Of a stretch of DNA of 64,000 nucleotides, positions 1 through 64,000 are shown piece after piece. The position numbers were made by a program, and so were the translations under genes. The notes below the pieces were generated by a model. It was not told the origin of the DNA. It saw nothing but the letters and a program-made list of their open reading frames with translations, and did no database searches. How positions within the stretch are numbered: position 1 is the first letter of the stretch; each line of letters starts with the position of its first letter. The DNA comes from Chamaesiphon sp. (GTDB lineage: Bacteria; Cyanobacteriota; Cyanobacteriia; Cyanobacteriales; Chamaesiphonaceae): assembly GCA_965246715.1 (NCBI GenBank), contig CBDFFH010000005.1, positions 288,001 through 352,000 on the forward strand. Direction: 5' to 3'.

Positions 1-1
1 C

Positions 2-1357
2 CGCGCCGACATGAGTACGGAAGATTTTCGGGGCAAGATGCGTCAGGCAATTCACGAATTTGCCACCGTGGAAGTTGACGACAGGCTATGGCAGACTTTT
101 GAAGACCGCTGTTATTATTTAGCTGGCGATTTCCAAGATCCTCAGACCTACCAACAGCTTCAGGGCTTATTGGGGCAAGTAGATACAGAATGCGGTACCC
201 AAGGTAACTACCTTTATTACCTAGCTGCCGCCTCCAGCTTTTTTTGTGATATCGTCGATCGACTCGGCGAGATCGGACTTACCACAGAAAAGAACGGACA
301 GTGGCGGCGGGCGATCGTCGAAAAACCGTTCGGACGCGATCTAGAATCTGCTCGTGCGTTAAATCAAAGCATCAGCAAGGTTTTACAAGAAAGCCAGATC
401 TACCGAATCGACCACTATCTGGGCAAAGAAACCGTCCAAAATATGCTCGTCTTCCGGTTTGGTAATGGCATCTTCGAGCATATTTGGAACCATCACTACA
501 TCGACCACGTACAGATTACCGTTGCCGAAACAGTCGGCGTAGAAAACCGAGGCGGCTTCTACGAGGGAGTCGGAGCCTTGCGGGATATGATGCAAAACCA
601 CATGTTCCAACTCTTAGCCACGATCGCGATGGAGCCGCCCGTTTCCTTTAATGCCGATGCCGTCCGCGATGAAAAGTCGAAATTACTCCAAGCCATTCAA
701 CCCTTGAGTGCGGAAGCCGTACTGACGCAGGTGGTGCGAGGGCAATATGGCGAGGGCATCCTGAACGATCGGACTCTAGCAGGATATCGATCGGAAGCCC
801 GCGTCGCCCCAAATTCGCCCACCGAAACCTATGCCGCCCTCAAACTGACGATCGACAACTGGCGATGGGCGAATGTACCGTTCTATCTCCGCACGGGTAA
901 ACGGCTGCCCAAACGGGTGACGGAGATCGCCATTCAGTTCAAACAAGTGCCCTCCCTGCTCTTTCGGGACACATCGATCGATAGTCTCACCCCCAATTTT
1001 CTAATTATTCGCATCCAGCCATCGGAAGGTATTCATCTGCACTTTGGCGCAAAAGTGCCAGGGCCGCGCGTCACCATGACTGGCGTAGAAATGGATTTTT
1101 GCTACAAAAACCACTTTGGCACTGCCCGCAGCACTGGCTACGAAACGCTGCTCTACGATTGCGCGATCGGCGATGCGACCTTATTTCAGCGATCGGACAA
1201 CGTGGAATTGGGTTGGAGTATAGTTGCGCCGATTCTAGATGTGTGGTCGGCACTCCCACCGCGCAACTTTGCCAATTATGCGGCGGGAACCTGGGGGCCA
1301 ACCGCAGCAGATGCTTTGTTAGCTCGCGATGGTCGCAAGTGGCGGGAGATTAAATAA
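2..1357 (+). CDS. zwf: Glucose-6-phosphate 1-dehydrogenase (5' end outside window)
   Basis: [14 protein letters not shown] and LRTGK motifs; frame is open to the window edge. Confidence 0.96.
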
Positions 1358-2337
1358 TGATTCTAGCTGGTGATATTGGCGGCACAAATACCCGTCTGGC
1401 ATTATTTGAATTGAATGGAGGTGCGCTCGCTCCGATCGAGTCAGCCACTTTTCCTAGCGGCGACTATCTCAATCTAGAGGCGATCGTCAGTAAGTTTCGA
1501 TCGACTCATCCGCAGCCCATAACTCATGCCTGTTTTGGGATTGCTGGGCCAGTCAAGCACGGTCGCTGTGAGGCGACCAATCTACCGTGGGTGGTCGATG
1601 CCCAGATTTTAGCCAGTAGCTTGAGTCTAGCCACCGTCGGTTTAATTAATGACCTCGAAGCCAATGCTCTAGGCATTGCCGTCCTCAAACCCACCGACTT
1701 TGTAACTCTCAATCCTGGCGATCCCAAAGCTGAGGGCAATGCGGCACTGATCTCGGCTGGCACTGGTTTGGGTGAAGCAGGACTGTACTGGGATGGTCGA
1801 GAGTATCGAGCGATCGCCTCCGAAGGCGGTCATAGTGATTTTGCGCCCCGCGACGAGCTAGAAATCGATTTATTGCGCTATTTAATGGCTCAATTCGGTC
1901 GAGTCAGTTGGGAACGAGTCCTATCTGGGCCAGGGTTGTATAACATCTACAAATTTTTGCGCGATACCGGACGGGGAACAGAACCGGATTGGCTAGCCGC
2001 CGAAATTCAGCACCAAGATCCCCCTAGTGTCATCACTCAAGCCGCTTTAGCCAGACAGTCTACCCTGTGCGAGTTAGCACTAGATCTGTTTATTTCCATC
2101 TACGGTGCTGAGGCTGGCAACCTGGCACTCACAATGAAAGCAACGGGAGGAGTATTTATCGGCGGTGGGATCGCCCCCAGAATCATCGACCACATCAGCA
2201 GTTCGACAACATTTATGGATGCCTTTACTGCCAAAGGTCGGCTGGCATCGCTGCTCAAAGCAATGCCCGTGAGAGTCATTATGTATGACAAAACGGCACT
2301 TTTGGGTGCAGCAGTTGCGGCGAGTAAATCGAACTAA
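1357..2337 (+). CDS. glk: Glucokinase
   Basis: GDIGGTNTRL, GTGLGEA, SEGGH; start overlaps zwf stop (TAATG). Confidence 0.95.
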   Translation: MILAGDIGGTNTRLALFELNGGALAPIESATFPSGDYLNLEAIVSKFRSTHPQPITHACFGIAGPVKHGRCEATNLPWVVDAQILASSLSLATVGLINDLEANALGIAVLKPTDFVTLNPGDPKAEGNAALISAGTGLGEAGLYWDGREYRAIASEGGHSDFAPRDELEIDLLRYLMAQFGRVSWERVLSGPGLYNIYKFLRDTGRGTEPDWLAAEIQHQDPPSVITQAALARQSTLCELALDLFISIYGAEAGNLALTMKATGGVFIGGGIAPRIIDHISSSTTFMDAFTAKGRLASLLKAMPVRVIMYDKTALLGAAVAASKSN

Positions 2338-2361
2338 AATCTATCAAATCGGAGACAACAC

Positions 2362-3003
2362 ATGACAGCACGAGTAAAAGAAATCCTCAGTTGGTACGGT
2401 AGCGACAATCCTGGCACCCTAACCAACATAGCCCGCTTACTCAATCACGGTAAACTTGCTGGCACGGGCAAATTAGTAATTTTGCCCGTAGATCAGGGAT
2501 TTGAACATGGCCCCGCTCGGAGTTTCGCCGCCAATCCAGCAGCTTATCATCCCCATTATCACTTTGAACTAGCGATCGAGGCCGGATGCAATGCTTATGC
2601 GGCTCCCCTTGGTTTTCTCGAAGCTGGAGCCAGAGACTTTGCTGGACAAATTCCGTTAATTCTCAAAGTCAACGACCACGACGTGTTAGTAGATGAGCCA
2701 GACCCGTTCCAGGCATTGACTGGTAGCGTCCAGGATGCTCTCCGGCTGGGCTGTGTGGGCATTGGTTTTACGATCTATCCTGGTTCTACGCATCGCCTAG
2801 AAATGTACGGTCAAATCCGCGCCTACGCTGAAGAAGCCAAGCGGCATGGGTTAGCCGTAATTATTTGGTCTTATCCGCGCGGATCGAGCTTGAGTAAAGC
2901 AGGTGAAACCGCGATCGATGTTACGGCTTATGCGGCTCATTATTGGAGCGATATCCCGAGCTTCAATTGTGCGGCATTGCGGGAACTTACGAGCAAGCAT
3001 TAG
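2362..3003 (+). pseudogene. fbaB: Class I fructose-bisphosphate aldolase, 3'-truncated at ~2940
   Basis: ILPVDQGFEHGP and WSYPRG motifs; similarity ends at DVTAYAAH, before the Schiff-base Lys region. Confidence 0.85.
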
Positions 3004-3560
3004 CACAATTACCCTCGGCAGAATTAGAAAATCGATTGCTGATTTTCTTAGGCAGTACCTTGGGTAATCTCACTGACGAGCAACGCAGCAGTTTCCTCGC
3101 CCAAATTAAACAGGCACTCCAGCCTGGAGAGTTTTTCCTACTAGGTGTCGATTTACAAAAACCGATCGAGACGATTGAAGCTGCCTACAATGACAAGCCA
3201 GGTGTGACGGCTAAGTTTAATCTGAATATTCTCAGTCATCTCAATCATCGCTTCGATGGTAACTTCAATCTCGACCTCTTCAAGCATTTGGCTTTTTACA
3301 GCCACAAACAACACCGAATTGAAATGCACTTACGCAGTCTGGCAACTCAAACTATTTTTTTGAAAGCATTAAACTATCAATTTACTATTAATGCTGAAGA
3401 AACAATCCATACGGAAATTTCACGTAAGTTTCACTTACCGACACTGGTAGATATTCTAGCAACTCATGCTTTTAAGCCTTTGAAAATATGGACAGATCCA
3501 CAGGATTGGTTTGGGTTACTGCTATGTCAACGTCAATGTACTAGCGATGATTGTCCTTGA
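2940..3560 (+). pseudogene. egtD: L-histidine N-alpha-methyltransferase (EgtD), C-terminal part only
   Basis: FLGSTLGN, LLGVDL, AAYND, HTEISRKF motifs; N-terminal SAM-binding part absent. Confidence 0.85.
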
Positions 3561-3664
3561 ATTCTAGAATAATCTGTAATCTTCACAGGTTATTATCGAT
3601 ATATTTTCATTCATACACTCTTTCACAATCGATAGTAACACCTAACTAAAATCGTTACCAGATC

Positions 3665-4303
3665 ATGACTCTAAATATTTACTTGCTCCGTCACGGACAA
3701 ACAGCATCCAGTCGTGGCAATCTATTTTGTGGCTCGATCGATCCGTCGCTAACTGCCGATGGTGAAGAAATGGCACAATTGTTTGCAGCAACTTATGCCA
3801 ATACTCATTGGGAAGCGATTTATTGTAGTCCTAAAGAACGGGCAATGTTAACCGCCGAACCTTTGGCAACTAAGTTGAACATCGAGCTACATCTGCGCGA
3901 TGGACTACAAGAGATTAATTATGGTGCCTGGGAAGGCAAGGATGTGGATACAGTTAATGCCGAGTATCATGATGACTATCTGCGCTGGTTGGCAGATCCG
4001 GGCTGGAATCCGCCCACAGGTGGCGAAACAGCAATGGCGATCGCCGCGCGTGCTTTAGCGGTAGTTGAGGAAATCAGTCAAAAACATCCCACAGGTAATG
4101 TTTTGGTCGTATCGCACAAGGCCACAATTCGGATCTTATTATGCAGCCTACTCGGTATCGATGCGGGGCGATTTCGGTATCGATTGGGGATGCCTGTTTG
4201 TGGTGTGAGTATTGTCGAATTTGGCAAACATGGCCCACTATTAAAAGTACTTGCCGATCGATCGCATTTGACCGATCGATTGCGCGATTTACCAGGAACA
4301 TGA
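3665..4303 (+). CDS. Histidine phosphatase (phosphoglycerate mutase-like) family protein
   Basis: LLRHGQT, EINYGAWEG, VVSH motifs. Confidence 0.92.
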   Translation: MTLNIYLLRHGQTASSRGNLFCGSIDPSLTADGEEMAQLFAATYANTHWEAIYCSPKERAMLTAEPLATKLNIELHLRDGLQEINYGAWEGKDVDTVNAEYHDDYLRWLADPGWNPPTGGETAMAIAARALAVVEEISQKHPTGNVLVVSHKATIRILLCSLLGIDAGRFRYRLGMPVCGVSIVEFGKHGPLLKVLADRSHLTDRLRDLPGT

Positions 4304-4405
4304 GAAATTTCGATCTCTAATTTCGATCGTCATGTTCTTTAAAATCATTCGGGCTTTTGAAATTGTATACTGCCCAATGGAAAACTACTCTGTGGAGAAA
4401 AGCTG

Positions 4406-4828
4406 ATGAACAACACCGATAAAAACAAGCAAATCGTCCAGAACTTTATCCGAGTGGTTTGGAACGGTCGCGATCTCTCGGCATTGCCAGATTTCTGGGC
4501 AGAAGATTGCATAAACCATGCGATGCCAGGAACAGACAATCTTGGACTTAATGCGCTTCGGATTTATCATGATTCATTCTTTGATGATTTTTTCTTCGCC
4601 TTCCCTGATATCCAGATTGAGATCGTGCAACAGGTTGGCGAAGGCGATCGAATTGCGACGTACATCACCAGCCAAGGCACACATAGTGGTACATTTTATG
4701 GCATTCCGCCAACAGGTAAGCACATCTCGACATCGGTAATCCGCATCGATCGGGTTCGAGACGATAAGATTATCGAGCATTGGTCTGTTTCCGATGCAGC
4801 AGGTCTGATGCAGCAAATTCAATCTTGA
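4406..4828 (+). CDS. SnoaL-like ester cyclase
   Basis: AFPD...GTHSGTFYGIPPTGK...KIIEHW pattern. Confidence 0.88.
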   Translation: MNNTDKNKQIVQNFIRVVWNGRDLSALPDFWAEDCINHAMPGTDNLGLNALRIYHDSFFDDFFFAFPDIQIEIVQQVGEGDRIATYITSQGTHSGTFYGIPPTGKHISTSVIRIDRVRDDKIIEHWSVSDAAGLMQQIQS

Positions 4829-4940
4829 ACGAGTGATTAATTATTATAATTCGATGAACTACGCCCAATGATGTAACTAATTTGCTCATTTTGGCAGAAG
4901 CGAGTGAATTGTTCGAGCCAAGCCAAACAGAAGTCATTAA

Positions 4941-5600
4941 TTAGGAGTGTTTTACACCTGCCAAAATAAATGAGATCGCCTCTTCTATATGTTCTTCAAT
5001 CATTTGTGGACTCAAACGATCGACATCTGGCATTAGATGTTTCCAGTTTTCATGCACTGTAAAATAGAGGCAAACACAGAAAAATAGGCAAACACTCAAG
5101 ATGTGAGTTAGAGCCAAAAACGGCTTGAGAGGGCGGAAATATCCTTCTGCCATACCCTGTTCTAGAATCTTGAGCAAATATTCATGCAGACTCAAAACGT
5201 TACACTCTTTGAAGTAAATCCCTTGATTTTGGCTTGCTTCTTGAAACCACAACATTTGTCGGTGGGGATTTTTAGCTTCATTGGAGATCGCGATCCGAAT
5301 AATTTGCTTCAGGGCTGCTTCAGGAGATAAATCATCAAAATTCAACTGCCCAAGCGAGGATTGGACTTCATCGATCGGGCGTTGTAGAACCGCCTTGTAC
5401 AAGTTTTCCTTGTTCTCAAAGTAGTAGTGCAGTGATGCAGTTGTGACCTGAGCGAGAGTTGCGATCGCACTCAACCGCGCACCATTTAAGCCATGCCGTG
5501 AAAATTCTTGTTCTGCGGCATCCAAAATGCGCTGCTGTGTCATCTGGGCATCGCGAACAGAGGGGATGGGTTTTGCGCCTCGTTTACTGGGTCGAACCAC
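4941..5600 (-). CDS. TetR/AcrR family transcriptional regulator
   Basis: ILDAAEQEF...LHYYFENKENLY HTH. Confidence 0.92.
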   Translation of the reverse strand: MVRPSKRGAKPIPSVRDAQMTQQRILDAAEQEFSRHGLNGARLSAIATLAQVTTASLHYYFENKENLYKAVLQRPIDEVQSSLGQLNFDDLSPEAALKQIIRIAISNEAKNPHRQMLWFQEASQNQGIYFKECNVLSLHEYLLKILEQGMAEGYFRPLKPFLALTHILSVCLFFCVCLYFTVHENWKHLMPDVDRLSPQMIEEHIEEAISFILAGVKHS

Positions 5601-5673
5601 GGCATTTTAATTTATTATTTGCCTTTCCATCGTAGCAAAGAGGCAGCTAGGCTGAAGACATTCAATCTCTGAA

Positions 5674-5720
5674 TTGACACAAAGACAGGGGTTTGATAAA
5701 CTTACTAATTAATTAGTAAG
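5674..5720 (+). promoter_or_regulatory. Sigma70-type promoter (TTGACA-17-TAAACT) overlapped by a perfect 20-bp palindrome CTTACTAATTAATTAGTAAG (probable TetR operator)
   Basis: -35 at 5674-5679, -10 at 5697-5702, palindrome at 5701-5720, between divergent tetR and Rieske genes. Confidence 0.8.
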
Positions 5721-5738
5721 TAAGAAATCTAGGCAATC

Positions 5739-6752
5739 ATGAATCAATTGCAAGGCGCGCCGTGGCTTTTGGCACATCGTTCTATGCTAAAACCCAATCA
5801 GCCGATGAAAATTTCACTATTGGGTCATGATTACGTCCTTTGGCAAGACAGCCGTGGCAATATTAACGCCTTGCCGAACGCTTGTCCTCACATGGGCGCA
5901 ATGCTTTCTGAGGGCTGGTGTGTGGCTCAAGCGGATGGCAGTAGTGCGTTCGCGGAGCGTGGCGTTAGCCGTATCGCTTGTCCCTTCCATGCCTTGGAAT
6001 TTGACAATTTGGGTTGCACAGTTCTACCAGGATCGAAGAAACAGACCAAATCGCTCTTTCAACCCCTGGAATTAATTATCCAAGGGGATTTTATTTGGTC
6101 ATATGGCAGCTATGAGCCGAAAATTCCAATTCCTGCAATTATGAATGAGATTGCAACGGAGTACGAGTTCATTGGCGTGACGGGAGAACGCAGCATTCCG
6201 ACCGACCTTCTGAGCTTGCTACTAAACATGCACGACTACAATCACCAAAACGGCACTCATCGAGAATTATTTGAGATTGAAGAAGTGCAAATGAAGCAGT
6301 TCATTGATGAGGGGTTACATTCTCATGCGTATTTATCACAACCCCGCAAACAACCTACATTTCGTGACATTCTAAGAAATCCTGCTCAGCTTGCGATGCC
6401 AAAGGTGCTAGAGGCTCATCTAGAAAATTTTTTCCCGTTCATGGGATTGTTGCACGGTGAAGATAAGCTATTGAGCCTCAAGGAATGTCACTTCTATCTT
6501 CCAGAAGCAGATCGTCAATCTCGTGTATTTGTGTTGATGTATATGAAGGCACATTCTCCGATCGCACATTTGCTTAAAGGCAATCTGCTGAAGTTGATTG
6601 ATGTGGTTGTGGCTCAAGATGCCAAGATTTTAGAAAGGATCTACGCCAACGCACCACAGCGGATCAAGCTAAATAATGAAGTGGGAATGGATTGGGTGCG
6701 ACGCAATTTTGAGAGTTTTCCAGCCGTTGTCGAACCCAATCTATCTCGGTAA
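5739..6752 (+). CDS. Rieske 2Fe-2S domain oxygenase
   Basis: CPHMGA...CPFH Rieske ligands; DYNHQNGTH mononuclear-iron motif. Confidence 0.88.
   Translation: MNQLQGAPWLLAHRSMLKPNQPMKISLLGHDYVLWQDSRGNINALPNACPHMGAMLSEGWCVAQADGSSAFAERGVSRIACPFHALEFDNLGCTVLPGSKKQTKSLFQPLELIIQGDFIWSYGSYEPKIPIPAIMNEIATEYEFIGVTGERSIPTDLLSLLLNMHDYNHQNGTHRELFEIEEVQMKQFIDEGLHSHAYLSQPRKQPTFRDILRNPAQLAMPKVLEAHLENFFPFMGLLHGEDKLLSLKECHFYLPEADRQSRVFVLMYMKAHSPIAHLLKGNLLKLIDVVVAQDAKILERIYANAPQRIKLNNEVGMDWVRRNFESFPAVVEPNLSR
5949..5972 (+). mobile_element. 24-nt small dispersed repeat inserted in frame in a HIP1 site
   Basis: GCG[TTCGCGGAGCGTGGCGTTAGCCGT]ATCGC; removal restores GCGATCGC. Confidence 0.85.
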
Positions 6753-6761
6753 TTGCCAGCC

Positions 6762-6851
6762 ACATAACCACACCCATGCACACCGACAGCCGAGAGTTGG
6801 AGGGTTGTGGATACAAAGGTGATTTACGGCGGTTGATGGGCAACGTTAGCT
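6762..6851 (+). other. attC-like integron recombination site
   Basis: ACATAAC...CCCATGCACACCGAC...GCGGTTGATGGG...GTTAGCT, 10 bp after the Rieske stop. Confidence 0.6.
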
Positions 6852-7019
6852 GGCTCTGACCCTGCTTGGGGCAATCACTTAGATTCTGTCTGTTGGTGTT
6901 CAACTTTTGTTGGACAGGGTATTTAGACAAAAAGTTGAACAATGCCTGTGATATTCTCATGCCCATCCCCTTGCGCGATCTCCCAGGAATATAATAATTG
7001 CCCGTAAAATTCGATAAAT

Positions 7020-7610
7020 ATGAATGTTCTGAATTCTCAATCACTGCTGACCTTAATTCAGGGATCGATCGCCTACCGCGATTTGGTAAATGGACAAATG
7101 CTGTTTTACCAAGGCGATCGGGCTGAGTCAGTTTTTGTCGTAGAGTCAGGAAAAGTTAGGCTTGCCCATTTTACCCAAGCTGGAAAAGTCATTCAACACT
7201 ATGACGCGGTGGCTGGTGAGAGCTTCGCCGAAGCAGCATTGTTCAATTCAATCTATGATTGTGCGGCGATCGCGGCGATCCCGTCAAGAGTGATGGTGTT
7301 GCCTAAAGAGATTTTATTGAAGACTTTAGAAGAACAGCCAACTTTAGCAATGGAAGTAATGGCACAACTGGCGAAACGGGCATATGACACTAAAGTCTTG
7401 CTGCATCTCCGCAGTATTCGCTCCCCGCGCGATCGCGTTCTCCACTACCTTCAACTGGTTGCCGAGTCTAACAGAGTGAGTTTGAAGCGTCCGTTCAAGG
7501 ATATTGCTGAGGAGATTGGCATCGCCCCTGAGGTCTTCTCCAGAGCACTCTCAAGCTTGGAGCAAGAGGGTGTAATTAGTCGTAGTCAGCGCGATATAGA
7601 GCTTCATTAG
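7020..7610 (+). CDS. Crp/Fnr family transcriptional regulator
   Basis: cNMP-binding fold (GESFAEAAL) plus C-terminal HTH (IAEEIGIAPEVFSRAL). Confidence 0.92.
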   Translation: MNVLNSQSLLTLIQGSIAYRDLVNGQMLFYQGDRAESVFVVESGKVRLAHFTQAGKVIQHYDAVAGESFAEAALFNSIYDCAAIAAIPSRVMVLPKEILLKTLEEQPTLAMEVMAQLAKRAYDTKVLLHLRSIRSPRDRVLHYLQLVAESNRVSLKRPFKDIAEEIGIAPEVFSRALSSLEQEGVISRSQRDIELH

Positions 7611-7670
7611 TCTGCGATCTTCAGGATGGGGGTTTCGCTTAACAATCAGTTTCCAAAATTCGATTGAAAC

Positions 7671-7684
7671 TTGACCCCAGTCAA
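7671..7684. promoter_or_regulatory. Fnr-like box TTGAC-N4-GTCAA
   Basis: Palindrome TTGACCCCAGTCAA between the Crp/Fnr gene and the downstream dehydrogenase. Confidence 0.65.
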
Positions 7685-7821
7685 TGCGGCTGACGATTGA
7701 AAGCAATAGACTTATGCAGATGGCCTCAAATAAAATCGATGGAATCTAGAGTAGCCTAGCCCTAGAGGGGTACAACATGGCTGTTCGGCAAAAATTTTGA
7801 TGATTAACTAAGGAGATTGTT

Positions 7822-8559
7822 ATGAACGTTCAAAACTCAGTTGCTTTTGTCACAGGTGCAAATCGCGGAATTGGTAGAGCCTATGTTGAAGCTCTCTTAC
7901 AAGCAGGTGCTCGCCGCATTTATGCAACTGCTCGATCGATCGACACACTCCAAGATTTAGTTGCACTTGCGCCCGATCGGATTATGCCCATCGGGTTGGA
8001 TGTGACCGATATCGAACAAATCAAAGCGGCTGCTGAAACTGCTCGGGATGTCACCTTGCTAATTAATAACGCTGGAGTAATCGGTTCTGGTGGTTTATTT
8101 ACCCCTAACAGCGTGGAGACAGCTCAATGGGAAATGAATACCAACTACTTCGGAACACTCTCAATGGTTCGTACTTTTGCGCCGATTCTGAAGCGTAATG
8201 GAGGCGGGACAATTGTCAACATGATGTCAGTGGTCGCTATTGCAAATGCACCTGTGTTTGGCTCTTACAGTGCTTCTAAAGCTGCTCTTCATTCCCTAAC
8301 CCAAGACATTCGAGCCGAGTTGGCAGCACAAGGCACACAGATAGTGGGCGTTTTTCCTGGCCCCGTAGATACGGCGATGACTGAAGGTTTACCTTTTGAT
8401 AAAGCTGAACCGAGCGATGTGGCGAAAACAGTTCTGCAAGCGATCGAAGCAGGGATTGAGGATGTCTATCCCGATCCAGTCTCTCAAGGTGCGTTTGCGG
8501 CGATCGCCGCGCCATTAAAAGCCGTTGAAAAACAGTTTGCAGGTTGGATGCCTCAATAG
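7822..8559 (+). CDS. Short-chain dehydrogenase/reductase
   Basis: TGANRGIG, NNAG, YSASK; AAGGAG RBS. Confidence 0.94.
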   Translation: MNVQNSVAFVTGANRGIGRAYVEALLQAGARRIYATARSIDTLQDLVALAPDRIMPIGLDVTDIEQIKAAAETARDVTLLINNAGVIGSGGLFTPNSVETAQWEMNTNYFGTLSMVRTFAPILKRNGGGTIVNMMSVVAIANAPVFGSYSASKAALHSLTQDIRAELAAQGTQIVGVFPGPVDTAMTEGLPFDKAEPSDVAKTVLQAIEAGIEDVYPDPVSQGAFAAIAAPLKAVEKQFAGWMPQ

Positions 8560-8597
8560 GCGGGAATGTCTTTTCCTCAGCTAATCGATTGAGGGTT

Positions 8598-9170
8598 TTA
8601 AATCAAGAGATTTAAAGCACGGCGAACATAGTCCGTCCAAGACTCGGATGTCGGTGGAAAAATTAAGGCGTAGAGCATGATGCCGCTCATCGTATCAAAG
8701 ACAAGATCGGAGTCTAAATCTGTTGAAATTTCGTTTCTTGCCTTTGCGCGTTCTAAGACAATCGCAAAGGTTTTGCGTCGCGGTTCCAGGTATTTTGTCC
8801 AGTAAATGCGGGCGAATTGAGGATTACTTGCTGCACTGCTGACGATCGTGGCAACAGTTTGTCGTCCGAGTGGACTGAGGGTGATCTGGGCGGCATTTTG
8901 AACCAGCGCATCAAGATCGCTCTGAAGACTCCCCGTATCGGGAAGAATGATTTCTTCTCGCACACTTTCGATCGCATCTGCCACCAGCTCTTCTTTGGAG
9001 GTATAACGCCGATAGATCGTCGTCTTACCCACACCAGCACGCGCCGCGATCGCTTCGATACTCAGTCGATCGAATCCAACTTCTCCAAGTAATTCTAACG
9101 TAGCTTGCAGCATCGCTTGATGCGATTGCTGACTACGCGGTCTGCCGAGTGATTTGTCGATCTTAGCCAT
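8598..9170 (-). CDS. TetR/AcrR family transcriptional regulator
   Basis: GRPRS...IAARAGVGKTTIYRRY; likely start ATG 9170. Confidence 0.92.
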   Translation of the reverse strand: MAKIDKSLGRPRSQQSHQAMLQATLELLGEVGFDRLSIEAIAARAGVGKTTIYRRYTSKEELVADAIESVREEIILPDTGSLQSDLDALVQNAAQITLSPLGRQTVATIVSSAASNPQFARIYWTKYLEPRRKTFAIVLERAKARNEISTDLDSDLVFDTMSGIMLYALIFPPTSESWTDYVRRALNLLI

Positions 9171-9188
9171 ATCTGCTATGATAATATA

Positions 9189-9206
9189 CGATACAGTACC
9201 GTATCG
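9189..9206. promoter_or_regulatory. Probable TetR operator CGATACAGTACCGTATCG
   Basis: 18-bp palindrome with one mismatch in the 41-bp divergent gap. Confidence 0.7.
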
Positions 9207-9211
9207 AAAAT

Positions 9212-9706
9212 ATGCTAGATCGAAATCGTCCCCATTACATGGATCGCAATAGTATTCAGACGCTTCGAGCAGGTCTGACGGAATACTATGCACTCAACCC
9301 TCATGTTACGCCGCCGGAAACACAACCAGCCGAATTTGGCAAAATCTTGTACGCTCATGATGTCGGTCATGTTATTTATGCTTGCGACACGGGCATGTTC
9401 GATGAATTAAAGATTTTACCGCTATTTTGGTGGACGAGTGAGTGTACGTTTGGGACTTATCTCCAGATGAAAAATTCACCCGCTGTCGATGTGATGTATG
9501 CCGATATGATAAGAGAAAAAGGCGTGCTGTGGCTGTATGGCGCGGTGCTAAAAGTACTGCCGACGCTCATCCCTACGTTAATACCGATTTGGTTCAAAAC
9601 TCGCAATCGTCAGAAGTTGCTCCCGTTTCTAGAATTTGAGCCGTTACTCGATCGATCTCTCCTCGATATTCGTCAAGAGTTCGATCTGTTGCAGTTTATT
9701 AACTGA
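9212..9706 (+). CDS. Hypothetical protein with Coq4-like HDxxH-x11-E metal motif
   Basis: HDVGH-VIYACDTGMFD-E; start 9212 or 9239. Confidence 0.6.
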   Translation: MLDRNRPHYMDRNSIQTLRAGLTEYYALNPHVTPPETQPAEFGKILYAHDVGHVIYACDTGMFDELKILPLFWWTSECTFGTYLQMKNSPAVDVMYADMIREKGVLWLYGAVLKVLPTLIPTLIPIWFKTRNRQKLLPFLEFEPLLDRSLLDIRQEFDLLQFIN

Positions 9707-10035
9707 CAGATTTATTCGTTCAATCGCATTCGAGTCAATACCATAGCTCCCTGGTTTCTTTAAACGCTGCTGGTAATCAGTTCACACTCACACAATCCGC
9801 AGCCATTCTAGTTTTTCTGGCTGAAAAACATGGTCGATTACTATCAACAGAGCAGATCGCCCGCGCCCGCGTATTTGAACAGTTATTCTTTCACGCATTC
9901 GATCGCCTTCAATCTCATTTACCCCGATCGAAAGTGGAGGAGCGCAAATATCTAGATCGAGCGAAGCATTGGCGATCTCCTCGCGCTGTTGATCGATATT
10001 ATTAGATGACAGTTAAATTTTGATATGAATATCTT

Positions 10036-10305
10036 TTAACTCAAATGTCTCCGCCCTTGCCGATCGCGTGTTGACGTTTGTTTCGTCGCAAACTTACGTC
10101 GGTAGCTGTATTGCCCATATACACTCACTAAATAGGGCATTAAGTAGGTCATTACTACAGCAATCCACCGATCGGTAGTCATTTCCCCGCGCGATAGTGC
10201 TAACCCATGATTGATGACAAATAGTAACGAGCCAACTACTAATGCTGTCTTTAATCCTGTAGAAACAAATTCGGGATCGAATAGGCTGACTAAATACTTG
10301 ACCAT
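10036..10305 (-). CDS. nrtS: NrtS-type small nitrate/nitrite transporter
   Basis: TALVVGSLLFVINHG...TYLMPYLVSVYG signature, 2 TM. Confidence 0.8.
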   Translation of the reverse strand: MVKYLVSLFDPEFVSTGLKTALVVGSLLFVINHGLALSRGEMTTDRWIAVVMTYLMPYLVSVYGQYSYRRKFATKQTSTRDRQGRRHLS

Positions 10306-10440
10306 CGTGATGGATGATTGACTGGGAATATTTGAGTATTTTATCCGGTTGTTACAGTGAGAACTGTTCGTCTCAAACAAATTAAGGGCAGCGGATCGAT
10401 GTGAAATTAATTCACAGTTAGTTGGCGCGTCATGAGTTCG

Positions 10441-10464
10441 TTCGCACCAGCGTACAGTCAGATA
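10441..10464 (+). mobile_element. Degenerate 24-nt small dispersed repeat
   Basis: TCG[TTCGCACCAGCGTACAGTCAGATA]ATCG. Confidence 0.55.
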
Positions 10465-10612
10465 ATCGTCTCACTCACGTTCACGCCACCTTTTTTAATG
10501 ATTTAATCCTGGCTTCTGTGCATATTCTTAGCTCGTTCACAGCGAAATTTAAGGAAACTTTTTGATAATAGAAAAGTAGAAAATAATCTTTCCTTAGAAG
10601 ACACCAATCGCT

Positions 10613-10984
10613 ATGTCTGTTCACCATGATTTGATTAACTTGACCGCAGACAACTTTCAGTCCGAAGTTATTCATTCACCAATTCCGGTGGTGGTAGATT
10701 GCTGGGCAAGCTGGTGTCTGCCTTTTTACAAGGATAATCTGCTCCTCGACAACCTCTCACAAGAGTTTGCCGGACGCATCAAAATCTGTCGCTTGAATGT
10801 GGCAACTGCCGATGAGATAGCAGCCTGCTATAGCATTCGTGCTGTACCTACACTGCTAATCTTCCGTGATGGCAAAATTGTAAATCGATCGATCGGTTCA
10901 GCGCAACCAGATAAAATCGTCGATCGGCTTAACACATTAACCCGAACTGCTGAATCAAATAAAAGACTAATTAGCTGTCAATGA
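10613..10984 (+). CDS. Thioredoxin-fold protein with atypical active site (CWASWCLPF)
   Basis: PVVVDCWASWC...IRAVPTLLIFRDGK; resolving Cys of CxxC absent. Confidence 0.85.
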   Translation: MSVHHDLINLTADNFQSEVIHSPIPVVVDCWASWCLPFYKDNLLLDNLSQEFAGRIKICRLNVATADEIAACYSIRAVPTLLIFRDGKIVNRSIGSAQPDKIVDRLNTLTRTAESNKRLISCQ

Positions 10985-11589
10985 ATTCCTCGCAACTAAA
11001 TCGGCTCCTCTTAGAAATAAGCTCATTTGCCTATCCTGTAGAGCTAGCCGCAGGAGAGATCCTATTTACTCAAACCGATCTTGCCGAAGCAGTATTTATG
11101 GTGGAATCTGGCTGCATCTTGCTGTTTAACTATACCGAAGATGGACACAGAATAAACCACTATAGTGCCAGAACCGGAGAACTCTTTGCCGAACTGATGT
11201 TGTTTCATGACGCATATCTCTGTACGGCGATCGCCGATACTCGATCGCGGGTATTGGTTTTGCCAAAGCAACCCTTTTTAACAGCACTCAAACATTCTCC
11301 CGAACTAACTGAAGCATTGATGTTGCAGTTAGCCAAACGACTCCATGAGAGCAAAATGTTGTTGGAACTACGAAGCATTCGTTCTGCTCATAAACGGGTG
11401 TTGCACTATTTACAACTACTGACCCCATCCCAGTCAAATACCTTAATTCTGGATCGTCCCCTGAAAGACATCGCTCTCGATGTGGGATTAACGCCTGAAG
11501 CTTTATCGCGATCGCTCAAATATCTACAAGAAATGGGTGTAATCTCTCGCAGCCAGCGGTCAATTAAGATTCATCGAAATCGGCTCTAA
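10981..11589 (+). CDS. Crp/Fnr family transcriptional regulator (paralog of 7020-7610)
   Basis: GELFAE, LRSIRS, DIALDVGLTPEALSR. Confidence 0.9.
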   Translation: MNSSQLNRLLLEISSFAYPVELAAGEILFTQTDLAEAVFMVESGCILLFNYTEDGHRINHYSARTGELFAELMLFHDAYLCTAIADTRSRVLVLPKQPFLTALKHSPELTEALMLQLAKRLHESKMLLELRSIRSAHKRVLHYLQLLTPSQSNTLILDRPLKDIALDVGLTPEALSRSLKYLQEMGVISRSQRSIKIHRNRL

Positions 11590-11590
11590 A

Positions 11591-11604
11591 TTGATTCTAA
11601 TCAT
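11591..11604. promoter_or_regulatory. Fnr-like box TTGAT-N4-ATCAT
   Basis: Immediately after the second Crp/Fnr gene, ~70 bp before the GAF kinase ATG. Confidence 0.5.
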
Positions 11605-11674
11605 TGAAAGTTCTGGGTGCAAATCCTATAGTGGGTCTATTTATTTCCCAGCTCTTCATTATGAGTATCTGTCT

Positions 11675-12940
11675 ATGAGTTCTCTAGACCCCCGCTCCTC
11701 TGCGTTCAGTCACCATGTGTTGGCATGTTTAACGGAACTAAGTTATCATGCTGGCGACTTGGATGGCTACTTAACAAAGCTGGTGCTGGGTGTCAGCAGA
11801 TTAATTCAGTCTGATTGGTCGATCGTGACTATTTGTGAGGGCGATACAGGTCGAGTTGTCGCCAGTAGCCTCGATACGGGACAGGAAGATGCTGGTTTCT
11901 CGGTTCACGGGACACTCGCCAATGAAGTGACTATCTCAGGGCGACCGCTGATCGTTGAAGATAGTCGCAAACAATTGAGAGTAAATAATCCGCCCCCAGA
12001 ATATCCCTGCTATTTGGGAGTCCCGTTAAGAACATCTAGCAAAGAAGTAATTGGGACGATTTGTTCTTTCCTGCGGGAGCCGCGTCCCTTCACAGATTCG
12101 GAAGTCAAAATTGTGGAATTATTTGCCGAAAGAGCAGCTACAGCAATTGAAAATTATCGGCTCTATCAGCAGCAGATCCGATTCAATCAACGGCTGGCTG
12201 AAGAGGTTGCTGCCCGAACAAACGAGCTTCAGCTTGCCCAAGCACAGCTAATCGAACGGGAACGATTAGCTGCCATTGGCGAATTTACAGCCACGATCGT
12301 CCATGAAGTGCGGAATCCCCTGATGACGATTGAAATGGGCTTAAAATATGCCCATAGAGTTTTGGATTCCAATGCCGATCGAGAGCGGCTAGCCCTGTCG
12401 CTGAGCGAATCCGATCGGCTCAAACATCTATTGCAGGAAATTCTTTCCTATGCAAAACCCCAACCATTGCAGCTCTCCAGGTTGAATATCAGTGAATTCT
12501 TGAAGCTGCTGTTAATCCAGATTCAGGAACTACCCGAAGCTGTCGATCGCCGGATCGATTTTGAAAACCATCTTCCAGCGGGTGAGGTGATGGCAGATAT
12601 TAATAAGTTAAAACAAGTTTTTATCAATCTGTTTCGGAATGCCTGTGAGGCGATCGATCCCCACGATAGTATTAGTTGTTCGCTCGGTATCGAAATCGAC
12701 TCGAACTATGTTTGGATTCAAATCCATAACGGTGGAGAGCCGATTCCACCAGAATTATTGCCCCAACTTACCACACCTTTCTGTTCGTCCAAATCCTCTG
12801 GTACTGGATTGGGGTTGGCAATTTCCAAGCGAATTCTTACGGCGCACGATGGCAAACTGACGATCGCCTCTTCTAGTCTAGGAACGACAGTAAGCGTTTA
12901 TCTGCCGATCTGCTCCCATCCGATCGCAAATTCGGGTTGA
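11675..12940 (+). CDS. GAF-domain sensor histidine kinase
   Basis: GAF (YLGVPL), H-box HEVRNPL, N-box, GTGLGLAI. Confidence 0.92.
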   Translation: MSSLDPRSSAFSHHVLACLTELSYHAGDLDGYLTKLVLGVSRLIQSDWSIVTICEGDTGRVVASSLDTGQEDAGFSVHGTLANEVTISGRPLIVEDSRKQLRVNNPPPEYPCYLGVPLRTSSKEVIGTICSFLREPRPFTDSEVKIVELFAERAATAIENYRLYQQQIRFNQRLAEEVAARTNELQLAQAQLIERERLAAIGEFTATIVHEVRNPLMTIEMGLKYAHRVLDSNADRERLALSLSESDRLKHLLQEILSYAKPQPLQLSRLNISEFLKLLLIQIQELPEAVDRRIDFENHLPAGEVMADINKLKQVFINLFRNACEAIDPHDSISCSLGIEIDSNYVWIQIHNGGEPIPPELLPQLTTPFCSSKSSGTGLGLAISKRILTAHDGKLTIASSSLGTTVSVYLPICSHPIANSG

Positions 12941-13069
12941 GGATCTCAACATCTGTAATTCAGGTTTTATTCTGGAAAGACGATCGAAAACTTGATGCTT
13001 TCACCTAATGTCGATCGCGATCGCGAATCGGTGGTGTTTTGAGATTGCGAAACAAAGCGAGTATCAGCT

Positions 13070-13096
13070 TGTCACAAACCAAGTGTCTGCCTCGTC
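13070..13096 (+). promoter_or_regulatory. ECF41 (SigJ-type) promoter TGTCACA-N16-CGTC
   Basis: TGTCACA 13070-13076, 16-nt spacer, CGTC 13093-13096; operon ends in an ECF41 sigma gene. Confidence 0.85.
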
Positions 13097-13137
13097 TTAG
13101 TTAAGATAGACCAATCTCTAATCATAGGCAAGACATT

Positions 13138-13800
13138 ATGTCTGAGCTACTTACCTGTTTTGATGCCATTCTGAGCCAAACGGCTCCTAAAATCTCCACT
13201 CGTCTACAGCCTGGACTGGAGATCGCTGAAATTGAGACCCAAATCACTTCATTCTCATGGCAGTTTCCTCAGGACGCTTTCGATCTGTATTCATGGCACA
13301 ACGGGCTATCTGGTATACCAGGAAAGTTAAATTTGGTAGAGAAGCTGCTTAGGGTAAAAGGAAAATGGCATGGAGAGTTATCGGGTCGAGAGAATGAAGT
13401 GCATCTATATCTGGGAAATCGCCTGATTATTGCAAAATTCTTGCCTCTGGACTATGCCTTAGCAGGACATCGCCACTTAAAGCTGGGCAGATGCCCCATC
13501 GATCTACTGCCTTTTTCGATCTTGACTGATGCCAACGATACGATTTACTGCATGATGCGATTAGATCCAGAGAATCCCGTCATTTACTGTGCCAACGGGA
13601 CAAACCTGCCGCCGATGAAAGTCACTGAGTCATTTTTATCAACACAGCCTCAATTTAGCCAATTGAGCGATTTCATCATGTTCTTGACCGCAGTAGGTCA
13701 GCAGAGCATTCGACCGATCGCGACAAATCAACAAAACACGATTGATTGCGAACTCAATCAGATGCAGTTTGAGCAAAGCTACCAACAATGTAAAGGCTAA
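13138..13800 (+). CDS. Hypothetical protein, SMI1/KNR4-like N-terminus
   Basis: LQPGL...IE...FPQDAFDLYSWHNG pattern. Confidence 0.55.
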   Translation: MSELLTCFDAILSQTAPKISTRLQPGLEIAEIETQITSFSWQFPQDAFDLYSWHNGLSGIPGKLNLVEKLLRVKGKWHGELSGRENEVHLYLGNRLIIAKFLPLDYALAGHRHLKLGRCPIDLLPFSILTDANDTIYCMMRLDPENPVIYCANGTNLPPMKVTESFLSTQPQFSQLSDFIMFLTAVGQQSIRPIATNQQNTIDCELNQMQFEQSYQQCKG

Positions 13801-13831
13801 ATCGTCTCATCGAAAATTATATCGCAGCCTC

Positions 13832-14455
13832 ATGAAACTACTTGAAATTCAATCCAGTGTACGGGCAGAAAAATCGATTTCTCGCACCCTCAGTCACGAA
13901 TTTATTCAAACATGGCAGAATTTTCATCCTGATGGAAGACACCAACAGCGAGATGTCGGTTTGAATCCTCCGGCTCATCCTACAGAACTGTGGACAACGG
14001 CAAATTATCTTCCGTCAGATAGCCATACTTCAGAAATGGAATCAGCACTCGCTGAATCTGAGCAACTCATTCAGGAATTGCTGTGGGCAGATTATCTATT
14101 GCTCGGTGTGCCGATGTATAACTTTAGCGTTCCATCTACGTTTAAGGTGTATGTGGATAATATCGTTCGAGTGAATCGCACCTTTGCATTCGATCCGGCT
14201 AATTCAACCTTTGAAGGACTTGTCACCCATAAAAAGGCATTAGTCATTACTCCGAGTGCTGGAGACTTTGCGCCCGATACGCGACTGGGCAGTATGAATT
14301 TTTGTGAAACCTATCTGCGATCGATTCTCGGTTTTATTGGCATTGAAGACATCATTATTGTTTCTGTTCCTAATCAGTTTATGCCCGATGAGATTCGGCA
14401 ACAGTCAATCGAACAGGCCCGCACAAAGCTGATGAGTTTAGCGGCAACTTGGTAA
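13832..14455 (+). CDS. azoR: FMN-dependent NADH-azoreductase (AzoR/AcpD)
   Basis: SSVRAEKSISR, PMYNFSVPSTFKVYVD, YLRSILGFIGI. Confidence 0.88.
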   Translation: MKLLEIQSSVRAEKSISRTLSHEFIQTWQNFHPDGRHQQRDVGLNPPAHPTELWTTANYLPSDSHTSEMESALAESEQLIQELLWADYLLLGVPMYNFSVPSTFKVYVDNIVRVNRTFAFDPANSTFEGLVTHKKALVITPSAGDFAPDTRLGSMNFCETYLRSILGFIGIEDIIIVSVPNQFMPDEIRQQSIEQARTKLMSLAATW

Positions 14456-14458
14456 CTT

Positions 14459-15313
14459 ATGAACCAATTAGATCTGTTTAACCAGTATCGCTCTCTTTTA
14501 TTTGCGATCGCCTATCGAATGCTAGGCAGCGTGACTGAGGCAGAAGATATTGTTCAGGAAGCCTGGATTCGCTGGCAAAGTATCGATAGCATTGTACAAT
14601 CGCCCAAAGCGTTTCTGTCGAGTGTTGTGACTCGTTTATGTATCGACCATCTGCGATCGGCGCGGGTCAAACGAGAGCAGTATACAGGCACATGGTTGCC
14701 AGAGCCACTCATCACGGAACCAGCAGCAGACTGTGCTGAATTAGCAGAATCTCTTTCATTCGCATTTCTGATGCTGCTTGAATGCCTCTCTCCGACCGAA
14801 AGAGCCGTTTTCCTGTTACGTGAAGTGTTTGATTATGACTACGAGTCGATTGCCCTGACTGTTAGAAAAAGTGTCCCCAACTGCCGTCAGATTGTGCGCC
14901 GCGCCCGTCAGCATCTAGTACTACGCAGACCAGCGATAGATCCTAATTCCCATGATAAAGAAATCTTGGTCGAGCAATTCCTTGAATATTGGAGTCATGG
15001 CGATTTACAGGGACTCGTTGCGCTGATGGCGCAAGATGTCACGTTCTGGGCAGATGGCGGGGGAAAAGTAGTTGCCGCACAGAAACCATTGTGTGGCTGT
15101 CTAAAAGTCGCTCGTTTTTTAGTCGCGATCCGTCGCAGCCAACGAACACCGATACTGATTTCGCGAGTGATAGAGTTCAATGGTCAGACTGGAGTTGTTA
15201 ATGTCGCCGATGGGAAACCTCACAGTACGTTTAGCTTTGAGTTTGCAGGAGATAAAATCCAATCAATTTTTGCAGTGGTTAATCCAGAGAAGTTAGGAGC
15301 CGTAAAATCATAG
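14459..15313 (+). CDS. ECF41/SigJ-type sigma factor with SnoaL-like C-terminal extension
   Basis: AYRMLGS, GTWLPEP, ADGGGK and NPEKL motifs. Confidence 0.93.
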   Translation: MNQLDLFNQYRSLLFAIAYRMLGSVTEAEDIVQEAWIRWQSIDSIVQSPKAFLSSVVTRLCIDHLRSARVKREQYTGTWLPEPLITEPAADCAELAESLSFAFLMLLECLSPTERAVFLLREVFDYDYESIALTVRKSVPNCRQIVRRARQHLVLRRPAIDPNSHDKEILVEQFLEYWSHGDLQGLVALMAQDVTFWADGGGKVVAAQKPLCGCLKVARFLVAIRRSQRTPILISRVIEFNGQTGVVNVADGKPHSTFSFEFAGDKIQSIFAVVNPEKLGAVKS

Positions 15314-15397
15314 TTAAGTCTTTAGGCAACAGCAGCCCAACAACCTGATTGGAGCGGACTTGGGCAAAGGATGGATATCTTTACGCTCAGAATTTCT

Positions 15398-16084
15398 CTA
15401 CCAGAATGCAGGTTTATGACGAATTAAACTGAGGAATTCCTCACGAGTTTTGGGATCTTCCTGAAACGCACCTACCATAGCACTCGTAACCGTCCAAGCT
15501 CCGGGCTTCTGCACGCCGCGCATCGACATACACATGTGAGTTGCTTCGATAACCACCGCCACCCCCTGGGGTGCTAACACCTCTTGAATAGCATCGGCAA
15601 TTTGACGAGTCAATCGTTCCTGTACTTGCAAACGCCGCGCATACATTTCGACAATTCGAGCGAGTTTGCTCAAACCCACCACTTTTTGGTTGGGAAGATA
15701 GGCGATGTGTGCGCGACCGACAAATGGCAACATGTGATGCTCGCACAAGCTAAACAGATCGATATCCCGCACCAATACCATTTCGTTGTGCCCTTCGTCG
15801 AACACCGCATCGTTGATGATTTCTTCCAACGATTGATGATAGCCACTGGTGAGGAATTGCATTGCTTTTGCCACTCGATCGGGTGTTTTGAGCAAGCCTT
15901 CCCGATCGGGGTTTTCATCTACACCTAAAATTAGGGTACGCACGGCATCTGCCATGTCTACTTGGCTGACTTTATAGATCGCGGGCGATTTATTGGCATT
16001 CATACCATTGAGAGAATTGCCTTTAGGTGAGGTCGATTGGGGCTGAGAACTTTTTGGAGATGAATGACGATCGGCAATAGTCAT
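15398..16084 (-). CDS. folE: GTP cyclohydrolase I
   Basis: [32 protein letters not shown]. Confidence 0.97.
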
Positions 16085-16115
16085 GATAGATGTAGATAAA
16101 GAATATGATGGCGAT

Positions 16116-16139
16116 CCGGCAAAGCCGACGCTACGCGAT
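16116..16139 (-). mobile_element. 24-nt small dispersed repeat in a HIP1-like site
   Basis: Minus strand TCG[ATCGCGTAGCGTCGGCTTTGCCGG]ATCGC. Confidence 0.75.
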
Positions 16140-16156
16140 CGAATAGCGAAAACTTG

Positions 16157-16783
16157 TTATGAATGGAGTAGTTTCTGGATCGTGCGTTCGGTTTCGGCAT
16201 AAGCTCCTTCGCCAATATGGTCGTAGGTGATATTGCCCTGACGATCTGCTAAAAATAGATGCGGCCAATATTCATTTTTGTAAGCCTGCCAAGTTTTGAA
16301 GTTATTATCGATCGCGACTGGATAGGTAATGCCCTGCCGCCGCATCGCAGCTCGAACGTTACTTATCTTCCGCTCGTAGGGGGACTCTGGCGTATGGATG
16401 CCGACTACTTTGAGTCCTTGCGCTGCATACTTACGATGCCAAGCAGTGACGTGGGGTAAGGTGCGCTGACAGTTGATGCACGAATACGTCCAAAACTGAA
16501 TCAAAGCTACGCTACCCTTGAGATCTTGGCTGGTGAGTGGGGATGAATTCAACCACTCTTGGATGCCCTGAAATTCAGGCAGAGCGTTACCTGTAGATTG
16601 AAGGGCAAGGATCTGGGTAGAATCGGCATCCAACATTGCTTTGGTATTAGCAGGATCGATTTGATGCGCCGATCCGAAGCTCCCTTCATTAGCGGTAGCT
16701 CTAAATGCAGATGTGGCTCCTGCACCCACTAAACCTAATCCTAAATACAGAATTCGTCGTCTTTGCCAGATTGACTTATCCAT
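16157..16783 (-). CDS. DipZ-like thioredoxin/redoxin with twin-arginine-like signal
   Basis: QRRRILYL, FWTYSCINC, GIHTPE, YWPH, HIGEGAY. Confidence 0.9.
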   Translation of the reverse strand: MDKSIWQRRRILYLGLGLVGAGATSAFRATANEGSFGSAHQIDPANTKAMLDADSTQILALQSTGNALPEFQGIQEWLNSSPLTSQDLKGSVALIQFWTYSCINCQRTLPHVTAWHRKYAAQGLKVVGIHTPESPYERKISNVRAAMRRQGITYPVAIDNNFKTWQAYKNEYWPHLFLADRQGNITYDHIGEGAYAETERTIQKLLHS

Positions 16784-16916
16784 TTGCTTATCTCATAAGT
16801 GGATGAAGAGTTACTAGATCGGCAGATTTCACTATTCGTTCGCGTCCCAATTTCCAGGGGGAGAGGCTCCGTCCACCAACGAGATGAGGTCGCGTAACCT
16901 GCCACCGATCTCAAAT

Positions 16917-17201
16917 CTACGGCTTGGATGTTGGCGTTGGTTTTACATCACCTTTCATAGCACCGCCCTTATCCTTCATTGCGTCGCCTTTCATAGCACC
17001 GCCCTTATCCTTCATGGCATCACCCTTCATCGCACCGTCTTTATCTTTCATGGCATCACCTTGTTGGGTAGCGTCAGGGGTTGCAGTTGGCGGAGTCGAG
17101 CATGAAGTAAGAGTAGTAGATAAGATGAGTCCAGCGAGGAGAACTAAGATTTTCCAGTTTTTGGTGCGATCGCTCCCGGCAAAAACAGTAGCTAATTTCA
17201 T
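16917..17201 (-). CDS. Methionine-rich MXKDX-type repeat lipoprotein
   Basis: Hydrophobic signal + lipobox LTSC, then 3 x DAMKDK(D/G)GAMKG. Confidence 0.8.
   Translation of the reverse strand: MKLATVFAGSDRTKNWKILVLLAGLILSTTLTSCSTPPTATPDATQQGDAMKDKDGAMKGDAMKDKGGAMKGDAMKDKGGAMKGDVKPTPTSKP
16947..17060. repeat. 36-bp tandem repeat x3 encoding the Met-rich units
   Basis: Units start at 16947, 16983 and 17019. Confidence 0.9.
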
Positions 17202-17285
17202 GGATTACTCCCGATCGATTGTCGATCGATATAATGTTTTTAAGCGAACCGAATGTGGCTCGACAATTACAGTATCTCCAACTGT

Positions 17286-17368
17286 CCTGAAACCTTTGTG
17301 AGCCAAACCCTAAAATTACCTAAATTTATTCTGAGAACGTTCTCATGCCAATCTCAGCAATTTATCAG
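17286..17368. promoter_or_regulatory. 11-bp-phased CTNAG box array
   Basis: cctgaa 17286, tgtgag 17297, cctaaa 17319, tctgag 17330, tctcat 17341, tctcag 17352, tatcag 17363. Confidence 0.7.
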
Positions 17369-17404
17369 ACTAACATTACATTCGGAATTACTACTAATTA
17401 AATT

Positions 17405-17959
17405 CTATCGATCGCGTCGTTCCAAACGCACATCAACCTCGCGTTCTACATAATCCCATTCCTTGCTCGATCGCATCCGCACGAGTAATTCATCAAATGC
17501 CTGGGTATGTTCTGGCGCAAATTCAAACCAGGTGAGAAAATCAAAGGGTTCGCCGATGTCGCGACAGTGGAGTAGCCGACGGGCAACTCCAGGCAGATAG
17601 TCCATCCCCACAGCGGTGTGATGCGACTCTTCCTCAAAAATCGCCCTTCGTTCGTCTTTCGCCATTTCCCACCATTGGAGCGATTTTTTAATCGGAATCA
17701 GCACCGCACAAATTGCGTCCGATCGATTCAATACGGGCTGAATTGCTTTTAATGCCATAACTTCATCGTGCATGGCATACCGAACATTACTGCTAAAGCC
17801 TTGGAGAATCCACGAACTATCTAATGGTAATTCCTTAATATCATCATTCACTACATCTACTCGTTCTACAAATTCTAGATTAGCACCGAAAATACTTCGC
17901 ACATCTACTACGTGCCATGTGCCTTGGTTGCCACCAATAAACGAATATCTGTTGTTCAT
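17405..17959 (-). CDS. cld: Chlorite dismutase, short (clade 2) type
   Basis: IPIKKS..WW, HHTAVG (proximal His), VARRLLHCRD (catalytic Arg), FDFLTWFEF, EWDYVEREV; 184 aa. Confidence 0.9.
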   Translation of the reverse strand: MNNRYSFIGGNQGTWHVVDVRSIFGANLEFVERVDVVNDDIKELPLDSSWILQGFSSNVRYAMHDEVMALKAIQPVLNRSDAICAVLIPIKKSLQWWEMAKDERRAIFEEESHHTAVGMDYLPGVARRLLHCRDIGEPFDFLTWFEFAPEHTQAFDELLVRMRSSKEWDYVEREVDVRLERRDR

Positions 17960-18124
17960 ATTATTCTACAAATCACTATGCACTCGATCGAGAAGTACAC
18001 AAATAATTCTAAGGTGGTTGAAATTCTCAAAAATTAATAGCAGATTAAAATTTCCGTTTATTTAAATAAGTTTTTGCTGAAAATCCCATCTGACGTTTTT
18101 AGACGATCGCGTTACTTCTGGCGA

Positions 18125-18175
18125 TCTCGATCTCATCCCATTAGCAGCATAACTGCTAATGGGATGAGATCGAGA
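18125..18175. terminator. Perfect 23-bp inverted repeat, 5-nt loop
   Basis: TCTCGATCTCATCCCATTAGCAG-cataa-CTGCTAATGGGATGAGATCGAGA downstream of tetR. Confidence 0.6.
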
Positions 18176-18251
18176 CAGAGATTGATGATTTCGCTCTGGG
18201 CACTAGAGATCGCCTCTCGATCTGTCTACCATTTTGGATCGTGAGTGCCAC

Positions 18252-18812
18252 TTAGACTGTGACTAATCGCTTTAACCGATCGGTGACTTCATCCATCAAC
18301 TCTGGACGCTTTAGGGTCACTGCCAAAATCATCGTGCCTTGCAAAGTCCCGATCGTGTGAACGGCTAATGTTGCAGCATCAGCGAGATCGCCCAATGCTG
18401 ATTCAATCCAATCGAGTAACCGGGTGAAAAATCGCCGCGCCGCTGCTGACACCGCCTCTGGTAAATCCTTCGACTCTGCTCCCAACATACAGCCCAAACA
18501 AATCATCCCGTCATTCTGCACAGCCGCTCGATAGCAGTCGCATAATCGTTGTAAATGTTCTGCTGTTGTCGAGCGGGTGAGATCCACAGCACCCAACGTT
18601 GCTAACAATTTATCGCTATAGCGATCGATTACCGCTGCACCCAGCAATGCCTTCTGCGGAAAATGGTAATGCACACTGGCAGCCTTAATTCCCACATCTG
18701 CTGCCAGATCCCGATAGCTCACGGCTTCAAATCCGCCTCGGCGAATCCGAATCTCCGCCGCCTCAAGTATTTCGATCGCCTTGTCTGAATATTCCGTTGC
18801 ATCATCTTTCAT
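18252..18812 (-). CDS. TetR family regulator, NemR-like, Cys-containing
   Basis: SYRDLAADVGIKAASVHYHFPQK; LCDC and CLGC. Confidence 0.88.
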   Translation of the reverse strand: MKDDATEYSDKAIEILEAAEIRIRRGGFEAVSYRDLAADVGIKAASVHYHFPQKALLGAAVIDRYSDKLLATLGAVDLTRSTTAEHLQRLCDCYRAAVQNDGMICLGCMLGAESKDLPEAVSAAARRFFTRLLDWIESALGDLADAATLAVHTIGTLQGTMILAVTLKRPELMDEVTDRLKRLVTV

Positions 18813-18821
18813 AATTTCAAT

Positions 18822-18890
18822 TATCTAACGTTAGATAGGGGTTGACAACCATCCATGTCTCGCCGCATAAGTTGTCTAACGAACGTTAGA
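18822..18890. promoter_or_regulatory. Two TetR operators flanking a TTGACA -35
   Basis: TATCTAACGTTAGATA (18822-18837), TCTAACG-AA-CGTTAGA (18875-18890), TTGACA 18842-18847. Confidence 0.78.
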
Positions 18891-18922
18891 TAGATAGAAT
18901 CCTTTTAGTTTGGAGAACTGCC

Positions 18923-19537
18923 ATGAAAGTCTACGAATACAAAGCCTTCCCCAACCCTTGGAGAGTCCGCATGGCTCTGGCGGAAAAAGGGTTAACCGAT
19001 CGAGTAGAATTTATCCAAGTCGATCTGCCCCACGGCGAACATAAGCAACCAGCGTTCCTGGCAAAAAATCCGGCGGGTGCTGTGCCCTTGCTGGAACTAG
19101 AGGATGGTACCTGTATTACCGAATGTACCGCCATTACCGAGTATTTCGACCATTTTACGGGCGAGCCAACTCTGACGGGTCAGAATGCCACGGAGCGAGC
19201 CACAATCCATATGATGCAACGGCGAGTAGAAGCAAATTTTTTGGATGCGATCGCCCACTACTTCCACCATGCCACGCCCGGATTGGGCTTTGAAGCTTAT
19301 CAAGTTAAGGAATGGGGCCAAAAGCAGAAGGAACAGGCGATCGCCACCCTGAACGGCTTAGATAAATTATTGGCAACTCAGCCTTATATTGCGGGCGATC
19401 GCTTTACGGTGGCAGATATTACGGCTTTGGCTGGGATTGCGTTTGGTGGCTTTTGTCAAATTACGATTCCCGCAACGGCAACTCATCTAGCAGCTTGGCA
19501 CGATCGAATGCAGCAACGACCGAGTTTTGGTGCGTAA
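18923..19537 (+). CDS. Glutathione S-transferase
   Basis: FPNPWRVRMALAEKG, NPAGAVPLL, RFTVADIT. Confidence 0.92.
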   Translation: MKVYEYKAFPNPWRVRMALAEKGLTDRVEFIQVDLPHGEHKQPAFLAKNPAGAVPLLELEDGTCITECTAITEYFDHFTGEPTLTGQNATERATIHMMQRRVEANFLDAIAHYFHHATPGLGFEAYQVKEWGQKQKEQAIATLNGLDKLLATQPYIAGDRFTVADITALAGIAFGGFCQITIPATATHLAAWHDRMQQRPSFGA

Positions 19538-19561
19538 TTGCCATGATTGATGGGGGAGAGA

Positions 19562-20230
19562 ATGATGGAACTCAATGCTGATTTTACCAAACGAGCGGTG
19601 GTGCATGGGGCGGCGATGCCTTGGCAAGCATCACCCATGCCAGGGGTGGAGCGGCGAATGCTCGATCGTATTGGAGAGGAAGTGGCACGGGCAACAACGA
19701 TCGTCCGCTATGCTCCCAAGAGCCAGTTCTCTCCCCATACCCACGGCGGTGGCGAAGAATTTTTGGTTTTGGCTGGGGTTTTTCAGGATGAATATGGGGA
19801 TTATCCGATGGGCACCTATGTGCGGAATCCACCAACATCCCGTCATACGCCAAGTTCGGTCGGTGGCTGCATCATTCTGGTCAAACTCTGGCAATTCAAC
19901 CCAGACGATCGTACCCAAGTGACGATCGATACCACGAACCAGCCATACATCGCCGATCTGACGCGGCGCGGAGTTACCACGCTGCCGTTGTTTGAAGACG
20001 ATCGAGAAACGGTGCGACTGGAAAAATGGGAGGCGAATGCTTCAATCGATTTACTCGCACCCGATGGGTTAGAAACGTTTGTACTTCAAGGTGGCTTTCG
20101 TGAGAGTGGTGATGTCTTTGAGCTTTACTCTTGGTTGCGATTGCCGCCAGATTCTCGGCTATTGGCGCAATCTGGTGCGGCAGGATGCCAAGTTTGGCTC
20201 AAGCAGTTGAGATCGAGAACTTCCTACTAA
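19562..20230 (+). CDS. ChrR-like cupin domain protein
   Basis: GVERRMLDR, HTHGGGEE, RNPPTSRHTP. Confidence 0.9.
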   Translation: MMELNADFTKRAVVHGAAMPWQASPMPGVERRMLDRIGEEVARATTIVRYAPKSQFSPHTHGGGEEFLVLAGVFQDEYGDYPMGTYVRNPPTSRHTPSSVGGCIILVKLWQFNPDDRTQVTIDTTNQPYIADLTRRGVTTLPLFEDDRETVRLEKWEANASIDLLAPDGLETFVLQGGFRESGDVFELYSWLRLPPDSRLLAQSGAAGCQVWLKQLRSRTSY

Positions 20231-20429
20231 AATCTGATGCAGAAATACAGTTAGCGATTAAAATTATCGATCGCAGTCTGAACTTGAAGTTCGCCCTAAG
20301 TTAGAAAATGCCAGTTAGAATCGATCGCACCCAAGGATGGAATAGCATCTTTAGGTATTTGTCGCGATCGCCCGATGATCCATCGCTACCACGATCGCTC
20401 AGGCTAAAATAGAAGAACAATGTCGAAAT

Positions 20430-20643
20430 CGAGTGCAACCGATTGGCTATTTGAGCGTCAGCCCGATGCTCAACCTTGGACGATTCGGATTGGTTACAGT
20501 GCAGTCTATCATTTTGGCTCCAGGAGTCTGAAAAAGAATTAATGATTTATGGAGTTGTGAATTTTCGTCATGAATTAACGCTTCCCCTTGTAGTTAGAAA
20601 CTCGAATGGGCAACGGGAGTTTTTTAATACCATGATTGACACT
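20430..20643 (+). pseudogene. Remnants of a small gene pair: ...PDAQPWTIRIG* followed by the start of a clan AA aspartic-protease-like ORF (MIYGVVN...IDT)
   Basis: Second ORF starts at ATG 20542 and loses similarity at the DT(G) motif. Confidence 0.5.
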
Positions 20644-20742
20644 ATCGTCAAAATTGAAGCACTGTGGTTGTGTTCGGAAGCGATCGAGAAAGTGCGATCT
20701 AACAGGGTTTTGATCGTCATCTGATTTCCAGGTAATATCCCG

Positions 20743-20901
20743 ATTTGGGGTGATATCCAGAAAGTTTCCGTATATCATCCTAAATTAGCGTGATATACGG
20801 AAAGTCTTTGCAGGACATAAGGCTTTTAGAGAAAATTTTTCCGTCTATCACCCCATTTGGGGTTATTATACAGAAAGTTTCCGTCTAATAAATAGTTGGG
20901 C
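20743..20901 (+). other. attI-like site with direct repeats ending in core GTTGGGC
   Basis: ATTTGGGGT..AT..CAGAAAGTTTCCGT repeated at 20743 and 20855; core at 20895-20901 complements R'' GCCCAAC of the downstream attC. Confidence 0.6.
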
Positions 20902-21097
20902 GAACGGACTGATGAAATTAAGTCTGCAAAATCATACTCAGCAGATCAACTCTAGAAGTTTCTATTCATGCTTCCCACTAGTCTGGGTAGGTTATGAACC
21001 AGATAATTCCTAAGAAACAACATATGTTAGAGTCATAATTGCTTTTCTATGCGTGAAGTAGTATTTATGTTCTAATTTATGAGGAGACAAATGGACG

Positions 21098-22252
21098 ATG
21101 CCCAAATTTTCGCTGAATATCGTTCCGGCTCATGGAGAAAAGGGTAAGCTCGAAAGCCGTTTAAATATAAATGGTCAAGTTTCTGAGGATATGGTGGCTT
21201 TTAGTCTCTGTGGAACTGAAAGTAAAAAGTTTAGCCTAGTTAGCAAAGGGTGGGGTGGCACCAATTCACAGCAATTGCTTGCCGATATTCCACTAGAACA
21301 ACTGAGTGAGCTATTTTGCTCCATTCTCATTGATATAGATCCCAAGATAGGAGATATCTTTGGGAAAATTCAGCTTGTCTTTGAGCCTTGTAAAGATAAT
21401 CTTCCTACAGGTGCAGTGTTCTGGCCATCAATACAGTTTAAAGACTGGGCAGGGCCGTTCAGCTTGCCTGTACTCTCAGACGAAATTCGTGTCAGGATTG
21501 AGGCGGGAGGTGTGGAGCCTCTGAGCTTTTGCTCAAAAGAGCCTGATACAAACGTAACAAACTTTGGGATCGCAGTTCCATTTAAGGAAGAAATAACAAC
21601 TCTCCGAGAACTTATTGAGTTCTATCGTCCGATGGTTGCAAAGCTACTGGAAGAGTGTGTACGTTCTGTCCTCGCAGAAATGAACAGGGATTCACTGGTC
21701 ACATTTTTTGAATTTCCTCAAACTGTGAGAACCGCATGTCAACAATATCTTCTGTACTTTGTGCAATTTCTTTCTGATCTGGGCATTGATGCTGATGCTG
21801 AAATTAAGGAAGATGCACAGCGTATTCTCTTTAGCGTTACGCCAAGAGATGATGGCGAAGCCTTGGAGCGCATTCAAGAAGCGCTCCAAGCATTCCTAAG
21901 CATTCCTGGTTCGAGCGCGTTTAATGACTATGCAGCGACAACTCTTGATATCGCAGGCCAGCAACTAGCCGCAAATGTCATGCACCTTCAATCGCAACTT
22001 GTACTTGCTCGTGCAATTGATCAGGCAAAAAGTGCAACAATTGAGACTTTGCAATTAGCCAATTTTCAATACCGACAAATGATGCTAGTTCAAGCACCAG
22101 ATGCCCTTCCATCAATTCCTAAAACTGTCAGTGGAACTTCTGAAAGAGAAGAGTTGATAGAGGGAGTTATTGCAATAACACCCCTGAAAGGAAACGGCTT
22201 TGAGATTAATCTCCCAAATATTCTCCGCTTGCTTAAAAGGCGCTTTCGTTGA
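21098..22252 (+). CDS. Hypothetical protein carried on an integron-type cassette
   Basis: 384-aa ORF with GAGGAG RBS, no HIP1 site seen, bounded by core site and attC. Confidence 0.8.
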   Translation: MPKFSLNIVPAHGEKGKLESRLNINGQVSEDMVAFSLCGTESKKFSLVSKGWGGTNSQQLLADIPLEQLSELFCSILIDIDPKIGDIFGKIQLVFEPCKDNLPTGAVFWPSIQFKDWAGPFSLPVLSDEIRVRIEAGGVEPLSFCSKEPDTNVTNFGIAVPFKEEITTLRELIEFYRPMVAKLLEECVRSVLAEMNRDSLVTFFEFPQTVRTACQQYLLYFVQFLSDLGIDADAEIKEDAQRILFSVTPRDDGEALERIQEALQAFLSIPGSSAFNDYAATTLDIAGQQLAANVMHLQSQLVLARAIDQAKSATIETLQLANFQYRQMMLVQAPDALPSIPKTVSGTSEREELIEGVIAITPLKGNGFEINLPNILRLLKRRFR

Positions 22253-22341
22253 TACTCTGATAACCCTACCTGATTTACCTTTAAAACATGAGCTACGATT
22301 CCAGCTTTTCTCACTCATGATCTTCATTGTCAATGGCAGCA

Positions 22342-22426
22342 GCCCAACAATTCAAATGCAGCGGACAGTTGAGAGCTGCTGGTACTGAGTTTAAGGTTTT
22401 ACCGCCGCTGATTTGAGGCGTTATGC
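22342..22426 (+). other. attC site (59-base element)
   Basis: R'' GCCCAAC; L'' TCAAATgCAGCGGaC pairs with L' GCCGCTGATTTGA leaving two extrahelical bases; R' GTTATGC. Confidence 0.82.
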
Positions 22427-22603
22427 GACTTAGACTATCGATCGATACAAATATTTGAAAATTGCCTGTCAGATATTAATAGTTAGACTTTTTAAGATTG
22501 TCGATCAGTCAGAGCTTTGGTGTCGATCGCATCCATCGTAACTAATGGTGGTAACGATAGAGAAACGGCGATCGCTCAACTACTAGATAAATTATGTTTA
22601 ACT

Positions 22604-23137
22604 TTAGAGTTCGGTGGAATGTCCACTGCCTGGGAATTCATCGGCATGAGAAAGGTCGTACTCAGCCGATCGCGCTCTGCGTTGACTCATTTTCTTGGCA
22701 TACCGATCGTAAGCAATACAGATCCACACCAGTGTCATAAAAAAAATGTTTTTATTAAAACTTTCCGCCGCATTGGGAAACAGGCTCCCAGCAGGGACGA
22801 CACCAAAGGCGAGAATGATACTAAAAGTCATCAGGATGAGTAGCAATCCCGTCCACTCGATCCAGAAATTGAACGCGAATAAGGCTCCTAACACAATTTC
22901 TGCTAATGGTAATAGCCAGCCGTAAGGCACGGCAATAAGCGCAGGCAACGGGCCAATTCCCTGCCAGCCAGCGGGGAATGGCCCCCACAATTGCAATTTT
23001 TGAGTTAGTACGGTTTGATAGAAGCCATCTTTAATACTAAAGTTGAGGTAGTTGGCAATCCCAGAGCAAAAGAAAAACAGTCCGAGTACGACACGATTGA
23101 CAGTGACAGCGGTATGAAGATTGTAGATAGATTTCAT
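22604..23137 (-). CDS. DoxX-like membrane protein
   Basis: RVVLGLFFFCSG...LPLAEIVLG, 4 hydrophobic segments. Confidence 0.7.
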   Translation of the reverse strand: MKSIYNLHTAVTVNRVVLGLFFFCSGIANYLNFSIKDGFYQTVLTQKLQLWGPFPAGWQGIGPLPALIAVPYGWLLPLAEIVLGALFAFNFWIEWTGLLLILMTFSIILAFGVVPAGSLFPNAAESFNKNIFFMTLVWICIAYDRYAKKMSQRRARSAEYDLSHADEFPGSGHSTEL

Positions 23138-23238
23138 AGCAAGATCCTCGTAGAAGAATTTTGGATTGTGGATTAAATAAGGGTGGTAGCTTTGCGTTTA
23201 GACTGAATAAAATCTAGATGCAATAGAAATTGAGATCG

Positions 23239-24660
23239 CTACTTTTTGGGTGCCATCCGATCGAGTAAAGTCGGCATCCCTGTCGAATTCATCTGTTGTT
23301 GAAACTGTGTCGGTTGGGCGGCACGCCAGATCAGTGGCGTGGCGATGAGGACTCCTGCGGCAATGGTTGCCATCCCTGAGAGCCAAGGCGTGCGACCCAA
23401 TCTGTGGGAGTGAAAAGGTTGATGCTGTTGAAAGATTTCGTCAGTCAGCCAATCGGCAGTAACTTTGACGTTACGCCAGATGGTGGGTAGTAATTCGAGA
23501 TAGGTAGCCGTGCGAACTAGATGTCCTGGTTGACCTTTGATAGGGAATTTATCGAACAGGTTGGCAACCCCTTCATTTAGCCCCAATTTCATTAAGGTGC
23601 CCCGTAGATGCACTGTAGCTGTTACCAGGGGTTTGTCCTCCACGATTGCTTGTAAATTGTAGGCGATCGCTTTACCTTGTTGATACGCAACTTGGGCGGT
23701 AGGCGGCTGCGGATCGTCACTATTAGTAGCGCAATCTCCAGCGGCAAATACTTCTGGAAAATCGGGCAATTGCAACGTCGGGATGACGAATAATCGCCCC
23801 TTGAGATCGCGATATTCTGGTTTACTAATTGGTAACTCCATCAATAACGGATGGGGTGAGGTTCCCGCTGTCCAGGCAATCGTGCCAGCTTTGATGGAGT
23901 AGGTGCGCTCGCCCCGTTTGAACTCTACTGCATCAGGATGAATGGCGGCAACTGCGGCATCGAATAGCAATTGAACACCCCGCTGTTTGAGCGCACGGTA
24001 GGCATTAGGGCGCAATTTACTATTGATATCGCCTTTGAGCAGTTCGCCGCTGCGGTTGATGAGCACTACTCTTATTTCATCGACATCGCCGCCGAGATCT
24101 TCGTACCACAGGGGCAACAAATCGCCCAAGGTGCAGGCTAATTCGATCCCCGCAGGCCCCGCGCCAATAATTGCGACTGTCAGTAACGCACACCGTTCCT
24201 GGGGGTCTGGAGTCATGACTGCTTGTCGTAATTGGGCTTGTAACCTTTCGCGTAAAGCGATCGCCTCTGCACCAGATGTCAGCGGCAGTGCGTACTCCGC
24301 CGCACCAGGGGTATCCAGATAAGTTACCTTACTACCCAATGCCAGCACCAAGCGATCGTAAGCATAATCTCGTCCAGAAGCGAGTGCCACCCGCTGGCGG
24401 TGCAAATCGATCGATTTTACAGTGTCTTGCACGAAACTAACGCCCGATTCGGCGAGCAAGTCGGCATAGCGCGGATGAACTTGGCGAGCGTGAAGTTCGC
24501 CGCTGAGTAGTTCGTAGAGGAGTGGCTTGAAACTAAATCGATCTTGTCGATCGATTAGGACGATCGGTTGTTGGTAGTTTTGGCGGCTCAGATGCAAGGC
24601 TGTAAATAGCCCGACAAAACCGCCGCCTAAGATCAGAGTTGGATTGGATTTCTGATTCAT
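23239..24660 (-). CDS. Type II NADH dehydrogenase-like FAD oxidoreductase
   Basis: GGGFVG, GAGPAGIE, WTAG, FAAGD, AQVAYQQG. Confidence 0.9.
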   Translation of the reverse strand: MNQKSNPTLILGGGFVGLFTALHLSRQNYQQPIVLIDRQDRFSFKPLLYELLSGELHARQVHPRYADLLAESGVSFVQDTVKSIDLHRQRVALASGRDYAYDRLVLALGSKVTYLDTPGAAEYALPLTSGAEAIALRERLQAQLRQAVMTPDPQERCALLTVAIIGAGPAGIELACTLGDLLPLWYEDLGGDVDEIRVVLINRSGELLKGDINSKLRPNAYRALKQRGVQLLFDAAVAAIHPDAVEFKRGERTYSIKAGTIAWTAGTSPHPLLMELPISKPEYRDLKGRLFVIPTLQLPDFPEVFAAGDCATNSDDPQPPTAQVAYQQGKAIAYNLQAIVEDKPLVTATVHLRGTLMKLGLNEGVANLFDKFPIKGQPGHLVRTATYLELLPTIWRNVKVTADWLTDEIFQQHQPFHSHRLGRTPWLSGMATIAAGVLIATPLIWRAAQPTQFQQQMNSTGMPTLLDRMAPKK

Positions 24661-24769
24661 AATTTGAGCAGAGGTACAATACCATTTGAATCTGCTGTTA
24701 GTATGACTTGAAAATCCAGGCGATGAATGATTTTGAGCTAAACATTGGCTGAGAAATTCGACCGATTAC

Positions 24770-24808
24770 ACTCATAAACTATTCAGCAATTTCTCATGAG
24801 AAACTCAG
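24770..24808. promoter_or_regulatory. 11-bp-phased box array
   Basis: actcat 24770, attcag 24781, tctcat 24792, actcag 24803. Confidence 0.68.
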
Positions 24809-24977
24809 GCTAGGAGTTTACCATTAATAATCGTAAAAATATTTTGATAAATTAAACAACCCTAGAAATATGGCTTGCAGCTATGAAATTTTACTTGTCC
24901 AAGCATAATACCTCATTCGATCGATATATTTTTCCGACATCAATTATTTACCAACTATTTATTGACTAAAATAAATT

Positions 24978-25442
24978 GTGAGCAAGAATATAATTTTCAA
25001 TCTATTCCGATGGCTGACGATCGGGATTATCATTATTAATTTAATAGCTTATATGGATCTAGCTGAAAGTAGAAATATTTCGTCGCCACAAGAGATTCGC
25101 GCGATCGTCGAGCGAGCTAAAAATGCCTGGGTAGCACGCGATGCCGATGCTCTGGCGCAGTTATTTACACCGGATGCCCAGCTCATCGTCCCCGGTCAAC
25201 GATGGCAGGGACAGGCTAAAATTCGGGAAGAAGTTGCTAAGTTTTCGCGACTGTATACCGATGTCCAAATTACCATCCACCGCACGATCGTCGATGGCAA
25301 TCACGCGGCAGTAGAATGGCATTATGAGGATACCGAAAAAGCTACGGGGAAACGTAGCCAAGCCGATGATGCGATCGTCATTGAGGTCAAAAACGGTCGG
25401 ATTAGTTATTGGCGAGAGTATTTCGATACCAGTGGTAAATAA
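24978..25442 (+). CDS. NTF2/SnoaL-like (SgcJ/EcaC) protein with N-terminal hydrophobic segment
   Basis: DADALAQLF..DA, AAVEW, YWREYFD. Confidence 0.8.
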   Translation: MSKNIIFNLFRWLTIGIIIINLIAYMDLAESRNISSPQEIRAIVERAKNAWVARDADALAQLFTPDAQLIVPGQRWQGQAKIREEVAKFSRLYTDVQITIHRTIVDGNHAAVEWHYEDTEKATGKRSQADDAIVIEVKNGRISYWREYFDTSGK

Positions 25443-25501
25443 GCGAGCGTTTAGAAAGTTATGCTAGTAGTGTAAGTATTCCTAAATGCACGTTTTAGAG
25501 A

Positions 25502-26020
25502 TTAGGCAGCGATAAATTTCATCGCTACTCCGTTCATACAATATCGCAGTCCAGTGGGTTTCGGGCCATCCTCAAATACATGTCCTAAGTGCCCCCCACA
25601 GCGACGACAATGGACTTCAGTTCGAGTCGCACCGAAGGATGTGTCTACGGAAGTTTTAACTGCATTAGCGATCGGTGCATAGAAACTCGGCCAGCCAGTA
25701 CCGCTCTCAAACTTGGTTTCGGAAACAAACAGCGGCAAGTTACAGCCAGCACAGGCAAATTTACCCGTGCGATGTTCTTGAGTCAGTGAGCTAGTGCCAG
25801 CCCGTTCTGTACCCTCTTTTCGGAGTACCTCGAATTGAGCTGGAGTCAGGATCTTACGCCACTGAGCTTCAGTTTTAGTAACCTCGAATTTACCTAATGT
25901 TTTTGCGTTGGCATAGCCTCTCTGAAATAAAATCGATTCAGATCTTCTGGATGAAAAAAATAGCGTGCTAGCAGCACTAAGTGGTACGAGAGAAGCAAAT
26001 AATAAAGTTCGTCTGTTCAT
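25502..26020 (-). CDS. msrB: Peptide-methionine (R)-S-oxide reductase with twin-arginine-like leader
   Basis: MNRRTLL; GTER, CAGC, GWPSF, CRRCGGHLGHVF, RYCMN. Confidence 0.96.
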   Translation of the reverse strand: MNRRTLLFASLVPLSAASTLFFSSRRSESILFQRGYANAKTLGKFEVTKTEAQWRKILTPAQFEVLRKEGTERAGTSSLTQEHRTGKFACAGCNLPLFVSETKFESGTGWPSFYAPIANAVKTSVDTSFGATRTEVHCRRCGGHLGHVFEDGPKPTGLRYCMNGVAMKFIAA

Positions 26021-26075
26021 TTTTTAATTAGTTAGTTTAGATATCTCTACAATCGGCAGAAGCTAAATTAAAGCT

Positions 26076-26834
26076 CTAACCTTTTTTAATCAGCGTGGGG
26101 AATTGTTGACGGAGTTGGGCTAGTTTTGGCAGATCGAACCTGACGATATAGAATTGAGTAGGATTACGCTCGATAAAATTTTGATGATAATCTTCAGCCG
26201 CATAAAACTCAGCTAAGGGTACTATTTGGGTCGCAATTGGTTCTCTGAAAATGCGAGCTTTGTTCAGCCGATCGATATAATCTTTGGCTACTTGCTGCTG
26301 TTCGGAGCTGGTAAAAAATATTGCCGATCGATACTGGGTACCGCTATCTGGCTCCTGGCGATTTACCTGCGTGGGATCGTGAGCGATGAGAAAGTAAATC
26401 TTCAATAACTGTCCGTAGGAAATTTGAGTAGGATCGTAAGTAATTTTAACCGCCTCTGCATGACCTGTCGTACCAGTGCTGACGAGATCGTAGTTAGCAG
26501 TTACCGCAGTGCCACCAGAGTAACCAGAGACAACATTAGAAACACCTTTAAGATGTTCAAATACTGCTTCTACACCCCAAAAACAGCCGCCAGCGAGGAC
26601 GATCGTTTGTTCTCCTTTGACTTTAGCGGCGGGAATATCAACTGGCGGATCGATTTTCATGCCTGCTAAAGATACTGGAGCCGATTCAGCAGTAGGACTA
26701 GAGAAAATCGTGTGCGACATAATGCCAAAGGCAACTGCGATTAGTGACACGATCGAGAGGCTAAATACGAATCTATAGTTATGTGACATCATAGGCGAAG
26801 TGGTAAGTTTAGACGGGGTAAATTTAGCTTTCAT
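26076..26834 (-). CDS. msrA: Peptide-methionine (S)-S-oxide reductase with N-terminal signal/TM
   Basis: GGCFWG, GHAE, HDPTQ, QYRSAIF, AEDYHQ. Confidence 0.96.
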   Translation of the reverse strand: MKAKFTPSKLTTSPMMSHNYRFVFSLSIVSLIAVAFGIMSHTIFSSPTAESAPVSLAGMKIDPPVDIPAAKVKGEQTIVLAGGCFWGVEAVFEHLKGVSNVVSGYSGGTAVTANYDLVSTGTTGHAEAVKITYDPTQISYGQLLKIYFLIAHDPTQVNRQEPDSGTQYRSAIFFTSSEQQQVAKDYIDRLNKARIFREPIATQIVPLAEFYAAEDYHQNFIERNPTQFYIVRFDLPKLAQLRQQFPTLIKKG

Positions 26835-27041
26835 TTGCGATTTTCCTAATATTTGGATGGCTCTATTATTTTCTAGAGGACAGTAGAAATCTGCTCTAAA
26901 CCCATAACAACCGATCGATTAGATCTACGAGCAGAACGTTCGATCGGATTCATTTATGTAGCGATTTATGGTCAGATAAATACTGTGAAGCTGACAACAT
27001 TAGCTTAGGAATTTAATTATCTCCGCTCGCACTAGAATTTA

Positions 27042-27113
27042 TCTGAGAAAAGACCGAGAACATTCTAAGTTTTTTCTGAGAGTTTTCTTATGGCATTCTC
27101 AGCAATTTCTCAG
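27042..27113. promoter_or_regulatory. 11-bp-phased CTNAG box array upstream of msrA-msrB
   Basis: tctgag 27042, accgag 27053, tctaag 27064, tctgag 27075, tcttat 27086, tctcag 27097, tctcag 27108. Confidence 0.75.
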
Positions 27114-27283
27114 ATTGTGTCGGTCTAACCTCTGGGCACAAGATTGTCAACAAGCGAGCGAGTTGTGGTTGCTGAGACCATCGCCAGAGTCAAATCGACA
27201 CGACTATAAGTAATCCATTGCACAGCACTAACTTTAAATAAACGATATAGTTCGAGCGGTCTATTATTGCCAATTACTGTGAT

Positions 27284-28020
27284 GTGATGTCTAATAATTT
27301 GTCCGCACCCACTCCTCAACAGGCTGCATTAGCGGCAATTTTGCCCACTATTCCTCTGCTTTCTAGCAAACTAGCTGGGTGGGAAGGGGTTTCACTGGAA
27401 TATTTTCGTTATCCGCCGTTTCAGACACCAGAATATTCTTATCCAGAACATAAAATTGCGATCCATACCCAGATTCCGCCAGAGTTACTAGTCGAGCGGC
27501 GATTAGATGGCAAGTTTCAAACCGATCGAGTATTGGAAAATCAGGCGATCGTCGTGCCAGCTCATGTTACTCATCAAATCGAGTGGAATCGAGAGTCAGA
27601 ATTTTTGATTATTAGCCTCGATCCTCAACTATTGAGTCAGATTGCCGATGAAACTATCGATCCAGATCGGGTGGATTTAGTGCCCAGTTTACCCAAACCC
27701 GATCCGCTGATTCATCAGATCGGGCTGACGCTTAAGCAGGAACTAACTGAAAATGGGGGCAGCGATCGCCTGTACGTTCAATCCCTCGTCAACTGTCTGT
27801 CCTTACATCTGCTCAAAAAGTACTCGACATTGACACGATCCCTCTTCCCCACCACCGATCGATCCTCACCGGATCGCCTCAAGCTGGTGCTGGAGTATAT
27901 CCATGACAACTTGGCGCAAAATCTCTCTCTGACGGATTTGGCGGCGATCGCTAATCTGAGTATCTCTCGCTTTTATCGGGTCTTTCGTCAGGGAACGGGT
28001 GTATCGCCCCATCAATATTT
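27284..28020 (+). pseudogene. AraC family regulator truncated by IS1
   Basis: First HTH (LTDLAAIANLS...FRQGTGVSPHQY) runs into the IS end; second HTH missing. Confidence 0.88.
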
Positions 28021-28847
28021 GGCGTTGCTGGATTAGGATATGATCTAAGGCGATCGAGAGAAGTAACAAGAGCAAATATCTAAATGGAATGTCCTGAATG
28101 TAGATCGTCCAATATCAATAAAAATGGGCGAATAAAGGGAAAGCAGAACCATATTTGTAAAGACTGCGGACGGCAATTTATAGATTGTTATGAAGCACAC
28201 AGAGGATATTCACCACAAATCAAGCAGAAATGTTTGTCAATGTATGTTAATGGGATGGGATTTCGAGCAATAGAAAGAGTAATGGGTGTGCATAATACAA
28301 CTGTCATGGATTGGGTGAAGCAAGTAGGGGCAAATCTCCCAGATTACTATAATTCAGACCAAATACCAGAAGTTGGTGAGTTGGATGAGTTAGAGACGTT
28401 TGTTGGCTCAAAAAAAACAAGATCTGGCTCTGGACGGCAGTAAATCACTTTCAGATGGGTATTTTAGGATGGGTATTAGGCGACCACAGTGCTAAGACAT
28501 TTAGACCGCTATGGGAGAATTTGGTAAGTACATGGAAATGTTATTTTTATGTGACGGATGGGTGGAGGGTCTATCCAATATTTATTCCAGATGGTGACCA
28601 AATCGTGAGTAAAACTTATATGACAAGAGTTGAGGGTGAAAACACTAGGCTCAGACATTACTTAGCTCGATTAAAAAGAAAAACATTATGTTATTCTAAG
28701 TGCGAACAAATGCTAAAGCATTCTATTAGATTGTTAATTCATTATCTTAAATTTGGTGAAGTACCAACTCCTAATTCAGTTAGTTCTGGCGATCGACGGC
28801 ACAGATTACCTCTCGATCGCCAAATCATATCTTAATCCAGCAACGCC
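28021..28847 (+). mobile_element. IS1-family insertion sequence (InsA 28084-28443; InsB via -1 frameshift at A8C, 28410-28418)
   Basis: 24-bp terminal IRs GGCGTTGCTGGATTAGGATATGAT / ATCATATCTTAATCCAGCAACGCC; CPEC..CKDC zinc ribbon; DELETF, TDGW; no target duplication. Confidence 0.93.
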
Positions 28848-28848
28848 C

Positions 28849-30138
28849 ATTTTTCTTCCTGGCGGTCATGGCCCGATGTTCGATCTGCCAGATAATCTCG
28901 ATTTGCAACGTCTGCTCCGGGAATTTTACGAAGCTGGCAAGATCGTTAGTGCCGTCTGTCATGGCCCAGCCGGACTCGTAGGTGCCACTTTAACTGACGG
29001 CACCCCTTTGGTGAAAGGTAAAATTCTCACCGCCTATACCTACGCCGAAGAAGTTGCTGCTAAACTCGATCGCGATGTCCCCTTTATCCTGGAGCATCGG
29101 TTGCGGGAACTAGGCGCACAATTTATCGCTGGTGCCAATAAAGCGAACCACGTCGAACGCGATGGACAACTAATTACCGGACAAAACCCCAACTCTAGTA
29201 CCAGCATTGCCCGTGCGATCGTCGCTACTTTAACTAATCGCCTACCACCGATCTTTGAAACTACCCCAATCGCGATCGTCCCGTCCCAAATAATTGCCAA
29301 ATTTCCGGTGAATACCTTCCTGGAAAATATTGCCACCGATCCTTACGGAAATCTGTTTGTTACTGACTACGAAGCCGGAAAAATTTACTGCGTCACCACA
29401 ACTGGAGACATCACTGAGATTGCCGATGTCGATGGTAATGCTGCTGGAATTGTCGTTGACGATCGCGGCGATCTCCTCGTCGCTGGGGCAACAAAAGCGA
29501 AAATCGCCACTGTTTTTCGGATTCATACCGATGGCACCGTCGAGCCAATTATTACTATCCCAGAGGCGATCTTCCTCAATGGGATGACTCCCTTAGCTCC
29601 CAACCGTTATCTGATTGCCGATTCGTATCTAGGCGCGATTTGGGAGATCGATCCCGTCGCGAAAACTGCCCAGATTTGGCTCCAACACGAACGCCTAGCC
29701 CGCTCCAATCCCCAGCATCCCTTTCCCGCAGTCAATGGCTTAAAAATCTATGACAACACGGTGTATGCCTCAAATACGCAGCGACAGCATTTGGTTCGGA
29801 TTCCAATTAATCCCGATCTTACCGCCGGATCGCCGGAATTATGGCTGACAAATGTTAATCTCGATGACTTTGCCTTTGATGTAACGGGCAATCTCTATGC
29901 CACAACTCATGTTTATGACAGTGTGGTGCGAATTGCTCCCGACGGATCGATCGCGACGATTGCGACCGCCGCCGAGGGGATGGTAGGGACTACCGCACTA
30001 GCCTTCGGGCGCACCGAGGGCGATCGCACGGAGATATTTGTAGTTACTAATGGGGGCATGTCTCTACCGCCAGCCACCGGAGTAGAACCAGCCAAAGTCG
30101 TGCGTCTAACCGTCGGCAGCGAAGGAGTTCTTAAATAA
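28849..30138 (+). pseudogene. 5'-truncated DJ-1/PfpI + SMP-30/gluconolactonase beta-propeller fusion
   Basis: IFLPGGHGPMFDL, AVCHGP, ITGQNP, then FLENIA/FLNGM/NGLK/DDFAFD propeller motifs; begins at the IS1 end. Confidence 0.8.
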
Positions 30139-30139
30139 G

Positions 30140-30457
30140 ATGCGGTATGCAATTCAATGTATTTTGGCAGATAATACCGATGAAAAACGGGTCGCTTTGA
30201 GATCGGCACATCTTCGCTATATCGATGCTCACAAAGAGGAGATCTTCTGTGGTGGCCCAACTGTCACCGCAGACGGTCAGCCTGAGATGATGTTGATTAT
30301 TCTCACTGCCCCAGATCTGCGATCGGCACAAGCTTTTATTGATGCCGAACCCTACCATCAAGCGGGAATATTTGCACGAGTCACGATTCGCTTGTGGCAA
30401 CAAGTATTACCAGAGTCTCAACCAGGAGAGCTATTGAAAAAGATCGGTAGTCGGTGA
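30140..30457 (+). CDS. YciI-family protein
   Basis: LRSAHLRY, GGP, EPYHQAGIF. Confidence 0.85.
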   Translation: MRYAIQCILADNTDEKRVALRSAHLRYIDAHKEEIFCGGPTVTADGQPEMMLIILTAPDLRSAQAFIDAEPYHQAGIFARVTIRLWQQVLPESQPGELLKKIGSR

Positions 30458-30642
30458 GCAATTGGGGAGATCTGCGATCGCTTGGAGCGAGCTGAAACTA
30501 ATCTTTAGTTGCCAAATCCGATCGACATGATTTAGCTAAAGTTCGAGTCAACTCTGAAGCGAGCGGGAACTATCGGAGGAAGAAATCGAGCGATCGCTCG
30601 ATTTCTCGCCATAATTACCAATGAAGATCGTCCGGCTTCAGG

Positions 30643-31993
30643 TTAGGCAGGAAAACACTTCCCAAATGCCTGAAGTAGCTGGATCGATCCTTTGACCCGA
30701 ATTTTGCGTCGTACTAAAGCCCAAATAATATTCTCGTCCTTACACAGAAACCCGATCCAGGTTTTACTATCGGCAATCACAGTCAGATCTGCCTTCCCGA
30801 TGTGCCCCGTCTGCACCTGCAATGTCTTGTTTTGAATCGTCACAGTGGCTCGATCGCGTTCGGCACCAGTAAAAGTAAAGTGATAAACTGCATTCAATCC
30901 CTGCGACTGGTTTCGTTGAAATAACAGCGGTAGCCCAAACAGAAAACCCGCGATCGATTGGGGACGAATCCCACTACTGACGGGTTTGACGATTTTATGA
31001 GGAAAGCGTTTGGCAGTATAGGTTTGGGCATCCGAACCTGGGATGACATAAATCGTTTCTGTTTTGTCCTGTAAGGGTTTGACCACCTCGCGCACGAACC
31101 CCTGGCGATCGCTCAAAAATGGTGCGATGACATCTTCCCCCGCCGGACAAGCTGCCATACAGTAAGCAGCCTTATAATTGGCTTTGTAGGACAGACTTTG
31201 CCACATTGAGGCAGATTCGGCAGCACTGACTTTTTGGCGATAGTCATGGGCACTATTACTGTCAGCGATCGTTTCTACCCAATCAGTAAATCCGCTCATG
31301 AACTCGCGGTAATTGTGGGTATAGCAAGCTGAGAAATTGAAATGGCCATCTGTCGCAGATCGCCCCCACCGGACAAGCCGCAACACAGAGCTTGCAATCG
31401 ATACAGGGGTTGTAATCGATCGGCTGACTGTATGCCGTCACATCCGCATCCATCAACACCACGCCCAGCAGGATAAAATTGCCAAATTTTGGATGGATGA
31501 CATTCCGGTGCAAACCCATCTGCCCCAAGCCAGCAGCTACAGACACTGGCTTGTACGACACGATCCATACTTTCCCTGGAAACCGATCCATTTCCTGGGG
31601 AAACGCCACCGATGGATTCAAAGCGCGAATGCCAATCTGTGTCAATCTTTCAACGATCGATCGCCCCACCCGATCGATCTCCTCACCACTAGCATGAAAT
31701 TCGGTATTGGCGATCGATCTGCGCCGGACTGAGGATATTATCGCGGTTCATCCGACAGACGAAGCTAATTATGGTTTTCGCCCGTGGGAATGCTGTCTAG
31801 AATATCAGCACGTTGGTCGGCGATTTCCGGTCGATCGATCTCGACAAACCCCACATCATCGGCTCCGGCTTGCAAACACATCTCTCTCAGCGAATCAGCA
31901 TTTAGAGGCGTAAATTGGCGACAACTGAAGTTTGATGCAGTCAGATCGCTCTTTCCACCAGCGGACTGTCGGATGTTCGTCAAATTTGGTCAT
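30643..31993 (-). pseudogene. QueG-like 4Fe-4S / SCP2 domain protein, three frameshifts
   Basis: Fragments MTKFDEHP, GADDVGF, AAGLG..HPKFG, CIDCKLCVAACPVGAI, CMAACP and SCP2 tail lie in different frames. Confidence 0.85.
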
Positions 31994-31995
31994 GG

Positions 31996-32861
31996 TTAGC
32001 TCCTAGTTAAATGTATATACAGGTATCGCCGACTCAATACTTGATGTTTGGTCATCCCTTTCATCACTCGCCCCATCGTCTGCACCCTCGCCCAGCGCGG
32101 CAATGGTAACAGCGAATAGACGAGCAACTTTGACAAGAATCCAGGTAAGACGGTAGCGCTGACGACCCAAAGTAGCCAGGATCGGCACAGCAATTTCTTC
32201 AGGTGTCAAGGCTGCGCCCATCTTCATATCCGCACGGGCGGCAAACCCCGAAGCCATAGGTCCAGGCGCAGCCGCCAGCACATCGACTCCCAGCGGGGCA
32301 AGTTCGACATGCAGAGCCTCTGCTAGTGTTTGCACATAAGCCTTGGTAGCCGCGTAGTGAGCTGCATAGGGCGTGCCCTGAAACCCGACGATCGAACTCA
32401 TCAGCACCATCCCACCCCGTCCCCGTTTGGCAAACCGCCGCCCAAACTTTAGGCTCATTGCCATCAGGGCGCGACAATTGACATCGAGCATTTCTACTTC
32501 AGCTTCTAAGAGAGGCATCTAAAAATGCCCCCGATGTGCCAAAGCCAGCCGCAGCAATTAACAACCCCACATCGAGATCGCTCGTTTCAGCGTGACGATC
32601 CGTTCGATTGCGGTTGTCAGTCCCAAGTCAACACAGATAACTCGCTTACCTCGATCCCATACCGGATGCTTAAATCTGCTGCCATTTGTTGCAAGATGTC
32701 TTGAGTACGGGCAACCAAGACGAGGTTGAACCGCGCCTCCGCCAGCTTTATTGCCAGTTCTCGCGCCCGACACCAGATGAGGCACCAGTGACTATCGCCC
32801 ACGCGCCATAACGGGCGAGCAACCTTTGTTGGAGTCGATTGGGGATATTAGTTACTGTCAC
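31996..32861 (-). pseudogene. Short-chain dehydrogenase, multiply frameshifted
   Basis: NLVLVAR, AAAGFG and YAATKA in different frames; GTG start ~32861. Confidence 0.8.
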
Positions 32862-33386
32862 TATTTATTTCCTGTTATATATATGTATATACATGTATCG
32901 AATAAAATAACTACCGATCGAGTGTTTTAAGATCGGACAACAACGAGAGCAACGTTTGCCACTTTTGCGGCTCTAATCGATCGGCTAAATCAATTTGAAC
33001 CTGCTCCCAGATCGGTAAGGCTTGAGCCAATGTTTCAGAGCCGAGATCGGTCAGCGAGACAATCCTGACGCGGCGGTCTTCACCCGCTTCAATATTTATC
33101 AAGCCTTTTTTCTCCAAAAGTTTCAGATTGCGAGTCAAGGTAGTTTGGTCGGTGTATAGCTCTTGTGCTAGAGTACCGATCGCGGTGGTTCCCATCAGAT
33201 CGATCGCCACTATCAGCGTAAATTGGTTGGCTACCAACCCCACCGGGCGCAAAGCATCATTGTAAATCTGAGTCAGAATGCGGGAGGCGCGACGGACGTG
33301 CAAACCCATACAGGTTAACGGCACCTGGAAGACTCGATCGTGACTAGCTTTCAAATTTGGATCGTGCATAATATATGTATATACAC
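32011..33386. promoter_or_regulatory. Three copies of palindrome TGTATATACA (probable MarR operators)
   Basis: At 32011-32022, 32883-32894 and 33375-33386, each just upstream of a minus-strand start. Confidence 0.78.
32911..33369 (-). CDS. MarR family regulator
   Basis: CMGLHVRRASR, DQTTLTRNLKLL, EDRR. Confidence 0.92.
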   Translation of the reverse strand: MHDPNLKASHDRVFQVPLTCMGLHVRRASRILTQIYNDALRPVGLVANQFTLIVAIDLMGTTAIGTLAQELYTDQTTLTRNLKLLEKKGLINIEAGEDRRVRIVSLTDLGSETLAQALPIWEQVQIDLADRLEPQKWQTLLSLLSDLKTLDR

Positions 33387-33612
33387 ATAAGCTCGAATTG
33401 TCAATCGGTAAGCTCGATCGCCATCACTCACTCGGCGATTTACTGCCCATCGTCTGTAAGTGAAAGCTCCCTGAGACAAATTAAGAGTTCGATCGCGTAC
33501 TGAGTGAATTTATCGGCACCTAAAAAACGGATACTAGGAATTATCCAGCAACCATTTTTTAGATATTTATAATAGTAAAAATAATTATTCCAGCCCTAAC
33601 TATTCCTCATGC

Positions 33613-34314
33613 CTAAATTCCGCCAAACCATTCATAACCTTGTTCTTCCCAGTAACCTTTGCCACCTTTAGGAATTTGACTGACAAAACTAACCTTTGTC
33701 ACCCATTTTGATAGTTTGTAGCCCAATTTAATCGGTGAAGCTAGGCGTAATGGTGCGCCATTGTCGGCAGGAAGTGGTTGTCCATTCATTTGATAAGCTA
33801 GCAGGGTTTGCGGGTGAATGGCAGAAGCTAGATCCCAACTTTCGGTATATTTATCAGCCGATTGAAATAAGACATATTTAGCATTATCTTTCGGTTGAAC
33901 CATTTGAGCCAAATCGCGCAATCGGAAGCCACCCCACTGGACGATCGCCGCCCAACCTTCGACGCAAACATGTTGCATAATTATCGACGTTGGCGGAATT
34001 TGTTTTAAGGCTGTTAAGTTCAGTTCCATCGGAAATTTCACTTCGCCATCGACAGTCAATCGATACTTATCGGGGTCGATTTCAGGAGTACCCTCATAAC
34101 TATTGAGCAGGAGAGCTTTGGGATCGATCGCACTTTTGGAAAATTCAGGGATGAGCAGTTGGGGTTTGACGAGTAATTCCCCAAATGATTGATTCAATGG
34201 TTCGGACAAGTCGCCGACTTTAGCGGTGAATTCGTTGCTACAACTATTAAGTAAATAACCGATACTTGACATTCCCATTAGTTGAATGGCTTGGCGACGA
34301 GTGAGCTGATTCAT
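33613..34314 (-). CDS. Molybdopterin-dependent oxidoreductase (MsrP/YedY/sulfite-oxidase family), Tat signal
   Basis: LTRRQAIQ; HVCVEGW; GAPLRL; KLGYKLSKWV; GYWE. Confidence 0.88.
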   Translation of the reverse strand: MNQLTRRQAIQLMGMSSIGYLLNSCSNEFTAKVGDLSEPLNQSFGELLVKPQLLIPEFSKSAIDPKALLLNSYEGTPEIDPDKYRLTVDGEVKFPMELNLTALKQIPPTSIIMQHVCVEGWAAIVQWGGFRLRDLAQMVQPKDNAKYVLFQSADKYTESWDLASAIHPQTLLAYQMNGQPLPADNGAPLRLASPIKLGYKLSKWVTKVSFVSQIPKGGKGYWEEQGYEWFGGI

Positions 34315-34348
34315 GGGTTAGTGAATAGTGAATAGTGGATAGAATATT

Positions 34349-34404
34349 GTAGGGTGTGTTATCGCGTTCGCGTAGCGTCTGCCTTTGCAGAAGCGTAACG
34401 CACC
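34349..34404 (+). repeat. GTAG-type REP-like palindrome containing a nested 24-nt small dispersed repeat (34367-34390)
   Basis: GTAGGGTGTGTTATCGCG[TTCGCGTAGCGTCTGCCTTTGCAG]AAGCGTAACGCACC. Confidence 0.7.
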
Positions 34405-34440
34405 GAAGAGAATAGATCGCTATCTGTTAAATATAATTTT

Positions 34441-35040
34441 CTAGGGTTGAAACATCGAGCGAGTCAACCTCAATCCGCCAGCCCTAATCCCCATGGTGAT
34501 ATGCACTAAGATAAATAATAGAGAAATTGGCACAGTCAAAAAATGTACCGTGCGTAAAACTTGCCAATTGATAAATAACCCAGATAGCCAATGAAATTGA
34601 GCGGGCTTATACATTGCCAATCCTGAGAAGATGGCTAGGATCAGCACAGGGATAATTCCGGTATAAATCAAGCGATGCCAAGCATAGGTACGTCGCTTAG
34701 GATTTTGGGCGACCTTCAATGCTTTGAGATCTTGTTCGGAGACAAATTTTCTTTTCCATCGCTGGGTGAGAAAGATATAAATCCCATAAATTAGTAAGGT
34801 AAAGGCAAACACCCACATGGTGGTAAAATGCCAATTTCTACCGCCAGCTAACCAACCGCCTAAAGTCGCCCACTTCGGAAAAGGCCAACCATCTTTACCG
34901 CCAAATACTGGCGTAGCATTGTAGATTTGTAAGCCACTACCAATCATGATAAATAGACTGACAATAATTAAACCGTGGAGGATTTTAACAAAGTTTGTTT
35001 GTGGTGGAACGGGTGGAGATTTTTTAGCTTGTTTAGTCAT
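34441..35040 (-). CDS. Membrane cytochrome b (Ni-hydrogenase cyt b / YdhU-like), partner of the molybdoenzyme
   Basis: 4 TM with His ligands; SGLQIYNA, GGWLAGGRNWHF, RTVHF. Confidence 0.88.
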   Translation of the reverse strand: MTKQAKKSPPVPPQTNFVKILHGLIIVSLFIMIGSGLQIYNATPVFGGKDGWPFPKWATLGGWLAGGRNWHFTTMWVFAFTLLIYGIYIFLTQRWKRKFVSEQDLKALKVAQNPKRRTYAWHRLIYTGIIPVLILAIFSGLAMYKPAQFHWLSGLFINWQVLRTVHFLTVPISLLFILVHITMGIRAGGLRLTRSMFQP

Positions 35041-35071
35041 GGTAAATATCGATGATTGATGTTGCTCTAAT

Positions 35072-35764
35072 TTACAAAGGAAGTTTGGGAAACAAAGGAG
35101 CTAGCCATAATTGAAGTTCCACATCCCAACCGAGTAAGATGGCGATCGCGGTTCCTGCCATCAGTATCCCCCCGATCCGTTGAAATGCTCCGGCGTAGGG
35201 CAACAATCGCCGCGAAGAATTACTGAGGTGACGACTACTATAAGCGATCGCCAACAGCGGAATTCCGGCTCCTAAGCCGTAGACAGTTAATAATGCCAGC
35301 GCACCCAAAACCTCATGTTTGACGGCTGCTAGGACTAAAATACTGCCCAATGCTGGCCCCGCACAGGGTGTCCAGAGTAGTCCCAATTGAGTACCGATCC
35401 AGAATTCACTCCATAAGCCTGGTGTCTTTGGTTCCCAAGATTTACCGAATTGTAAAGAGCTGCTCAATCGGTAGCTCAAGGTAGGGAAAATTGCTAATAC
35501 CCCCAAGCCAAATAGTAAGCCTACCGCCACATTCCGCAACAAGTTGGCAAAACCGACAAACCAGGAACTCGCCACTCCTAACAGGCTACCGATTAGCGCG
35601 AAACCGCTCACTAATCCCAATACCAACATGACAGGGCCGAGTCGATGCGATTTGAACGATCGACCCAATACTAATGGTATAACTGGCAAGACGCAGGGGG
35701 ACAGAATAGTTAACAATCCGCCACCGAGAGCGAAACCGAAGGTGAGGGGTGAAATTTCATTCAT
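35072..35764 (-). CDS. ccdA: CcdA/DsbD-like transmembrane electron transporter
   Basis: LSPCVLP and WTPCAGP. Confidence 0.9.
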   Translation of the reverse strand: MNEISPLTFGFALGGGLLTILSPCVLPVIPLVLGRSFKSHRLGPVMLVLGLVSGFALIGSLLGVASSWFVGFANLLRNVAVGLLFGLGVLAIFPTLSYRLSSSLQFGKSWEPKTPGLWSEFWIGTQLGLLWTPCAGPALGSILVLAAVKHEVLGALALLTVYGLGAGIPLLAIAYSSRHLSNSSRRLLPYAGAFQRIGGILMAGTAIAILLGWDVELQLWLAPLFPKLPL

Positions 35765-36333
35765 GCTGCCCGCCCTAATAATTGCCGAATCTTCGCTTCA
35801 GTTTCGTCATAAGCTCCCTCGCCAATATGGTCGTAACGAATGATGCCCTGCCGATCTGCTAAAAATAAATGCGGCCAATATTCGTTCTTAAATGCTTTCC
35901 AAGTTTGGAAGTCATTATCTACGCCGACAGGGTAAGTAATCCCGTGTTTGGCGATCGCGCGGCGAATATTTTTACTATCCCGCTCGAACGGAAATTCTGG
36001 CGTATGAATCCCGATCGTCTGTAAGCCTTTAGCAGCATACTTTTTATGCCAACTGGTAACGTAGGGTAATGTGCGTTGACAATTAATGCAGCCGAGCGTC
36101 CAAATTTGGACTAAAACAACTTTACCGAGTAAATCTTTGGTCGTTAGTGGTGATGAATTCATCCATTCACTAATGCCTTGAAATTCTGGTAATTGGTTCG
36201 CAGAGGTGGCTATGTCTCCAGGTGTGACTATCGGTGATGTGGATGGACGGCTGGCGAAGCTAGCGGCTTGCCAACCGAGTGTTCCCAATCCCAGATAAGT
36301 TAAAAATTTCCGACGGGGTAATGATAAAGGCAT
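35761..36333 (-). CDS. DipZ-like thioredoxin, Tat signal (paralog of 16157-16783)
   Basis: LPRRKFL; WTLGCINC; GIHTPEF. Confidence 0.9.
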   Translation of the reverse strand: MPLSLPRRKFLTYLGLGTLGWQAASFASRPSTSPIVTPGDIATSANQLPEFQGISEWMNSSPLTTKDLLGKVVLVQIWTLGCINCQRTLPYVTSWHKKYAAKGLQTIGIHTPEFPFERDSKNIRRAIAKHGITYPVGVDNDFQTWKAFKNEYWPHLFLADRQGIIRYDHIGEGAYDETEAKIRQLLGRAA

Positions 36334-36492
36334 AATTTCAATTAGTTAGGTTGATATCTTTAATACAGGCTCGATCGACAATTGGATTTAGTTCAAGCTA
36401 TAAAATCTACAAACTTTGATAGTTTTTTAATTAAATCTACTTATCAATTGCTGTTTGTATAATCTAAAAATAATGTGTGAAAAGATCGCTGC

Positions 36493-37554
36493 TTAGATTC
36501 CTTTAAATCCCATTCTTGCTTCGACATCATGTTTGCGCTCGATCGAGTTAACTCGCTTATTTTCTAGCCGAGCGGTACGGATCTTAATCCCTACTTGACC
36601 TAAAACTAGACCGATTAAAATGATAATCCCCCCGATATATTGAGCGCGAGTCGGTACTTCATCCAGAATGAAATAGGCAGCAAGAATGCCCACGACTGGC
36701 GTAAAGGCACCAACTATCGAGACAGTGGCGATCGAGGAATGCCGCAGCCCAGCATTCCACAATGATTGCCCCACAACGACAATAATCGTGCCGTACAAGA
36801 GCATCCATTGCCACAGAAATGGCGATAACACGCCCATAAAATGGTTGGGGCCATACATCCACAAAGCCAAGCAGAAAAAGACGATCGTGCCCAGTCCCGT
36901 GCGCCCAGTATTGTAAACGCCTAGCGGTACTCGCGCTAACCACTTTTTGGTCGCAATTGTCGCGATCGATAAAAAGACCGCAGCAAGAGTTGCTACTAGT
37001 TCACCCGATCCAGGATGAGAACCAGATGCTGGCATCATTTGAGCTTTAGCAGGCTGAAGGATGACGGTGAGGACGACACCGACAAAGGCCACGCTCGATC
37101 CGATGACTTCCCAACGGTTGACTTTTTCCCGTAACAGCCAGATCGACAAGAACAGGGTCAATGGCGGTTCCAAGCGACCGATTAGTAATACAGTCGTCAC
37201 CGAAGTTAGCGATAGTGCTTCAAAGATGAAACTCGGCCCTAATGCTGTTGCTAAGGTGGCGACAAGTAGCAATCCCAACCATTCCTGCGGCGATATTTGG
37301 CTCAGGGTCTGACGGTTCAACTGATCTCGATTGAGCGGGACTAGCACCAATAGCGCGCAGAGATTGCCGACAAACAGGACATTACAGTAAGAAATCGGAT
37401 TGTGCCCGCCGACGAAATGCTGGGCACCAATTTCGGTAATCTTTCGCGTAACGGCACTAGCAGAGCCGAAGATCGGGATCGCCAACCACAGATAGATGTG
37501 TCCGGGGATGCGCGAGGTTAAGTTCGTCAGTTGTTGGGGGAATGAGGGCATCAT
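36493..37554 (-). CDS. EamA/DMT family transporter
   Basis: ~10 TM in two EamA repeats; LLREK, ILDE. Confidence 0.88.
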   Translation of the reverse strand: MMPSFPQQLTNLTSRIPGHIYLWLAIPIFGSASAVTRKITEIGAQHFVGGHNPISYCNVLFVGNLCALLVLVPLNRDQLNRQTLSQISPQEWLGLLLVATLATALGPSFIFEALSLTSVTTVLLIGRLEPPLTLFLSIWLLREKVNRWEVIGSSVAFVGVVLTVILQPAKAQMMPASGSHPGSGELVATLAAVFLSIATIATKKWLARVPLGVYNTGRTGLGTIVFFCLALWMYGPNHFMGVLSPFLWQWMLLYGTIIVVVGQSLWNAGLRHSSIATVSIVGAFTPVVGILAAYFILDEVPTRAQYIGGIIILIGLVLGQVGIKIRTARLENKRVNSIERKHDVEARMGFKGI

Positions 37555-37580
37555 GAATATGAGGGATAAGGCTCGAATCG

Positions 37581-37604
37581 TTGGCGCAGCCTCTGGGAAC
37601 GAGA
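37581..37604 (+). mobile_element. 24-nt small dispersed repeat
   Basis: TCG[TTGGCGCAGCCTCTGGGAACGAGA]ATCGC. Confidence 0.78.
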
Positions 37605-37725
37605 ATCGCTAACCGATCTGAATTGCCAGCATACCCAGATTCTAAACTTACAATCTGAGTTTCTCCTGAGAAAGCGATTAATAATTAGGTTTCAAAATTT
37701 ATCCTAATTTCTCAGTCGATATTTA

Positions 37726-38742
37726 CAGCACTTCCGTTAGTCATGAGGTACGCCAAAAGATAGTAAAGATACATTCAATAATGAAAGCATTTTCAGTCGA
37801 TCTTCGAGAAAAAATAGTTGCGGCACATCTCGATCGCCATCACTCAATTAGAGCGGTTGCTAGCATATTTACTGTTAGCAAAAGCTTTGTCCAAAAGCTA
37901 GTCAGACAACATAAGCTTGAAGGAAACTTACAGCCTAAAAAGCCAGGTAAACCACGATTAAGTTACCTGACAAATGCTGAAGTAGAGTTAAGAGAATTAG
38001 TTGCCGAACATCCCGATGCAACTTTGGCTGAACTGTGTGAATTTTTCGCTGATAAAACTGGCAATTGGGTTGGTCGAAGTGCCATGAGTGACGCATTACG
38101 AAAATTAGGCTTAAGTCGTAAAAAAAAACGGAAAGGAGCACCCAAGCTACAACAGAAAGAGTCCTAAATTTGAGAGTAGATTATTGGGAATCGGTTAAAA
38201 ATATCGACGTGAAAAACTTAGTGTTTTTAGATGAAACTGGTATTCTGCTTGGTTTAGCCAGAACTCATGCTCGGTCACAGCGGGGAACAAGAGCATATAC
38301 TTTTACCCCATTCTATCGAGGTGCAAAAGTTACCGCTATCGGCGCAATTAGCATTGAAAAAGTTGTAGCATTGATGACAATGGATAATTCAATGGATAGT
38401 AGAGCTTTTGAATTATTTGTTAAGGATTTTCTAGTGCCGGAGCTATGGCCAGGTGCCGTTGTCGTAATGGATAATTTATCCTCACACAAATTCGATTCCA
38501 TTATCCCAATGATTGAAGCTGTCGGTGCTTCTGTTATTTTCCTCTCCCCATACTCACCTGATTTTAACCCAATTGAGTTATGGTGGTCACAGCTCAAGTC
38601 TTTTTTACGAATGTTTTCACCTGCTACGACAATTATGGTGGATAGAATAATTTCACTTGCAATTGGGTTAATCGATCCTCAACATCTCAGAAATTGGTTT
38701 ACTAATTGCTGCTATTGTACCTCGTAACAACCGGAAGTGCCG
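37726..38742 (+). mobile_element. IS630-family insertion sequence (ORFs 37781-38167 and to 38727, -1 frameshift at A9, 38120-38128)
   Basis: TA duplication (37724-25 / 38743-44); IRs CAGCACTTCCG..GAGGTAC; DETG, MDNL, SPDFNPIE. Confidence 0.94.
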
Positions 38743-38943
38743 TATCGCTCGATCGTTCATGAGCAAAAGAGAACAGACATACCGATCGCCGTTCAGTGAG
38801 ATTAGTTACGATCGAGATTTAGTATTTCTCAGCAAAAATTAATCTTGCTATTAGCGTCGTCTCATAACGCGATCGAGTCTTTCGATTACAGTGAAAGAAT
38901 AACTATAAAACTGCATGAAGTAACGGTTCCCCCAAATTTTCCA

Positions 38944-40365
38944 ATGAAACCCTTCGCTAAACTCCAGGAGAGATTCCATCAAATCAAGCAGCGGCATCTC
39001 GACCCAGCTTCACTCCAGTTTCGACTCACTCTCGAAGTATCGCTGTTGTCAATCCTCGGGTTGAGTAGCGTTGCCGCTTGGACGAGTTGGAAAATGCAGC
39101 AACTTTTAATTACCACGCATACTCAGCAAGTCGAGTACATTGCCAATCGGTTTCCGCGCGATGTCGAACTTTATAGCGGTATGCTGCCAGTTAACGAGGG
39201 ACTACAAAAAACAATCGATAATGTCTCGGTACCAGGATTAGCAATCTGGGTCAAAAATCCCGATGGCCAACAGATTCTGGCACAGTCGAGTAAAGTGAGT
39301 GCCGAATTGATGTCGATCGCCCAGATGCCACTCCAGCCGCAGGTTTATCGAGTTGGAGATCGCTATCTAATTTTGTATCGAGGGGATCTAACGGCCAAAA
39401 ATCAGCCGCTGGGTAAGGTGTACATGTCACAGGATGTCACTACCGAGCAATACCAACTAATTACCGCCATTCAAGGTCTCACTGCCGTTTGTATTTTAGC
39501 AACCCTCTTTACTATCCTGGCGATCGCCATCCGGATTCGCCGTTCGCTCCAACCTTTGCAGGAGATGAGTCAGATGGCGGGGGCGATTTCTGCCGCAGAT
39601 CTAAATAACGCGCAATTGCAATTGAATAACGCTCCAACTGAAGTTAAGGAGTTAGCCCAAGCTTTTAATCTCATGCTGTCGCGGTTGGGGGATACTTGGG
39701 AGCAACAACGGCAGTTTATCGGTAATATTTCCCATGAGTTACGCACGCCATTAACAGTGGTATCGGGCTATCTTCAGAGCTTATTACGTCGGGGTAATAA
39801 CCTCAATGATTACCAACGCGAAGCCCTCGAAACAGCCGGAGCCGAAGCAGATCGTACCATCAATCTACTGCAAGATTTACTAGATTTGGCACGAGCGGAT
39901 AGTGGTTATACTCGTTATCATTTAGAACCGTTATTGTTGAACGAATTAGTGACAGAAGTAGTCGATATGACCGCAAGATTTGGCGAGCGATCGATTCAAG
40001 TTGTCGCAACAGAAAATGTTGAAGCGATCGTCGATCGCGAGCGATTGAAACAGGTATTAATCAATCTCTTAGATAATGCGATTAAATATTCAACAGCAAC
40101 ACAACCGATCGATTTGATTATCGAACAACACGATAAACAGGCAATTATTCGCATTCGCGATCGCGGAATTGGGATTCCGCTGCAAGATCGGGGGCGGATT
40201 TTTGAACGCTTTTATCGAGTCGATAAAGATCGCGCCCGCACGACTGGCGGCTATGGATTGGGATTGGCGATCGTCAAAACACTCGTAGAAGGGATGGGTG
40301 GTAAAATTATGGTGCGTTCGACAGTAGGTGAAGGGAGCGAGTTTACGATCGCCTTCCCTAAATGA
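38944..40365 (+). CDS. Membrane HAMP sensor histidine kinase (OmpR-partner type)
   Basis: 2 TM, HAMP, SHELRTPL, NLLDNAIKY, FERFYRVD, GLGLAI. Confidence 0.93.
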   Translation: MKPFAKLQERFHQIKQRHLDPASLQFRLTLEVSLLSILGLSSVAAWTSWKMQQLLITTHTQQVEYIANRFPRDVELYSGMLPVNEGLQKTIDNVSVPGLAIWVKNPDGQQILAQSSKVSAELMSIAQMPLQPQVYRVGDRYLILYRGDLTAKNQPLGKVYMSQDVTTEQYQLITAIQGLTAVCILATLFTILAIAIRIRRSLQPLQEMSQMAGAISAADLNNAQLQLNNAPTEVKELAQAFNLMLSRLGDTWEQQRQFIGNISHELRTPLTVVSGYLQSLLRRGNNLNDYQREALETAGAEADRTINLLQDLLDLARADSGYTRYHLEPLLLNELVTEVVDMTARFGERSIQVVATENVEAIVDRERLKQVLINLLDNAIKYSTATQPIDLIIEQHDKQAIIRIRDRGIGIPLQDRGRIFERFYRVDKDRARTTGGYGLGLAIVKTLVEGMGGKIMVRSTVGEGSEFTIAFPK

Positions 40366-40425
40366 AACCTCAATGGTGGGAAAATACTAATTCTTTATAA
40401 TCGATCGTTTTGGAGTAGAGAAACA

Positions 40426-42528
40426 GTGCTGGATCGATTGTTAGTAAAATTGATGACGAGCGCGATTGAAGATGCTGGCGTACAAAGAGGTTGTCTATTA
40501 TTAGATGTCGATCGTCGATTAGAAATAGTCGCCACGATCGAGTCGCAGACCATCTCAATTTTACCTGCGATTACCTTTGATAGTGAAGTTGGTAGAGGTT
40601 TAGTTTCATTAGCAATCGTCAATTATGTAGCGAATACTCAGGAAAACATTATCATCGATTGCACACACCAAGACAGTTTATTTAACCAGGATACTTATAT
40701 TCTCGATCGGCAACCGCAGTCAATTCTATGTGTACCATTAATTACTAAAGGTCAACGCGTTGGCATTCTCTATTTAGAAAACTTTTCGACTGCTACCTTT
40801 ACGACCCAACGGTTAGAAATTCTCCAATTTCTCTTCACCCAAGCAGCGATTTCCCTCGACGGTACTCAAATCCACCACCAGCTAGAGTTGGATGCGGGCG
40901 AAAGCAACAGCAACAGCCAACTAACCCAGGCAAACGACAGGCTTCAGGCCGAAATCTTAGAACGTCAAAAATCCGAGCAAATCCTCAGATCGATCGTTGC
41001 AGGAACAGTCTCAGTTACAGGTGTGGACTTCTTTCGTTCGCTCGTCCGTTCGCTAGCACAAGCTTTAGGCGTTCGCTACGCCTTCATCAGCGAATGTATG
41101 GATGCGCCGCCTACCCGTGGTCGTAGCTTTGCCTTTTGGCAGGGCAATGAATTTGGGGAGGAGTTTGAATATACTTTCCACGGTACGCCCTGCGAGCGGA
41201 TTATTGAGAGTAAAAGCTATCAATGTTTTCCCGCCCAGATCCAAGCTCTATTCCCTGAAGAAAAAGATGAACTTGAGGCGATGGCAGCCCAAAGTTATGC
41301 CGGAATCCCGTTGCTAACTTCGACGGGCGAGCTGTTGGGACACTTAGCAGTACTCGATGACCAGCCGATGGCATCTGATGATGCACCGCACCAGACGCTC
41401 CGCGAACGCGATCGGGCGATTCTGGAAATCTTTGCGGCGCGGGCGGCGGCGGAGATGGAACGCTTACAGGTAGAAGACGAGCTGCGAGTTTCGGAAACCA
41501 AGTTTGCGACTGCTTTTCGGGCTTCACCAGATGCGATCGCCATTAGCAATCTCCATGATGGTACTTACATCGAAATCAACGATCGCTGCTTGCAGATGTT
41601 GGGCTATTCTCGTGCTGAGACGATCGGGCATAGCGATCTGGATTTGGCGATTTGGGCACATCCAGCCGAGCGGATGGCGATCGCCAAACAGTTACAAGAG
41701 CGGGGAACAGTCAGCAATCTAGAGGTGTGGTTGCGCCGCAAGTCGGGTGAAATTTTCCCCGCACTGTTGTCGGCTGAAGCCATCGACTTAGAGGGTGAGT
41801 CCTGCTTGTTGGCAGTGGCTTCGGACATTACACTGCTCAAGCAAGCCGAAAAAGCGGTGCTCAGACTGGCCGAAATTGGCGAACTAGCAGCCACGATCGT
41901 TCATGAGGTACGAAATCCCTTAACTACAATTTTGATGGGCTTAAATGCCTTTAAAAAGCTGGAACTTTCCGAACGGTTTCAAGAATATCTCACCTTGTCT
42001 CTAGACGAAGCCAATCGATTACAACGGCTGCTGAATCAGATTTTACTTTACGCCAAACCGCAAACACTCGATCGATCTGAGCTAGAGCTAAATAGCTTCA
42101 TTACCGAGATGTTAAATACCTTGCAAACCGCCCCTGTTGCGATTGGCAAACCGCTCAATTTTATCGCGATGCGATCGCCTGTAACTGTATCAGTCGATCG
42201 CGATAAATTGAAGCAGGTTTTAATCAATTTAGTCACTAATGCTTGCGAAGCAGTAAGTATCGGCGATCCGATTAGCATTCATATTAGGGAAAGTGGAGCT
42301 AGTCGAATTTGCATTCAAATTCATAATGGTGGTGTGCCGATTCCTACCGATCTTTTGCCACACCTTACTAAGCCATTTTTTACTACTAAAGCCAGTGGCA
42401 CGGGATTGGGTTTGGCGATCGTCAAACGGATTGTCGAAGCTCACGAGGGGGAGTTGGGGATTGAGTCGGGAGAGGGGATTGGCTCGATCGTCAAAGTGCA
42501 TCTGCCGTTGGTGGCATATAATTATTAG
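40426..42528 (+). CDS. GAF-GAF-PAS histidine kinase (possibly 5'-truncated)
   Basis: SILCVPL GAF, second GAF, PAS, HEVRNPL, GTGLGLAI. Confidence 0.85.
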   Translation: MLDRLLVKLMTSAIEDAGVQRGCLLLDVDRRLEIVATIESQTISILPAITFDSEVGRGLVSLAIVNYVANTQENIIIDCTHQDSLFNQDTYILDRQPQSILCVPLITKGQRVGILYLENFSTATFTTQRLEILQFLFTQAAISLDGTQIHHQLELDAGESNSNSQLTQANDRLQAEILERQKSEQILRSIVAGTVSVTGVDFFRSLVRSLAQALGVRYAFISECMDAPPTRGRSFAFWQGNEFGEEFEYTFHGTPCERIIESKSYQCFPAQIQALFPEEKDELEAMAAQSYAGIPLLTSTGELLGHLAVLDDQPMASDDAPHQTLRERDRAILEIFAARAAAEMERLQVEDELRVSETKFATAFRASPDAIAISNLHDGTYIEINDRCLQMLGYSRAETIGHSDLDLAIWAHPAERMAIAKQLQERGTVSNLEVWLRRKSGEIFPALLSAEAIDLEGESCLLAVASDITLLKQAEKAVLRLAEIGELAATIVHEVRNPLTTILMGLNAFKKLELSERFQEYLTLSLDEANRLQRLLNQILLYAKPQTLDRSELELNSFITEMLNTLQTAPVAIGKPLNFIAMRSPVTVSVDRDKLKQVLINLVTNACEAVSIGDPISIHIRESGASRICIQIHNGGVPIPTDLLPHLTKPFFTTKASGTGLGLAIVKRIVEAHEGELGIESGEGIGSIVKVHLPLVAYNY
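41383..41406 (-). mobile_element. 24-nt small dispersed repeat, in frame (APHQTLRE)
   Basis: Minus strand GCG[TTCGCGGAGCGTCTGGTGCGGTGC]ATC. Confidence 0.82.
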
Positions 42529-42557
42529 CTAACGATTGGCATAGGACCACCTTGTCG

Positions 42558-42579
42558 TTGGCGTAGCCTACCGTAGGTA
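42558..42579 (+). mobile_element. 22-nt small dispersed repeat
   Basis: TCG[TTGGCGTAGCCTACCGTAGGTA]ATCGA. Confidence 0.8.
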
Positions 42580-42640
42580 ATCGATTCCAAATACATAGCC
42601 CGATCGCTCTTATACTCCATCGGCTCGTTGAGTTTAACCT

Positions 42641-43282
42641 ATGAAATTGATTTCCGTCTGTGTCGGATTGCCACGCGAAGTAACCTGGAAAGGAAAGCCT
42701 GTCACTACTGGTATTTTTAAGCAGCCAACGAACGGACGGGTGATGATGCGATCGCTCAATCTCGATGGCGATCGACAGGCAGATTTAACCGTTCACGGCG
42801 GTGTCGAGAAAGCCGTTTACGCTTATCCAATGGAGCATTATGCTTACTGGCGGCAAGAGCTACCGGATGAAGAGTTTCCCTGGGGCGCGTTTGGCGAAAA
42901 CCTGACGATCGAGGGCTTGTCAGAAACGAGCGTAAATATTGGCGATCGCTTTCGGATCGGCACTGCCGAACTAATGGTGACACAGCCCCGGTTCCCTTGC
43001 TTCAAACTCAATCTCAAGTTCGGGCGCGATGATATGGTCAAACGGTTTCTGAACAGTCGTTTGAGCGGTATTTACTTTTCAGTGGTACGAGAAGGTGAGG
43101 TTGGGGTGGGCGATGCGATCGAACTGGTGAGCCGCGATGAAAACAATATTACTGTTGCTGACATCGTTAAAATTTATGTGCGGGAGGCTAATGATGATTT
43201 GGTGCGCCGTGCGATTCAGGTGACAGCTTTGGCGGAAAGTTTGAAGACGTACTTCCAGCAGCAAATCGAACAACGCCATTAA
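42641..43282 (+). CDS. MOSC domain protein (YiiM-like)
   Basis: TGIFK, HGG.EKA, FGENL, QPRFPCFK. Confidence 0.93.
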   Translation: MKLISVCVGLPREVTWKGKPVTTGIFKQPTNGRVMMRSLNLDGDRQADLTVHGGVEKAVYAYPMEHYAYWRQELPDEEFPWGAFGENLTIEGLSETSVNIGDRFRIGTAELMVTQPRFPCFKLNLKFGRDDMVKRFLNSRLSGIYFSVVREGEVGVGDAIELVSRDENNITVADIVKIYVREANDDLVRRAIQVTALAESLKTYFQQQIEQRH

Positions 43283-43310
43283 GCTATTGGTGACTAAAGC
43301 AAGCAAAATA

Positions 43311-43438
43311 GGTTTGGGTTTAGCGTTGGCGGAGCCTACCGGAGGTAATCGTCAAACGGATTGTCGAAGCTCACGATGGGGAGTTGCGGATTGAGTCGGG
43401 TGAGGCGATTGGCTCGATCGTCACAGTTCAACTGCCGC
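43311..43438 (+). repeat. Duplicated 3' end of the kinase gene (copy of ~42403-42508) with a 22-nt element at 43326-43347
   Basis: Shared ATCGTCAAACGGATTGTCGAAGCTCACGA...GGCTCGATCGTCA; GCG[TTGGCGGAGCCTACCGGAGGTA]ATCG. Confidence 0.9.
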
Positions 43439-44019
43439 TATGATACTAATAAAGCTTTGATATGCCGCCGCACGAGGTATTGTTGCTGCTTTGGATCGAA
43501 TTGCTCAGGGTAAATGACAACTCCAGTGCCGATACCATCGACAAGGGCGATGAGTCCATTGGCTTCGAGAGTTAAATTGAGATCGGCTCTAATCAGCTTG
43601 GCTGCTTGTAAACTAGCTAATTCTTGACAAATAATCTGCCGTAATACGTCATAGCGTTTTCGGTGTTCCCGAACTAGTCGTTCGCGCCCGATCGAATAGC
43701 CCAAAAATGCCAACCAAACTTTCCACTCGTCTCGATCGATGTTCTCTAGTGGTAGAGCGACAAAAAGCATCTGCTCTAATCTTTCAATTCCCTGCTGTCC
43801 ATTGGTGCAGGCTTTCATTTGCGCTGCAACGTTTTCAAACACTTGTTCTAGCGCAAACAGAGTGAGTTCTTCTTTATCTCGAAAGTAGTGAGTGACAACT
43901 CCAGTCGAGGAGCCAAGTTCTTGCGCGATCGCCCGCATACTAGTGCGATCCAATCCTTCCCTGACAATCACCCGCCATGCCGCTTGAGCGACCTCAATCC
44001 GGCGATCGTCATAACTCAT
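43438..44019 (-). CDS. TetR family regulator (BetI-like C-terminus)
   Basis: SMRAIAQELGSSTGVVTHYFRDKEEL. Confidence 0.92.
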   Translation of the reverse strand: MSYDDRRIEVAQAAWRVIVREGLDRTSMRAIAQELGSSTGVVTHYFRDKEELTLFALEQVFENVAAQMKACTNGQQGIERLEQMLFVALPLENIDRDEWKVWLAFLGYSIGRERLVREHRKRYDVLRQIICQELASLQAAKLIRADLNLTLEANGLIALVDGIGTGVVIYPEQFDPKQQQYLVRRHIKALLVS

Positions 44020-44056
44020 GGCTTTCCTTGGTTTGCTTTAGCATGAAACAATTACC

Positions 44057-44112
44057 TTGACATTTTATCATAACAGTTGTTATGATGTCTGAAAAACATA
44101 ACAACTGTTGTG
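44057..44112. promoter_or_regulatory. TTGACA plus two TetR operators CATAACA-NN-TGTT(A/G)TG
   Basis: ATCATAACAGTTGTTATGAT 44067-44086; CATAACAACTGTTGTG 44097-44112. Confidence 0.78.
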
Positions 44113-44130
44113 ATAAGAACGGGATTTAAT

Positions 44131-44607
44131 ATGATTAGATTAACCACGCTAGATGACACAACTGCGTCGATAGCTTTAGCCGCAGCGAGTGGTTTGTTCG
44201 AGCCAAGCCAAACAGACGATCTCGCTCAAATGCTCGCTCGACACTTCAGCGATAAAAATGAAACCCAAGACATCTGGTTGACCGATTACGACAATGAGCC
44301 AGTAGGGATAGCATACATCGCGCCAGAACGAATGACAGAGGGGACATGGAACTTGTATCTAATCGCTGTCCATCCTAATTATCAGAAAAAAGGGCGCGGA
44401 AAGGCTTTGCTTCGGCACGTCGAGCAGATGCTGGCGGAACGCGGGGAACGTATATTACTAGTAGAAACATCTGGAACAGAGGACTTTGAGTACGTTCGGG
44501 ACTTCTACCGCAAGAGTGGTTATGAGGAAGAAGCACGAATCCGTGAATTCTACGCTGCTGGAGTTGACAAGATCGTTTTTCGCAAAGCCCTAATCTCGGC
44601 AGTCTAG
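44131..44607 (+). CDS. GNAT N-acetyltransferase
   Basis: IAVHPNYQKKGRGKALL; FYRKSGY. Confidence 0.92.
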   Translation: MIRLTTLDDTTASIALAAASGLFEPSQTDDLAQMLARHFSDKNETQDIWLTDYDNEPVGIAYIAPERMTEGTWNLYLIAVHPNYQKKGRGKALLRHVEQMLAERGERILLVETSGTEDFEYVRDFYRKSGYEEEARIREFYAAGVDKIVFRKALISAV

Positions 44608-44692
44608 TACGGTGGGTATTATTTTAGTCTCCATCCAATCGCTCCTACTGCCAATTCCTGCCACGATCGCAATTATCACATTTACCAACATA

Positions 44693-45367
44693 CTACTCCC
44701 GCAATGAATAACCGACCCCCCGTGCAGTATGAATCAATCGCTTTTCATTATCCTGTTCTAACTTTAATCGCAGATAGCGAACGTAGACCTCAATAATATT
44801 TGAGTCTCCCAGAAAGTCATACCCCCAAATATTTTCGAGAATTTGGTCTCTGGTAAATACCTGACGCGGATGAGTCATTAAGTATTGCAGAAGATCGAAT
44901 TCTTTAGCGGTTAAGTCGATCGATCTTTGCCCCCGATGGACTTCACGAGTGCGGCGATTTAAGATTAAATCTTCAAACTGCAATAGATCGACATCCGTTT
45001 CCTGCGTGCGCCGCAAATGAGCGCGAATTCTAGCTAATAGCTCCTCAATACTAAACGGTTTAACCAAATAATCATCGGCTCCCGCATCTAAACCTGTCAC
45101 GCGATCGCCGACTTCATCTCTAGCAGTTAGCAAAATCACCGGAATCTTAATTCCAGTAGATCGCATCCTCCGACAGAGTTCGACACCAGTTAAACCGGGC
45201 AACATCCAATCCAAAATCGCTAAATCTGGCTCCGATTCACGTACCAAAGATAGTCCAGTCATGCCGTCGTGTGCCACGCTGACGCGATAGCCTTCACTCC
45301 CCAATTCCAGTTCGATAAAGCGGGCGAGTTTGACTTCATCTTCAACTAATAGGATATGTGCCATCAT
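44693..45367 (-). CDS. OmpR/PhoB family response regulator
   Basis: LLVEDE, LDWMLP, GADDYLVKPF, winged helix with HTARGVGY. Confidence 0.95.
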   Translation of the reverse strand: MMAHILLVEDEVKLARFIELELGSEGYRVSVAHDGMTGLSLVRESEPDLAILDWMLPGLTGVELCRRMRSTGIKIPVILLTARDEVGDRVTGLDAGADDYLVKPFSIEELLARIRAHLRRTQETDVDLLQFEDLILNRRTREVHRGQRSIDLTAKEFDLLQYLMTHPRQVFTRDQILENIWGYDFLGDSNIIEVYVRYLRLKLEQDNEKRLIHTARGVGYSLRE

Positions 45368-45421
45368 CTGTGTTTCCTTCATCTCGCGTGTGCCCATCAC
45401 TCATTATCTGTGGTCGGACGG

Positions 45422-46156
45422 TTATTTAGGCATGTTTAGAGCTGGAGCTGACTGCACGGTACAAAGCTTTTTGTCGCACTGCTGCTCGTAGAGCTTTTCC
45501 ACGTAGGGTTTTTGCCAAGCCAGAGGAACTTCGAGTAACGCCTGGGTGCCAGTAAAAGCTTGCCCGATAAACAGTAGCAACGCCAACGAATTTAAACTAA
45601 TGTGAATATTCCGCCAGCGATTGGTGCGATCCTGATAAATTTCTCTGACGATCGCCAGGGAAAAAATCATTAAGATCGCCGCAGTAATCCCATAATAGTA
45701 ATGGGAAATATACCACTGTTCTGTTTTGCGATAAACACCATCCTGACTGCCGATAACGATGAGCGCAACGCTGGTAAGGATGGCAAATACTACCCGCCAC
45801 AGTCTAGTTTTAGCACGATAAAGTAATACTAGCGACCCGATCGCTGCTGCAAATACAAAACTAATTAAGATGACCTGAAATGGATTGTGTGCCCATAATT
45901 TCTTATCGACAATATTACCAAATACATCATTGGCAAATGCTAATAAAACGATACCCACTACCGCACCTGTCAACCACCGACCTAATTGAGCATGTTCTGG
46001 CCCCGCGCTGGGTGGAATGGCACTTTTCTTGCCTGTGGACACTTGTAACCGCCGCTGACGAGTTTGGAGCGCACGATTCATCACCATGCCAAGTAACGGA
46101 AATACTACAGTGATAGCAATGAGTGGATGTAACAATAAGATCGTATCTCTATTCAT
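45422..46156 (-). CDS. His-containing membrane protein (DUF4079-like)
   Basis: LLHP, EHAQLG, SHYY, NIH in TM helices. Confidence 0.7.
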   Translation of the reverse strand: MNRDTILLLHPLIAITVVFPLLGMVMNRALQTRQRRLQVSTGKKSAIPPSAGPEHAQLGRWLTGAVVGIVLLAFANDVFGNIVDKKLWAHNPFQVILISFVFAAAIGSLVLLYRAKTRLWRVVFAILTSVALIVIGSQDGVYRKTEQWYISHYYYGITAAILMIFSLAIVREIYQDRTNRWRNIHISLNSLALLLFIGQAFTGTQALLEVPLAWQKPYVEKLYEQQCDKKLCTVQSAPALNMPK

Positions 46157-46418
46157 GAAAACCTCCCGATCTTGCTTAATATTTAGGGGTAAATAATTCT
46201 TGTAAGTCGATCTAAAATAAGCACAACCCAACCCAAAAAATTTATGTTGTTTAATAATTCCTATGTTTAATACCGATCGACGACAGTAGGCTCTACCAAC
46301 ACCAATGCATCAAATTTAAGCAAAGTTAAAGGGGTCAAGAATCGAGATCTGTTCTTTCGCCTCGATCCCCTCAAACTAAAGCATTCATCCTCAGAACGGC
46401 ACCTAGCAAGTTAGAATA

Positions 46419-46784
46419 TTACTTAACTTCACTTGCTAAAAATGCAGTTATTCTACCTTTTTTGACCGCAACTACCACATCGTAAGTAGCACAATAGGAG
46501 AAGGTGACATTATTGGCTTTGTTGTATAGATTGACGACCATACCTGCGCCACCAGGTTGAACTCCCAGCGGTTCGAGATCGCCATAGAAGAACCGACGTA
46601 GCTGGTCGCCACCACCGATCTGACCCTTGTTTTTAGTAATTAAACTGATTTTTTCTTGGACGGAGGGGCCTTCAGCCGCACTGGCAACTATCCCGATCGA
46701 GGGCGCGAATGTCCCAGGTGTAATATGACCGACAGTAACTAAGCCCAACATTGCAACACTTGTAACCAAAGAAGTTAATTTCAT
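46419..46784 (-). CDS. Hypothetical secreted protein
   Basis: N-terminal signal-like segment; 121 aa. Confidence 0.7.
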   Translation of the reverse strand: MKLTSLVTSVAMLGLVTVGHITPGTFAPSIGIVASAAEGPSVQEKISLITKNKGQIGGGDQLRRFFYGDLEPLGVQPGGAGMVVNLYNKANNVTFSYCATYDVVVAVKKGRITAFLASEVK

Positions 46785-46861
46785 AGAATTTCTGGTGAAT
46801 ATCGATAGAATGTTTTTCAGCAGAACCCAATTGGCTCACTGAATCAACTATCGCAGCTACC

Positions 46862-46944
46862 ACTGAAAGCACTCTGAACTTAGCCGATCGATTTCCTGAA
46901 TTTATGCTGAAATTCTCCTTAGTTAAATCTCAGCAATTTCTCAG
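46862..46944. promoter_or_regulatory. 11-bp-phased CTNAG box array
   Basis: actgaa 46862, tctgaa 46873, cctgaa 46895, gctgaa 46906, ccttag 46917, tctcag 46928, tctcag 46939. Confidence 0.75.
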
Positions 46945-47293
46945 ATGATGTCGCAATCGATCGATTTCGAGCCGGGCGATCGAAATTATTTTCAGCTCGA
47001 TCGAACTAGCCGAAGGTGGGATAGGTGGCTTCGATCGTTGGATTACGCCTATTCCAAGCGAACTAGACCGCATTTGAGGGCGACAATTACGGCTTGAGTG
47101 CGATCGACTATTAGACGACAGTGAGAATGCACCGTGTCGGCGTTGCCGAATCGCCATCATCGATTCGGCTCGAATACTCTTGCCTAGCAGAGCTTTTTAG
47201 TAATTTTTCATTCGATTCATTTACTGGGCAAGGGTTTTAAGACACCCTTTAAGATGCGAAAACCGAGTTCCAAACAGATCGAGGATTGGTCAC

Positions 47294-48286
47294 TCATTTC
47301 CCACCATTACCTGCCAACAAATTCTCCAGCATCCCAGAAGCACCCTTCTGTTCCTGCCGTCGATTATCATCATACAAATTCAAAGTATTCTGATTTCGAT
47401 GCCGACTCAACGCCTGCGCTGCCCGCAGATTACCTCCACTAGCATCTAAAAACGCCGTAATCGAACTATGCCGCAAACGATGAGGCGACACCCGCCGCTC
47501 GATCCCCGCAGCCTCAGCATAGCCCTGAACGATCCGATAAATACTATCCCCAGCAATCCTCGCCCCATAACAATTGTGGCTCAAAGAAACAATTAGTGGC
47601 TGTCCTGGCACATTACAGGGATGAAAATTCAGCCACTCCGCCACAGCATAACTCACACTATCGCTAAGATCGATCGCCACCTTCGCTCGTTTCCCCTTCC
47701 CCAAAATCGTCAACTTCTGCTGCTGAGGTAGAAAATCCTCAATATTCGCACTGGCAATTTCGCCCCGCCGGAGCGCATTGCCCCAGAATAATAGCATGAT
47801 TGCATAATCCCTCACCCCAATCGGCGTACTCGGATCGATTGCCGCCAACATCGATTTAAACTGTTCGACCGAAATTCCCCTAGTATCGCGATAAGTTTCA
47901 GCGGGAATGCTCTCGATATCGCCCAGATCGGTCGTGGTTTTACCCAGCTTCCGCGCCATATCGGTTAAGCTCTTAATCGCCGCCAGCCGGACATTAATCG
48001 TGCTGGGTGCCAGATTTTTATCGATCGAGTGACGACGATACCTTAATACCATCTCAATTGCCGCATATCGATCGAGATCTAGAAATTCCGAGATCGTTGC
48101 TGGGGTCGCAGAGCCACTATAAGCAAACTGACAGAAATTCTCGATCGCCTTAACGTACTGTTTCCTAGTACTATCGGTAATCTTCAACTGCCCAAACTCC
48201 GCCCAGAGATTATCTCGATCGACTGTGGTTAATTCGGCTGGGGACGGCTGGAGTTTGATAAGTTGGGGAGTAAGGTTATTTAGCAC
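47294..48286 (-). CDS. Tyrosine recombinase (XerC/D-like)
   Basis: ALRRGE, GKG, HRLRH, LSRH, Y; start uncertain. Confidence 0.92.
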   Translation of the reverse strand: MLNNLTPQLIKLQPSPAELTTVDRDNLWAEFGQLKITDSTRKQYVKAIENFCQFAYSGSATPATISEFLDLDRYAAIEMVLRYRRHSIDKNLAPSTINVRLAAIKSLTDMARKLGKTTTDLGDIESIPAETYRDTRGISVEQFKSMLAAIDPSTPIGVRDYAIMLLFWGNALRRGEIASANIEDFLPQQQKLTILGKGKRAKVAIDLSDSVSYAVAEWLNFHPCNVPGQPLIVSLSHNCYGARIAGDSIYRIVQGYAEAAGIERRVSPHRLRHSSITAFLDASGGNLRAAQALSRHRNQNTLNLYDDNRRQEQKGASGMLENLLAGNGGK

Positions 48287-48327
48287 GATCGATCTTCTTA
48301 TTTGACTAGGCTAAAATTTCCGAGCAT

Positions 48328-48729
48328 TTATTTGAGCAAGTAATTCTCAAGTTCTGAATATTGGGAAAATAAACCATCCACACTAGCTAACTTCGCCCCA
48401 GATTCTAAAGCTGTGGCAATAATCAATCGATCGAACGGATCTTTATGAACTGGAGATAACTCGACTGCACGAGCAGCAATATTTGCAGTCAGTGGAAACA
48501 ATTCAATTCCAACTGGATCGAGAGCTTGTTGAAACCATTCTTGTGGGGTAGTAGAAATCTTGATTCGGCCCTTTTGATGTGCCATCGCAATCTCATAACA
48601 GGATACCGGAGAGATGCCAACACGAGCGGCAGATTCGATCCGCTCTCGCCAGTGAGCCGGAAATTCTGCAAAATTAGCATTGATAAGCCAAAGCCAGATG
48701 TGCGTGTCGAGAATGATTATTTCAGACAT
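48328..48729 (-). CDS. vapC: PIN-domain VapC toxin
   Basis: ILDTHIWLW, SCYEI, HKDPFDRLIIATA. Confidence 0.92.
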   Translation of the reverse strand: MSEIIILDTHIWLWLINANFAEFPAHWRERIESAARVGISPVSCYEIAMAHQKGRIKISTTPQEWFQQALDPVGIELFPLTANIAARAVELSPVHKDPFDRLIIATALESGAKLASVDGLFSQYSELENYLLK

Positions 48730-48944
48730 TCCCAATCTTCCTCAGCCACAATTGGACTGACGATATCCCCTAAAATTTGAACCGTTCCTGCCAATTCAGT
48801 TGGAAATGTTCGGCGTTTGGTAGTAGGGAGTAACGTCTCTTCAAGCACTGTCACGACTACACGGGCAGAATGTACCAAAGATGGTCGATCTACTAGCCAC
48901 TTCATCTCACCATTTTCATAAATTGCTTCATAGCTTTTCAACAT
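48717..48944 (-). CDS. Antitoxin (VapB-like)
   Basis: YEAIYENG N-terminus; small gene overlapping vapC. Confidence 0.8.
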   Translation of the reverse strand: MLKSYEAIYENGEMKWLVDRPSLVHSARVVVTVLEETLLPTTKRRTFPTELAGTVQILGDIVSPIVAEEDWECLK

Positions 48945-48996
48945 AGCTTTATTTCCAGTGATACTCGATCTGATTTAAGAACAATTATACTAAGGA

Positions 48997-49053
48997 TTAG
49001 ATTAACATTTTCGCGATGTAATCTCGAAATTCTAGATGTTGATAAAGTCTCAT
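48997..49053 (-). pseudogene. 18-codon stub of a probable AbiEii toxin (MRLYQHLEFRDYI)
   Basis: ATGA overlap with the stop of the upstream antitoxin-like gene. Confidence 0.5.
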
Positions 49054-49760
49054 TTGGCTTGCCACTCCTGGGCATACCAGAGAGTACTCAATTTTCCAAA
49101 TTCAAACCGCGAGTAAGGATTCAAGCCCATTCTCAACTGCTGTAATAACTCCTTTGCATATTTCAATTCCTGTCCGATTGCCCCTAACATCGCTCGAACT
49201 CTCGGCGGTTCGGCGTGAGCGATAACGACTAATCGCTCGAATCGTCCTGGGACTCGAAAGTGATTCAGTAATTGCTCGTTCGTTTCTGCGGGTGATAAGT
49301 CGCTCCATTCTCCCCGCGATCGTAAAAAGTCTAGCAGGGCTGCTTCGGTAGCCGATAAATTCTCCCATGTACTCGGGCGACGGGTATAAAGTTTGGCTCT
49401 TTGTCCCAACCACGCTGTCGGTAAACTATTGGCAGTAGTAGCGAAAGTCCCATCGATTGCATTTTGAGTCGTAAATCCGAGTAAATTAGCAGCATTTACT
49501 CCGGCTGGATAGACGCGGGTTTGAGTGAGTTGATAGGGTAATTCAGATCGGACTGGTTGGCTGTAACCGAATCGAGTTGGGCGAGGATGGTAGTAATGTC
49601 CTTTGCTGATACGTTGGAGAATGCCTTCTTTAACCAATTGGGTGAAGGTTTTAGCAATGGTGGCTGAGGGATAGTCGGATAAATCTTGATGGTTCCAAAA
49701 TCTTTCCCCGCCAGCAAGAATCCGTTGGCGGATGGATTCAGTCTTGGTTAGGGTTTTCAT
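49050..49760 (-). CDS. AbiEi-like (DUF6088) antitoxin / transcriptional regulator
   Basis: wHTH LVKEGILQRISKGHY; AANLLGFTTQ. Confidence 0.8.
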   Translation of the reverse strand: MKTLTKTESIRQRILAGGERFWNHQDLSDYPSATIAKTFTQLVKEGILQRISKGHYYHPRPTRFGYSQPVRSELPYQLTQTRVYPAGVNAANLLGFTTQNAIDGTFATTANSLPTAWLGQRAKLYTRRPSTWENLSATEAALLDFLRSRGEWSDLSPAETNEQLLNHFRVPGRFERLVVIAHAEPPRVRAMLGAIGQELKYAKELLQQLRMGLNPYSRFEFGKLSTLWYAQEWQAK

Positions 49761-49879
49761 CGCGTGAAGAATGGAATGCTAGTCGCTGTCTCAATTTTAA
49801 ACTATTTTCCAGGTTTTTAACAGAAAAACTTCTAGTCAAGCGTAGCAGAGCAAAATAATACGAACACATTGCAGACGAC

Positions 49880-49908
49880 ATGTATAGAAAAGACTATTTT
49901 CTATACAT
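49880..49908. promoter_or_regulatory. 12-bp inverted repeat ATGTATAGAAAA-N5-TTTTCTATACAT
   Basis: Perfect arms in the divergent gap. Confidence 0.55.
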
Positions 49909-50054
49909 ATTTTTCCAACGTGCATAGATTTGACCTATTTTTGATAAACGTTGCCACGATCGTATCCAATCGTGGAAATCTGGATCGTGACGCAAATAGA
50001 TAGTGAAATTAATATATGTTATTTTTGATATGTGTTAATTTTACTAGCTATTTT

Positions 50055-51218
50055 ATGCGAACTAATCCTGGCGGTGGGCTGGCACCAGAAGAAGTGGTAG
50101 GGCGCGATGCACTCATCGCCGATCTGTGGGACAAATTGGAGCGTCACAGCGTGATGATGACAGCCGAGCGACGGATGGGCAAAACCAGCGTGTTGAGGAA
50201 AATGCTAGCACAGCAGCCACCAGGGATAACAGCATTTTATTGGGACTTAGAGAATATCCGATCGCCCGAAGCTCTGGTGCAGGAGATATTTAATAAAGTC
50301 AGTGAGGATCTTGGCAACAGCCAAAAATGGCAGGGCAAAGTTCAGCAACTGCTTAAAAACTGGGGATTGGGCGGGGAGAAGATTGCCGGAGTCAGCTTAC
50401 CTAAGCCAGATTTGACTTGGCAACAACATCTTCAAGGCATAGTGCGGGATCTTTCTGCCCAAGTCGCAGATCGAGAACGTTGGTTATTCTTATTCGATGA
50501 GTTGCCGCTAGCGATCGATAACATCCGGCAGGATAAAGGAGCTAGCATCGCAATGGAAGTACTCGATACTTTAAGATCGATCCGCCAAGACTATCCCCAA
50601 ATTCGGATGGTGTACACCGGATCGATCGGTTTGCATCATGTGGTGGCAGAGCTAAGGCAGCAAGGATATCGGAATGCACCCACTAACGATTTACCATTTG
50701 TAGAAGTAGAGCCGCTGGCTGAGTATGATGCTTGGAAACTGGCACAGGATCTGTTGATTGGCGAGAAAGTGGCAACTGAGGATCTGGCAGCAGTAAGTCA
50801 AGCAATCGCCTTAGCAGTCGATGGCAATGCTTTCTATATTCATCACAGTGTTGCCAGACTCAAAGGGATAGCTCAACCGATCGATGTCGCACGAGTAGAA
50901 GCGATGCTCCAAGCAGCGGTGCGTCAGTATGATGTTTGGGATCTGAGCTACTTTGAAAAGCGCATTGGTAGCTACTATGGAGAAAATGCCAAGTTGGCAC
51001 TCCTAGCATTAGACGAACTAGCTCCAGAATTAGCATTAACGATCGGTGACTGGTGGAATCGGGTGAGTATCCAGACACCAAATCTGAATAAAGAAGTTTT
51101 TCGCTCGACGCTCAATCTGTTAGAACAAGACCATTATATTTGCCGAAATGACGCGGGAGCCTACCAGTTTCGCTTTTCGCTAGTGCGACGCTATTGGCAT
51201 CAGCAACGGGGGAATTAG
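50055..51218 (+). CDS. P-loop (STAND/AAA-like) ATPase with C-terminal winged helix
   Basis: AERRMGKT Walker A variant, FLFDE Walker B, YTGS. Confidence 0.85.
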   Translation: MRTNPGGGLAPEEVVGRDALIADLWDKLERHSVMMTAERRMGKTSVLRKMLAQQPPGITAFYWDLENIRSPEALVQEIFNKVSEDLGNSQKWQGKVQQLLKNWGLGGEKIAGVSLPKPDLTWQQHLQGIVRDLSAQVADRERWLFLFDELPLAIDNIRQDKGASIAMEVLDTLRSIRQDYPQIRMVYTGSIGLHHVVAELRQQGYRNAPTNDLPFVEVEPLAEYDAWKLAQDLLIGEKVATEDLAAVSQAIALAVDGNAFYIHHSVARLKGIAQPIDVARVEAMLQAAVRQYDVWDLSYFEKRIGSYYGENAKLALLALDELAPELALTIGDWWNRVSIQTPNLNKEVFRSTLNLLEQDHYICRNDAGAYQFRFSLVRRYWHQQRGN

Positions 51219-51222
51219 CAAA

Positions 51223-54200
51223 ATGGCGAACCAGATGATTTCGGCGTTTACGCCCAGCCTGATGTCCCCTCAAGAGCTAGAGACGATCCTCGTGCAGCGG
51301 CAGGATTTGGCGCAGGAACTATTCGAGAAAATCGTGTTGAGTGCGACGACTCCAGCCAAACATTATGCCTTGCTGATTGGAATGCGGGGGATGGGGAAGA
51401 CGCATTTGGTGGCACTGATTTATTATCGATTGCTAGCAGAGTTCGATCGCAACCCAACGTTCAAAGATAAGTTGGTTATTGCTTGGCTGCGGGAGGAGGA
51501 ATGGGGGGTAGATTCCTGGTTGGATTTGGTGAGTCGGATTCTGCGCGCTCTAGCCGTTGCAGAACCTCAGTCGAAATCGCTCCTAGAGGAGTTACGACGG
51601 ATTTCGATCGAGGATTCGATCGATCGAGCGGCGGCTAATGCGACTCGATTGTTGAAGGAAGCAATTGGGAATCGCACCCTATTGCTGATGATGGAGAACC
51701 TCGACGATCTGTTTAAAGGCTTGGGAGAAGCGGGTCAGCAGCAGTTTCGGTCTTTCTTGCAAGCGGAGCAGTGCTGCACGATTTTAGCGACTACTCCGGC
51801 GTTATTTACTGCGGTGCAAAGTCGTACCAAACCATTTTTTGGGTTCTTCAATCCGATTTATCTCGACAGGTTGACTGTACCAGAAGCGATCGAAATGTTG
51901 GGAAAGATTGCCACTTTAGGGGGACAGGAAGAGTTAGCAAGTTTCTTACAAACACCCTTGGGACGGGCGCGGGTGCGAGCGGTACATCATTTGGCTGGGG
52001 GAAATCCACGGGTGTATATGCTGTTTTCGCAGTTTATTACGCGGGATGCTTTGGATAGTTTGGTAGAGGCATTTATGAAGATGCTCGACGACTTGACACC
52101 TTACTATCAAGCGCGGATGAAGGAGTTATCCAATCAACAGCGGAAGATTGTCGAGTTATTGGTGGACAAGCGACATCCGGTGATGGTTAAGGAGATTGCA
52201 GCGGACTGTTTTATCGATCCGGGGACGGCAGCGAGTCAGTTGCGGGAGTTGCGGAAGCTGGGCTACGTGGAAGCGGAGCAGAATGGGCGCGAGTCCTTTT
52301 ATGAGCTGCACGAAGTGTTGATGCGCCTGTGTTTGGAGGTAAAAAAGCAGCGGGGGCAGTGGATCGAGATTTTTGTGGAGTTTCTCAAAATTTGGTATCC
52401 GCTCTCGGAACGCAAGAACCAGTTAGAGTTGATGCGGGGTAAGAGTCAATATATCAAAGACGAACATTTAGAGCGTGCGTTGTTGAGTGATGAAGATCCC
52501 TGCTTTATCGGTTCGCAGCGGGATTTGCAGCGAGCGTTGAAGGAACAGCAACAGTTATTAGCTACTGAGACATTAGAAGAATTATTTCATAGCAAAAGGC
52601 TGACTGAAGAAAATTACCAAGAGATTTTGGAATTGGTGCAGACGGATCGATATAGTGAAGCTCAGAAGCTATTATCAGAGATCGTCAGTCAAAAAGATCG
52701 ATCGGTTGAGAAATCTGAGCTAACCTTTTCGCTACAACTTTTGGCAGGATTGGAGCTACTGGCAGCAAAGAAAAATTTAGAAGCTCTAGAACTGTTTGAT
52801 ACGCTGTTAGCTGAGAATGAAAGCGATGTAGATGCTTGGAGTATGCGAGGTATTTCTCTGCGTAGACTAGGAAGATATGAAGAAGCAATCGTTAGTTACG
52901 ATCGGGCGATCTCGATTAAATTCGATGACCATGAAACTTGGAATAACCGAGGTATTTCTCTGCATGATTCAGGAAGATATGAAGAGGCGATCGCTAGTTA
53001 CGATCGTACGATTGAACTCAAACCAGATAACTATGAAGCTTGGTATAACCGTGGAGTTTGTTTGGATAATTTAGAAATGTATAAAGAAGCGATCTCCAGC
53101 TATGAAGGTGCGCTCGAATATAAACCAGCTTTAAAAGAAGCTTGGCACAACCGTGGCATCTCTCTGGGTAAATTAGCAAGATATGAGGAGGCGATCGCCA
53201 GCTTCGATCGAGCAATAGAGATTCAGCCCGATAAAGATGATGCTTGGTACAATCGAGGGATTACTCAAGGAAAGTTAGGCAATCATCAAGATGCACTTGA
53301 CAGTTTCGATCGAGTCATAGAGATTCAACCCAGTAAATATAATGCTTGGTACGATCGAGGTGTATCTCTAGGGCTTTTAGGAAGATATGAGGAAGCAATT
53401 GATAGTTACACTCATTTTATATCTATTAAACCTGATGAGCCTGAAGCTTGGTACGGCAAAGGGACTGCTCAAGGAAATTTAGGAAAATATGAAGAGGCAA
53501 TTCATAGTTTCGATCGGACGATTGAGCTTAAATCTGACGACTGTAGTGCTTGGCACGATCGAGGTCTATGTTTTCACTATTTAGGGGATTATGAACGGGC
53601 AATCTTCAGTTTCGATCGGGCTTTGTCGATTGAAGTCAATGACTATAAATCTTGGAGCGATCGAGGTACTTCTCTGACCGATTCAGGAAGATATGAAGAG
53701 GCGATTGATAGCTTCAATCGCGCTATCTCGATCGAACCTGATGAATATATACCCATTCATAATCAGGGTTGGGTTTATTTCAAATTTGGTAAGTTTACGG
53801 AATCACTCAATTGTTTCGAGCGAGCGATTGCGCTCGCACCGAATAGTCATGTTTCTTGGTATCGCAAAGGACTCGTTCAATTTGTCATGGGCAATTACGA
53901 AAATGCCCTTAATTCTTGGCAACAAACTTTTCAAATCATCCACCAACTCACTCCACGTCTCAATGATATTGCCGGACTCATCCAAGAATTCCTCGGACAA
54001 CTAATTCCCCGACTCTCATTACTCATCAACCCACTCCTACCAAGCGAAGCTAAAGTATCAATCCTGCCGCCGATTAGCATCTCACCTCCACCATCCCTCA
54101 ACCCGTCAACACCTCCATCCACAAACTCCTCGCCGCCTCCACCATTCAACCCATCAACTCCGCCACCTGCTAACCCATCAATACCACCATCGACTAACCC

Positions 54201-54579
54201 ATCCATACCTCCATCGTTGCCTTGGCTACCGGAGGTAATCGACTTCTCACCGCCTCCATTTATCTACTCATCCACCTTCCTTAACCAAATCGTCACCATC
54301 TATCAACAAGCCCGAGTCCTCCCCGAACTCAGCACCGCCCTGATTGCCACCCTCCCCCAAATCCTTGCTCCTAATATTAGCGATCGCACCGCCAATGAAT
54401 GGTTAGCCCTGTGGCAAAACCTCCTTGGCACCGAATCCGCCCTAGAAATGCCCCTGCGCCTGATGAATGTGGCGATCGCTTACAAAAAACAACCCGCCCA
54501 ACAAAAACGCCTCTGGCTGGGGCTAGCCAAGGAAGAGCGAGCGATCCTCAATGGAGCTTTGGGATTAGAAGAGTCCTGA
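51223..54579 (+). CDS. ATPase-wHTH-TPR protein with Pro-rich linker
   Basis: GMRGMGKT, LMMENLD, GGNPR, wHTH, ~11 TPRs (AWYNRG..LGRYEEAI). Confidence 0.88.
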   Translation: MANQMISAFTPSLMSPQELETILVQRQDLAQELFEKIVLSATTPAKHYALLIGMRGMGKTHLVALIYYRLLAEFDRNPTFKDKLVIAWLREEEWGVDSWLDLVSRILRALAVAEPQSKSLLEELRRISIEDSIDRAAANATRLLKEAIGNRTLLLMMENLDDLFKGLGEAGQQQFRSFLQAEQCCTILATTPALFTAVQSRTKPFFGFFNPIYLDRLTVPEAIEMLGKIATLGGQEELASFLQTPLGRARVRAVHHLAGGNPRVYMLFSQFITRDALDSLVEAFMKMLDDLTPYYQARMKELSNQQRKIVELLVDKRHPVMVKEIAADCFIDPGTAASQLRELRKLGYVEAEQNGRESFYELHEVLMRLCLEVKKQRGQWIEIFVEFLKIWYPLSERKNQLELMRGKSQYIKDEHLERALLSDEDPCFIGSQRDLQRALKEQQQLLATETLEELFHSKRLTEENYQEILELVQTDRYSEAQKLLSEIVSQKDRSVEKSELTFSLQLLAGLELLAAKKNLEALELFDTLLAENESDVDAWSMRGISLRRLGRYEEAIVSYDRAISIKFDDHETWNNRGISLHDSGRYEEAIASYDRTIELKPDNYEAWYNRGVCLDNLEMYKEAISSYEGALEYKPALKEAWHNRGISLGKLARYEEAIASFDRAIEIQPDKDDAWYNRGITQGKLGNHQDALDSFDRVIEIQPSKYNAWYDRGVSLGLLGRYEEAIDSYTHFISIKPDEPEAWYGKGTAQGNLGKYEEAIHSFDRTIELKSDDCSAWHDRGLCFHYLGDYERAIFSFDRALSIEVNDYKSWSDRGTSLTDSGRYEEAIDSFNRAISIEPDEYIPIHNQGWVYFKFGKFTESLNCFERAIALAPNSHVSWYRKGLVQFVMGNYENALNSWQQTFQIIHQLTPRLNDIAGLIQEFLGQLIPRLSLLINPLLPSEAKVSILPPISISPPPSLNPSTPPSTNSSPPPPFNPSTPPPANPSIPPSTNPSIPPSLPWLPEVIDFSPPPFIYSSTFLNQIVTIYQQARVLPELSTALIATLPQILAPNISDRTANEWLALWQNLLGTESALEMPLRLMNVAIAYKKQPAQQKRLWLGLAKEERAILNGALGLEES
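54091..54216 (+). repeat. Degenerate 24-bp / 8-aa Pro-rich tandem repeat (PSxNPSxP) x5
   Basis: PSLNPSTP PSTNSSPP PPFNPSTP PPANPSIP PSTNPSIP. Confidence 0.8.
54217..54237 (+). mobile_element. 21-nt small dispersed repeat variant, in frame (LPWLPEV)
   Basis: TCG[TTGCCTTGGCTACCGGAGGTA]ATCGA; shares CTACCGGAGGTA with the 43326 copy. Confidence 0.75.
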
Positions 54580-54822
54580 ATGTTAGATCGGTTTATGATT
54601 CTTTTAAGTATCGATCGATTAGCTTTGTGCTATATATTAGCTCCTGCCGCATACTGGCTAAACTTAAAAATTTGGCGCGTTGGGCACTTTTAGCCAACTT
54701 GGTGGCTGTCCATTCAAGGGGTTTCCCCTATGAAGAGGAAGCGTAGCGTGACTTTTCTGGTTCGCGTCCGATGGCCAACGAGCAGGCGGGATGCGAACGT
54801 GCATTGGTCGCGCTGCACCCTT

Positions 54823-55551
54823 CTACTCAGCTTCCTCGCCGGACGCGTCGGCGTGGGTAGGCGCGGTGTAGGTGTCGGCATCCTGGAAATCTTCCAGCCA
54901 GTAAGCTGAGCTTACTACATCGAAGGTGATGGATTCCGCCGTTTTCTCTACTGCCCGCAGCTCCCACAGGATCGAGGCAGCCTCCGCGAATTTATCGTCC
55001 GCTAGACGATCCGAATACAGTCGGTTGAGCAGCGCATTATCGGGCAGGCCCACGGCCAGCAGGCGCAGCAGGGGCGCGGCAGCCGTGGCGCGTTCGCCCG
55101 CATCGGGGCCAAAAACAGCCAAATCAGCCGCGCTCACCGCCGTGCATTTCACCTGAAACTCCACCGCCTCCACGCTTGGAAACGTGCCATTGAAGGCTTC
55201 GTGCAGTAGCTGCGTAGCTTGGTAAAAGCCACGGTGCAGCGGCAGATCGGGGTTTTCTTCCCACAGGCGCTCGGTGAGCATCTGGTGGGCCAGGTTCTCC
55301 ACCTGGCCGACTGTCAGCTCCTCCGGGAACAGGTAGGTGAGCACGGCCACGGCCGCCGAGCGCGGCTCCAGGTCGGTGAGGCCCATCTGGCACATCTCCT
55401 TCAGTTCGGCTTCGGGCAGGGCATTGGGGTTGTCAAAATTGAGCTGCGCGAGCAGGGCGCGGTAGTCGGCCGCCTGCCAGGAGTGCGGCAGCTCGGTAAG
55501 GGTAGCAAAGCTGAGGCGTTCGACGGTGAAAGTGGGAGTGGAGGCAGTCAT
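54823..55551 (-). CDS. Hypothetical acidic protein, conspicuously GC-rich gene
   Basis: 242-aa ORF with G/C-ending codons, unlike its neighbours. Confidence 0.8.
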   Translation of the reverse strand: MTASTPTFTVERLSFATLTELPHSWQAADYRALLAQLNFDNPNALPEAELKEMCQMGLTDLEPRSAAVAVLTYLFPEELTVGQVENLAHQMLTERLWEENPDLPLHRGFYQATQLLHEAFNGTFPSVEAVEFQVKCTAVSAADLAVFGPDAGERATAAAPLLRLLAVGLPDNALLNRLYSDRLADDKFAEAASILWELRAVEKTAESITFDVVSSAYWLEDFQDADTYTAPTHADASGEEAE

Positions 55552-55699
55552 AATTGGTTAGTTGAAGTATGTCAATATGTTTTCTCTCATGTGGCAAAGA
55601 CTTGGGGCTGGTGAAGGAATCGATCGAGCTAAGTACTACTTAGACTGACCTATTTTCAGTATGCCCAAACTCTTCCTATTAAAAGTTGGACTAGATTTA

Positions 55700-55873
55700 G
55701 CCCTCTTCTGTCACTCTCCAGAGAGCATAATCCCAAACCCTTGCTGCATAAGCTTTTATCACAAATCTCCACGATTGAGCTATCGATCGCTAAATAAAGC
55801 TTCAAAACTTTTTGAGATAAGGCTTGTAGCGATCGCCTTCGCTTTTTAGTTAAGGAGAGTGACAGAAGAGGGC
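55700..55873. mobile_element. 174-bp MITE, perfect 20-bp terminal IRs, TA on both flanks
   Basis: TA-GCCCTCTTCTGTCACTCTCC ... GGAGAGTGACAGAAGAGGGC-TA. Confidence 0.88.
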
Positions 55874-56188
55874 TATATTGCGAGATGGATAGATGGCTAC
55901 AGATCTCCAGTCGGAGAATGAATTTCGATTTCGATAAGTGTAAATGGAAATCTCACTAACCATTCGTTCGTACAGCAACTTATCAGACTGAAACTGCACC
56001 TCACAAAAATAGATTATTCCTGATGGTAATGGTGGGATAAATACCCCATCGATTCTAAAAGCTGTTTCCTTAACCTCAATTGAATCAAAAATATATCGCT
56101 CGGCATCGCTCGGTGGTTGAGAAATGAGATCGAATAACAGAGTTGGTGACTGTTGAAATAACTGATAGAAAATTGTATCGCGGCGCAT
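55874..56188 (-). pseudogene. Rpn/DUF2887 PD-(D/E)XK nuclease-like gene truncated by the MITE
   Basis: MRRDTIFYQLF, KETAFRIDGVF, EVQFQ. Confidence 0.85.
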
Positions 56189-56483
56189 AGTTATAGACCC
56201 AATATTAAATTTCAGTTACTTCGACATAATCGCATTCCTCACAACTAATCTGTCCTACTTCATCTTGACCAAAATTGATAGATCTACAAACAGGACAACA
56301 AATCTCAATCGATTCAGGAAGAAATTGTTCTTTAGTAGTTGAATCTGAGACTACTTTAGATTCTGGAGCTAGTTGTGAGGTGAACCGACGGAAATTGCGT
56401 ACAGGCATTCTATTGGGAGGTTTTGCGATCGGGGCATCAGAAGATTTACATTGTCTATGATACCAACACAGAATCTAGAGCTT

Positions 56484-56782
56484 ATGGCTACTACCGGAAA
56501 ACTCGAACTCACCATCAAGATTAGCGAACTACCCCAAGTCAAGACCGTTGAGAATGGCTTGTAGTATTTCGAGCTGGACTGTAATGGCAGGATCTTCGCT
56601 GTGACCGTTAAGCCCAAAGTTTGGAAGAAGCTCACAGATGCCCAAGAAAACTATCCGATGTGGGTAGCAGCAATTGCTGGACAGATGGGTGCAATGACCC
56701 TAGATGGCTTCGTTTTAGATGGAGCGAATATATTCAGGTGTTTGAAAAGAAACCGAAGGTTGTAGAGGCTGCTGAGGGATAG
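56484..56782 (+). pseudogene. Cyanobacterial plasmid-type small protein ('FinO-like'), internal stop and frameshift
   Basis: GKLELTIKI, TAG at 56562, VKPKVWKKL, WVAAIAG, frameshift before QVFEKKPK. Confidence 0.65.
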
Positions 56783-57206
56783 TAGAGCGGAGGAATTAAC
56801 CCCTAAAATGAGAGTATCCCCGCTAGCGACCAAACTAACGGGGATATCCAGCGGCTATACACCGCAAATACCTATAAATATCTCTTACCAATATGACACA
56901 AGTGACAGAGGCAGACATTAGGGAATTGAAAACAGCGCTCGATGGGAAAACCAGATCGATTGAAGTGATCGGGCGTGGGACTGAAGCTAACACCAAGGCA
57001 ATCGAAGGTTTAAGTCAGACAAGTTCAGCCATCGATCGGGAGCCGTGACTCCATATTTAATAGTTGAGTCTCTTAATTGACACGCGATCGGGCAGATTTC
57101 ACTACACCACTGCAACGGTTTATACTACTGCCAGAACGCCCCGAACGATCGCGGACTTCGTTAGGGTAGAAATAATGTTATTCCGATCGAGAATCGGTTA
57201 TGAAGC

Positions 57207-57926
57207 ATGGATAATCAAGATCGCGACGCATCTTGGGCTGCTGTGATAGATGACGCATTTGCCACCGTGGCCACGGCATCTCGGACGGTCGCGGCAGACT
57301 TGAGTGAATCAGTAGGGACGGCACTTTATCAGTTTGTCGCTCGAGGTACGGAAACCGTTGGCAACACGATCGCGCCGCTCGCTGACAATCCAATGATAAA
57401 ATGGGCGACCAAGGTGCCGGGAATTAATTGGTTCATGGCTGCGCTGGGTCAGGTGAATGTGGAAAGAGTACAGCGCGAAGTTGACGTTTTGCGGCAACAG
57501 TATCCTTTGGATACCCCCGCTCGATTAGCGCAGCGCGTTATTGCCGATACCGCCTGGAAAGCCGCCGGAATTGGTTTGGCCACCAACATTATTCCGCCTG
57601 TGGCACTAATGTTATTTGCAGTCGATTTAGGTGCGCTCTCGGCTCTGCAAGCCGAAATGATTTATCGGATTGCGATTATTTATGGATTTTCACCCACCGA
57701 TGCCGCCCGACGCGGTGAAGTACTAGCGATTTGGAGTTTATCGACCGGAAGTTCGGGCGCGCTCAAGATGGGGTTAAGCTTTGTCGAACTGCTCCCAGGC
57801 ATTGGTGCGGTAGTGGGTAGTGCTGGCGATGCTACCCTGTTATACAGTTTGGGACATCTAGCCTGCCGCTTCTATGAAGCCAAGCAAAAAGCGACATCAT
57901 CAACATCAGATCGTTCGCAATTCTAA
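57207..57926 (+). CDS. EcsC/DUF697-like protein
   Basis: LQAEMIYRIAIIYG, LLPGIGAVVG, ACRFYE. Confidence 0.7.
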   Translation: MDNQDRDASWAAVIDDAFATVATASRTVAADLSESVGTALYQFVARGTETVGNTIAPLADNPMIKWATKVPGINWFMAALGQVNVERVQREVDVLRQQYPLDTPARLAQRVIADTAWKAAGIGLATNIIPPVALMLFAVDLGALSALQAEMIYRIAIIYGFSPTDAARRGEVLAIWSLSTGSSGALKMGLSFVELLPGIGAVVGSAGDATLLYSLGHLACRFYEAKQKATSSTSDRSQF

Positions 57927-58398
57927 CGTGAGGGTGTAGCACCGCCCATTTTGGCTACAGGCGTAATTGGGCGCTCGAACACCCAGGTCGATAAGGTATC
58001 AGATAGAAGCTTGGTATTACTCCGGAAATACCCGGTATTACTCCAAACAGCCTCCGTCGTGCTGGACAAGCTGCGTTAGTCGAGCATCCAGCGCTACGGG
58101 CACAGTGCGTGAAAGGCGATTAACCCTCTCCTTTTTCACCTGTTGGTTAGACAGATTCCTCAAGTTGCACCACCCATGCAGTTGACAAGAATACGCACCA
58201 ATCGCGTTTGCGAGTGCTACGAATGCCGTATCTAGGGATATGGAATGCTTGTAAGCGGTCGATGCGCGTAATTTCTTCCAAGCTAATCTGAAAACTTCTT
58301 ACTGCATACTCCGGTAGTTTATCGGTATATGCAATGACTTATGGCTCAGCCAACGCTGGATTTAATAAGCCTAATCGAACTCCATTGCTGTGCTTTTG

Positions 58399-59556
58399 CT
58401 ACCGAGCACCCTGTTGGGGACCGATGGCGCGCCGCAACGACTCAGCACTCGGTGGTGTTGGTTGATTACAAAGATCGCCGTTACCGTTGCCACAGTTCGA
58501 CTCGAAGTCATCAGCCATTTGCTGCAACTCGGGTCGGGTTGGGATCGGCGGCGGCGGGTCAGTGGGCAGCATAGAAGGTTCAACACCTGTGGAGTTCAGC
58601 TGAGCAATGACCGAGCGAGCCACAGTTCGACCCAATGCTATGCCGTTAATGTGATCCGTTCGCCAGTGAATACCCGCCCACAAGCGTGCCATGCCAATGT
58701 TATCGGCTAGCTTGTCAAGTTCATCTTTTGCTTCTGGGAAAAAACATGAGAGAAGTTCACTCGCAGCACCGGAATAAGTGCTGTGCCCTGATGGGTAAGC
58801 CGGATGTCGTGGTGTGCCCGGTGATGGCATTGGTTTTGTCCTTGGATTGCCATCCTGCACCTCACCGCTACTCAAATCGACTTCCGTGTCGTAGAGCACG
58901 TTCAGTGGGGGCAAGCCCTGGCTGACAGCATACTCAAATGGACGCTGGCGGCGGGCAACAAGATCCGTGCGGTCGGTAGCCAGCCATTTGTAATGCCACG
59001 CTGCTAAAAGTGCGCTGGAGATTGCGACGTCAAGAGCAGCCCACACCCAAGCTTGGCGAGGCGGTGACCAGTCCTTCACACGAATCAACCCGTTGAGTGC
59101 ATGTCGATGAGCTAATCCTGGCGTTTCCCCTTCAAAATAGCGGGCAAGTTCCCGTCCAGTTTCTACGAGAGGCTGGTTGAGACGAAGTGTTCTGACTACG
59201 GCACCTAACGGCGGCGGCGCGAACTTAATCGTTTTAGAAGAGATCATCAAGTCTCCGCCAGTGAGGAATACGCTCATCTGCTTGCGCTCGCGCCCGGGGG
59301 GTCCACCGACTAACGCATTCGCATTGCCCCGTAATGATTCTAACTCGCGTAGTTCTGCGATTTCGGCATTTATAATCGCTTGACCCTCTGGCGTACCAGA
59401 ATCAGGGTAGGAGGGAAAGAAGTTAGGACTGTTAGGATCATCAGTTCCCGCCTCCCTGAGGTCGTCTAGTGAAACAATGCGCGGTTGAGAACACCGATTC
59501 CAAAAACTTGCTTTAGGTTCAACTTGTGGTCCATATAAGTTATACTCGGTTACCAT
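58399..59556 (-). CDS. Vanadium-dependent haloperoxidase / PAP2 superfamily protein
   Basis: AAWHYKW..RP, HPAYPSGHS, ARLWAGIHWRTD; AAGGAG RBS before ATG 59556. Confidence 0.82.
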   Translation of the reverse strand: MVTEYNLYGPQVEPKASFWNRCSQPRIVSLDDLREAGTDDPNSPNFFPSYPDSGTPEGQAIINAEIAELRELESLRGNANALVGGPPGRERKQMSVFLTGGDLMISSKTIKFAPPPLGAVVRTLRLNQPLVETGRELARYFEGETPGLAHRHALNGLIRVKDWSPPRQAWVWAALDVAISSALLAAWHYKWLATDRTDLVARRQRPFEYAVSQGLPPLNVLYDTEVDLSSGEVQDGNPRTKPMPSPGTPRHPAYPSGHSTYSGAASELLSCFFPEAKDELDKLADNIGMARLWAGIHWRTDHINGIALGRTVARSVIAQLNSTGVEPSMLPTDPPPPIPTRPELQQMADDFESNCGNGNGDLCNQPTPPSAESLRRAIGPQQGAR

Positions 59557-59973
59557 TGCTTTCTCCTTGTATTGGGTAATTTCAGAATTGCTTCTTCCAT
59601 TAGAAGCATTCACACTCACGCGGTATTTGCCACGCAACTGCAAGGCTTACGGTACTGGACTGCTAATGGATGAGGCAACCAGTAAAACCGTTTGTGGGCA
59701 GCCATTTTAGAGATTCAAGCTTCGATTACCTAAAAACTTCGTCTGACAAGGGTTTCAGGTAGCTAGCCTCTTTGTAGAGACCAGTGCCAGCGCCGATGGT
59801 AGTCATGACCTCTACTCTAATTAGATCTGACTGTTGCTTATTTCACTTCTGAATTGAGTTTATTTCTTATTGGTGTAAATTAGTAGTGCCCCAGCGAGAA
59901 ACTTAATTATAGTTAATTCAAATAAAAATGCGGTTTTGCGGTCTCAACTAGATTGATCGAGCATGGGTAATTA

Positions 59974-60243
59974 GGGGGAAACGCAGAATTCGGAGAATAT
60001 TGCACGTTAACGATTTCTTCTGTCAGGAAAGGCTCTATGACCTGTTATGGAATATGTCAATAAATGATAAAAAGGACTCTAGATTGACACTTTAAGAAGC
60101 TTTTAGTTGACATTAGGTTGGAGTGTACCCCAATCTGACAAAATATGGCTTTTTCCCTGTTCTCAGGTTACTTCCTTGAAAGCCTTTTCCTGAGAGGCTT
60201 TCAGCCTTAGCGTGCTATTTTGTCCGAATTCTGCGTTTCCCCC
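59974..60243. mobile_element. 270-bp Tn3-family miniature element, 38-bp terminal IRs
   Basis: GGGGGAAACGCAGAATTCGGAGAATATTGCACGTTAAC versus reverse complement of 60206-60243 GGGGGAAACGCAGAATTCGGACAAAATAGCACGCTAAG. Confidence 0.85.
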
Positions 60244-60563
60244 AATGTCATCTCTATGAACAGAATGAATTTTATCAGACCTTTCGTGAGTTTGACGCTA
60301 ATAATAATTAGGCTTTAGCTAAACTAAAATAACCAATCAGGTGGGCATTTTCCCGCATTATTAAGTATCTAGGCGCAATTAAATATAAAACGATCGAGCG
60401 CATGTTCACCTGCAACACTTAGAGATCCCATTCCCGCTAGACAGCCTTGGCTAAGAGGCTGTTTGAAAAGTTAGACAGACAGATAAGATCGATGCTCACC
60501 TGTTTACTATAGGTGAAACTCGGTCGGAACTACTAATTCGATTACTACGTGCAGAGATTAGCG

Positions 60564-60587
60564 ATCGCGTAAGCGCGCCGCAAGGCG
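60564..60587 (+). mobile_element. 24-nt small dispersed repeat
   Basis: GCG[ATCGCGTAAGCGCGCCGCAAGGCG]GTCGC. Confidence 0.6.
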
Positions 60588-60691
60588 GTCGCAAAAATAC
60601 TAACAATACCGATCGCGAACCTGACAGCAAGAATGATAACATTTTATTAGATTTCTGTGTTCGAGAAATCGGGTTAGCTAGAGTCAACAAA

Positions 60692-63223
60692 TCATCCTTT
60701 ATTTGAGTAAGCTTTTACGGAGGATGTTTGCCGATAGAATGGGCTAATTTTGATGCCCAGAAAGCGATCGAGTAATGCATGTCTCCAGATAAACCGAACC
60801 ACCAGCAACCAAATAACTGCGATCGATCCAATTGTCCAATAGTGAATGGGTTCTAGTGGATAGAGTTCAAAAATGTTGCCGATCGGCGGAATCGCTATCA
60901 TCAAAACATAAATTAAGAAAACAGTTCCAGCCAGGATCGTAAACCGCCAGTCTCGGCTGAGGGGTGCTCCACCCACCCAAAACCGCGTGGGGGGTTTGAG
61001 CAAGGGGAGGAGGAGTAACTCCCCAAAAATCTGCATCGTGACTATGCCTTTTTCGGCAATTTGCCGTGCTTGGGAAATATCTGACATGGAGATCGATGTG
61101 CCGATCGCTTCAAAGGGAATATCGCCTCGCAGCCATTCTGAAATGGGTACCAGGCTATCGGCTAGAAAATATAGATAGACGAGAATACTCGCCAGGGATA
61201 GGGTGAGGGTGGTAGGCAAGACAAAATGCAGCAATGCGTTTCCCTGCTGCTCTCTAGGTTTGTGAGGCTGTGCCCAGAGGGTAACAAAGAATGGGGGAAT
61301 CCCGACCGTGAGTAACGTGACAATAGTACTGGCCTTGATGCTAAAGGGAAAGGTGAGAGTAATCATCCCAATGGCTACGATCTCTAGCATAAAGGAAAAG
61401 ATTCGTACCATAAACAGTTTGCTGATATCAATCACACCATTGCGAATCCGCTGTCCTTCCATGAAGATTTTGGGCAGTGCGTTAAATGAGTCTTTCAGTA
61501 ACACGATGTCGGCCACGCCACGGGTCGCTTGACTCCCGCTTTCCATAGCTACACTGACATTGGCCTGCTTCAGAGACAGCACGTCATTCACTCCATCACC
61601 CATCATAGCCACGTAATGAGCACGCGATTGTAGACTCTTAACCAGACGGGCTTTCTGCTCAGGCGTAATGCGTCCAAAAACCGTACTCTCTTCGGCGGTT
61701 TGGGTGAAAACCGCATCATCCATTTGCGCCAGTTCTTGCCCTGAAACCGCGATCGGGTCATCACTCAGCCCGGCCTGTTTGGCCAATGCTGCCACGGTTG
61801 CGGGATTGTCGCCCGAAATTACCTTGACCTGGATACCTGCCTGCCGAAATTCTGCCAGGGTTTGGGCGGCATCGGGACGCAACTCATCGCCAAAGTATAA
61901 AACTCCCAGTGGAATCACATGGGGTGGCAGCAATGGATTGCCCGATCCATCTCGCAATGCGCTCACCTCTGAACTGGAGGCAAACAACAGCACACGCAAC
62001 CCTCGATCGGCTCCCTCCCGAATCAGAGTGTGCAGGTCATCGGACAGCGACACGCCTAGCAGCTCTGGCGCACCGAGGAGATACCCTCCAGGCGCATCCG
62101 CAAAGGCGATCGCACTCCATTTGTGTGCCGAGCCGAAGGGAACCTCGGTTTTGAGCGATCGTCGGGCTTTGGGAAAAGCGGTGGCGATCGCCTCGTTGGT
62201 TTTGTTGCTGGTGGAGACACTGGCTGCATAGTCGCCCAACAGGGATTCGAGTTGAGGGCGATCCAGGTTAATGGGAAACACTGTTTGTAAGTGAATTCGA
62301 TTAGTGGTGAGCGTTCCGGTTTTATCGAGGCAGATCGTATCCACATGGCTGAGCGATTCTACCGCATTAGATCGGTGTACCAACGCATTCTGATTAGCAA
62401 TTCGCAAGGCCCCAAAGGTATAGGCCAGAGTAATCATCAGATATAGACCACTGGGTACTAGCCCCACAATCACCGCAATATTTTGCACCCCCACAGAGAA
62501 GGGGATGATGCCCAACAGCATCCGTAGGATGGTGACTAAGCCCAGCAGTATAGCAACGCCCAACAGCAGGCGGATCGTCAAATTAACCTGGGATTGCAAA
62601 GGGGTCAGCACCTTGCGAAACTTACGCGCTTGAGCGGTCATTTTGCTGACTAAACTCTCGGCACCTACCTTCTCAGCTTCGTAGCAAACGGTGCCGCCAA
62701 CACAAAAGCTGCCAGAGTACACCAAGTCGCCCGCCTGTTTGGCAATCAAATCCGACTCGCCTGTCAACAACGATTCGTCCACTTCGATCTCGCCTGCCCC
62801 TACCACGGAACCATCCACCACAATCTGGTCGCCAGGACGCACCACCAGCAGATCTCCCAAGACAATTTCGCTGGGGTCGATCTCCCGTTCTCGCCCCTCT
62901 CGAATCACACTGGCTTGCGGGCGCGTCACGAGGGCAATGGTGTCGAGTTTTTGCTTAGCGCGAATCTCTTGAATGACATTCACTACCACATTCAGCAGAA
63001 TGACAAAGGCTAACACAGCGACATCGCTGACCTGTTCCAACGCAATCAGCACCAGACTTAGGAAAAAGTACACCCCGTTAACGAACGTCAATAGGTTGTC
63101 CCGCAAGATCTCCCAGTAGGTGCGGCTTGTTTGAATCGAGATATTATTTCCCTGTCCCGTTGCACGACGGCGGGCTGCTTCGCGATCGCTCAACCCTTGA
63201 AAGTGGCTAGAATGCGTTTGCAT
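60692..63223 (-). CDS. Cation-transporting P-type ATPase (CtpE-like)
   Basis: LTGES, DKTGTLT, SGDN, GDGVND. Confidence 0.93.
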   Translation of the reverse strand: MQTHSSHFQGLSDREAARRRATGQGNNISIQTSRTYWEILRDNLLTFVNGVYFFLSLVLIALEQVSDVAVLAFVILLNVVVNVIQEIRAKQKLDTIALVTRPQASVIREGREREIDPSEIVLGDLLVVRPGDQIVVDGSVVGAGEIEVDESLLTGESDLIAKQAGDLVYSGSFCVGGTVCYEAEKVGAESLVSKMTAQARKFRKVLTPLQSQVNLTIRLLLGVAILLGLVTILRMLLGIIPFSVGVQNIAVIVGLVPSGLYLMITLAYTFGALRIANQNALVHRSNAVESLSHVDTICLDKTGTLTTNRIHLQTVFPINLDRPQLESLLGDYAASVSTSNKTNEAIATAFPKARRSLKTEVPFGSAHKWSAIAFADAPGGYLLGAPELLGVSLSDDLHTLIREGADRGLRVLLFASSSEVSALRDGSGNPLLPPHVIPLGVLYFGDELRPDAAQTLAEFRQAGIQVKVISGDNPATVAALAKQAGLSDDPIAVSGQELAQMDDAVFTQTAEESTVFGRITPEQKARLVKSLQSRAHYVAMMGDGVNDVLSLKQANVSVAMESGSQATRGVADIVLLKDSFNALPKIFMEGQRIRNGVIDISKLFMVRIFSFMLEIVAIGMITLTFPFSIKASTIVTLLTVGIPPFFVTLWAQPHKPREQQGNALLHFVLPTTLTLSLASILVYLYFLADSLVPISEWLRGDIPFEAIGTSISMSDISQARQIAEKGIVTMQIFGELLLLPLLKPPTRFWVGGAPLSRDWRFTILAGTVFLIYVLMIAIPPIGNIFELYPLEPIHYWTIGSIAVIWLLVVRFIWRHALLDRFLGIKISPFYRQTSSVKAYSNKG

Positions 63224-63488
63224 AATTCCCCATCAAACCACTCATAAGAAAAATTCTGACGTATATTCCAACCTTGAGCATTTAATCTCAAGATATATGC
63301 CCTGTCACGGGTTCGCTGCCGTCACTGTTTGAGCCAGACGTAGCTGGCGTTAGTGTCAGGTCTTCTTCTGGAGTAAGAATAATTCGTAGAGGGGAACAGG
63401 ATCAGGAACTTTTTTGCAACTTGTCTATCTTACTTTTAATTCCGCCCACCTACTTAGTTATTCACGATCGAATCGATCGAAGTCGAGC

Positions 63489-64000
63489 TTAGGTATACCC
63501 ATATTTCTTAATGAACCAAGTTTTGACAAATTGAGTTAGCACACAATAGCAAGTCAGAATTCCAGCTAACCAGAGAAAGTAAACGGCTGGTAGAGGTACA
63601 AATCCTAAACTAGATGCGATCGGTGAAAATGGTAGATACATGCCAATGCACATCACAGTCGCGGTAATCAGCAGCATCGGTAAAGAAGCCCGACTCTGGA
63701 AAAAAGGCACCTTCGCTGTCCGAATAACGTGGACGATCAGAGTTTGAGTCATCAGGCTTTCGACAAACCAGCCTGTTTGGAATAAGGCTTGATGCTCTAC
63801 AGAATTCGCTCCAAATATAAACCACATGAGGGCATAAGTGGCATAGTCAAAGATCGAGCTAATCGGGCCGATGAAAATCATAAATCGCTGAATATTTTCA
63901 ATTTTCCACTGAGGTGGCTTGACTAGATCTTCTTTATCCACATTATCGAAGGGAATACCTGTCTGTGAAAAGTCATAGAGGAGATTATTGATGAGGATCT
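63489..64000 (-). CDS. mgtA: Magnesium-translocating P-type ATPase, C-terminal part
   Basis: NNLLYD, GPISSIFD, FQTGWFVESLMTQTLIVHVIRT. Confidence 0.92.
   Translation of the reverse strand, partial: ILINNLLYDFSQTGIPFDNVDKEDLVKPPQWKIENIQRFMIFIGPISSIFDYATYALMWFIFGANSVEHQALFQTGWFVESLMTQTLIVHVIRTAKVPFFQSRASLPMLLITATVMCIGMYLPFSPIASSLGFVPLPAVYFLWLAGILTCYCVLTQFVKTWFIKKYGYT

Follow-up and report, generated by a model that had tools for sequence, protein, structure and literature searches.

Eleven short segments dispersed in the window (the whole stretch of Chamaesiphon sp. DNA analysed here, 64,000 nucleotides) are very probably non-coding mobile inserts of 22–24 nt, likely a sister family of the Nostoc repeat SDR5. 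Ten start positions were given in a preliminary description and each held a segment of 21, 22 or 24 nt; an eleventh copy was added at position 25908. Lengths of 22 and 24 nt dominated, 21 nt being seen only at 54217.

Structure and abundance of the elements

The two-mini-hairpin layout with variable sequence, as first described, was retained: TT, a GC-GNA-GC mini-hairpin (the head), and then a second hairpin (the tail) with compensatory pairs. The genomes were searched by pattern scans with shuffled and reversed-pattern controls. A flank-blind scan of genome G000 yielded 205 strict copies; three shuffled versions gave 0, 0 and 2. The first two bases were TT in 198 of these copies irrespective of the target core, and the head was GCGNAGC at 147 of 212 head-blind sites. 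The tail was a 5-bp stem closed by a triloop (GAA, TTT or TCT). Each of four tail pairs was Watson–Crick in 99–103 of the 113 distinct 24-mers, with several pair types; mispairs were G-T in 5 cases versus A-C in 12. One of 26 four-base tail loops was of the GNRA/UNCG type. The loops match DNA mini-hairpins rather than RNA tetraloops. According to the available text of PMC13037366, GCGNAGC is an extra-stable, nuclease-resistant and SSB-poor DNA mini-hairpin, the RNA counterpart being reported as much less stable. A folding program, which may lack the GNA bonus, gave the same energy on both strands. The ends (TT...A) showed no inverted repeats, and the element had no match in Rfam. All 36 genomes of the host's own family (Chamaesiphonaceae) carried the element, and the record titles of the matches were mostly Chamaesiphon. 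Viral contigs gave seven pattern matches, six with a broken tail stem, which are likely due to chance.

Insertions and their target

That the segments are insertions was borne out by alignment with orthologs, which revealed precise empty sites at 5949, 25908, 41383 and 43326. The copy at 5949–5972 (+ strand) is located in a perfect HIP1 (GCGATCGC), the junction reading GCG^ATCGC after removal. It adds eight residues in frame (FAERGVSR) just ahead of the second Rieske motif in the ORF 5739–6752, and an exact 24-nt gap was present in the six homologs shown and in G015. The eleventh copy, 25908–25931 (+ strand), is a 24-nt element that likewise inserts eight residues in frame, lying antisense to the ORF 25502–26020 (MsrB-like by eye); its site was empty in L031 and L106. 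An older 24-nt element at 41383–41406 (− strand; junction GCG^ATCAT) contributes APHQTLRE in frame to a GAF/PAS histidine kinase (ORF 40426–42528). It was filled and diverged in L032, the ortholog from G032, and empty in L043 and L322. The canonical 22-nt element at 43326–43347 (+ strand; junction GCG^ATCGT) lies in a gene fragment with uninterrupted homologs and had an exact empty site; the left junction TTTAGCG^ATCG was the same in five of the six homologous stretches shown.

Three other copies are intergenic: 16116–16139 (− strand, 24 nt with an AT start, TCG^ATCGC), 37581–37604 (+ strand, 24 nt, TCG^ATCGC) and 42558–42579 (+ strand, canonical 22 nt, TCG^ATCGA). The element at 37581 was missing in the G032 ortholog, the gap being imprecise at 31 nt. 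At 10441–10464 (+ strand, TCG^ATCGT), a 24-nt segment with a 4-nt head loop and a weak tail lies inside a segment of about 136 nt missing from the G032 ortholog; it appears to be a decayed copy, and its membership in the family is less certain. The 21-nt variant at 54217–54237 (+ strand, TCG^ATCGA) is in frame in the TPR ORF 51223–54579, within a stretch of about 247 nt missing from relatives. Its atypical head, GCC-TT-GGC, occurs once in the genome and is joined to a common 22-mer tail. The 24-nt variant with 4-nt loops at 60564–60587 (+ strand) is related to two other elements of the genome, which lie at CG^ATCG and at CG^GTCG, respectively. No alignable ortholog was found for 10441, 16116, 42558, 54217 and 60564.

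On a larger scale, 35 of 54 alignable sites were empty in a congener, without duplication, and two further comparisons gave 27/46 and 46/90; the length difference was zero at nearly all empty sites of the three comparisons. Insertion has been recent and seamless, with no duplication and no loss. A 2-bp target duplication was rejected, the left end of the element being TT and not AT. Four contig sets, when compared, contained no filled/empty polymorphism that could be used. Copies were also nested, being inserted in their own family and in other repeats. Among 132 24-mers, 68 were inside ORFs, in frame, and in-frame selection acts on such copies. Orientation was 35 sense versus 33 antisense inside ORFs, and 44 versus 37 between co-directional genes. 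G032 and G011 showed a mixture of strands along their length, and in G000 the orientation agreed in 88 of 156 neighbours. A replichore strand bias was rejected, the full G032 list showing mixed strands.

Removal of the copies had been said usually to restore a HIP1-like site. CG^ATC was indeed restored at eight of the ten copies first described; perfect HIP1 was restored only at 5949. The restoration exceeded chance, ATC being expected at any of 21–24 nt after CG in 9.7% of cases in the window; the flank-blind genome scan provides the more powerful evidence. The two deviating sites read as reported, GCG^AAGCG at 34367 and GCG^GTCGC at 60564. Among the 205 copies, CG was directly upstream in 97%, and the downstream bases A, T, C and G were present in 81, 81, 96 and 80%, respectively; CG^ATC was found at 150 of 195 independent sites. 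Perfect HIP1 represented 12 of 189 element sites, versus 9.9% among all CGATCG. The target here is YCG^ATCG and not HIP1 proper, which corrects the earlier reading. At position −3, T was favoured and A avoided (p = 4e-12), and the mirror position +5 showed no clear bias (p = 0.054); the reading of the target is asymmetric. Extended palindromic flanks were rejected as the target, the outer bases being complementary at 62/189 sites (33%) versus 31% of all CGATCG. Perfect HIP1 was observed in 12 of 13 Nostocales-titled matches versus none of 32 Chamaesiphon-titled matches. The target follows the palindromes of each host and is relaxed to YCG^ATCG here.

The deviation at 34367 does not reflect decay: the 24-nt element at 34367–34390 (+ strand) is a member of a subfamily defined by its tail, whose targets are of another class. 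It carries the tail TCTGC-N4-GCAG and is inserted at the G^AAG of a hairpin tip, in the GNA loop of a GTAG-type palindromic repeat (34349–34404, + strand) of which uninterrupted siblings exist in the same genome. All 11 elements with this tail in G000 were located at YG^AR of other hairpin repeats or of their own head loop. Counted by eye, none of 150 listed family rows with the TCTGC-N4-GCAG tail was at CG^ATCG, versus about 52 of 150 for the TCTC-N6-GAG tail. The target class depends on the tail.

Genomic surroundings and possible mechanisms

The elements were enriched approximately 3-fold near plasmid/ICE backbone genes, with a density of 17.0 versus 5.5 per 1000 CGATCG within 100 kb of backbone or coupling-protein marks, clustered copies being non-independent. 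Seven "rich" contigs were picked post hoc; the 100-kb comparison constituted the independent test. Relaxed selection could be the source of the enrichment in accessory DNA. The plasmid-like contig of G032 exceeded the remainder of that chromosome (35/Mb) by a factor of only about 2. The small contigs of G011 were rejected as plasmids: the distal part of contig C2 contains core genes, and the first 72 kb hold 12 of the 14 copies on the contig, which is therefore the pattern of an accessory island, not of a replicon. REP-type repeats showed no enrichment where the elements were enriched.

A cis-linked mobiliser was rejected. Among 20 loci from other families, no enzyme gene recurred in the vicinity of the low-copy sites. 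Y1 genes were present in 36 of 38 family genomes, and Y1 loci were not enriched: 2 of 30 had a head (33/Mb, versus 55/Mb in G000), and two of the six Y1 genes of G000 had a copy within 5 kb. G043 (98% complete, 38 copies) had no Y1 match. Inspection by eye of the 145 head matches in G000 without ATC at 22–25 nt found no autonomous copy that combined these ends with a transposase ORF.

We tentatively propose that a strand-transfer enzyme acting in trans moves folded single-stranded DNA, the HUH/Y1 kind being the most likely class of this enzyme; taken as a whole, this mechanism is plausible and far from assured. The element would be excised and inserted in a folded, single-stranded form; its two tandem DNA mini-hairpins, if circularised, would form a nuclease-resistant dumbbell. 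Pairing of T2/T12 of the element with the bases that open the 3′ flank may help target choice, and insertion would be favoured on DNA made single-stranded during horizontal transfer. The best guess for the enzyme would be an HUH-like protein acting in trans. In the accessible text of PMC6006769 and PMC8266576, HUH enzymes are strand-specific; they work with circular ssDNA, and guide pairing determines the sites chosen. The HUH/Y1 reading is weakened because no mobiliser, replichore bias or Y1 link was found, and because the 3′ flank is constrained, unlike the 5′-motif targeting of the IS608 type.

It is less likely that a host nicking or mismatch system reading CGATCG/GATC methylation acts on DNA that is incoming or hemimethylated and opens it at CG^ATCG, nuclease-resistant double mini-hairpin fragments being ligated or copied in with no dedicated transposase. 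Two host methyltransferase sites have the target as their core, the target tracks the host palindrome (12/13 versus 0/32, above), the copies are enriched in transferred DNA, no transposase is linked to them, and a HIP1-directed nick was put forward for SDR5 in the available text of PMC4390886. Such capture leaves unexplained the exact donor ends, the fixed CG^ATCG polarity and the subfamily at the non-methylase targets YG^AR. Alternatively, a transcribed two-hairpin unit could be processed, then reverse-transcribed or reverse-spliced into DNA. An RNA intermediate was reportedly proposed for SDRs by Elhai et al. in 2008; RNA folding likewise yields two hairpins, and 22 RT-domain matches were found in G000. 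The triloops and GCGNAGC in place of RNA tetraloops, the intolerance to G-U, the lack of orientation bias relative to genes and the lack of an Rfam match make this route rather improbable.

A different class of recombinase (IS110-like, serine or tyrosine) could exchange strands between the target and a looped-out donor over a core of two nucleotides, G^NNC; this would fit the seamless junctions and the presence of C at +3 in 96% with variable +1/+2, as in a symmetric G-NN-C core. The TT start in 198/205 copies whatever the target core means that no core is exchanged or duplicated, and 24 bp are too few for a duplex circle; we consider this quite improbable. Repeated local de novo palindrome expansion by slippage or template switching, without mobility, accommodates the few copies (7/205) in which the target is re-created on the left because they begin with ATCGC. 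It is hardly tenable: the same complex tails recur at non-homologous sites across genomes and families, which already contradicts it, and the tails covary.

The folded-DNA mechanism extends to a broader hypothesis, which we regard as speculative: ssDNA replicators of 21–25 nt would exist phylum-wide, with two extra-stable mini-hairpins of which the 3′ one sets the target class (CG^ATCG or hairpin tips), pasted scarlessly by a strand-transfer enzyme, as yet undescribed, that acts while the DNA is in transit. If true, these replicators would rank as the smallest mobile DNA that guides itself, and would act as a natural mutagen through in-frame insertions of 8 residues. The mobility of SDR5-type repeats has been a question since 2008 and the role of HIP1 is likewise unsettled; SDR5 function is termed unknown in the accessible portion of PMC13756078. 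The family supplies dated filled/empty pairs by the hundred, two tail variants that occur naturally and differ in their targets, and a structural signature separating DNA from RNA, and the mechanism is therefore testable with 24-mer oligonucleotides. The element steadily supplies accessory proteins with in-frame insertions of 8 aa, and the mobilising enzyme, if found, would insert short sequences scarlessly at a site of 6 bp.

Relation to known mobile repeats

Like REP/REPIN sequences mobilised by RAYTs, the element is a short hairpin DNA following an ssDNA logic, and can be read as GNAG, 2 nt and a hairpin. An invariant 5′ GTAG precedes the REP hairpin; the element has GNAG, which is base-paired as part of the head and varies freely at the second base (60 T, 48 A, 21 G and 15 C of 144). 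The copies do not flank Y1 genes, are often intragenic and have a CG junction, not CT; known RAYTs cut at CT/CA and not CG, as far as described in the available text of PMC8266576. The element resembles IS200/IS605 in the absence of target duplication and the fixed polarity 3′ of a short motif, and differs by having no ORF, a 24-nt size and a constrained 3′ flank, as well as no replichore orientation bias, unlike IS608/ISDra2. IS608-type targeting needs a 5′ motif only. MITEs differ by their terminal inverted repeats and target duplication, the junctions of the element being of zero length.

The source description of the SDR families is reportedly that of Elhai et al. in 2008 (Genome Res 18:1484). 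SDR1 and SDR4 reportedly nest in themselves and in other repeats, a behaviour shared by the Chamaesiphon element. SDR5 has a two-hairpin structure with compensatory changes, as does the element, and to our knowledge it is found exclusively within perfect HIP1 (GCGATCGC), which holds for only 12/189 sites of the element. In the accessible text of PMC4390886, PMC5861425 and PMC13756078, SDR5 is a 21-nt repeat of Nostocaceae located between nucleotides 3 and 4 of a HIP1-type site, and PMC5861425 states, in its available part, that no SDR-like repeats were found outside Nostocaceae. The Chamaesiphon element is abundant in a non-heterocystous family, is 22/24 nt long rather than 21, starts with TT and has a 4–5 bp tail without spacer. 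Like SDR5, it splits xCG^ATCG between the third and fourth base, as judged from empty orthologs. The suggested resemblance to the small dispersed repeats of Nostoc was supported by a same-head 21-nt element within HIP1 of Nostoc genomes; 188 pattern matches fitting the SDR5 definition were found in G293 and 82 in G147. Both elements have the head T(A/T)-GGC-GNA-GCC, the tail of the 21-mer is GNA-capped, and near-intermediates exist. The TCTGC subfamily, or the 24-mer, which is low-copy in Nostoc, may already be among SDR1–8. Because the same-head 21-mer fills perfect HIP1 in Nostoc and fits the SDR5 definition, the Chamaesiphon element is likely a sister family of SDR5, the comparison being made with this 21-mer, taken to be SDR5.

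The micro-elements in the window and in the genome

All ten segments assigned to the window by the preliminary description were present, at positions 5949, 10441, 16116, 34367, 37581, 41383, 42558, 43326, 54217 and 60564, those at 16116 and 41383 being on the minus strand. An eleventh micro-element lies at 25908, in frame within a small ORF. The proposal that removal restores a HIP1-like site held insofar as CG^ATC (^, insertion junction) was regained at eight of the ten, and not for GCGATCGC, regained by 5949 alone. The window comes from contig C5; the whole genome (6.1 Mb) has 28,367 CGATCG sites, and in it TCGATCGA (757 per Mb) is commoner than HIP1 (458 per Mb). It looks plasmid-like. Synteny links it to the second contig (447 kb) of the congener G032; IS630-like transposase fragments and an ORF for a multicopy tyrosine integrase lie at positions 37724-38744 and 47294-48286.

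A flank-blind scan (TT or AT, SGC-GNA-GCS followed by a perfect hairpin of 4 bp or more, 22 or 24 nt in total) found 205 micro-elements in the genome, versus 0, 0 and 2 in three shuffles. CG was directly upstream in 97% of them and ATCG directly downstream in about 80%. In a broader set, 244 copies represented 195 independent flank contexts, of which 150 were CG^ATC. In a tail-blind scan, the five tail stem positions formed Watson-Crick pairs in 101, 101, 103, 99 and 92 of the 113 distinct 24-mers, with several pair types, and head positions 3 and 11 covaried (G-C in 93 copies, C-G in 35). These compensatory pairs bear out the earlier view that sequence varies while structure is kept. A head-blind scan gave GCGNAGC at 147 of 212 sites. 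The head exactly matches a DNA mini-hairpin, GCGNAGC, which is said to resist nucleases, bind SSB poorly and exceed its RNA counterparts in stability (PMC13037366), and the tail of the 22-mer is a second such mini-hairpin, CC-GNA-GG. Tails had triloops, only 1 of 26 tetraloops was GNRA or UNCG, and G-T pairs were not tolerated in tail stems.

Mobility and target choice

The micro-elements are real and recently mobile. The comparison sample was 1.6 Mb of the 6.8-Mb congener genome, its chromosomal parts picked for high copy density. Under a broad definition, 54 of 289 elements could be aligned to it (35 sites empty, 10 filled, 9 other); conversely, 46 of 142 congener elements were alignable (27 empty, 13 filled, 6 other). 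Among the 90 alignable to paralogs in their own genome, 46 sites were empty, 25 filled and 19 other. Sites were called empty within one base, and since nearly all were exact, insertion entailed neither duplication nor loss. The empty homologs that the preliminary description had proposed to look for were found, exact, for the window copies at 5949, 25908, 41383 and 43326; the 41383 element was also filled, and diverged, in the congener ortholog, and is therefore an older insertion. Crude ORF calls contained 68 of 132 24-mers versus 7 of 78 22-, 23- and 25-mers. Selection acts on the reading frame of the insertions.

In CGATCG-class sites the cut was always CG^ATCG on the element's own strand. 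Over 189 sites, position -3 was T in 118, C in 35, G in 30 and A in 6 (expected 75, 30, 56 and 28), and the mirror position +5 was near background. Perfect HIP1 occurred at 12 of the 189. The same 24-mers lay within perfect HIP1 in 12 of 13 records titled as Nostocales and in none of 32 titled as Chamaesiphon, so that target choice tracks the palindromes available in the host. We infer pairing of T12 and T2 of the element with the bases at the start of the 3' flank. A given four-base-loop tail made an element of 25 nt at ATCG and of 24 nt where the target's A closes the tail hairpin.

A second target class was linked to one tail, TCTGC-N4-GCAG, found at non-ATC sites in all 11 cases in the genome: the GNA loop of another element, the loop of a CCCCTCC-NN-GGAGGGG repeat, or a GTAG-type repeat. 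The 34367 copy interrupts a GTAG-type repeat of which an uninterrupted sibling was found. Counted by eye among 150 listed of the 329 matches in 39 family genomes, many of them non-independent copies of amplified host repeats, this tail was never at CG^ATCG (one listed match has ATCG after TG); for the TCTC-N6-GAG tail the count, also by eye, was about 52 of 150 listed. In a genome of another family (L018:1502 in G024), a copy sharing 23/24 positions with the 5949 element lies at CCG^ACAT, a non-CGATCG target.

Distribution and genomic context

The pattern was present in all 36 other family genomes (4-231 copies each) and in 8 of 24 from other families; a reversed-pattern control matched nothing in this search. 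Phylum-wide it occurred in 38 of 301 genomes, with 1-8 copies outside the family, and a search of 165 genomes from outside the class gave no match. The low-copy sites were in accessory-type genes, some clustered, and no mobiliser gene was common to 20 such loci of other families. One low-copy block, in a Nostocaceae-type genome (L247 in G179), shows 75-95% protein identity to contig C37 of the Chamaesiphon genome and a Chamaesiphon-like CGATCG excess (81 CGATCG and 10 HIP1 in 20 kb). It is likely a recent cross-family transfer.

Around genes for plasmid/ICE backbone or coupling proteins, up to 100 kb away, the density was 17.0 per 1000 CGATCG versus 5.5; REP-type repeats were equal or depleted on element-rich contigs, these being chosen post hoc. 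In another cyanobacterial genome (G011), two small contigs (367 kb) held 23 of 77 copies; of the 14 on its contig C2, 12 fell outside the core-gene part. Enrichment on a plasmid-like contig of the congener was modest (35 per Mb). Relaxed selection and insertion preference are not separable from these data as sources of the enrichment in accessory DNA.

Other repeats were noted in the Chamaesiphon genome. At C2:235000-246000 roughly twelve small ORFs, toxin-antitoxin-like by eye, form an array with an integron-cassette-like layout, one to three micro-elements occupying each copy of the repeated spacer. A MITE-like repeat (TTAGCCCG^CACTT; about 23-25 copies, e.g., C39:89799) carries a 24- or 25-mer in every copy, in one case with another element inserted into it; no empty copy was found in the genome, and the micro-element was therefore amplified as cargo. 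K-mer counts showed a CRISPR-like 20-mer family of 50 copies and several further dispersed repeat families. Genes at C9:115794-116207 and C14:4547-4954, both flanked by long multi-hairpin repeats, encode Y1 proteins that have the subclass 1.2 motif Y---Q-HH; typical end structures are reportedly missing in that subclass (PMC6006769).

Mode of movement and relation to SDR5

We tentatively favor an HUH-like route in which the micro-element would be inserted as single-stranded DNA, because head and tail have the DNA mini-hairpin signature (triloops, few GNRA/UNCG loops, no G-T tolerance), target recognition is asymmetric and the copies show no preferred orientation relative to genes. Insertion that is seamless, strand-specific and guide-paired is the pattern described for HUH enzymes (PMC6006769, PMC8266576), and Y1 genes were present in 36 of 38 family genomes. 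Against this route, copies showed neither replichore bias nor linkage to Y1 genes, the 3' flank is constrained, one near-complete genome (G043) has 38 copies and no Y1 match, and no autonomous copy was seen by eye among 145 head matches lacking ATC at 22-25 nt. Host nicking and capture at methylase sites seems rather unlikely. Movement through RNA, to which the genome's 22 RT matches would be relevant, is a weaker candidate, the micro-element having no Rfam match, and the action of another recombinase appears slightly less probable still. Because the target class switches with the tail and the hairpins bear the signature of DNA mini-hairpins, the mode of movement is open to direct testing.

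The SDR source paper of Elhai et al. (2008) reportedly described SDR nesting and proposed an RNA intermediate; the 24-mers may already be in its figures or supplements. SDR5 is presented as a 21-nt, HIP1-associated repeat of heterocystous cyanobacteria with a function called unknown (PMC13756078), inserted between nucleotides 3 and 4 of HIP1 (PMC4390886), and PMC5861425 reports no SDR-like repeat outside Nostocaceae. A pattern generalized from the micro-element head gave 188 and 82 matches in two other cyanobacterial genomes (G293 and G147); nearly all of those listed were a 21-mer that lies in GCG^ATCGC and shares the GGC-GNA-GCC head. One G293 replicon matches Nostoc plasmids. We infer that this 21-mer, which fits the published description, is SDR5, and the 22- and 24-nt micro-elements would therefore be its sister family. 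They differ from SDR5 in length, in exact target and in lineage.

Follow-up and report, generated by a model that had tools for sequence, protein, structure and literature searches.

A predicted operator common to methionine-defence genes in a Chamaesiphon-like cyanobacterium

In the SigF-NrsF/YedY1Z1/MrpX system of Azospira suillum, chlorite and HOCl induce mrpX, and H2O2 does not (PMC4436054). The supplement of that work lists cyanobacterial members and mentions kinase systems possibly parallel to SigF; in Cyanothece 7822 a Met-rich peptide, YedY, msrA and thioredoxins are listed together (Melnyk 2015; PMC4436054). Met-rich peptide, thioredoxin, CcdA, cytochrome b, YedY-type Mo enzyme and MsrA/B form a module that is already known, and the proposal of the initial annotation that the combination was undescribed in a cyanobacterium has to be dropped, since Cyan7822_1372 stands with mrpX, msrA and thioredoxins in supplement file 5 of the same paper. 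In the E. coli kinase HprS, Met72 and Met153 matter in HOCl signalling (bioRxiv 2021.09.09.459708). MsrA, MsrB, GST, cupin, ECF sigma factor, kinase and OmpR regulator are linked to chlorite dismutase (Cld) in the available part of Barnum and Coates 2022 (PMC9751292). What is new here is a predicted operator common to the methionine-defence genes.

We analysed a window of 64,000 nucleotides from a Chamaesiphon-like genome. All genes that had been named in it earlier were found in their places; absent from that account were the operator described below, an ECF41-type sigma factor (14459-15313), the remnants of two IS elements, and paralogous clusters located on C5 (224-288 kb), C13, C4 and C55. 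The Met-rich run and its neighbour cld are as follows.

15398..16084, minus strand: folE, a second GTP cyclohydrolase I copy, last gene of the Met-rich run (above the NCBIfam cut-off)
16157..16783, minus strand: exported TlpA-type thioredoxin 1 (Pfam Redoxin/AhpC-TSA; CINC; twin-Arg leader)
16917..17201, minus strand: MrpX-like Met-rich lipoprotein, predicted to serve as a sacrificial Met sink (lipobox C34; GDAMK repeats)
17405..17959, minus strand: short-type (clade 2) cld, predicted cytoplasmic (match to 5k8z)

The mature part of the lipoprotein is 61 aa long; it has 6 Met and lacks His, and 33% of its residues are charged. It found no family match of its own in profile searches (NCBIfam, Pfam); a paralogue at C5:246682, however, scores above the cut-off for TIGR02953 (MXKDX-repeat family), which supports reading it as MrpX-like. 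The folE copy stands at 79% to the copy on C21, and folE also lies 3' of the Met-rich gene in genomes G403 and G424, where a DM13 gene takes the position of thioredoxin 1. The single-copy cld encodes a protein that matches the solved short-type Cld 5k8z (E 4e-89), has no export leader by inspection, and keeps K92, H114, R127 and E167, which we take to be residues with catalytic roles. The adjacency of cld and the Met-rich gene recurred in one further genome of the genus; it was found in Chamaesiphon only (1 of 26 cld loci). cld and ccdA occur together in only one genome (cld in 8/400, ccdA in 10/400; Fisher p 0.38).

The operator is a direct repeat with an 11-bp period, CTGAGAA-N4-CTGAGA, found upstream of the Met-rich gene, msrA, ndh2, eamA and the gene for a 121-aa secreted protein.

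17320..17377, minus strand: operator cluster made up of three direct-repeat sites in tandem (16.7, 21.5 and 15.0 bits; repeat family D2)
18065..18083, plus strand: degenerate operator 5' of cld, where relatives bear a stronger box (7.6 bits vs 13.9 in L010)
24777..24820, minus strand: operator between ndh2 and a divergent SnoaL gene (16.8 and 15.8 bits; repeat family I1)
27042..27122, no strand assigned: operator cluster 5' of msrA and divergent araC (24.8, 17.8 and 17.1 bits; D2)
46896..46953, minus strand: operator cluster in front of the 121-aa gene, the DUF4079 gene and the regulator gene (22.9 bits; D2)

With a matrix trained on 8 sites from outside the window, a 31.6-kb span gave 10 sites of at least 14 bits, all intergenic, against 0.35 expected (200 shuffles: mean 0.35, maximum 2). 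An unbiased repeat search recovered the same element as a 58-nt sequence in three copies (family D2), before the Met-rich gene, msrA and the 121-aa gene. The 17320..17377 cluster is conserved in L010 and G403 and overlaps a sigma70-like -35 of a promoter-like TTGGCA-17-TAAATT, although such promoter-like sites were not enriched over shuffles. Further genes of the island were also considered.

18252..20230, no single strand: TetR, GST and ChrR-type cupin (Pfam; no box of at least 12 bits)
22604..24660, minus strand: type II NADH dehydrogenase (ndh2) and DoxX/MauE-like membrane protein, preceded by a box (Pfam)
36493..37686, minus strand: EamA transporter (Pfam; operator upstream, 18.2 bits at 37654)
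45422..46231, minus strand: DUF4079 membrane protein (PF13301)
46419..46784, minus strand: 121-aa secreted protein of a cyanobacterial family without a name, recurrent box target (one invariant Cys)

The ndh2 and DoxX genes, a possible electron feed into the quinone pool, also lie near cld in loci L010 and L019 and are boxed in G403, and the divergent eamA/121-aa promoter carries a box in three Nostocales genomes. The 121-aa protein has 1102 homologous clusters, with no Pfam family among the 120 matches listed; its confident structure model gave a weak OsmE/BLIP-like match (Z 5.6, rmsd 3.9, 72 aligned). The TetR has four Cys, among them C105xxC108, and had been counted, as NemR-like and together with GST, as part of the system. 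Because TetR-GST-cupin has no box, and its paralogue on C55 (82-91%) lacks cld, it is probably a separate electrophile/oxidant module.

In other genomes, a box of at least 12 bits was present within 300 bp upstream of cld at 10 of the 21 loci from cyanobacteria and at none of the 58 non-cyanobacterial ones, the background being 0.47% of 4484 regions. These cld-linked boxes have a single orientation and lie at 68-138 bp; the other 11 of the 21 loci, and four further loci (L102-L105), had no box, and two of three close metagenomic cld loci had one. cld is downstream of a boxed 121-aa gene, on the same strand, in G424 and G404. On a Kovacikia plasmid, which was out of sample, boxes head one run of Met-rich gene, trx, ccdA, msrA, cytb and YedY. 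At least two strict sites were found in 18 of 84 regulator-positive vs 4 of 93 regulator-negative genomes, and boxes precede the kinase gene in G202, G352 and L024 and the regulator gene in G125. Box occurrence tracks the OmpR/HAMP pair of the window; p-values are overstated, because kin genomes are not independent. Many strict matches are noise: among 30 loci read, 8 fell within ORFs and 9 were at genes of the set (6/12 and 7/16 in two further readings), and some other-class genomes without a regulator match hold several (G097, 7; G004, 5). Glycoside hydrolase genes, a methyltransferase gene and genes for PEP-CTERM-like proteins are preceded by boxes as well, a target set wider than chlorine defence.

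The candidate two-component pair lies in the same island.

38947..40365, plus strand: HAMP histidine kinase with a PDC-fold sensor in the periplasm, the regulator's predicted partner (Pfam)
44693..45364, minus strand: OmpR-family response regulator, predicted operator binder (best NCBIfam model NblR)

The kinase gene adjoins the regulator gene in 16 of 29 top loci, and the DUF4079 gene does so in 5 of 29. In an alignment of 31 sensors that is rich in close kin, M50 is kept in 28, H58 in 26 and M79 in 26; the kinase Met residues are thus not invariant. The regulator (NblR model, 285 of 300; HprR model, 185 of 353) is probably Rre28-like. The operator common to the Met-rich gene and msrA indicates two-component control of both, and is the likely mark of a little-studied two-component sensor whose predicted stimulus is reactive chlorine.

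The reductases and the electron-feed operon lie between the Met-rich run and this pair, with two candidate ECF promoters.

25502..26020, minus strand: MsrB, twin-Arg leader (above cut-off, TIGR00357)
26076..26834, minus strand: MsrA, hydrophobic leader (above cut-off, TIGR00401)
26924..26951, minus strand: candidate ECF promoter of msrA, ATCC-N16-CGTA, weak (11.0 bits; rank 23 of 4820 upstream regions)
33613..34314, minus strand: Mo enzyme, a Tat lipoprotein of the short YedY/MsrP-like type (closest solved relative YedY 1xdq; CVEGW motif)
34441..35040, minus strand: cytochrome b561-type membrane partner (PF01292; 6 His)
35072..35764, minus strand: CcdA, DsbD beta-type transmembrane electron carrier (PF02683; C24 in SPCVLP, C134 in TPCAGP)
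35761..36333, minus strand: exported thioredoxin 2 (CINC)
36362..36389, minus strand: candidate ECF promoter of the trx-ccdA-cytb-YedY operon (rank 3 of 4820)

The export leaders of MsrA, MsrB and both thioredoxins were assigned by inspection; both thioredoxins combine CINC with a twin-Arg leader. MsrB has Thr where the resolving Cys is expected (GTGWPSF; the resolving motif is GCGWP, PMC8945050, section 18), and C84 is the sole cysteine of MsrA. Recycling from CcdA through thioredoxin to MsrA/B, as proposed earlier, is therefore inapplicable in its textbook form, both enzymes being without resolving cysteines. The Mo enzyme falls below the MsrP model cut-off (103.8 vs 207); it is nevertheless of the YedY type that resides in MrpX operons, in agreement with its description as MsrP-like, and shows 37% to the corresponding enzyme in a SigF-NrsF-MXKDX operon. 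moaA was found in the genome. The trx, ccdA, cytb and Mo enzyme genes run head to tail (36333-33613) with no box, and an ECF-type promoter instead, ranked by a matrix trained on other genomes only; the C13 paralogue of the operon has the rank 1 promoter at equal distance from the start. Since 6 of 10 other loci also carry an ECF/RskA pair and its promoter in place of the box, control that is 'two-component rather than ECF' was too strong a claim, although its first half is supported for the Met-rich gene and msrA.

We consider a shared two-component regulon highly probable, and methionine redox cycling its probable purpose; reactive chlorine as the main signal is an evenly balanced proposition. 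Taken whole, the reading that the window covers part of a stress island, with its methionine-defence genes under one operator, bound by the OmpR/HAMP pair, and induced when an oxidant, chiefly reactive chlorine, attacks Met of the cell envelope, has about an even chance of being right. The kinase would detect oxidant via its conserved periplasmic Met residues, as thought for E. coli HprS, and the phosphorylated regulator would bind the tandem boxes at -35, inducing msrAB, ndh2-doxX, eamA and the genes of the Met-rich lipoprotein, the 121-aa protein and the regulator itself, as well as cld in many cyanobacteria. The lipid-anchored peptide would take oxidation sacrificially and might be re-reduced from quinol through cytochrome b and the YedY-type enzyme, and by single-Cys MsrA/MsrB, whose sulfenic acid would need direct reduction by the CcdA-fed CINC thioredoxins; cytoplasmic Cld would clear chlorite. 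As a second input, an ECF sigma factor with an RskA-type anti-sigma (in trans, C1) likely drives the trx-ccdA-cytb-YedY operon here, and the entire module in other cyanobacteria.

The same regulon and Met cycle could instead answer oxidation of, or damage to, the envelope in general (H2O2, singlet oxygen, high light, drying), with cld a passenger recruited in a few lineages. This is possible but doubtful: the box stands before cld in several genera, Cld has a high specificity towards chlorite (PMC9751292, available part), and HOCl oxidises Met far faster than H2O2 does (bioRxiv 2021.09.09.459708). What keeps it in play is that close regulator relatives occur in 84/400 genomes and cld, about ten times rarer, in 8/400; that all 10 ccdA module loci lack cld; that glycoside hydrolases and other non-redox genes are boxed too; and that, in the accessible part of PMC3420878, the Bradyrhizobium EcfF regulon (msrA/B, DsbD-core protein, thioredoxin) is H2O2-inducible.

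Metal sensing (of Cu/Ag, or by a ManSR paralogue), in which kinase His/Met would bind metal, the peptide would be a Cu(I) sponge and Msr would keep it reduced, seems unlikely to us. It draws on the best kinase profile, the heavy-metal sensor family (243 vs a cut-off of 292.55 bits), on conserved H58, and on a CusS-like sensor fold (Z 10.4, rmsd 3.5, 124 aligned), which WalK fits as well (Z 11.2, rmsd 3.3, 124 aligned). The box also resembles Mn-transporter boxes, which score 12.9-14.8 on the operator matrix; however, all 12 cld-linked and all 10 window sites score better on the new matrix than on that for Mn. Moreover, His is absent from all 11 mature Met-rich peptides compared, no metal efflux pump was behind a box among the loci examined, and nramp and znuA/mntC of the genome have no box. 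Very improbable, finally, is a pile-up of unrelated stress cassettes in a plastic island, with the repeat a remnant of duplicated promoters. IS remnants, a recombinase, broken genes, many paralogues and the separate TetR-GST-cupin would suit it, as would the location of the island, chromosomal here and on a 447-kb second contig in G403; but promoter duplication is inadequate, because the genes that follow the box in distant genera are non-homologous (Met-rich, msrA, ndh2, eamA, 121-aa, DM13, msrB and cld).

Our preferred reading, the oxidant-induced operator regulon, resembles the Bradyrhizobium EcfF-OsrA regulon (PMC3420878, accessible part), in which three Msr genes occur with a DsbD-beta-core membrane protein and a thioredoxin anchored in the membrane, with a proposed feed to periplasmic Msr; that regulon differs in its sigma/anti-sigma pair and H2O2 induction, and its Table 3 is without cld. 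The available part of PMC9751292 names no operator, DM13, DUF4079, 121-aa protein or cyanobacterial regulon. The Mn-transporter boxes of cyanobacterial ManS/ManR share the 8+3+8 layout and similar half-sites, but their second half-site is ATGA and not CTGA, their targets differ, and ManR has 234 aa and other termini (PMC4361706). Synechocystis Rre28 (sll0396), NblR-like and of undefined function (bioRxiv 2026.06.09.731130), is a possible counterpart of the regulator, with 224 aa, Cys65 and termini that, as taken from cloning primers, are compatible; its C-terminal residues are shared by another regulator of the window genome (C42). Like E. coli HprSR (YedVW)-MsrPQ, the locus sets a HAMP kinase with periplasmic Mets and an OmpR regulator over envelope Met-sulfoxide reductase, but by profile score it is no orthologue (HprR model, 185 of 353; MsrP model, 103.8 of 207), its partner is a Ni_hydr_CYTB-type cytochrome and its regulon is wider. 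With the Azospira system (PMC4436054) it shares a Met-rich exported peptide, a short YedY-type Mo enzyme with cytochrome b, thioredoxins and nearby msrA/B. Unlike there, no DUF1109/NrsF gene was seen within the window, Cld belongs to the short cytoplasmic type, the peptide, a lipoprotein, has 10% Met as against 20% in MrpX, and control would run via an OmpR box or an ECF/RskA pair.

All of the genes named in the initial annotation were found in the window, which lies within contig C5 of the 6.1-Mb genome under study (G000), and the system extends beyond the region first flagged. C5 224-288 kb carries two further Met-rich genes with msrB-msrA, as well as a second operon of thioredoxin (trx), ccdA, cytochrome b and Mo enzyme genes and a second kinase-regulator pair. 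Paralogues (68-96%) of most parts are present on contigs C13, C4 and C55, unlike cld, which is single copy in the genome. Much of the island, in similar order, was also found on the second contig (447 kb) of G403, a congeneric genome assembled into three contigs. The closest relative of cld (93%) is in Chamaesiphon, a genus in which 4 of 27 genomes have the gene. A plasmid location of the island was rejected, as C5 has genes reading as dnaE, lysS, ligA and dnaX; we take C5 to be chromosomal. None of the 20 matches listed in searches of plasmid DNA bears cld. All 30 bins of positions 15000-28000 were covered by contigs of two runs, the kind of which is unrecorded, and this coverage is silent on expression.

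The window also has features of a plastic region (28084-28835, 37781-38727, 47294-48286, 30643-31983 and 43348-43437), namely two IS-like remnants, one apparently cutting AraC and DJ-1 genes, a tyrosine recombinase, a fragmented 4Fe-4S/SCP2 gene and a duplicated kinase tail. The 96% regulator paralogue on C13 (G000:C13:15103-15800) breaks off after ~160 codons and resumes in another frame. Genes for an FMN-dependent azoreductase-like protein and for a sigma of the ECF41/SigJ type (13832-15313, + strand) are convergent with folE; no link of the sigma (14459-15313) to the module was found. A CLC chloride channel is encoded at C5:235997.

By sequence, Cld is of the short (~185-aa) clade 2 type (E 4e-89 against the solved structure 5k8z) and has no visible leader; its role as a chlorite dismutase is predicted. 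K92, H114, R127 and E167 are all present, and we take them to be the Lys/Glu network, the proximal His and the distal Arg.

We surveyed the linkage of the module and cld in 400 other genomes of the phylum, reading all 10 ccdA loci and 26 cyanobacterial cld loci. cld was present in 8 of the 400 genomes and ccdA of this type in 10; a single genome had both, on separate contigs. The ccdA loci carry the cytochrome b and Mo enzyme genes in 9 cases, the Met-rich gene in 8 (7 by clustering and locus L097 by BLAST), an ECF sigma paired with an anti-sigma of the RskA type in 6, msrB in 3 and cld in none. At the cld loci, a DM13 protein is encoded in 7 cases, msrB in 3, and msrA with cytochrome b and Mo enzyme genes in 1. 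Thus, the repair module is conserved and its physical linkage to cld is not. An adjacency of cld and the Met-rich gene conserved across cyanobacteria was rejected: it occurs at 1 of the 26 loci.

A direct repeat with an 11-bp period, CTGAGAA-N4-CTGAGA, was first spotted by eye in upstream regions. Genome-wide, 12 of its 17 intergenic near-matches belong to the island on C5 or to the paralogous region on C13. With a matrix trained on 8 sites, all from outside the window, 10 sites of at least 14 bits were observed in the 31.6-kb span versus 0.35 expected, and shuffled sequence gave a maximum of 2; an unbiased repeat search recovered the same element. The 10 sites precede the Met-rich gene, ndh2, msrA, eamA and a gene for an unnamed 121-aa secreted protein. 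A box of at least 12 bits was found within 300 bp upstream of cld at 10 of 21 cyanobacterial loci, every one in the opposite orientation and 68-138 bp away. The corresponding figures were 0 of 58 for non-cyanobacterial loci and 0.47% for 4484 background regions. Four additional loci (L102-L105) had no box upstream of cld, and among metagenomic cld loci it was seen at 2 of the 3 closest and at none of 4 more distant ones. The window's own cld site is degenerate (7.6 bits); a 10.7-bit site upstream of cld was discarded, being inside a perfect 23-nt hairpin (18125-18175). In two genomes (G404 and G424) cld lies downstream of a 121-aa gene that has a box and shares its strand, and on a Kovacikia plasmid boxes head a single run of Met-rich, trx, ccdA, msrA, cytochrome b and Mo enzyme genes. 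Among the strict-site loci read, 9 of 30, 6 of 12 and 7 of 16 are located at genes of this set, and many matches are noise.

Boxes were also seen in other settings. The DM13-domain secreted proteins near cld (L010, L019, L024, L025, L027, L028 and L105) have a box in 5 of the 8 cases scored; DM13 is absent from the window, where thioredoxin 1 occupies its place. Genes for GH63, amylo-alpha-1,6-glucosidase, GMC oxidoreductase, SDR and aquaporin proteins recur by cld and carry boxes (L017, L018, L019, L102 and G000:C5 248-287 kb). At G000:C5:224501-227505 and at L291, genes for a thioredoxin and a thioredoxin reductase occur together with those for a second type of CcdA and for an exported thioredoxin that has NPCA repeats; this CcdA and the exported thioredoxin are boxed in another genome (G068). 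In three genomes (L176, L180 and L289) boxes lie between arsenite methyltransferase-like and GUN4-like genes, labelled by eye. Genomes of another class (G097, G004 and others of f35) have several strict boxes though no regulator match at E 1e-85.

The initial annotation placed the system under two-component rather than ECF control. The box at the Met-rich gene agrees with this; a candidate ECF promoter at the trx operon (36362-36389), and the sigma encoded next to it at 6 of the 10 other ccdA loci, which pairs with RskA_C, do not. A matrix of eleven ATCC-N16-CGTA sites, from loci carrying the ECF/RskA pair, ranked the C13 trx operon 1st, the window trx operon 3rd and msrA 23rd among 4820 upstream regions, and a pair of this type is present on contig C1 (48% and 33%). 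Both trx-operon sites, however, read TGTA, which counts against the ECF reading. The strict pattern was not enriched genome-wide (10 sites at spacer 16 versus 3, 12, 5 and 11 for other spacer lengths), and an ECF site is missing upstream of the gene for the C1 sigma itself (rank 1515). We rejected the ECF promoter as a genome-wide signal and treat only the two trx-operon sites as good. At the Met-rich gene the box and the ECF promoter are mutually exclusive: it is boxed in the genome under study (3 genes), L010, G403, L093, L094 and Kovacikia, and has the ECF promoter in L090, L091, L092, L096, L097 and L098. No SigF with a DUF1109 anti-sigma (SigF-NrsF regulon) was found among the window ORFs scanned.

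The Met-rich lipoprotein (94 aa) has a lipobox and a 61-aa mature part with 6 Met and zero His; with 10% Met and 33% charged residues, it has the make-up of a small exported Met/charged peptide located beside yedYZ-type genes, and homologues are present at 8 of the 10 ccdA loci. It gave no match to TIGR02953 (MXKDX/MrpX family), which its paralogue at C5:246682 passes (43 versus a cut-off of 41 bits). YedY is nearest to the Mo enzyme among solved structures, and Cys-Val-Glu is kept (CVEGW); the enzyme fails the NCBIfam MsrP model (103.8 of 207 bits). Its 37% plasmid relative is in a locus of SigF, DUF1109, MXKDX peptide, cytochrome b, Mo enzyme, msrA and msrB, by gene content an MrpX-type system. 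Cyanobacterial Tat substrates may end in the thylakoid lumen, not the periplasm. All 4 MsrA copies of the type examined carry a single Cys in the mature part, the Microvirga MsrA likewise has one Cys, and MsrB has GTGWPSF, with Thr at the resolving position, in 8 of 8 copies. The resolving cysteine of the two-Cys thioredoxin-recycled enzymes (PilB-like route) is absent from both, so a CcdA-thioredoxin route would need direct sulfenic acid reduction. According to PMC8945050, recycling of most Msrs proceeds via a disulfide formed within the enzyme, and some enzymes with one Cys rely on other thiols.

The TetR protein of the island has C105xxC108, which may correspond to the redox Cys of NemR (C-terminal GCL-type motif); no NemR model was among its 8 NCBIfam matches. 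RclA/RclC orthology was rejected for two further island proteins, which score below the cut-offs (DUF417 protein, 80.8 of 275; oxidoreductase, 269.5 of 740):

Island genes below the Rcl cut-offs
G000:C5:256107-256616, DUF417 (RclC-like) protein (L187)
G000:C5:261327-262673, pyridine nucleotide-disulfide oxidoreductase (L188)

The unnamed family of the 121-aa protein comprises >1000 clusters and has a single invariant Cys; the structure model, a small alpha/beta one, is confident. The protein had no Foldseek match at E 0.001, a wide structure search gave a weak OsmE/BLIP-like match (Z 5.6 at best), and the ESM Atlas returned unnamed clusters alone, below 0.9. A PAP2-superfamily protein is encoded 12 kb from the regulator (58399-59643, - strand); among solved structures it is closest to vanadium bromoperoxidases (E 4e-11), and its gene has a strict ECF-type promoter match. 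Were it a haloperoxidase, hypohalous acid could be generated internally.

Close relatives of the OmpR-family regulator (44693-45364) are present in at least 84 of 400 genomes, with 7 candidates scored per genome. At the best 29 regulator loci, the adjoining genes include the kinase in 16 cases, DUF4079 in 5, the 121-aa gene in 3 and the Mo enzyme in a single case. In a comparison of 177 genomes of the class, 33 of 84 regulator-positive versus 22 of 93 regulator-negative genomes had strict sites (64 versus 26 sites in total; reversed controls 9 and 12), and 18 of 84 versus 4 of 93 had at least two, although kinship inflates these tests. The kinase sensor has a PDC fold resembling WalK and CusS; none of its Met residues M50 (28 of 31), M79 (26 of 31) and M127 (23 of 31) is invariant, and M50, M79 and H58 are largely conserved. 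Met residues of HprS are treated in a part of bioRxiv 2021.09.09.459708.

A related type of box precedes Mn-transporter genes in four genomes and scores 12.9-14.8 bits on the new matrix (for background on ManSR, see PMC7020235). However, each of the 12 cld-linked sites and of the 10 window sites scores better on the new matrix than on the Mn matrix, and nramp and znuA/mntC of the genome under study have no box of the new type; the ManR regulon was rejected on these grounds. Mn-type boxes were found before GDT1/UPF0016-like and mntCAB-like genes, labelled by eye (G000:C19:13865, L285-L288 and L290), which suggests that ManR may also control GDT1/UPF0016-like genes. In length, Cys position and termini, compared without an alignment, the regulator fits Synechocystis Rre28 (sll0396) and not ManR, as these are described in part of PMC4361706; another regulator of the same genome ends in the same C-terminal residues as Rre28. 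The function of Rre28 is called undefined, and Rre28 itself high-priority, in bioRxiv 2026.06.09.731130.

The initial observation is real, and the repair module and its chemistry are themselves known, not new. What appears new, and well supported by the sequence comparisons, is an operator that would tie the module, and cld in many cyanobacteria, to a two-component pair that is widespread and uncharacterised, this control and the ECF/RskA one being interchangeable. We infer the binding of the regulator to the operator, the signal and the enzymology. Tentatively, and with the odds against it, the Rre28-like pair may be the sensor of reactive chlorine in cyanobacteria, a counterpart of HprSR that arose independently and is present in about half of the class genomes sampled, with its operator repeatedly placed before cld, Met-rich sinks, Msr enzymes, DM13 proteins and the unnamed secreted family, and swapping with the ECF/RskA promoter on the same module. 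If true, this would place cyanobacterial Cld in a physiological setting and would mean that freshwater and terrestrial cyanobacteria routinely face HOCl or chlorite at the envelope. The operator would link Rre28 to the retention of cld by cyanobacteria that do not respire perchlorate. It also makes a short prediction, consisting of a binding site, a list of targets and candidate residues for sensing, that can be tested directly in tractable and harmless organisms, and it suggests candidate roles for DM13 proteins, DUF4079 and the unnamed family.

No description of the operator or the regulon was found in the literature searched, mostly at title and abstract level. The gene combination, of which the initial annotation knew no description in a cyanobacterium, had a precedent: the part of PMC4436054 that describes the MrpX-YedY cycle lists 10 cyanobacterial entries of the HGT clade, including Cyan7822_1372 with mrpX, msrA and thioredoxins, and remarks on kinase systems possibly parallel to SigF. 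Linkage of Cld to MsrA, MsrB, GST, ECF, kinase and OmpR families is reported in part of PMC9751292, and a passage of PMC3420878 proposes that a DsbD-core/thioredoxin route feeds periplasmic Msr. Orthology to HprSR was not found, with the regulator scoring 185 of 353 on the HprR model and HprS models missing from the 25 best matches of the kinase. On the enzyme side, the window Mo enzyme resembles the Azospira YedY1 type (YedY HGT clade) in its Tat leader, Cys-x-Glu motif, cytochrome b partner and kin in MXKDX operons, a placement made on these features.

Follow-up and report, generated by a model that had tools for sequence, protein, structure and literature searches.

A rigid eight-slot promoter array and its probable NblR-like response regulator in Chamaesiphon sp.

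Several intergenic regions in a 64,000 nt stretch of a Chamaesiphon sp. genome (in the following called the window) carry short boxes spaced by one helical turn. This raises the questions of how these arrays are built, which regulator reads them and which response they serve. An earlier note on this DNA had assigned them to the OmpR/PhoB-type response regulator encoded at 44693-45367, with cooperative loading and autoregulation. The features of interest, in window coordinates, are:

46863-46945, minus: eight-slot operator heading the genes for a secreted protein, a DUF4079 protein and a response regulator; slot 1 at 46945; 70.1 bits, the best site of the genome
46847-46852, minus: -10-like hexamer GATAGT, 10 nt past slot 8, putative -10
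46419-46784, minus: secreted-looking protein of 121 aa, whose gene has the closest association with the operator
45422-46156, minus: DUF4079 membrane protein (Pfam PF13301)
44693-45367, minus: OmpR/PhoB-family response regulator, NblR-like and probably Rre28-type, 224 aa
38944-40365, plus: HAMP histidine kinase, likely cognate, with periplasmic Met51, Met80, Met123 and Met128
38827-38843, plus: pair of boxes ahead of the kinase gene, TCTCAG followed by a weak box; conserved in loci L043, L060, L068 and L076
37724-38744, plus: IS630-type element at a TA target between the promoters of eamA and the kinase, outside the operator (inverted ends, TA duplication, HTH_28, DDE_3)
37655-37671, minus: pair of forward boxes for eamA, with TAGAAT (37639-37644) 10 nt further on
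33613-37554, minus: eamA, redoxin, ccdA-like, cytochrome b561-like and MsrP-like molybdoprotein genes, presumably co-transcribed
27032-27114, minus: eight-slot operator upstream of msrA-msrB, slot 8 degenerate
27016-27021, minus: -10-like GATAAT of this operator
25502-26834, minus: msrA and msrB with export-like N-terminal extensions (TIGR00401 and TIGR00357, above cut-off)
24727-24809, two-sided: eight-slot array between ndh-2 (minus) and a SnoaL gene (plus)
24711-24716, minus, and 24819-24824, plus: -10-like GATTTT and TACCAT, each 10 nt outside one end of this array
22604-24660, minus: ndh-2-like flavoprotein and MauE/DoxX-like membrane protein
24978-25442, plus: SnoaL-like protein
17287-17369, minus: eight-slot operator upstream of a Met-rich lipoprotein; conserved in L124 and L042
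17271-17276, minus: -10-like GATACT of this operator
16917-17201, minus: lipoprotein of 94 aa with Met-containing repeats, six Met in the last 60 residues, no family match
15398-16783, minus: redoxin and folE genes following the lipoprotein

Layout and register of the arrays

All four arrays lie where the earlier note had placed them and show the 11-bp register, and the three long ones indeed share the plus-strand end TCTCAGCAATTT(C/A)TCAG. Their extent had to be revised: each long array comprises eight slots, one to three of them degenerate, and is accompanied by a previously overlooked -10-like hexamer at exactly the same distance (10 nt) from slot 8. The array described at 24770-24808 is present as well; it reaches to about 24727, is two-sided and obtains only 19.1 bits with our main matrix. 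Its register is the same in L063, and the reversed block is one base off in L170 and on contig C4 of G000. Among the weaker boxes described around IS630, the pairs 37654/37665 on the eamA side and 38827/38838 on the kinase side recur in four other eamA-kinase intergenic regions, whereas the singles 37710 and 38860 do not. As flanks of the element these boxes look incidental, and we rejected IS630 as their source or organiser: the boxes in the computed empty site form no single register, and neither of the conserved pairs is located within the element.

Enrichment over shuffled gap DNA, which the note had expected, was borne out: in 5000 dinucleotide shuffles for each of the four gaps, none reached the observed numbers of in-phase boxes (4, 5, 5 and 7). 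As the box set had been chosen after the arrays were seen, the comparison of periods and the conservation across species are fairer tests. Genome-wide, five clusters with at least five of eight in-phase boxes were found at a period of 11, and none at periods of 8, 9, 10, 12, 13 or 14.

Of 80 relatives of the secreted protein, spread over several families, 72 have the same layout upstream. In 36 non-redundant promoters it forms a shared stretch of about 100 bp, in which slots 1, 2 and 3 are reversed (36, 35 and 27 cases, respectively), slots 5, 7 and 8 point forward (33, 35 and 34 cases) and slots 4 and 6 are mostly empty. Conserved pairs of equal orientation are therefore slots 1-2 and 7-8, with one good box per pair in slots 3-6. 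Identity amounts to 84% in the box columns versus 41% in the others. When the two end pairs are located separately from each other, their distance is exactly 66 bp in 71 of 73 cases. From the proximal pair, a fixed gap of 10 nt leads to a hexamer xAxxxT, whose A at position 2 and T at position 6 are invariant (36/36) and which we take as the putative -10; the array thus leaves it uncovered. A conserved -35 was not found in the aligned operator promoters.

Short boxes repeated every 11 bp are as in the direct-repeat operators of the OmpR/PhoB family. The arrays depart from a PhoB-type activated promoter, in which all dimers stand in tandem, since slots 1-3 are inverted. The note had regarded seven to eight units with an orientation switch as unusual; long arrays as such have precedents (excerpts of PMC11825685 and PMC2275107), and it is the rigid inverted layout that is unusual.

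Distribution of the operator and association with a regulator clade

We trained the main matrix only on secreted-protein promoters from other genomes. In a scan of the Chamaesiphon genome it yielded five sites, including 17369, 27114 and 46945, and thus recognised the unrelated lipoprotein and msrA promoters with 57.6 and 54.9 bits; the next site scored 20.1 bits, and shuffled genomes reached 15.0 bits at most.

A strict operator pattern was present in 24 of 401 genomes, all of them among the 87 that possess the clade of regulator 44693-45367, and within family f7 in 20 of 30 genomes with the clade versus 0 of 16 without it; because some of the promoters from which the pattern was derived belong to these very species, and related genomes do not count as independent, these tallies overstate the co-occurrence. 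In 63 of the 87 clade-bearing genomes the strict pattern is lacking, so the regulator does not require the eight-slot layout. A relaxed pattern, applied to 80 genomes without a strict match, gave two matches (a real one in G241 and another with three mismatches) versus three in controls, and so revealed no hidden full operators in these 80 genomes.

Of the 40 operator loci that extend over 15 kb or more, 26 also encode the regulator or its kinase, with differing gene orders, and the regulator type of 44693-45367 sits beside most operators. The two-box pair found at the kinase adjoins the regulator in six other loci. G299, which possesses the secreted-protein gene and no clade member, has no operator. 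In four genomes belonging to one genus, the operator is found a second time, ahead of the Met-rich lipoprotein and/or cytochrome b-MsrP-like genes; there the second operator is a recent copy of the first, so the shared layout partly reflects descent.

The regulator has receiver and winged-helix domains with intact E9, D10, D53, T81 and K103. Its best NCBIfam model is NblR (NF045914), whose cut-off of 300 bits it misses with 285 bits, as do other clade members (283-288) and a paralog with 63% identity (254; G000 C5:229934-230605). The true NblR of this genome is encoded elsewhere (G000 C42, 323 bits). With 224 aa and a Cys65, the regulator agrees with the published figures for Rre28 (Sll0396; excerpt of PMC4361706), and the clade is NblR-like and probably of the Rre28 type. 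A quick tree with weak support served only to split off the paralog type and NblR. As the recognition helix is nearly identical in the regulator, the paralog and NblR, attribution of the arrays to 44693-45367 is probable rather than certain. It is the best reading nevertheless, as the earlier note had proposed, given the clade's presence in all 24 genomes with the strict pattern and its frequent place in operator loci; autoregulation also fits, with the operator 46863-46945 heading the regulator's own operon.

In the likely cognate kinase, Met51 and Met80 are invariant among 36 aligned kinases; in a set of 19 non-redundant kinases Met51 is found in 16, Met80 in 14, Met123 in 9 and Met128 in 12. 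Met80, Met123 and Met128 are mostly missing from the paralogous kinase type.

The genes downstream of the sites encode MsrA/B, MsrP/Q-like proteins (the MsrP-like protein with 103.8 bits versus a cut-off of 207), CcdA/thioredoxin and the Met-rich lipoprotein. A chlorite-dismutase-like gene is also present in the cluster. The secreted protein had no match in Pfam or NCBIfam. No function emerged from its 1102 homologs, none of them named, or from 28 cluster representatives, and in the atlas it occurs in cyanobacterial clusters only, without a family. Its structure model (pLDDT 76.9) gave no match in Foldseek, and the best fold comparisons, Z 5.8 and 5.7 to BLIP/OsmE-like chains, lie below a meaningful level. 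A predicted complex with the kinase sensor domain scored 0.00, which gives no answer either way.

A proposed activation mechanism and its alternatives

Our main reading, to which we assign a probability of roughly 0.7, is that one conserved promoter of about 100 bp with eight slots is the likely operator of the regulator 44693-45367, through which it would activate genes that repair oxidised envelope proteins. The layout with its rigidity and conservation, the co-occurrence with the regulator clade and the identity of the downstream genes can be read directly from the sequences; that the regulator binds and activates, to which signal it responds and which of the paralogs is involved are what we infer here from them. 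The kinase 38944-40365 would probably phosphorylate the regulator, one winged-helix domain of which may occupy each TCTCAG/TTTCAG box. At slots 7-8 a head-to-tail dimer would cover the -35 region, 10 nt upstream of the weak -10 GAT[G/A]CT, so that no transcription would be expected unless the regulator is present, as in promoters of the PhoB type. Another dimer at slots 1-2 would face the opposite way, and slots 3-6, where each good box is paired with a poor one, would fill only by cooperative extension; the response would then be steep and call for up to four dimers. Cooperative loading, as the note had supposed, is suggested by the fixed spacing together with the weak inner slots. Sites at the regulator operon, the kinase and eamA would create positive feedback.

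The fixed position of the array relative to the -10-like hexamer, as activators need, argues for activation. Repression by coating of the promoter appears very improbable by comparison. The long 11-bp repeat arrays of ArcA do repress, and either orientation is possible there (PMC4173790); the 17369 array, moreover, is overlapped by a consensus-like promoter (2 observed, 0.7 expected). Such coating is at odds with an array that ends at a constant distance from a conserved weak hexamer, leaves it free and is not joined by a conserved -35. That the arrays are an RNA hairpin, a cruciform, a repeat element or a product of chance has a negligible likelihood: slots 1-2 and 7-8 are dyad-symmetric, with a mean folding z of -1.25 and a lowest value of -4.6 in the 36 promoters, yet the complementarity is limited to the box cores and absent between them, for which reason we rejected hairpin and cruciform. 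An Rfam search of the window gave no match, and the shuffle and period controls exclude chance. Alternatively, operator and regulator might be as proposed, and the reversed half might serve a divergent gene, ancestrally eamA, as one of two independent back-to-back promoters. This is unlikely in our view, even though eamA diverges from the secreted-protein gene in 26 of 72 operator loci and the ndh-2/SnoaL array is two-sided. Of 15 non-redundant divergent cases, 4 have a mirror -10-like hexamer placed 10 nt outside slot 1, as compared with 1 of the 21 remaining ones, a weak difference (Fisher p 0.14); slots 1-2 are best conserved even without divergent eamA, including 17369 and 46945, which have no divergent gene, and the 66-bp distance is rigid, whereas true eamA/kinase back-to-back pairs vary in spacing.

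That mainly the paralog or NblR reads the arrays is quite improbable. Besides the shared helix, it can draw on G010, in which a full operator was found with only the paralogous regulator type, on L124, whose operator lies next to a paralog-type pair, and on Pseudanabaena loci with the operator beside a regulator with one helix residue changed. Against it, matches at the level of NblR occur in many genomes without the operator, G315 and G297 have kept the secreted-protein operon with only the paralogous type and have no operator, and it is the 44693-45367 type that accompanies most operators.

Returning to activation by this regulator, the least certain part is the signal. Oxidation of periplasmic methionine by reactive chlorine or oxygen species is our best candidate, just short of an even chance. 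Another signal, for example a metal, desiccation or general stress of the envelope, acting through the same activating operator, with the Met-repair genes as one recruited module, is a serious though somewhat less probable competitor. In its favour, the core targets are eamA and proteins of unknown function, a Met-repair gene is nearby in only 13 of the 40 long loci (absent from 27), the best NCBIfam match of the kinase is a heavy-metal sensor subfamily, below cut-off, and sugar-metabolism-like genes elsewhere on the contig are preceded by simpler forward arrays. Methionine oxidation better suits the full operators that head Met-rich lipoprotein or msr genes in two lineages far removed from each other, the chlorite-dismutase-like gene and the Met frequency of the kinase, 4.3% in its periplasmic versus 2.1% in its cytoplasmic part. 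A bolder version, which we consider rather unlikely, would have the eight slots form one fixed complex of four phosphorylated dimers in two opposed blocks with an unchangeable 66-bp geometry, acting as a steep switch for envelope methionine oxidation sensed by the methionines of the kinase; the 100-bp cassette would recruit operons, and the same box code would mark Rre28/NblR targets.

Comparison with known systems

The array box resembles the MprA motif TCTCAG, the PhoP motif TCACAGC of M. tuberculosis and the ArlR motif TTTTCTCAT, and the geometry resembles that of a pho box 10 bp before the -10. If the main reading is true, it would provide the binding site, promoter geometry, cognate kinase and targets of a regulator clade that is widespread in cyanobacteria. 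The box would also be a concrete lead for the site of NblR, which has nearly the same recognition helix. The rigid inverted layout of four dimers could become a test case for how OmpR/PhoB proteins assemble higher-order activation complexes, and the compact, portable promoter might serve as an inducible part in cyanobacteria. A 2026 preprint called the downstream function of Rre28 undefined and a priority (excerpt of 10.64898/2026.06.09.731130).

The closest solved relatives of the regulator include PhoP of M. tuberculosis, whose activation complexes contain 2, 4 or 6 protomers and have their proximal dimer on the -35. These complexes share with the arrays the 11-bp repeats and, as predicted here, head-to-tail dimers, a proximal pair over the -35 region and several dimers per promoter; they differ in that the dimers are described as tandem, without the inverted distal block, in the regulator and targets, and in that the eight slots here are fixed to the base across families (excerpt of PMC11825685). 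Streptomyces PhoP operators contain up to six repeats, with eight reported for one promoter, bridge weak repeats by cooperative binding, which is putative here, and use both strands at phoD; their layouts vary per promoter, whereas here one conserved cassette is reused at several genes (excerpt of PMC2275107). Operators of six to eight boxes are thus already known in the OmpR/PhoB family, and the rigid inverted layout together with this putative regulon, which our literature search did not find, is the new part.

As in HprSR (YedVW/HypVW)-msrPQ of E. coli, a two-component system would control envelope methionine-sulfoxide repair, and the sensor has periplasmic methionines, here kept in part of the non-redundant kinases and with a putative sensing role; unlike there, the regulator is not an HprR ortholog (185 versus a cut-off of 353) and the predicted target set is wider (excerpt of 10.1101/2021.09.09.459708). 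MrpX-YedYZ and BcrXQP, controlled by ECF sigma factors, likewise combine a Met-rich repeat peptide with MsrP/Q-like genes (excerpt of PMC8315932). Though no family model matched the lipoprotein at E ≤ 0.01, its repeats and gene context would fit the exported Met-rich peptides of the MXKDX/MrpX type.

Probable eight-slot operators in a redox gene cluster

The nearest named relatives of this genome's genes are from Chamaesiphon, and GCGATCGC, a cyanobacterial mark, was counted 2803 times. At 15–47 kb of the window lies a redox cluster with genes for a Met-rich lipoprotein, redoxins, a chlorite-dismutase-like protein, ndh-2, msrA and msrB (both with export-like N-termini), ccdA-like, cytochrome b561-like and MsrP-like proteins, eamA, a HAMP kinase, an OmpR-family regulator, DUF4079 and a small secreted-looking protein. 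The four box arrays of the earlier note are all present at the positions reported there. With a set of eight 5-mers, picked after the arrays had been seen, none of 5000 shuffles per gap matched the observed in-phase box counts.

Operators and related features (window coordinates unless a contig of the same genome is named)
46945: operator of the secreted protein, matrix site
17369: operator of the Met-rich lipoprotein, matrix site
27114: operator of msrA-msrB, matrix site
24727-24809: ndh-2/SnoaL array, two-sided variant
17405-17959: chlorite-dismutase-family protein, directly upstream of the lipoprotein operator
44693-45367: OmpR/PhoB-family regulator
38944-40365: HAMP kinase
C13:13597: matrix site
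C5:271527: matrix site
C5:224856-232042: paralogous kinase-regulator pair, 49% and 63% identical
C42:52695-53351 (L252): NblR of this genome

The 11-bp phasing proposed earlier was borne out in the 6.1-Mb genome, where five clusters with at least 5/8 in-phase boxes occur at period 11 and none at six other periods; at a threshold of at least 4/8, eight were found at period 11 and 0–3 at other periods. In gene-strand orientation, each of the three long arrays has eight slots, and slot 8 is followed at exactly 10 nt by a hexamer GATA(A/C/G)T. The ndh-2/SnoaL array is a two-sided variant of eight slots, in which a −10-like hexamer lies 10 nt outside each end. Two-box sites at eamA and at the kinase are both conserved, and the distance between them varies in four other genomes. 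For intergenic box pairs directed at a gene, xAxxxT peaks at +10 (14/77) and +21 (15/77), with 3–12 at other offsets and flat controls, and other genomes gave 20/70 and 15/70 at these offsets; these counts take in the known arrays and are supportive only.

Conservation and spread of the layout

In the best 80 of 264 loci around relatives of the secreted protein, assigned by their titles to Chamaesiphon, Leptolyngbyaceae, Nostocaceae, Pseudanabaena and others, the full layout lies upstream in 72; one locus was too short, two were variants under the seed score and five had no layout. In a non-redundant set of 36 promoters (<75% identity), reversed boxes occupy slots 1 (36/36), 2 (35/36) and 3 (27/36) and forward boxes slots 5 (33/36), 7 (35/36), 8 (34/36) and, less often, 4 (10/36), slot 6 being essentially empty. 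Column identity is 84% in the boxes and 41% elsewhere. Separate searches for the top-scoring reversed pair and for the top-scoring forward pair accompanied by a −10-like hexamer placed the two 66 bp apart in 71 of the 73 scorable loci, 67 in one and 44 in another, with six loci too weak to score. The layout is real and well conserved.

A matrix built from these 36 promoters returned five sites genome-wide at 54.9–70.1 bits, the next score being 20.1 and two shuffled genomes peaking at 15.0 and 14.3. The training set contains no orthologs of the lipoprotein or msrA promoter, so the whole layout is common to different genes. Sequence comparison indicates that the promoter travels as a cassette, because the lipoprotein operator of one genus is, outside the boxes, 72–78% identical to the same genomes' secreted-protein operator and only ~41% identical to the lipoprotein operator of the window.

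OmpR/PhoB multi-box operators are already known, for example ArcA sites with extra repeats (PMC4173790, in part). No description of this operator, its layout or its regulon was found in the literature at the level of titles and abstract openings, most subscription papers, including older Sll0396/NblR work, lying outside this coverage; a 2026 preprint lists inferred Rre28 targets (10.64898/2026.06.09.731130, in part), its tables and supplements standing outside the comparison. Within the known multi-box operators, the rigid layout and the regulon appear to be new, with binding and signal putative.

Candidate readers, mechanism and signal

In the regulator at 44693-45367 the phospho-site residues are intact. 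NblR is its top-scoring model, yet with a score under the cut-off; in length and Cys65 it matches Rre28 (PMC4361706, in part), of which it is a candidate ortholog. A strict operator pattern occurs in 24 of 401 genomes of the phylum (control matches: 0), and by manual count all 24 fall within the 87 genomes whose best match to the window regulator has E≤1e-85, the other 63 having no pattern match. In one family (f7), the pattern was found in 20/30 genomes with this regulator clade and 0/16 without it, a split given no p-value because related genomes do not count as independent and overlapping species went into the pattern. Of the 40 operator loci that span 15 kb or more, 26 contain the regulator or the kinase, in many gene orders. 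Two genomes (G315, G297) keep the target operon with the paralogous regulator type only and have no operator. Against the window regulator as reader, another genome (G010) has the operator and only the paralogous type was found; against it as sole candidate, its recognition helix is nearly the same in the paralog and in NblR of this genome. NblR may for that reason also bind TCTCAG-like pairs.

In PhoP complexes, a head-to-tail proximal dimer covers the −35 region and more dimers join upstream (PMC11825685, in part); by analogy, slots 7–8 would bring RNA polymerase to a weak −10. Cooperative binding that bridges weak repeats, as for Streptomyces PhoP (PMC2275107, in part), would fit slots 3–6. 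The inverted block may have originated as a site for a divergent eamA, which is found in 26/72 operator loci, but a mirror −10 was seen in just 4/15 divergent cases versus 1/21 others, and promoters that lack a divergent gene retain the block at its fixed distance. On these two grounds we favour one putative joint complex on the operator. A hairpin was also considered; the symmetry between the operator ends is confined to the box cores, which counts against it.

Met-rich lipoprotein, thioredoxin/ccdA, msr or MsrP/Q-like genes follow the operator in two distant lineages. Such a gene set is familiar from hypochlorite responses controlled by HprSR (10.1101/2021.09.09.459708, in part) and by ECF sigma factors (PMC8315932, in part); msr genes are frequent near chlorite dismutase (PMC9751292, in part). 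Four periplasmic methionines of the kinase are retained in 41, 39, 34 and 37 of 44 same-type kinases, though in just 16, 14, 9 and 12 of 19 after redundancy removal, and paralogous-type kinases keep them in 11, 2, 0 and 0 of 13. Met-repair genes occur in only 13/40 long operator loci. A methionine-oxidation or hypochlorite-type signal is a lead, not a result.

Further arrays and copies

Simpler arrays on contig C5, outside the window, consist of 2–5 boxes, all forward, and share the 10-nt spacing to a −10-like hexamer.

C5:246402-247020, 259099, 260195, 266480, 267412 and 283637-283670: simpler forward arrays

The genes behind them include a second Met-rich peptide-msrB-msrA set, an SDR, a glycogen-debranching-like and a glucosidase-like gene, the array of the last being conserved in a locus from another genome (L126). 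The window regulator and its paralog are both candidate readers. The paralogous pair adjoins thioredoxin reductase, ccdA-like, thioredoxin and cupin-like genes. In family f7, a pair TCTCAGCAAAAACTCAT, resembling the kinase site of the window, precedes a conserved 322-aa gene adjoining the regulator (L164, L169, L176, L177, L178, L181), and in L153 and L165 box pairs on both strands lie between a cupin-like gene and a small NPCA-repeat lipoprotein, near the regulator pair.

Operator, secreted protein, DUF4079 and regulator occur a second time at C13:13597-15800, where the regulator is frameshifted after ~150 codons. One plasmid record out of 72,556 carries the secreted protein (NZ_CP083583.1:1165208-1165582). 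The neighbourhood of chlorite dismutase and lipoprotein operator recurs in L042, L044 and L124. At 27284-28835 of the window, an AraC-family gene is cut short at the start of an IS1-type element, and the next gene, DJ-1/PfpI, seems truncated at its start as well. The blocks 18252-20230 (TetR-GST-cupin) and 38944-42528 (kinase-kinase) are duplicated in a different order at C55:28549-33438.
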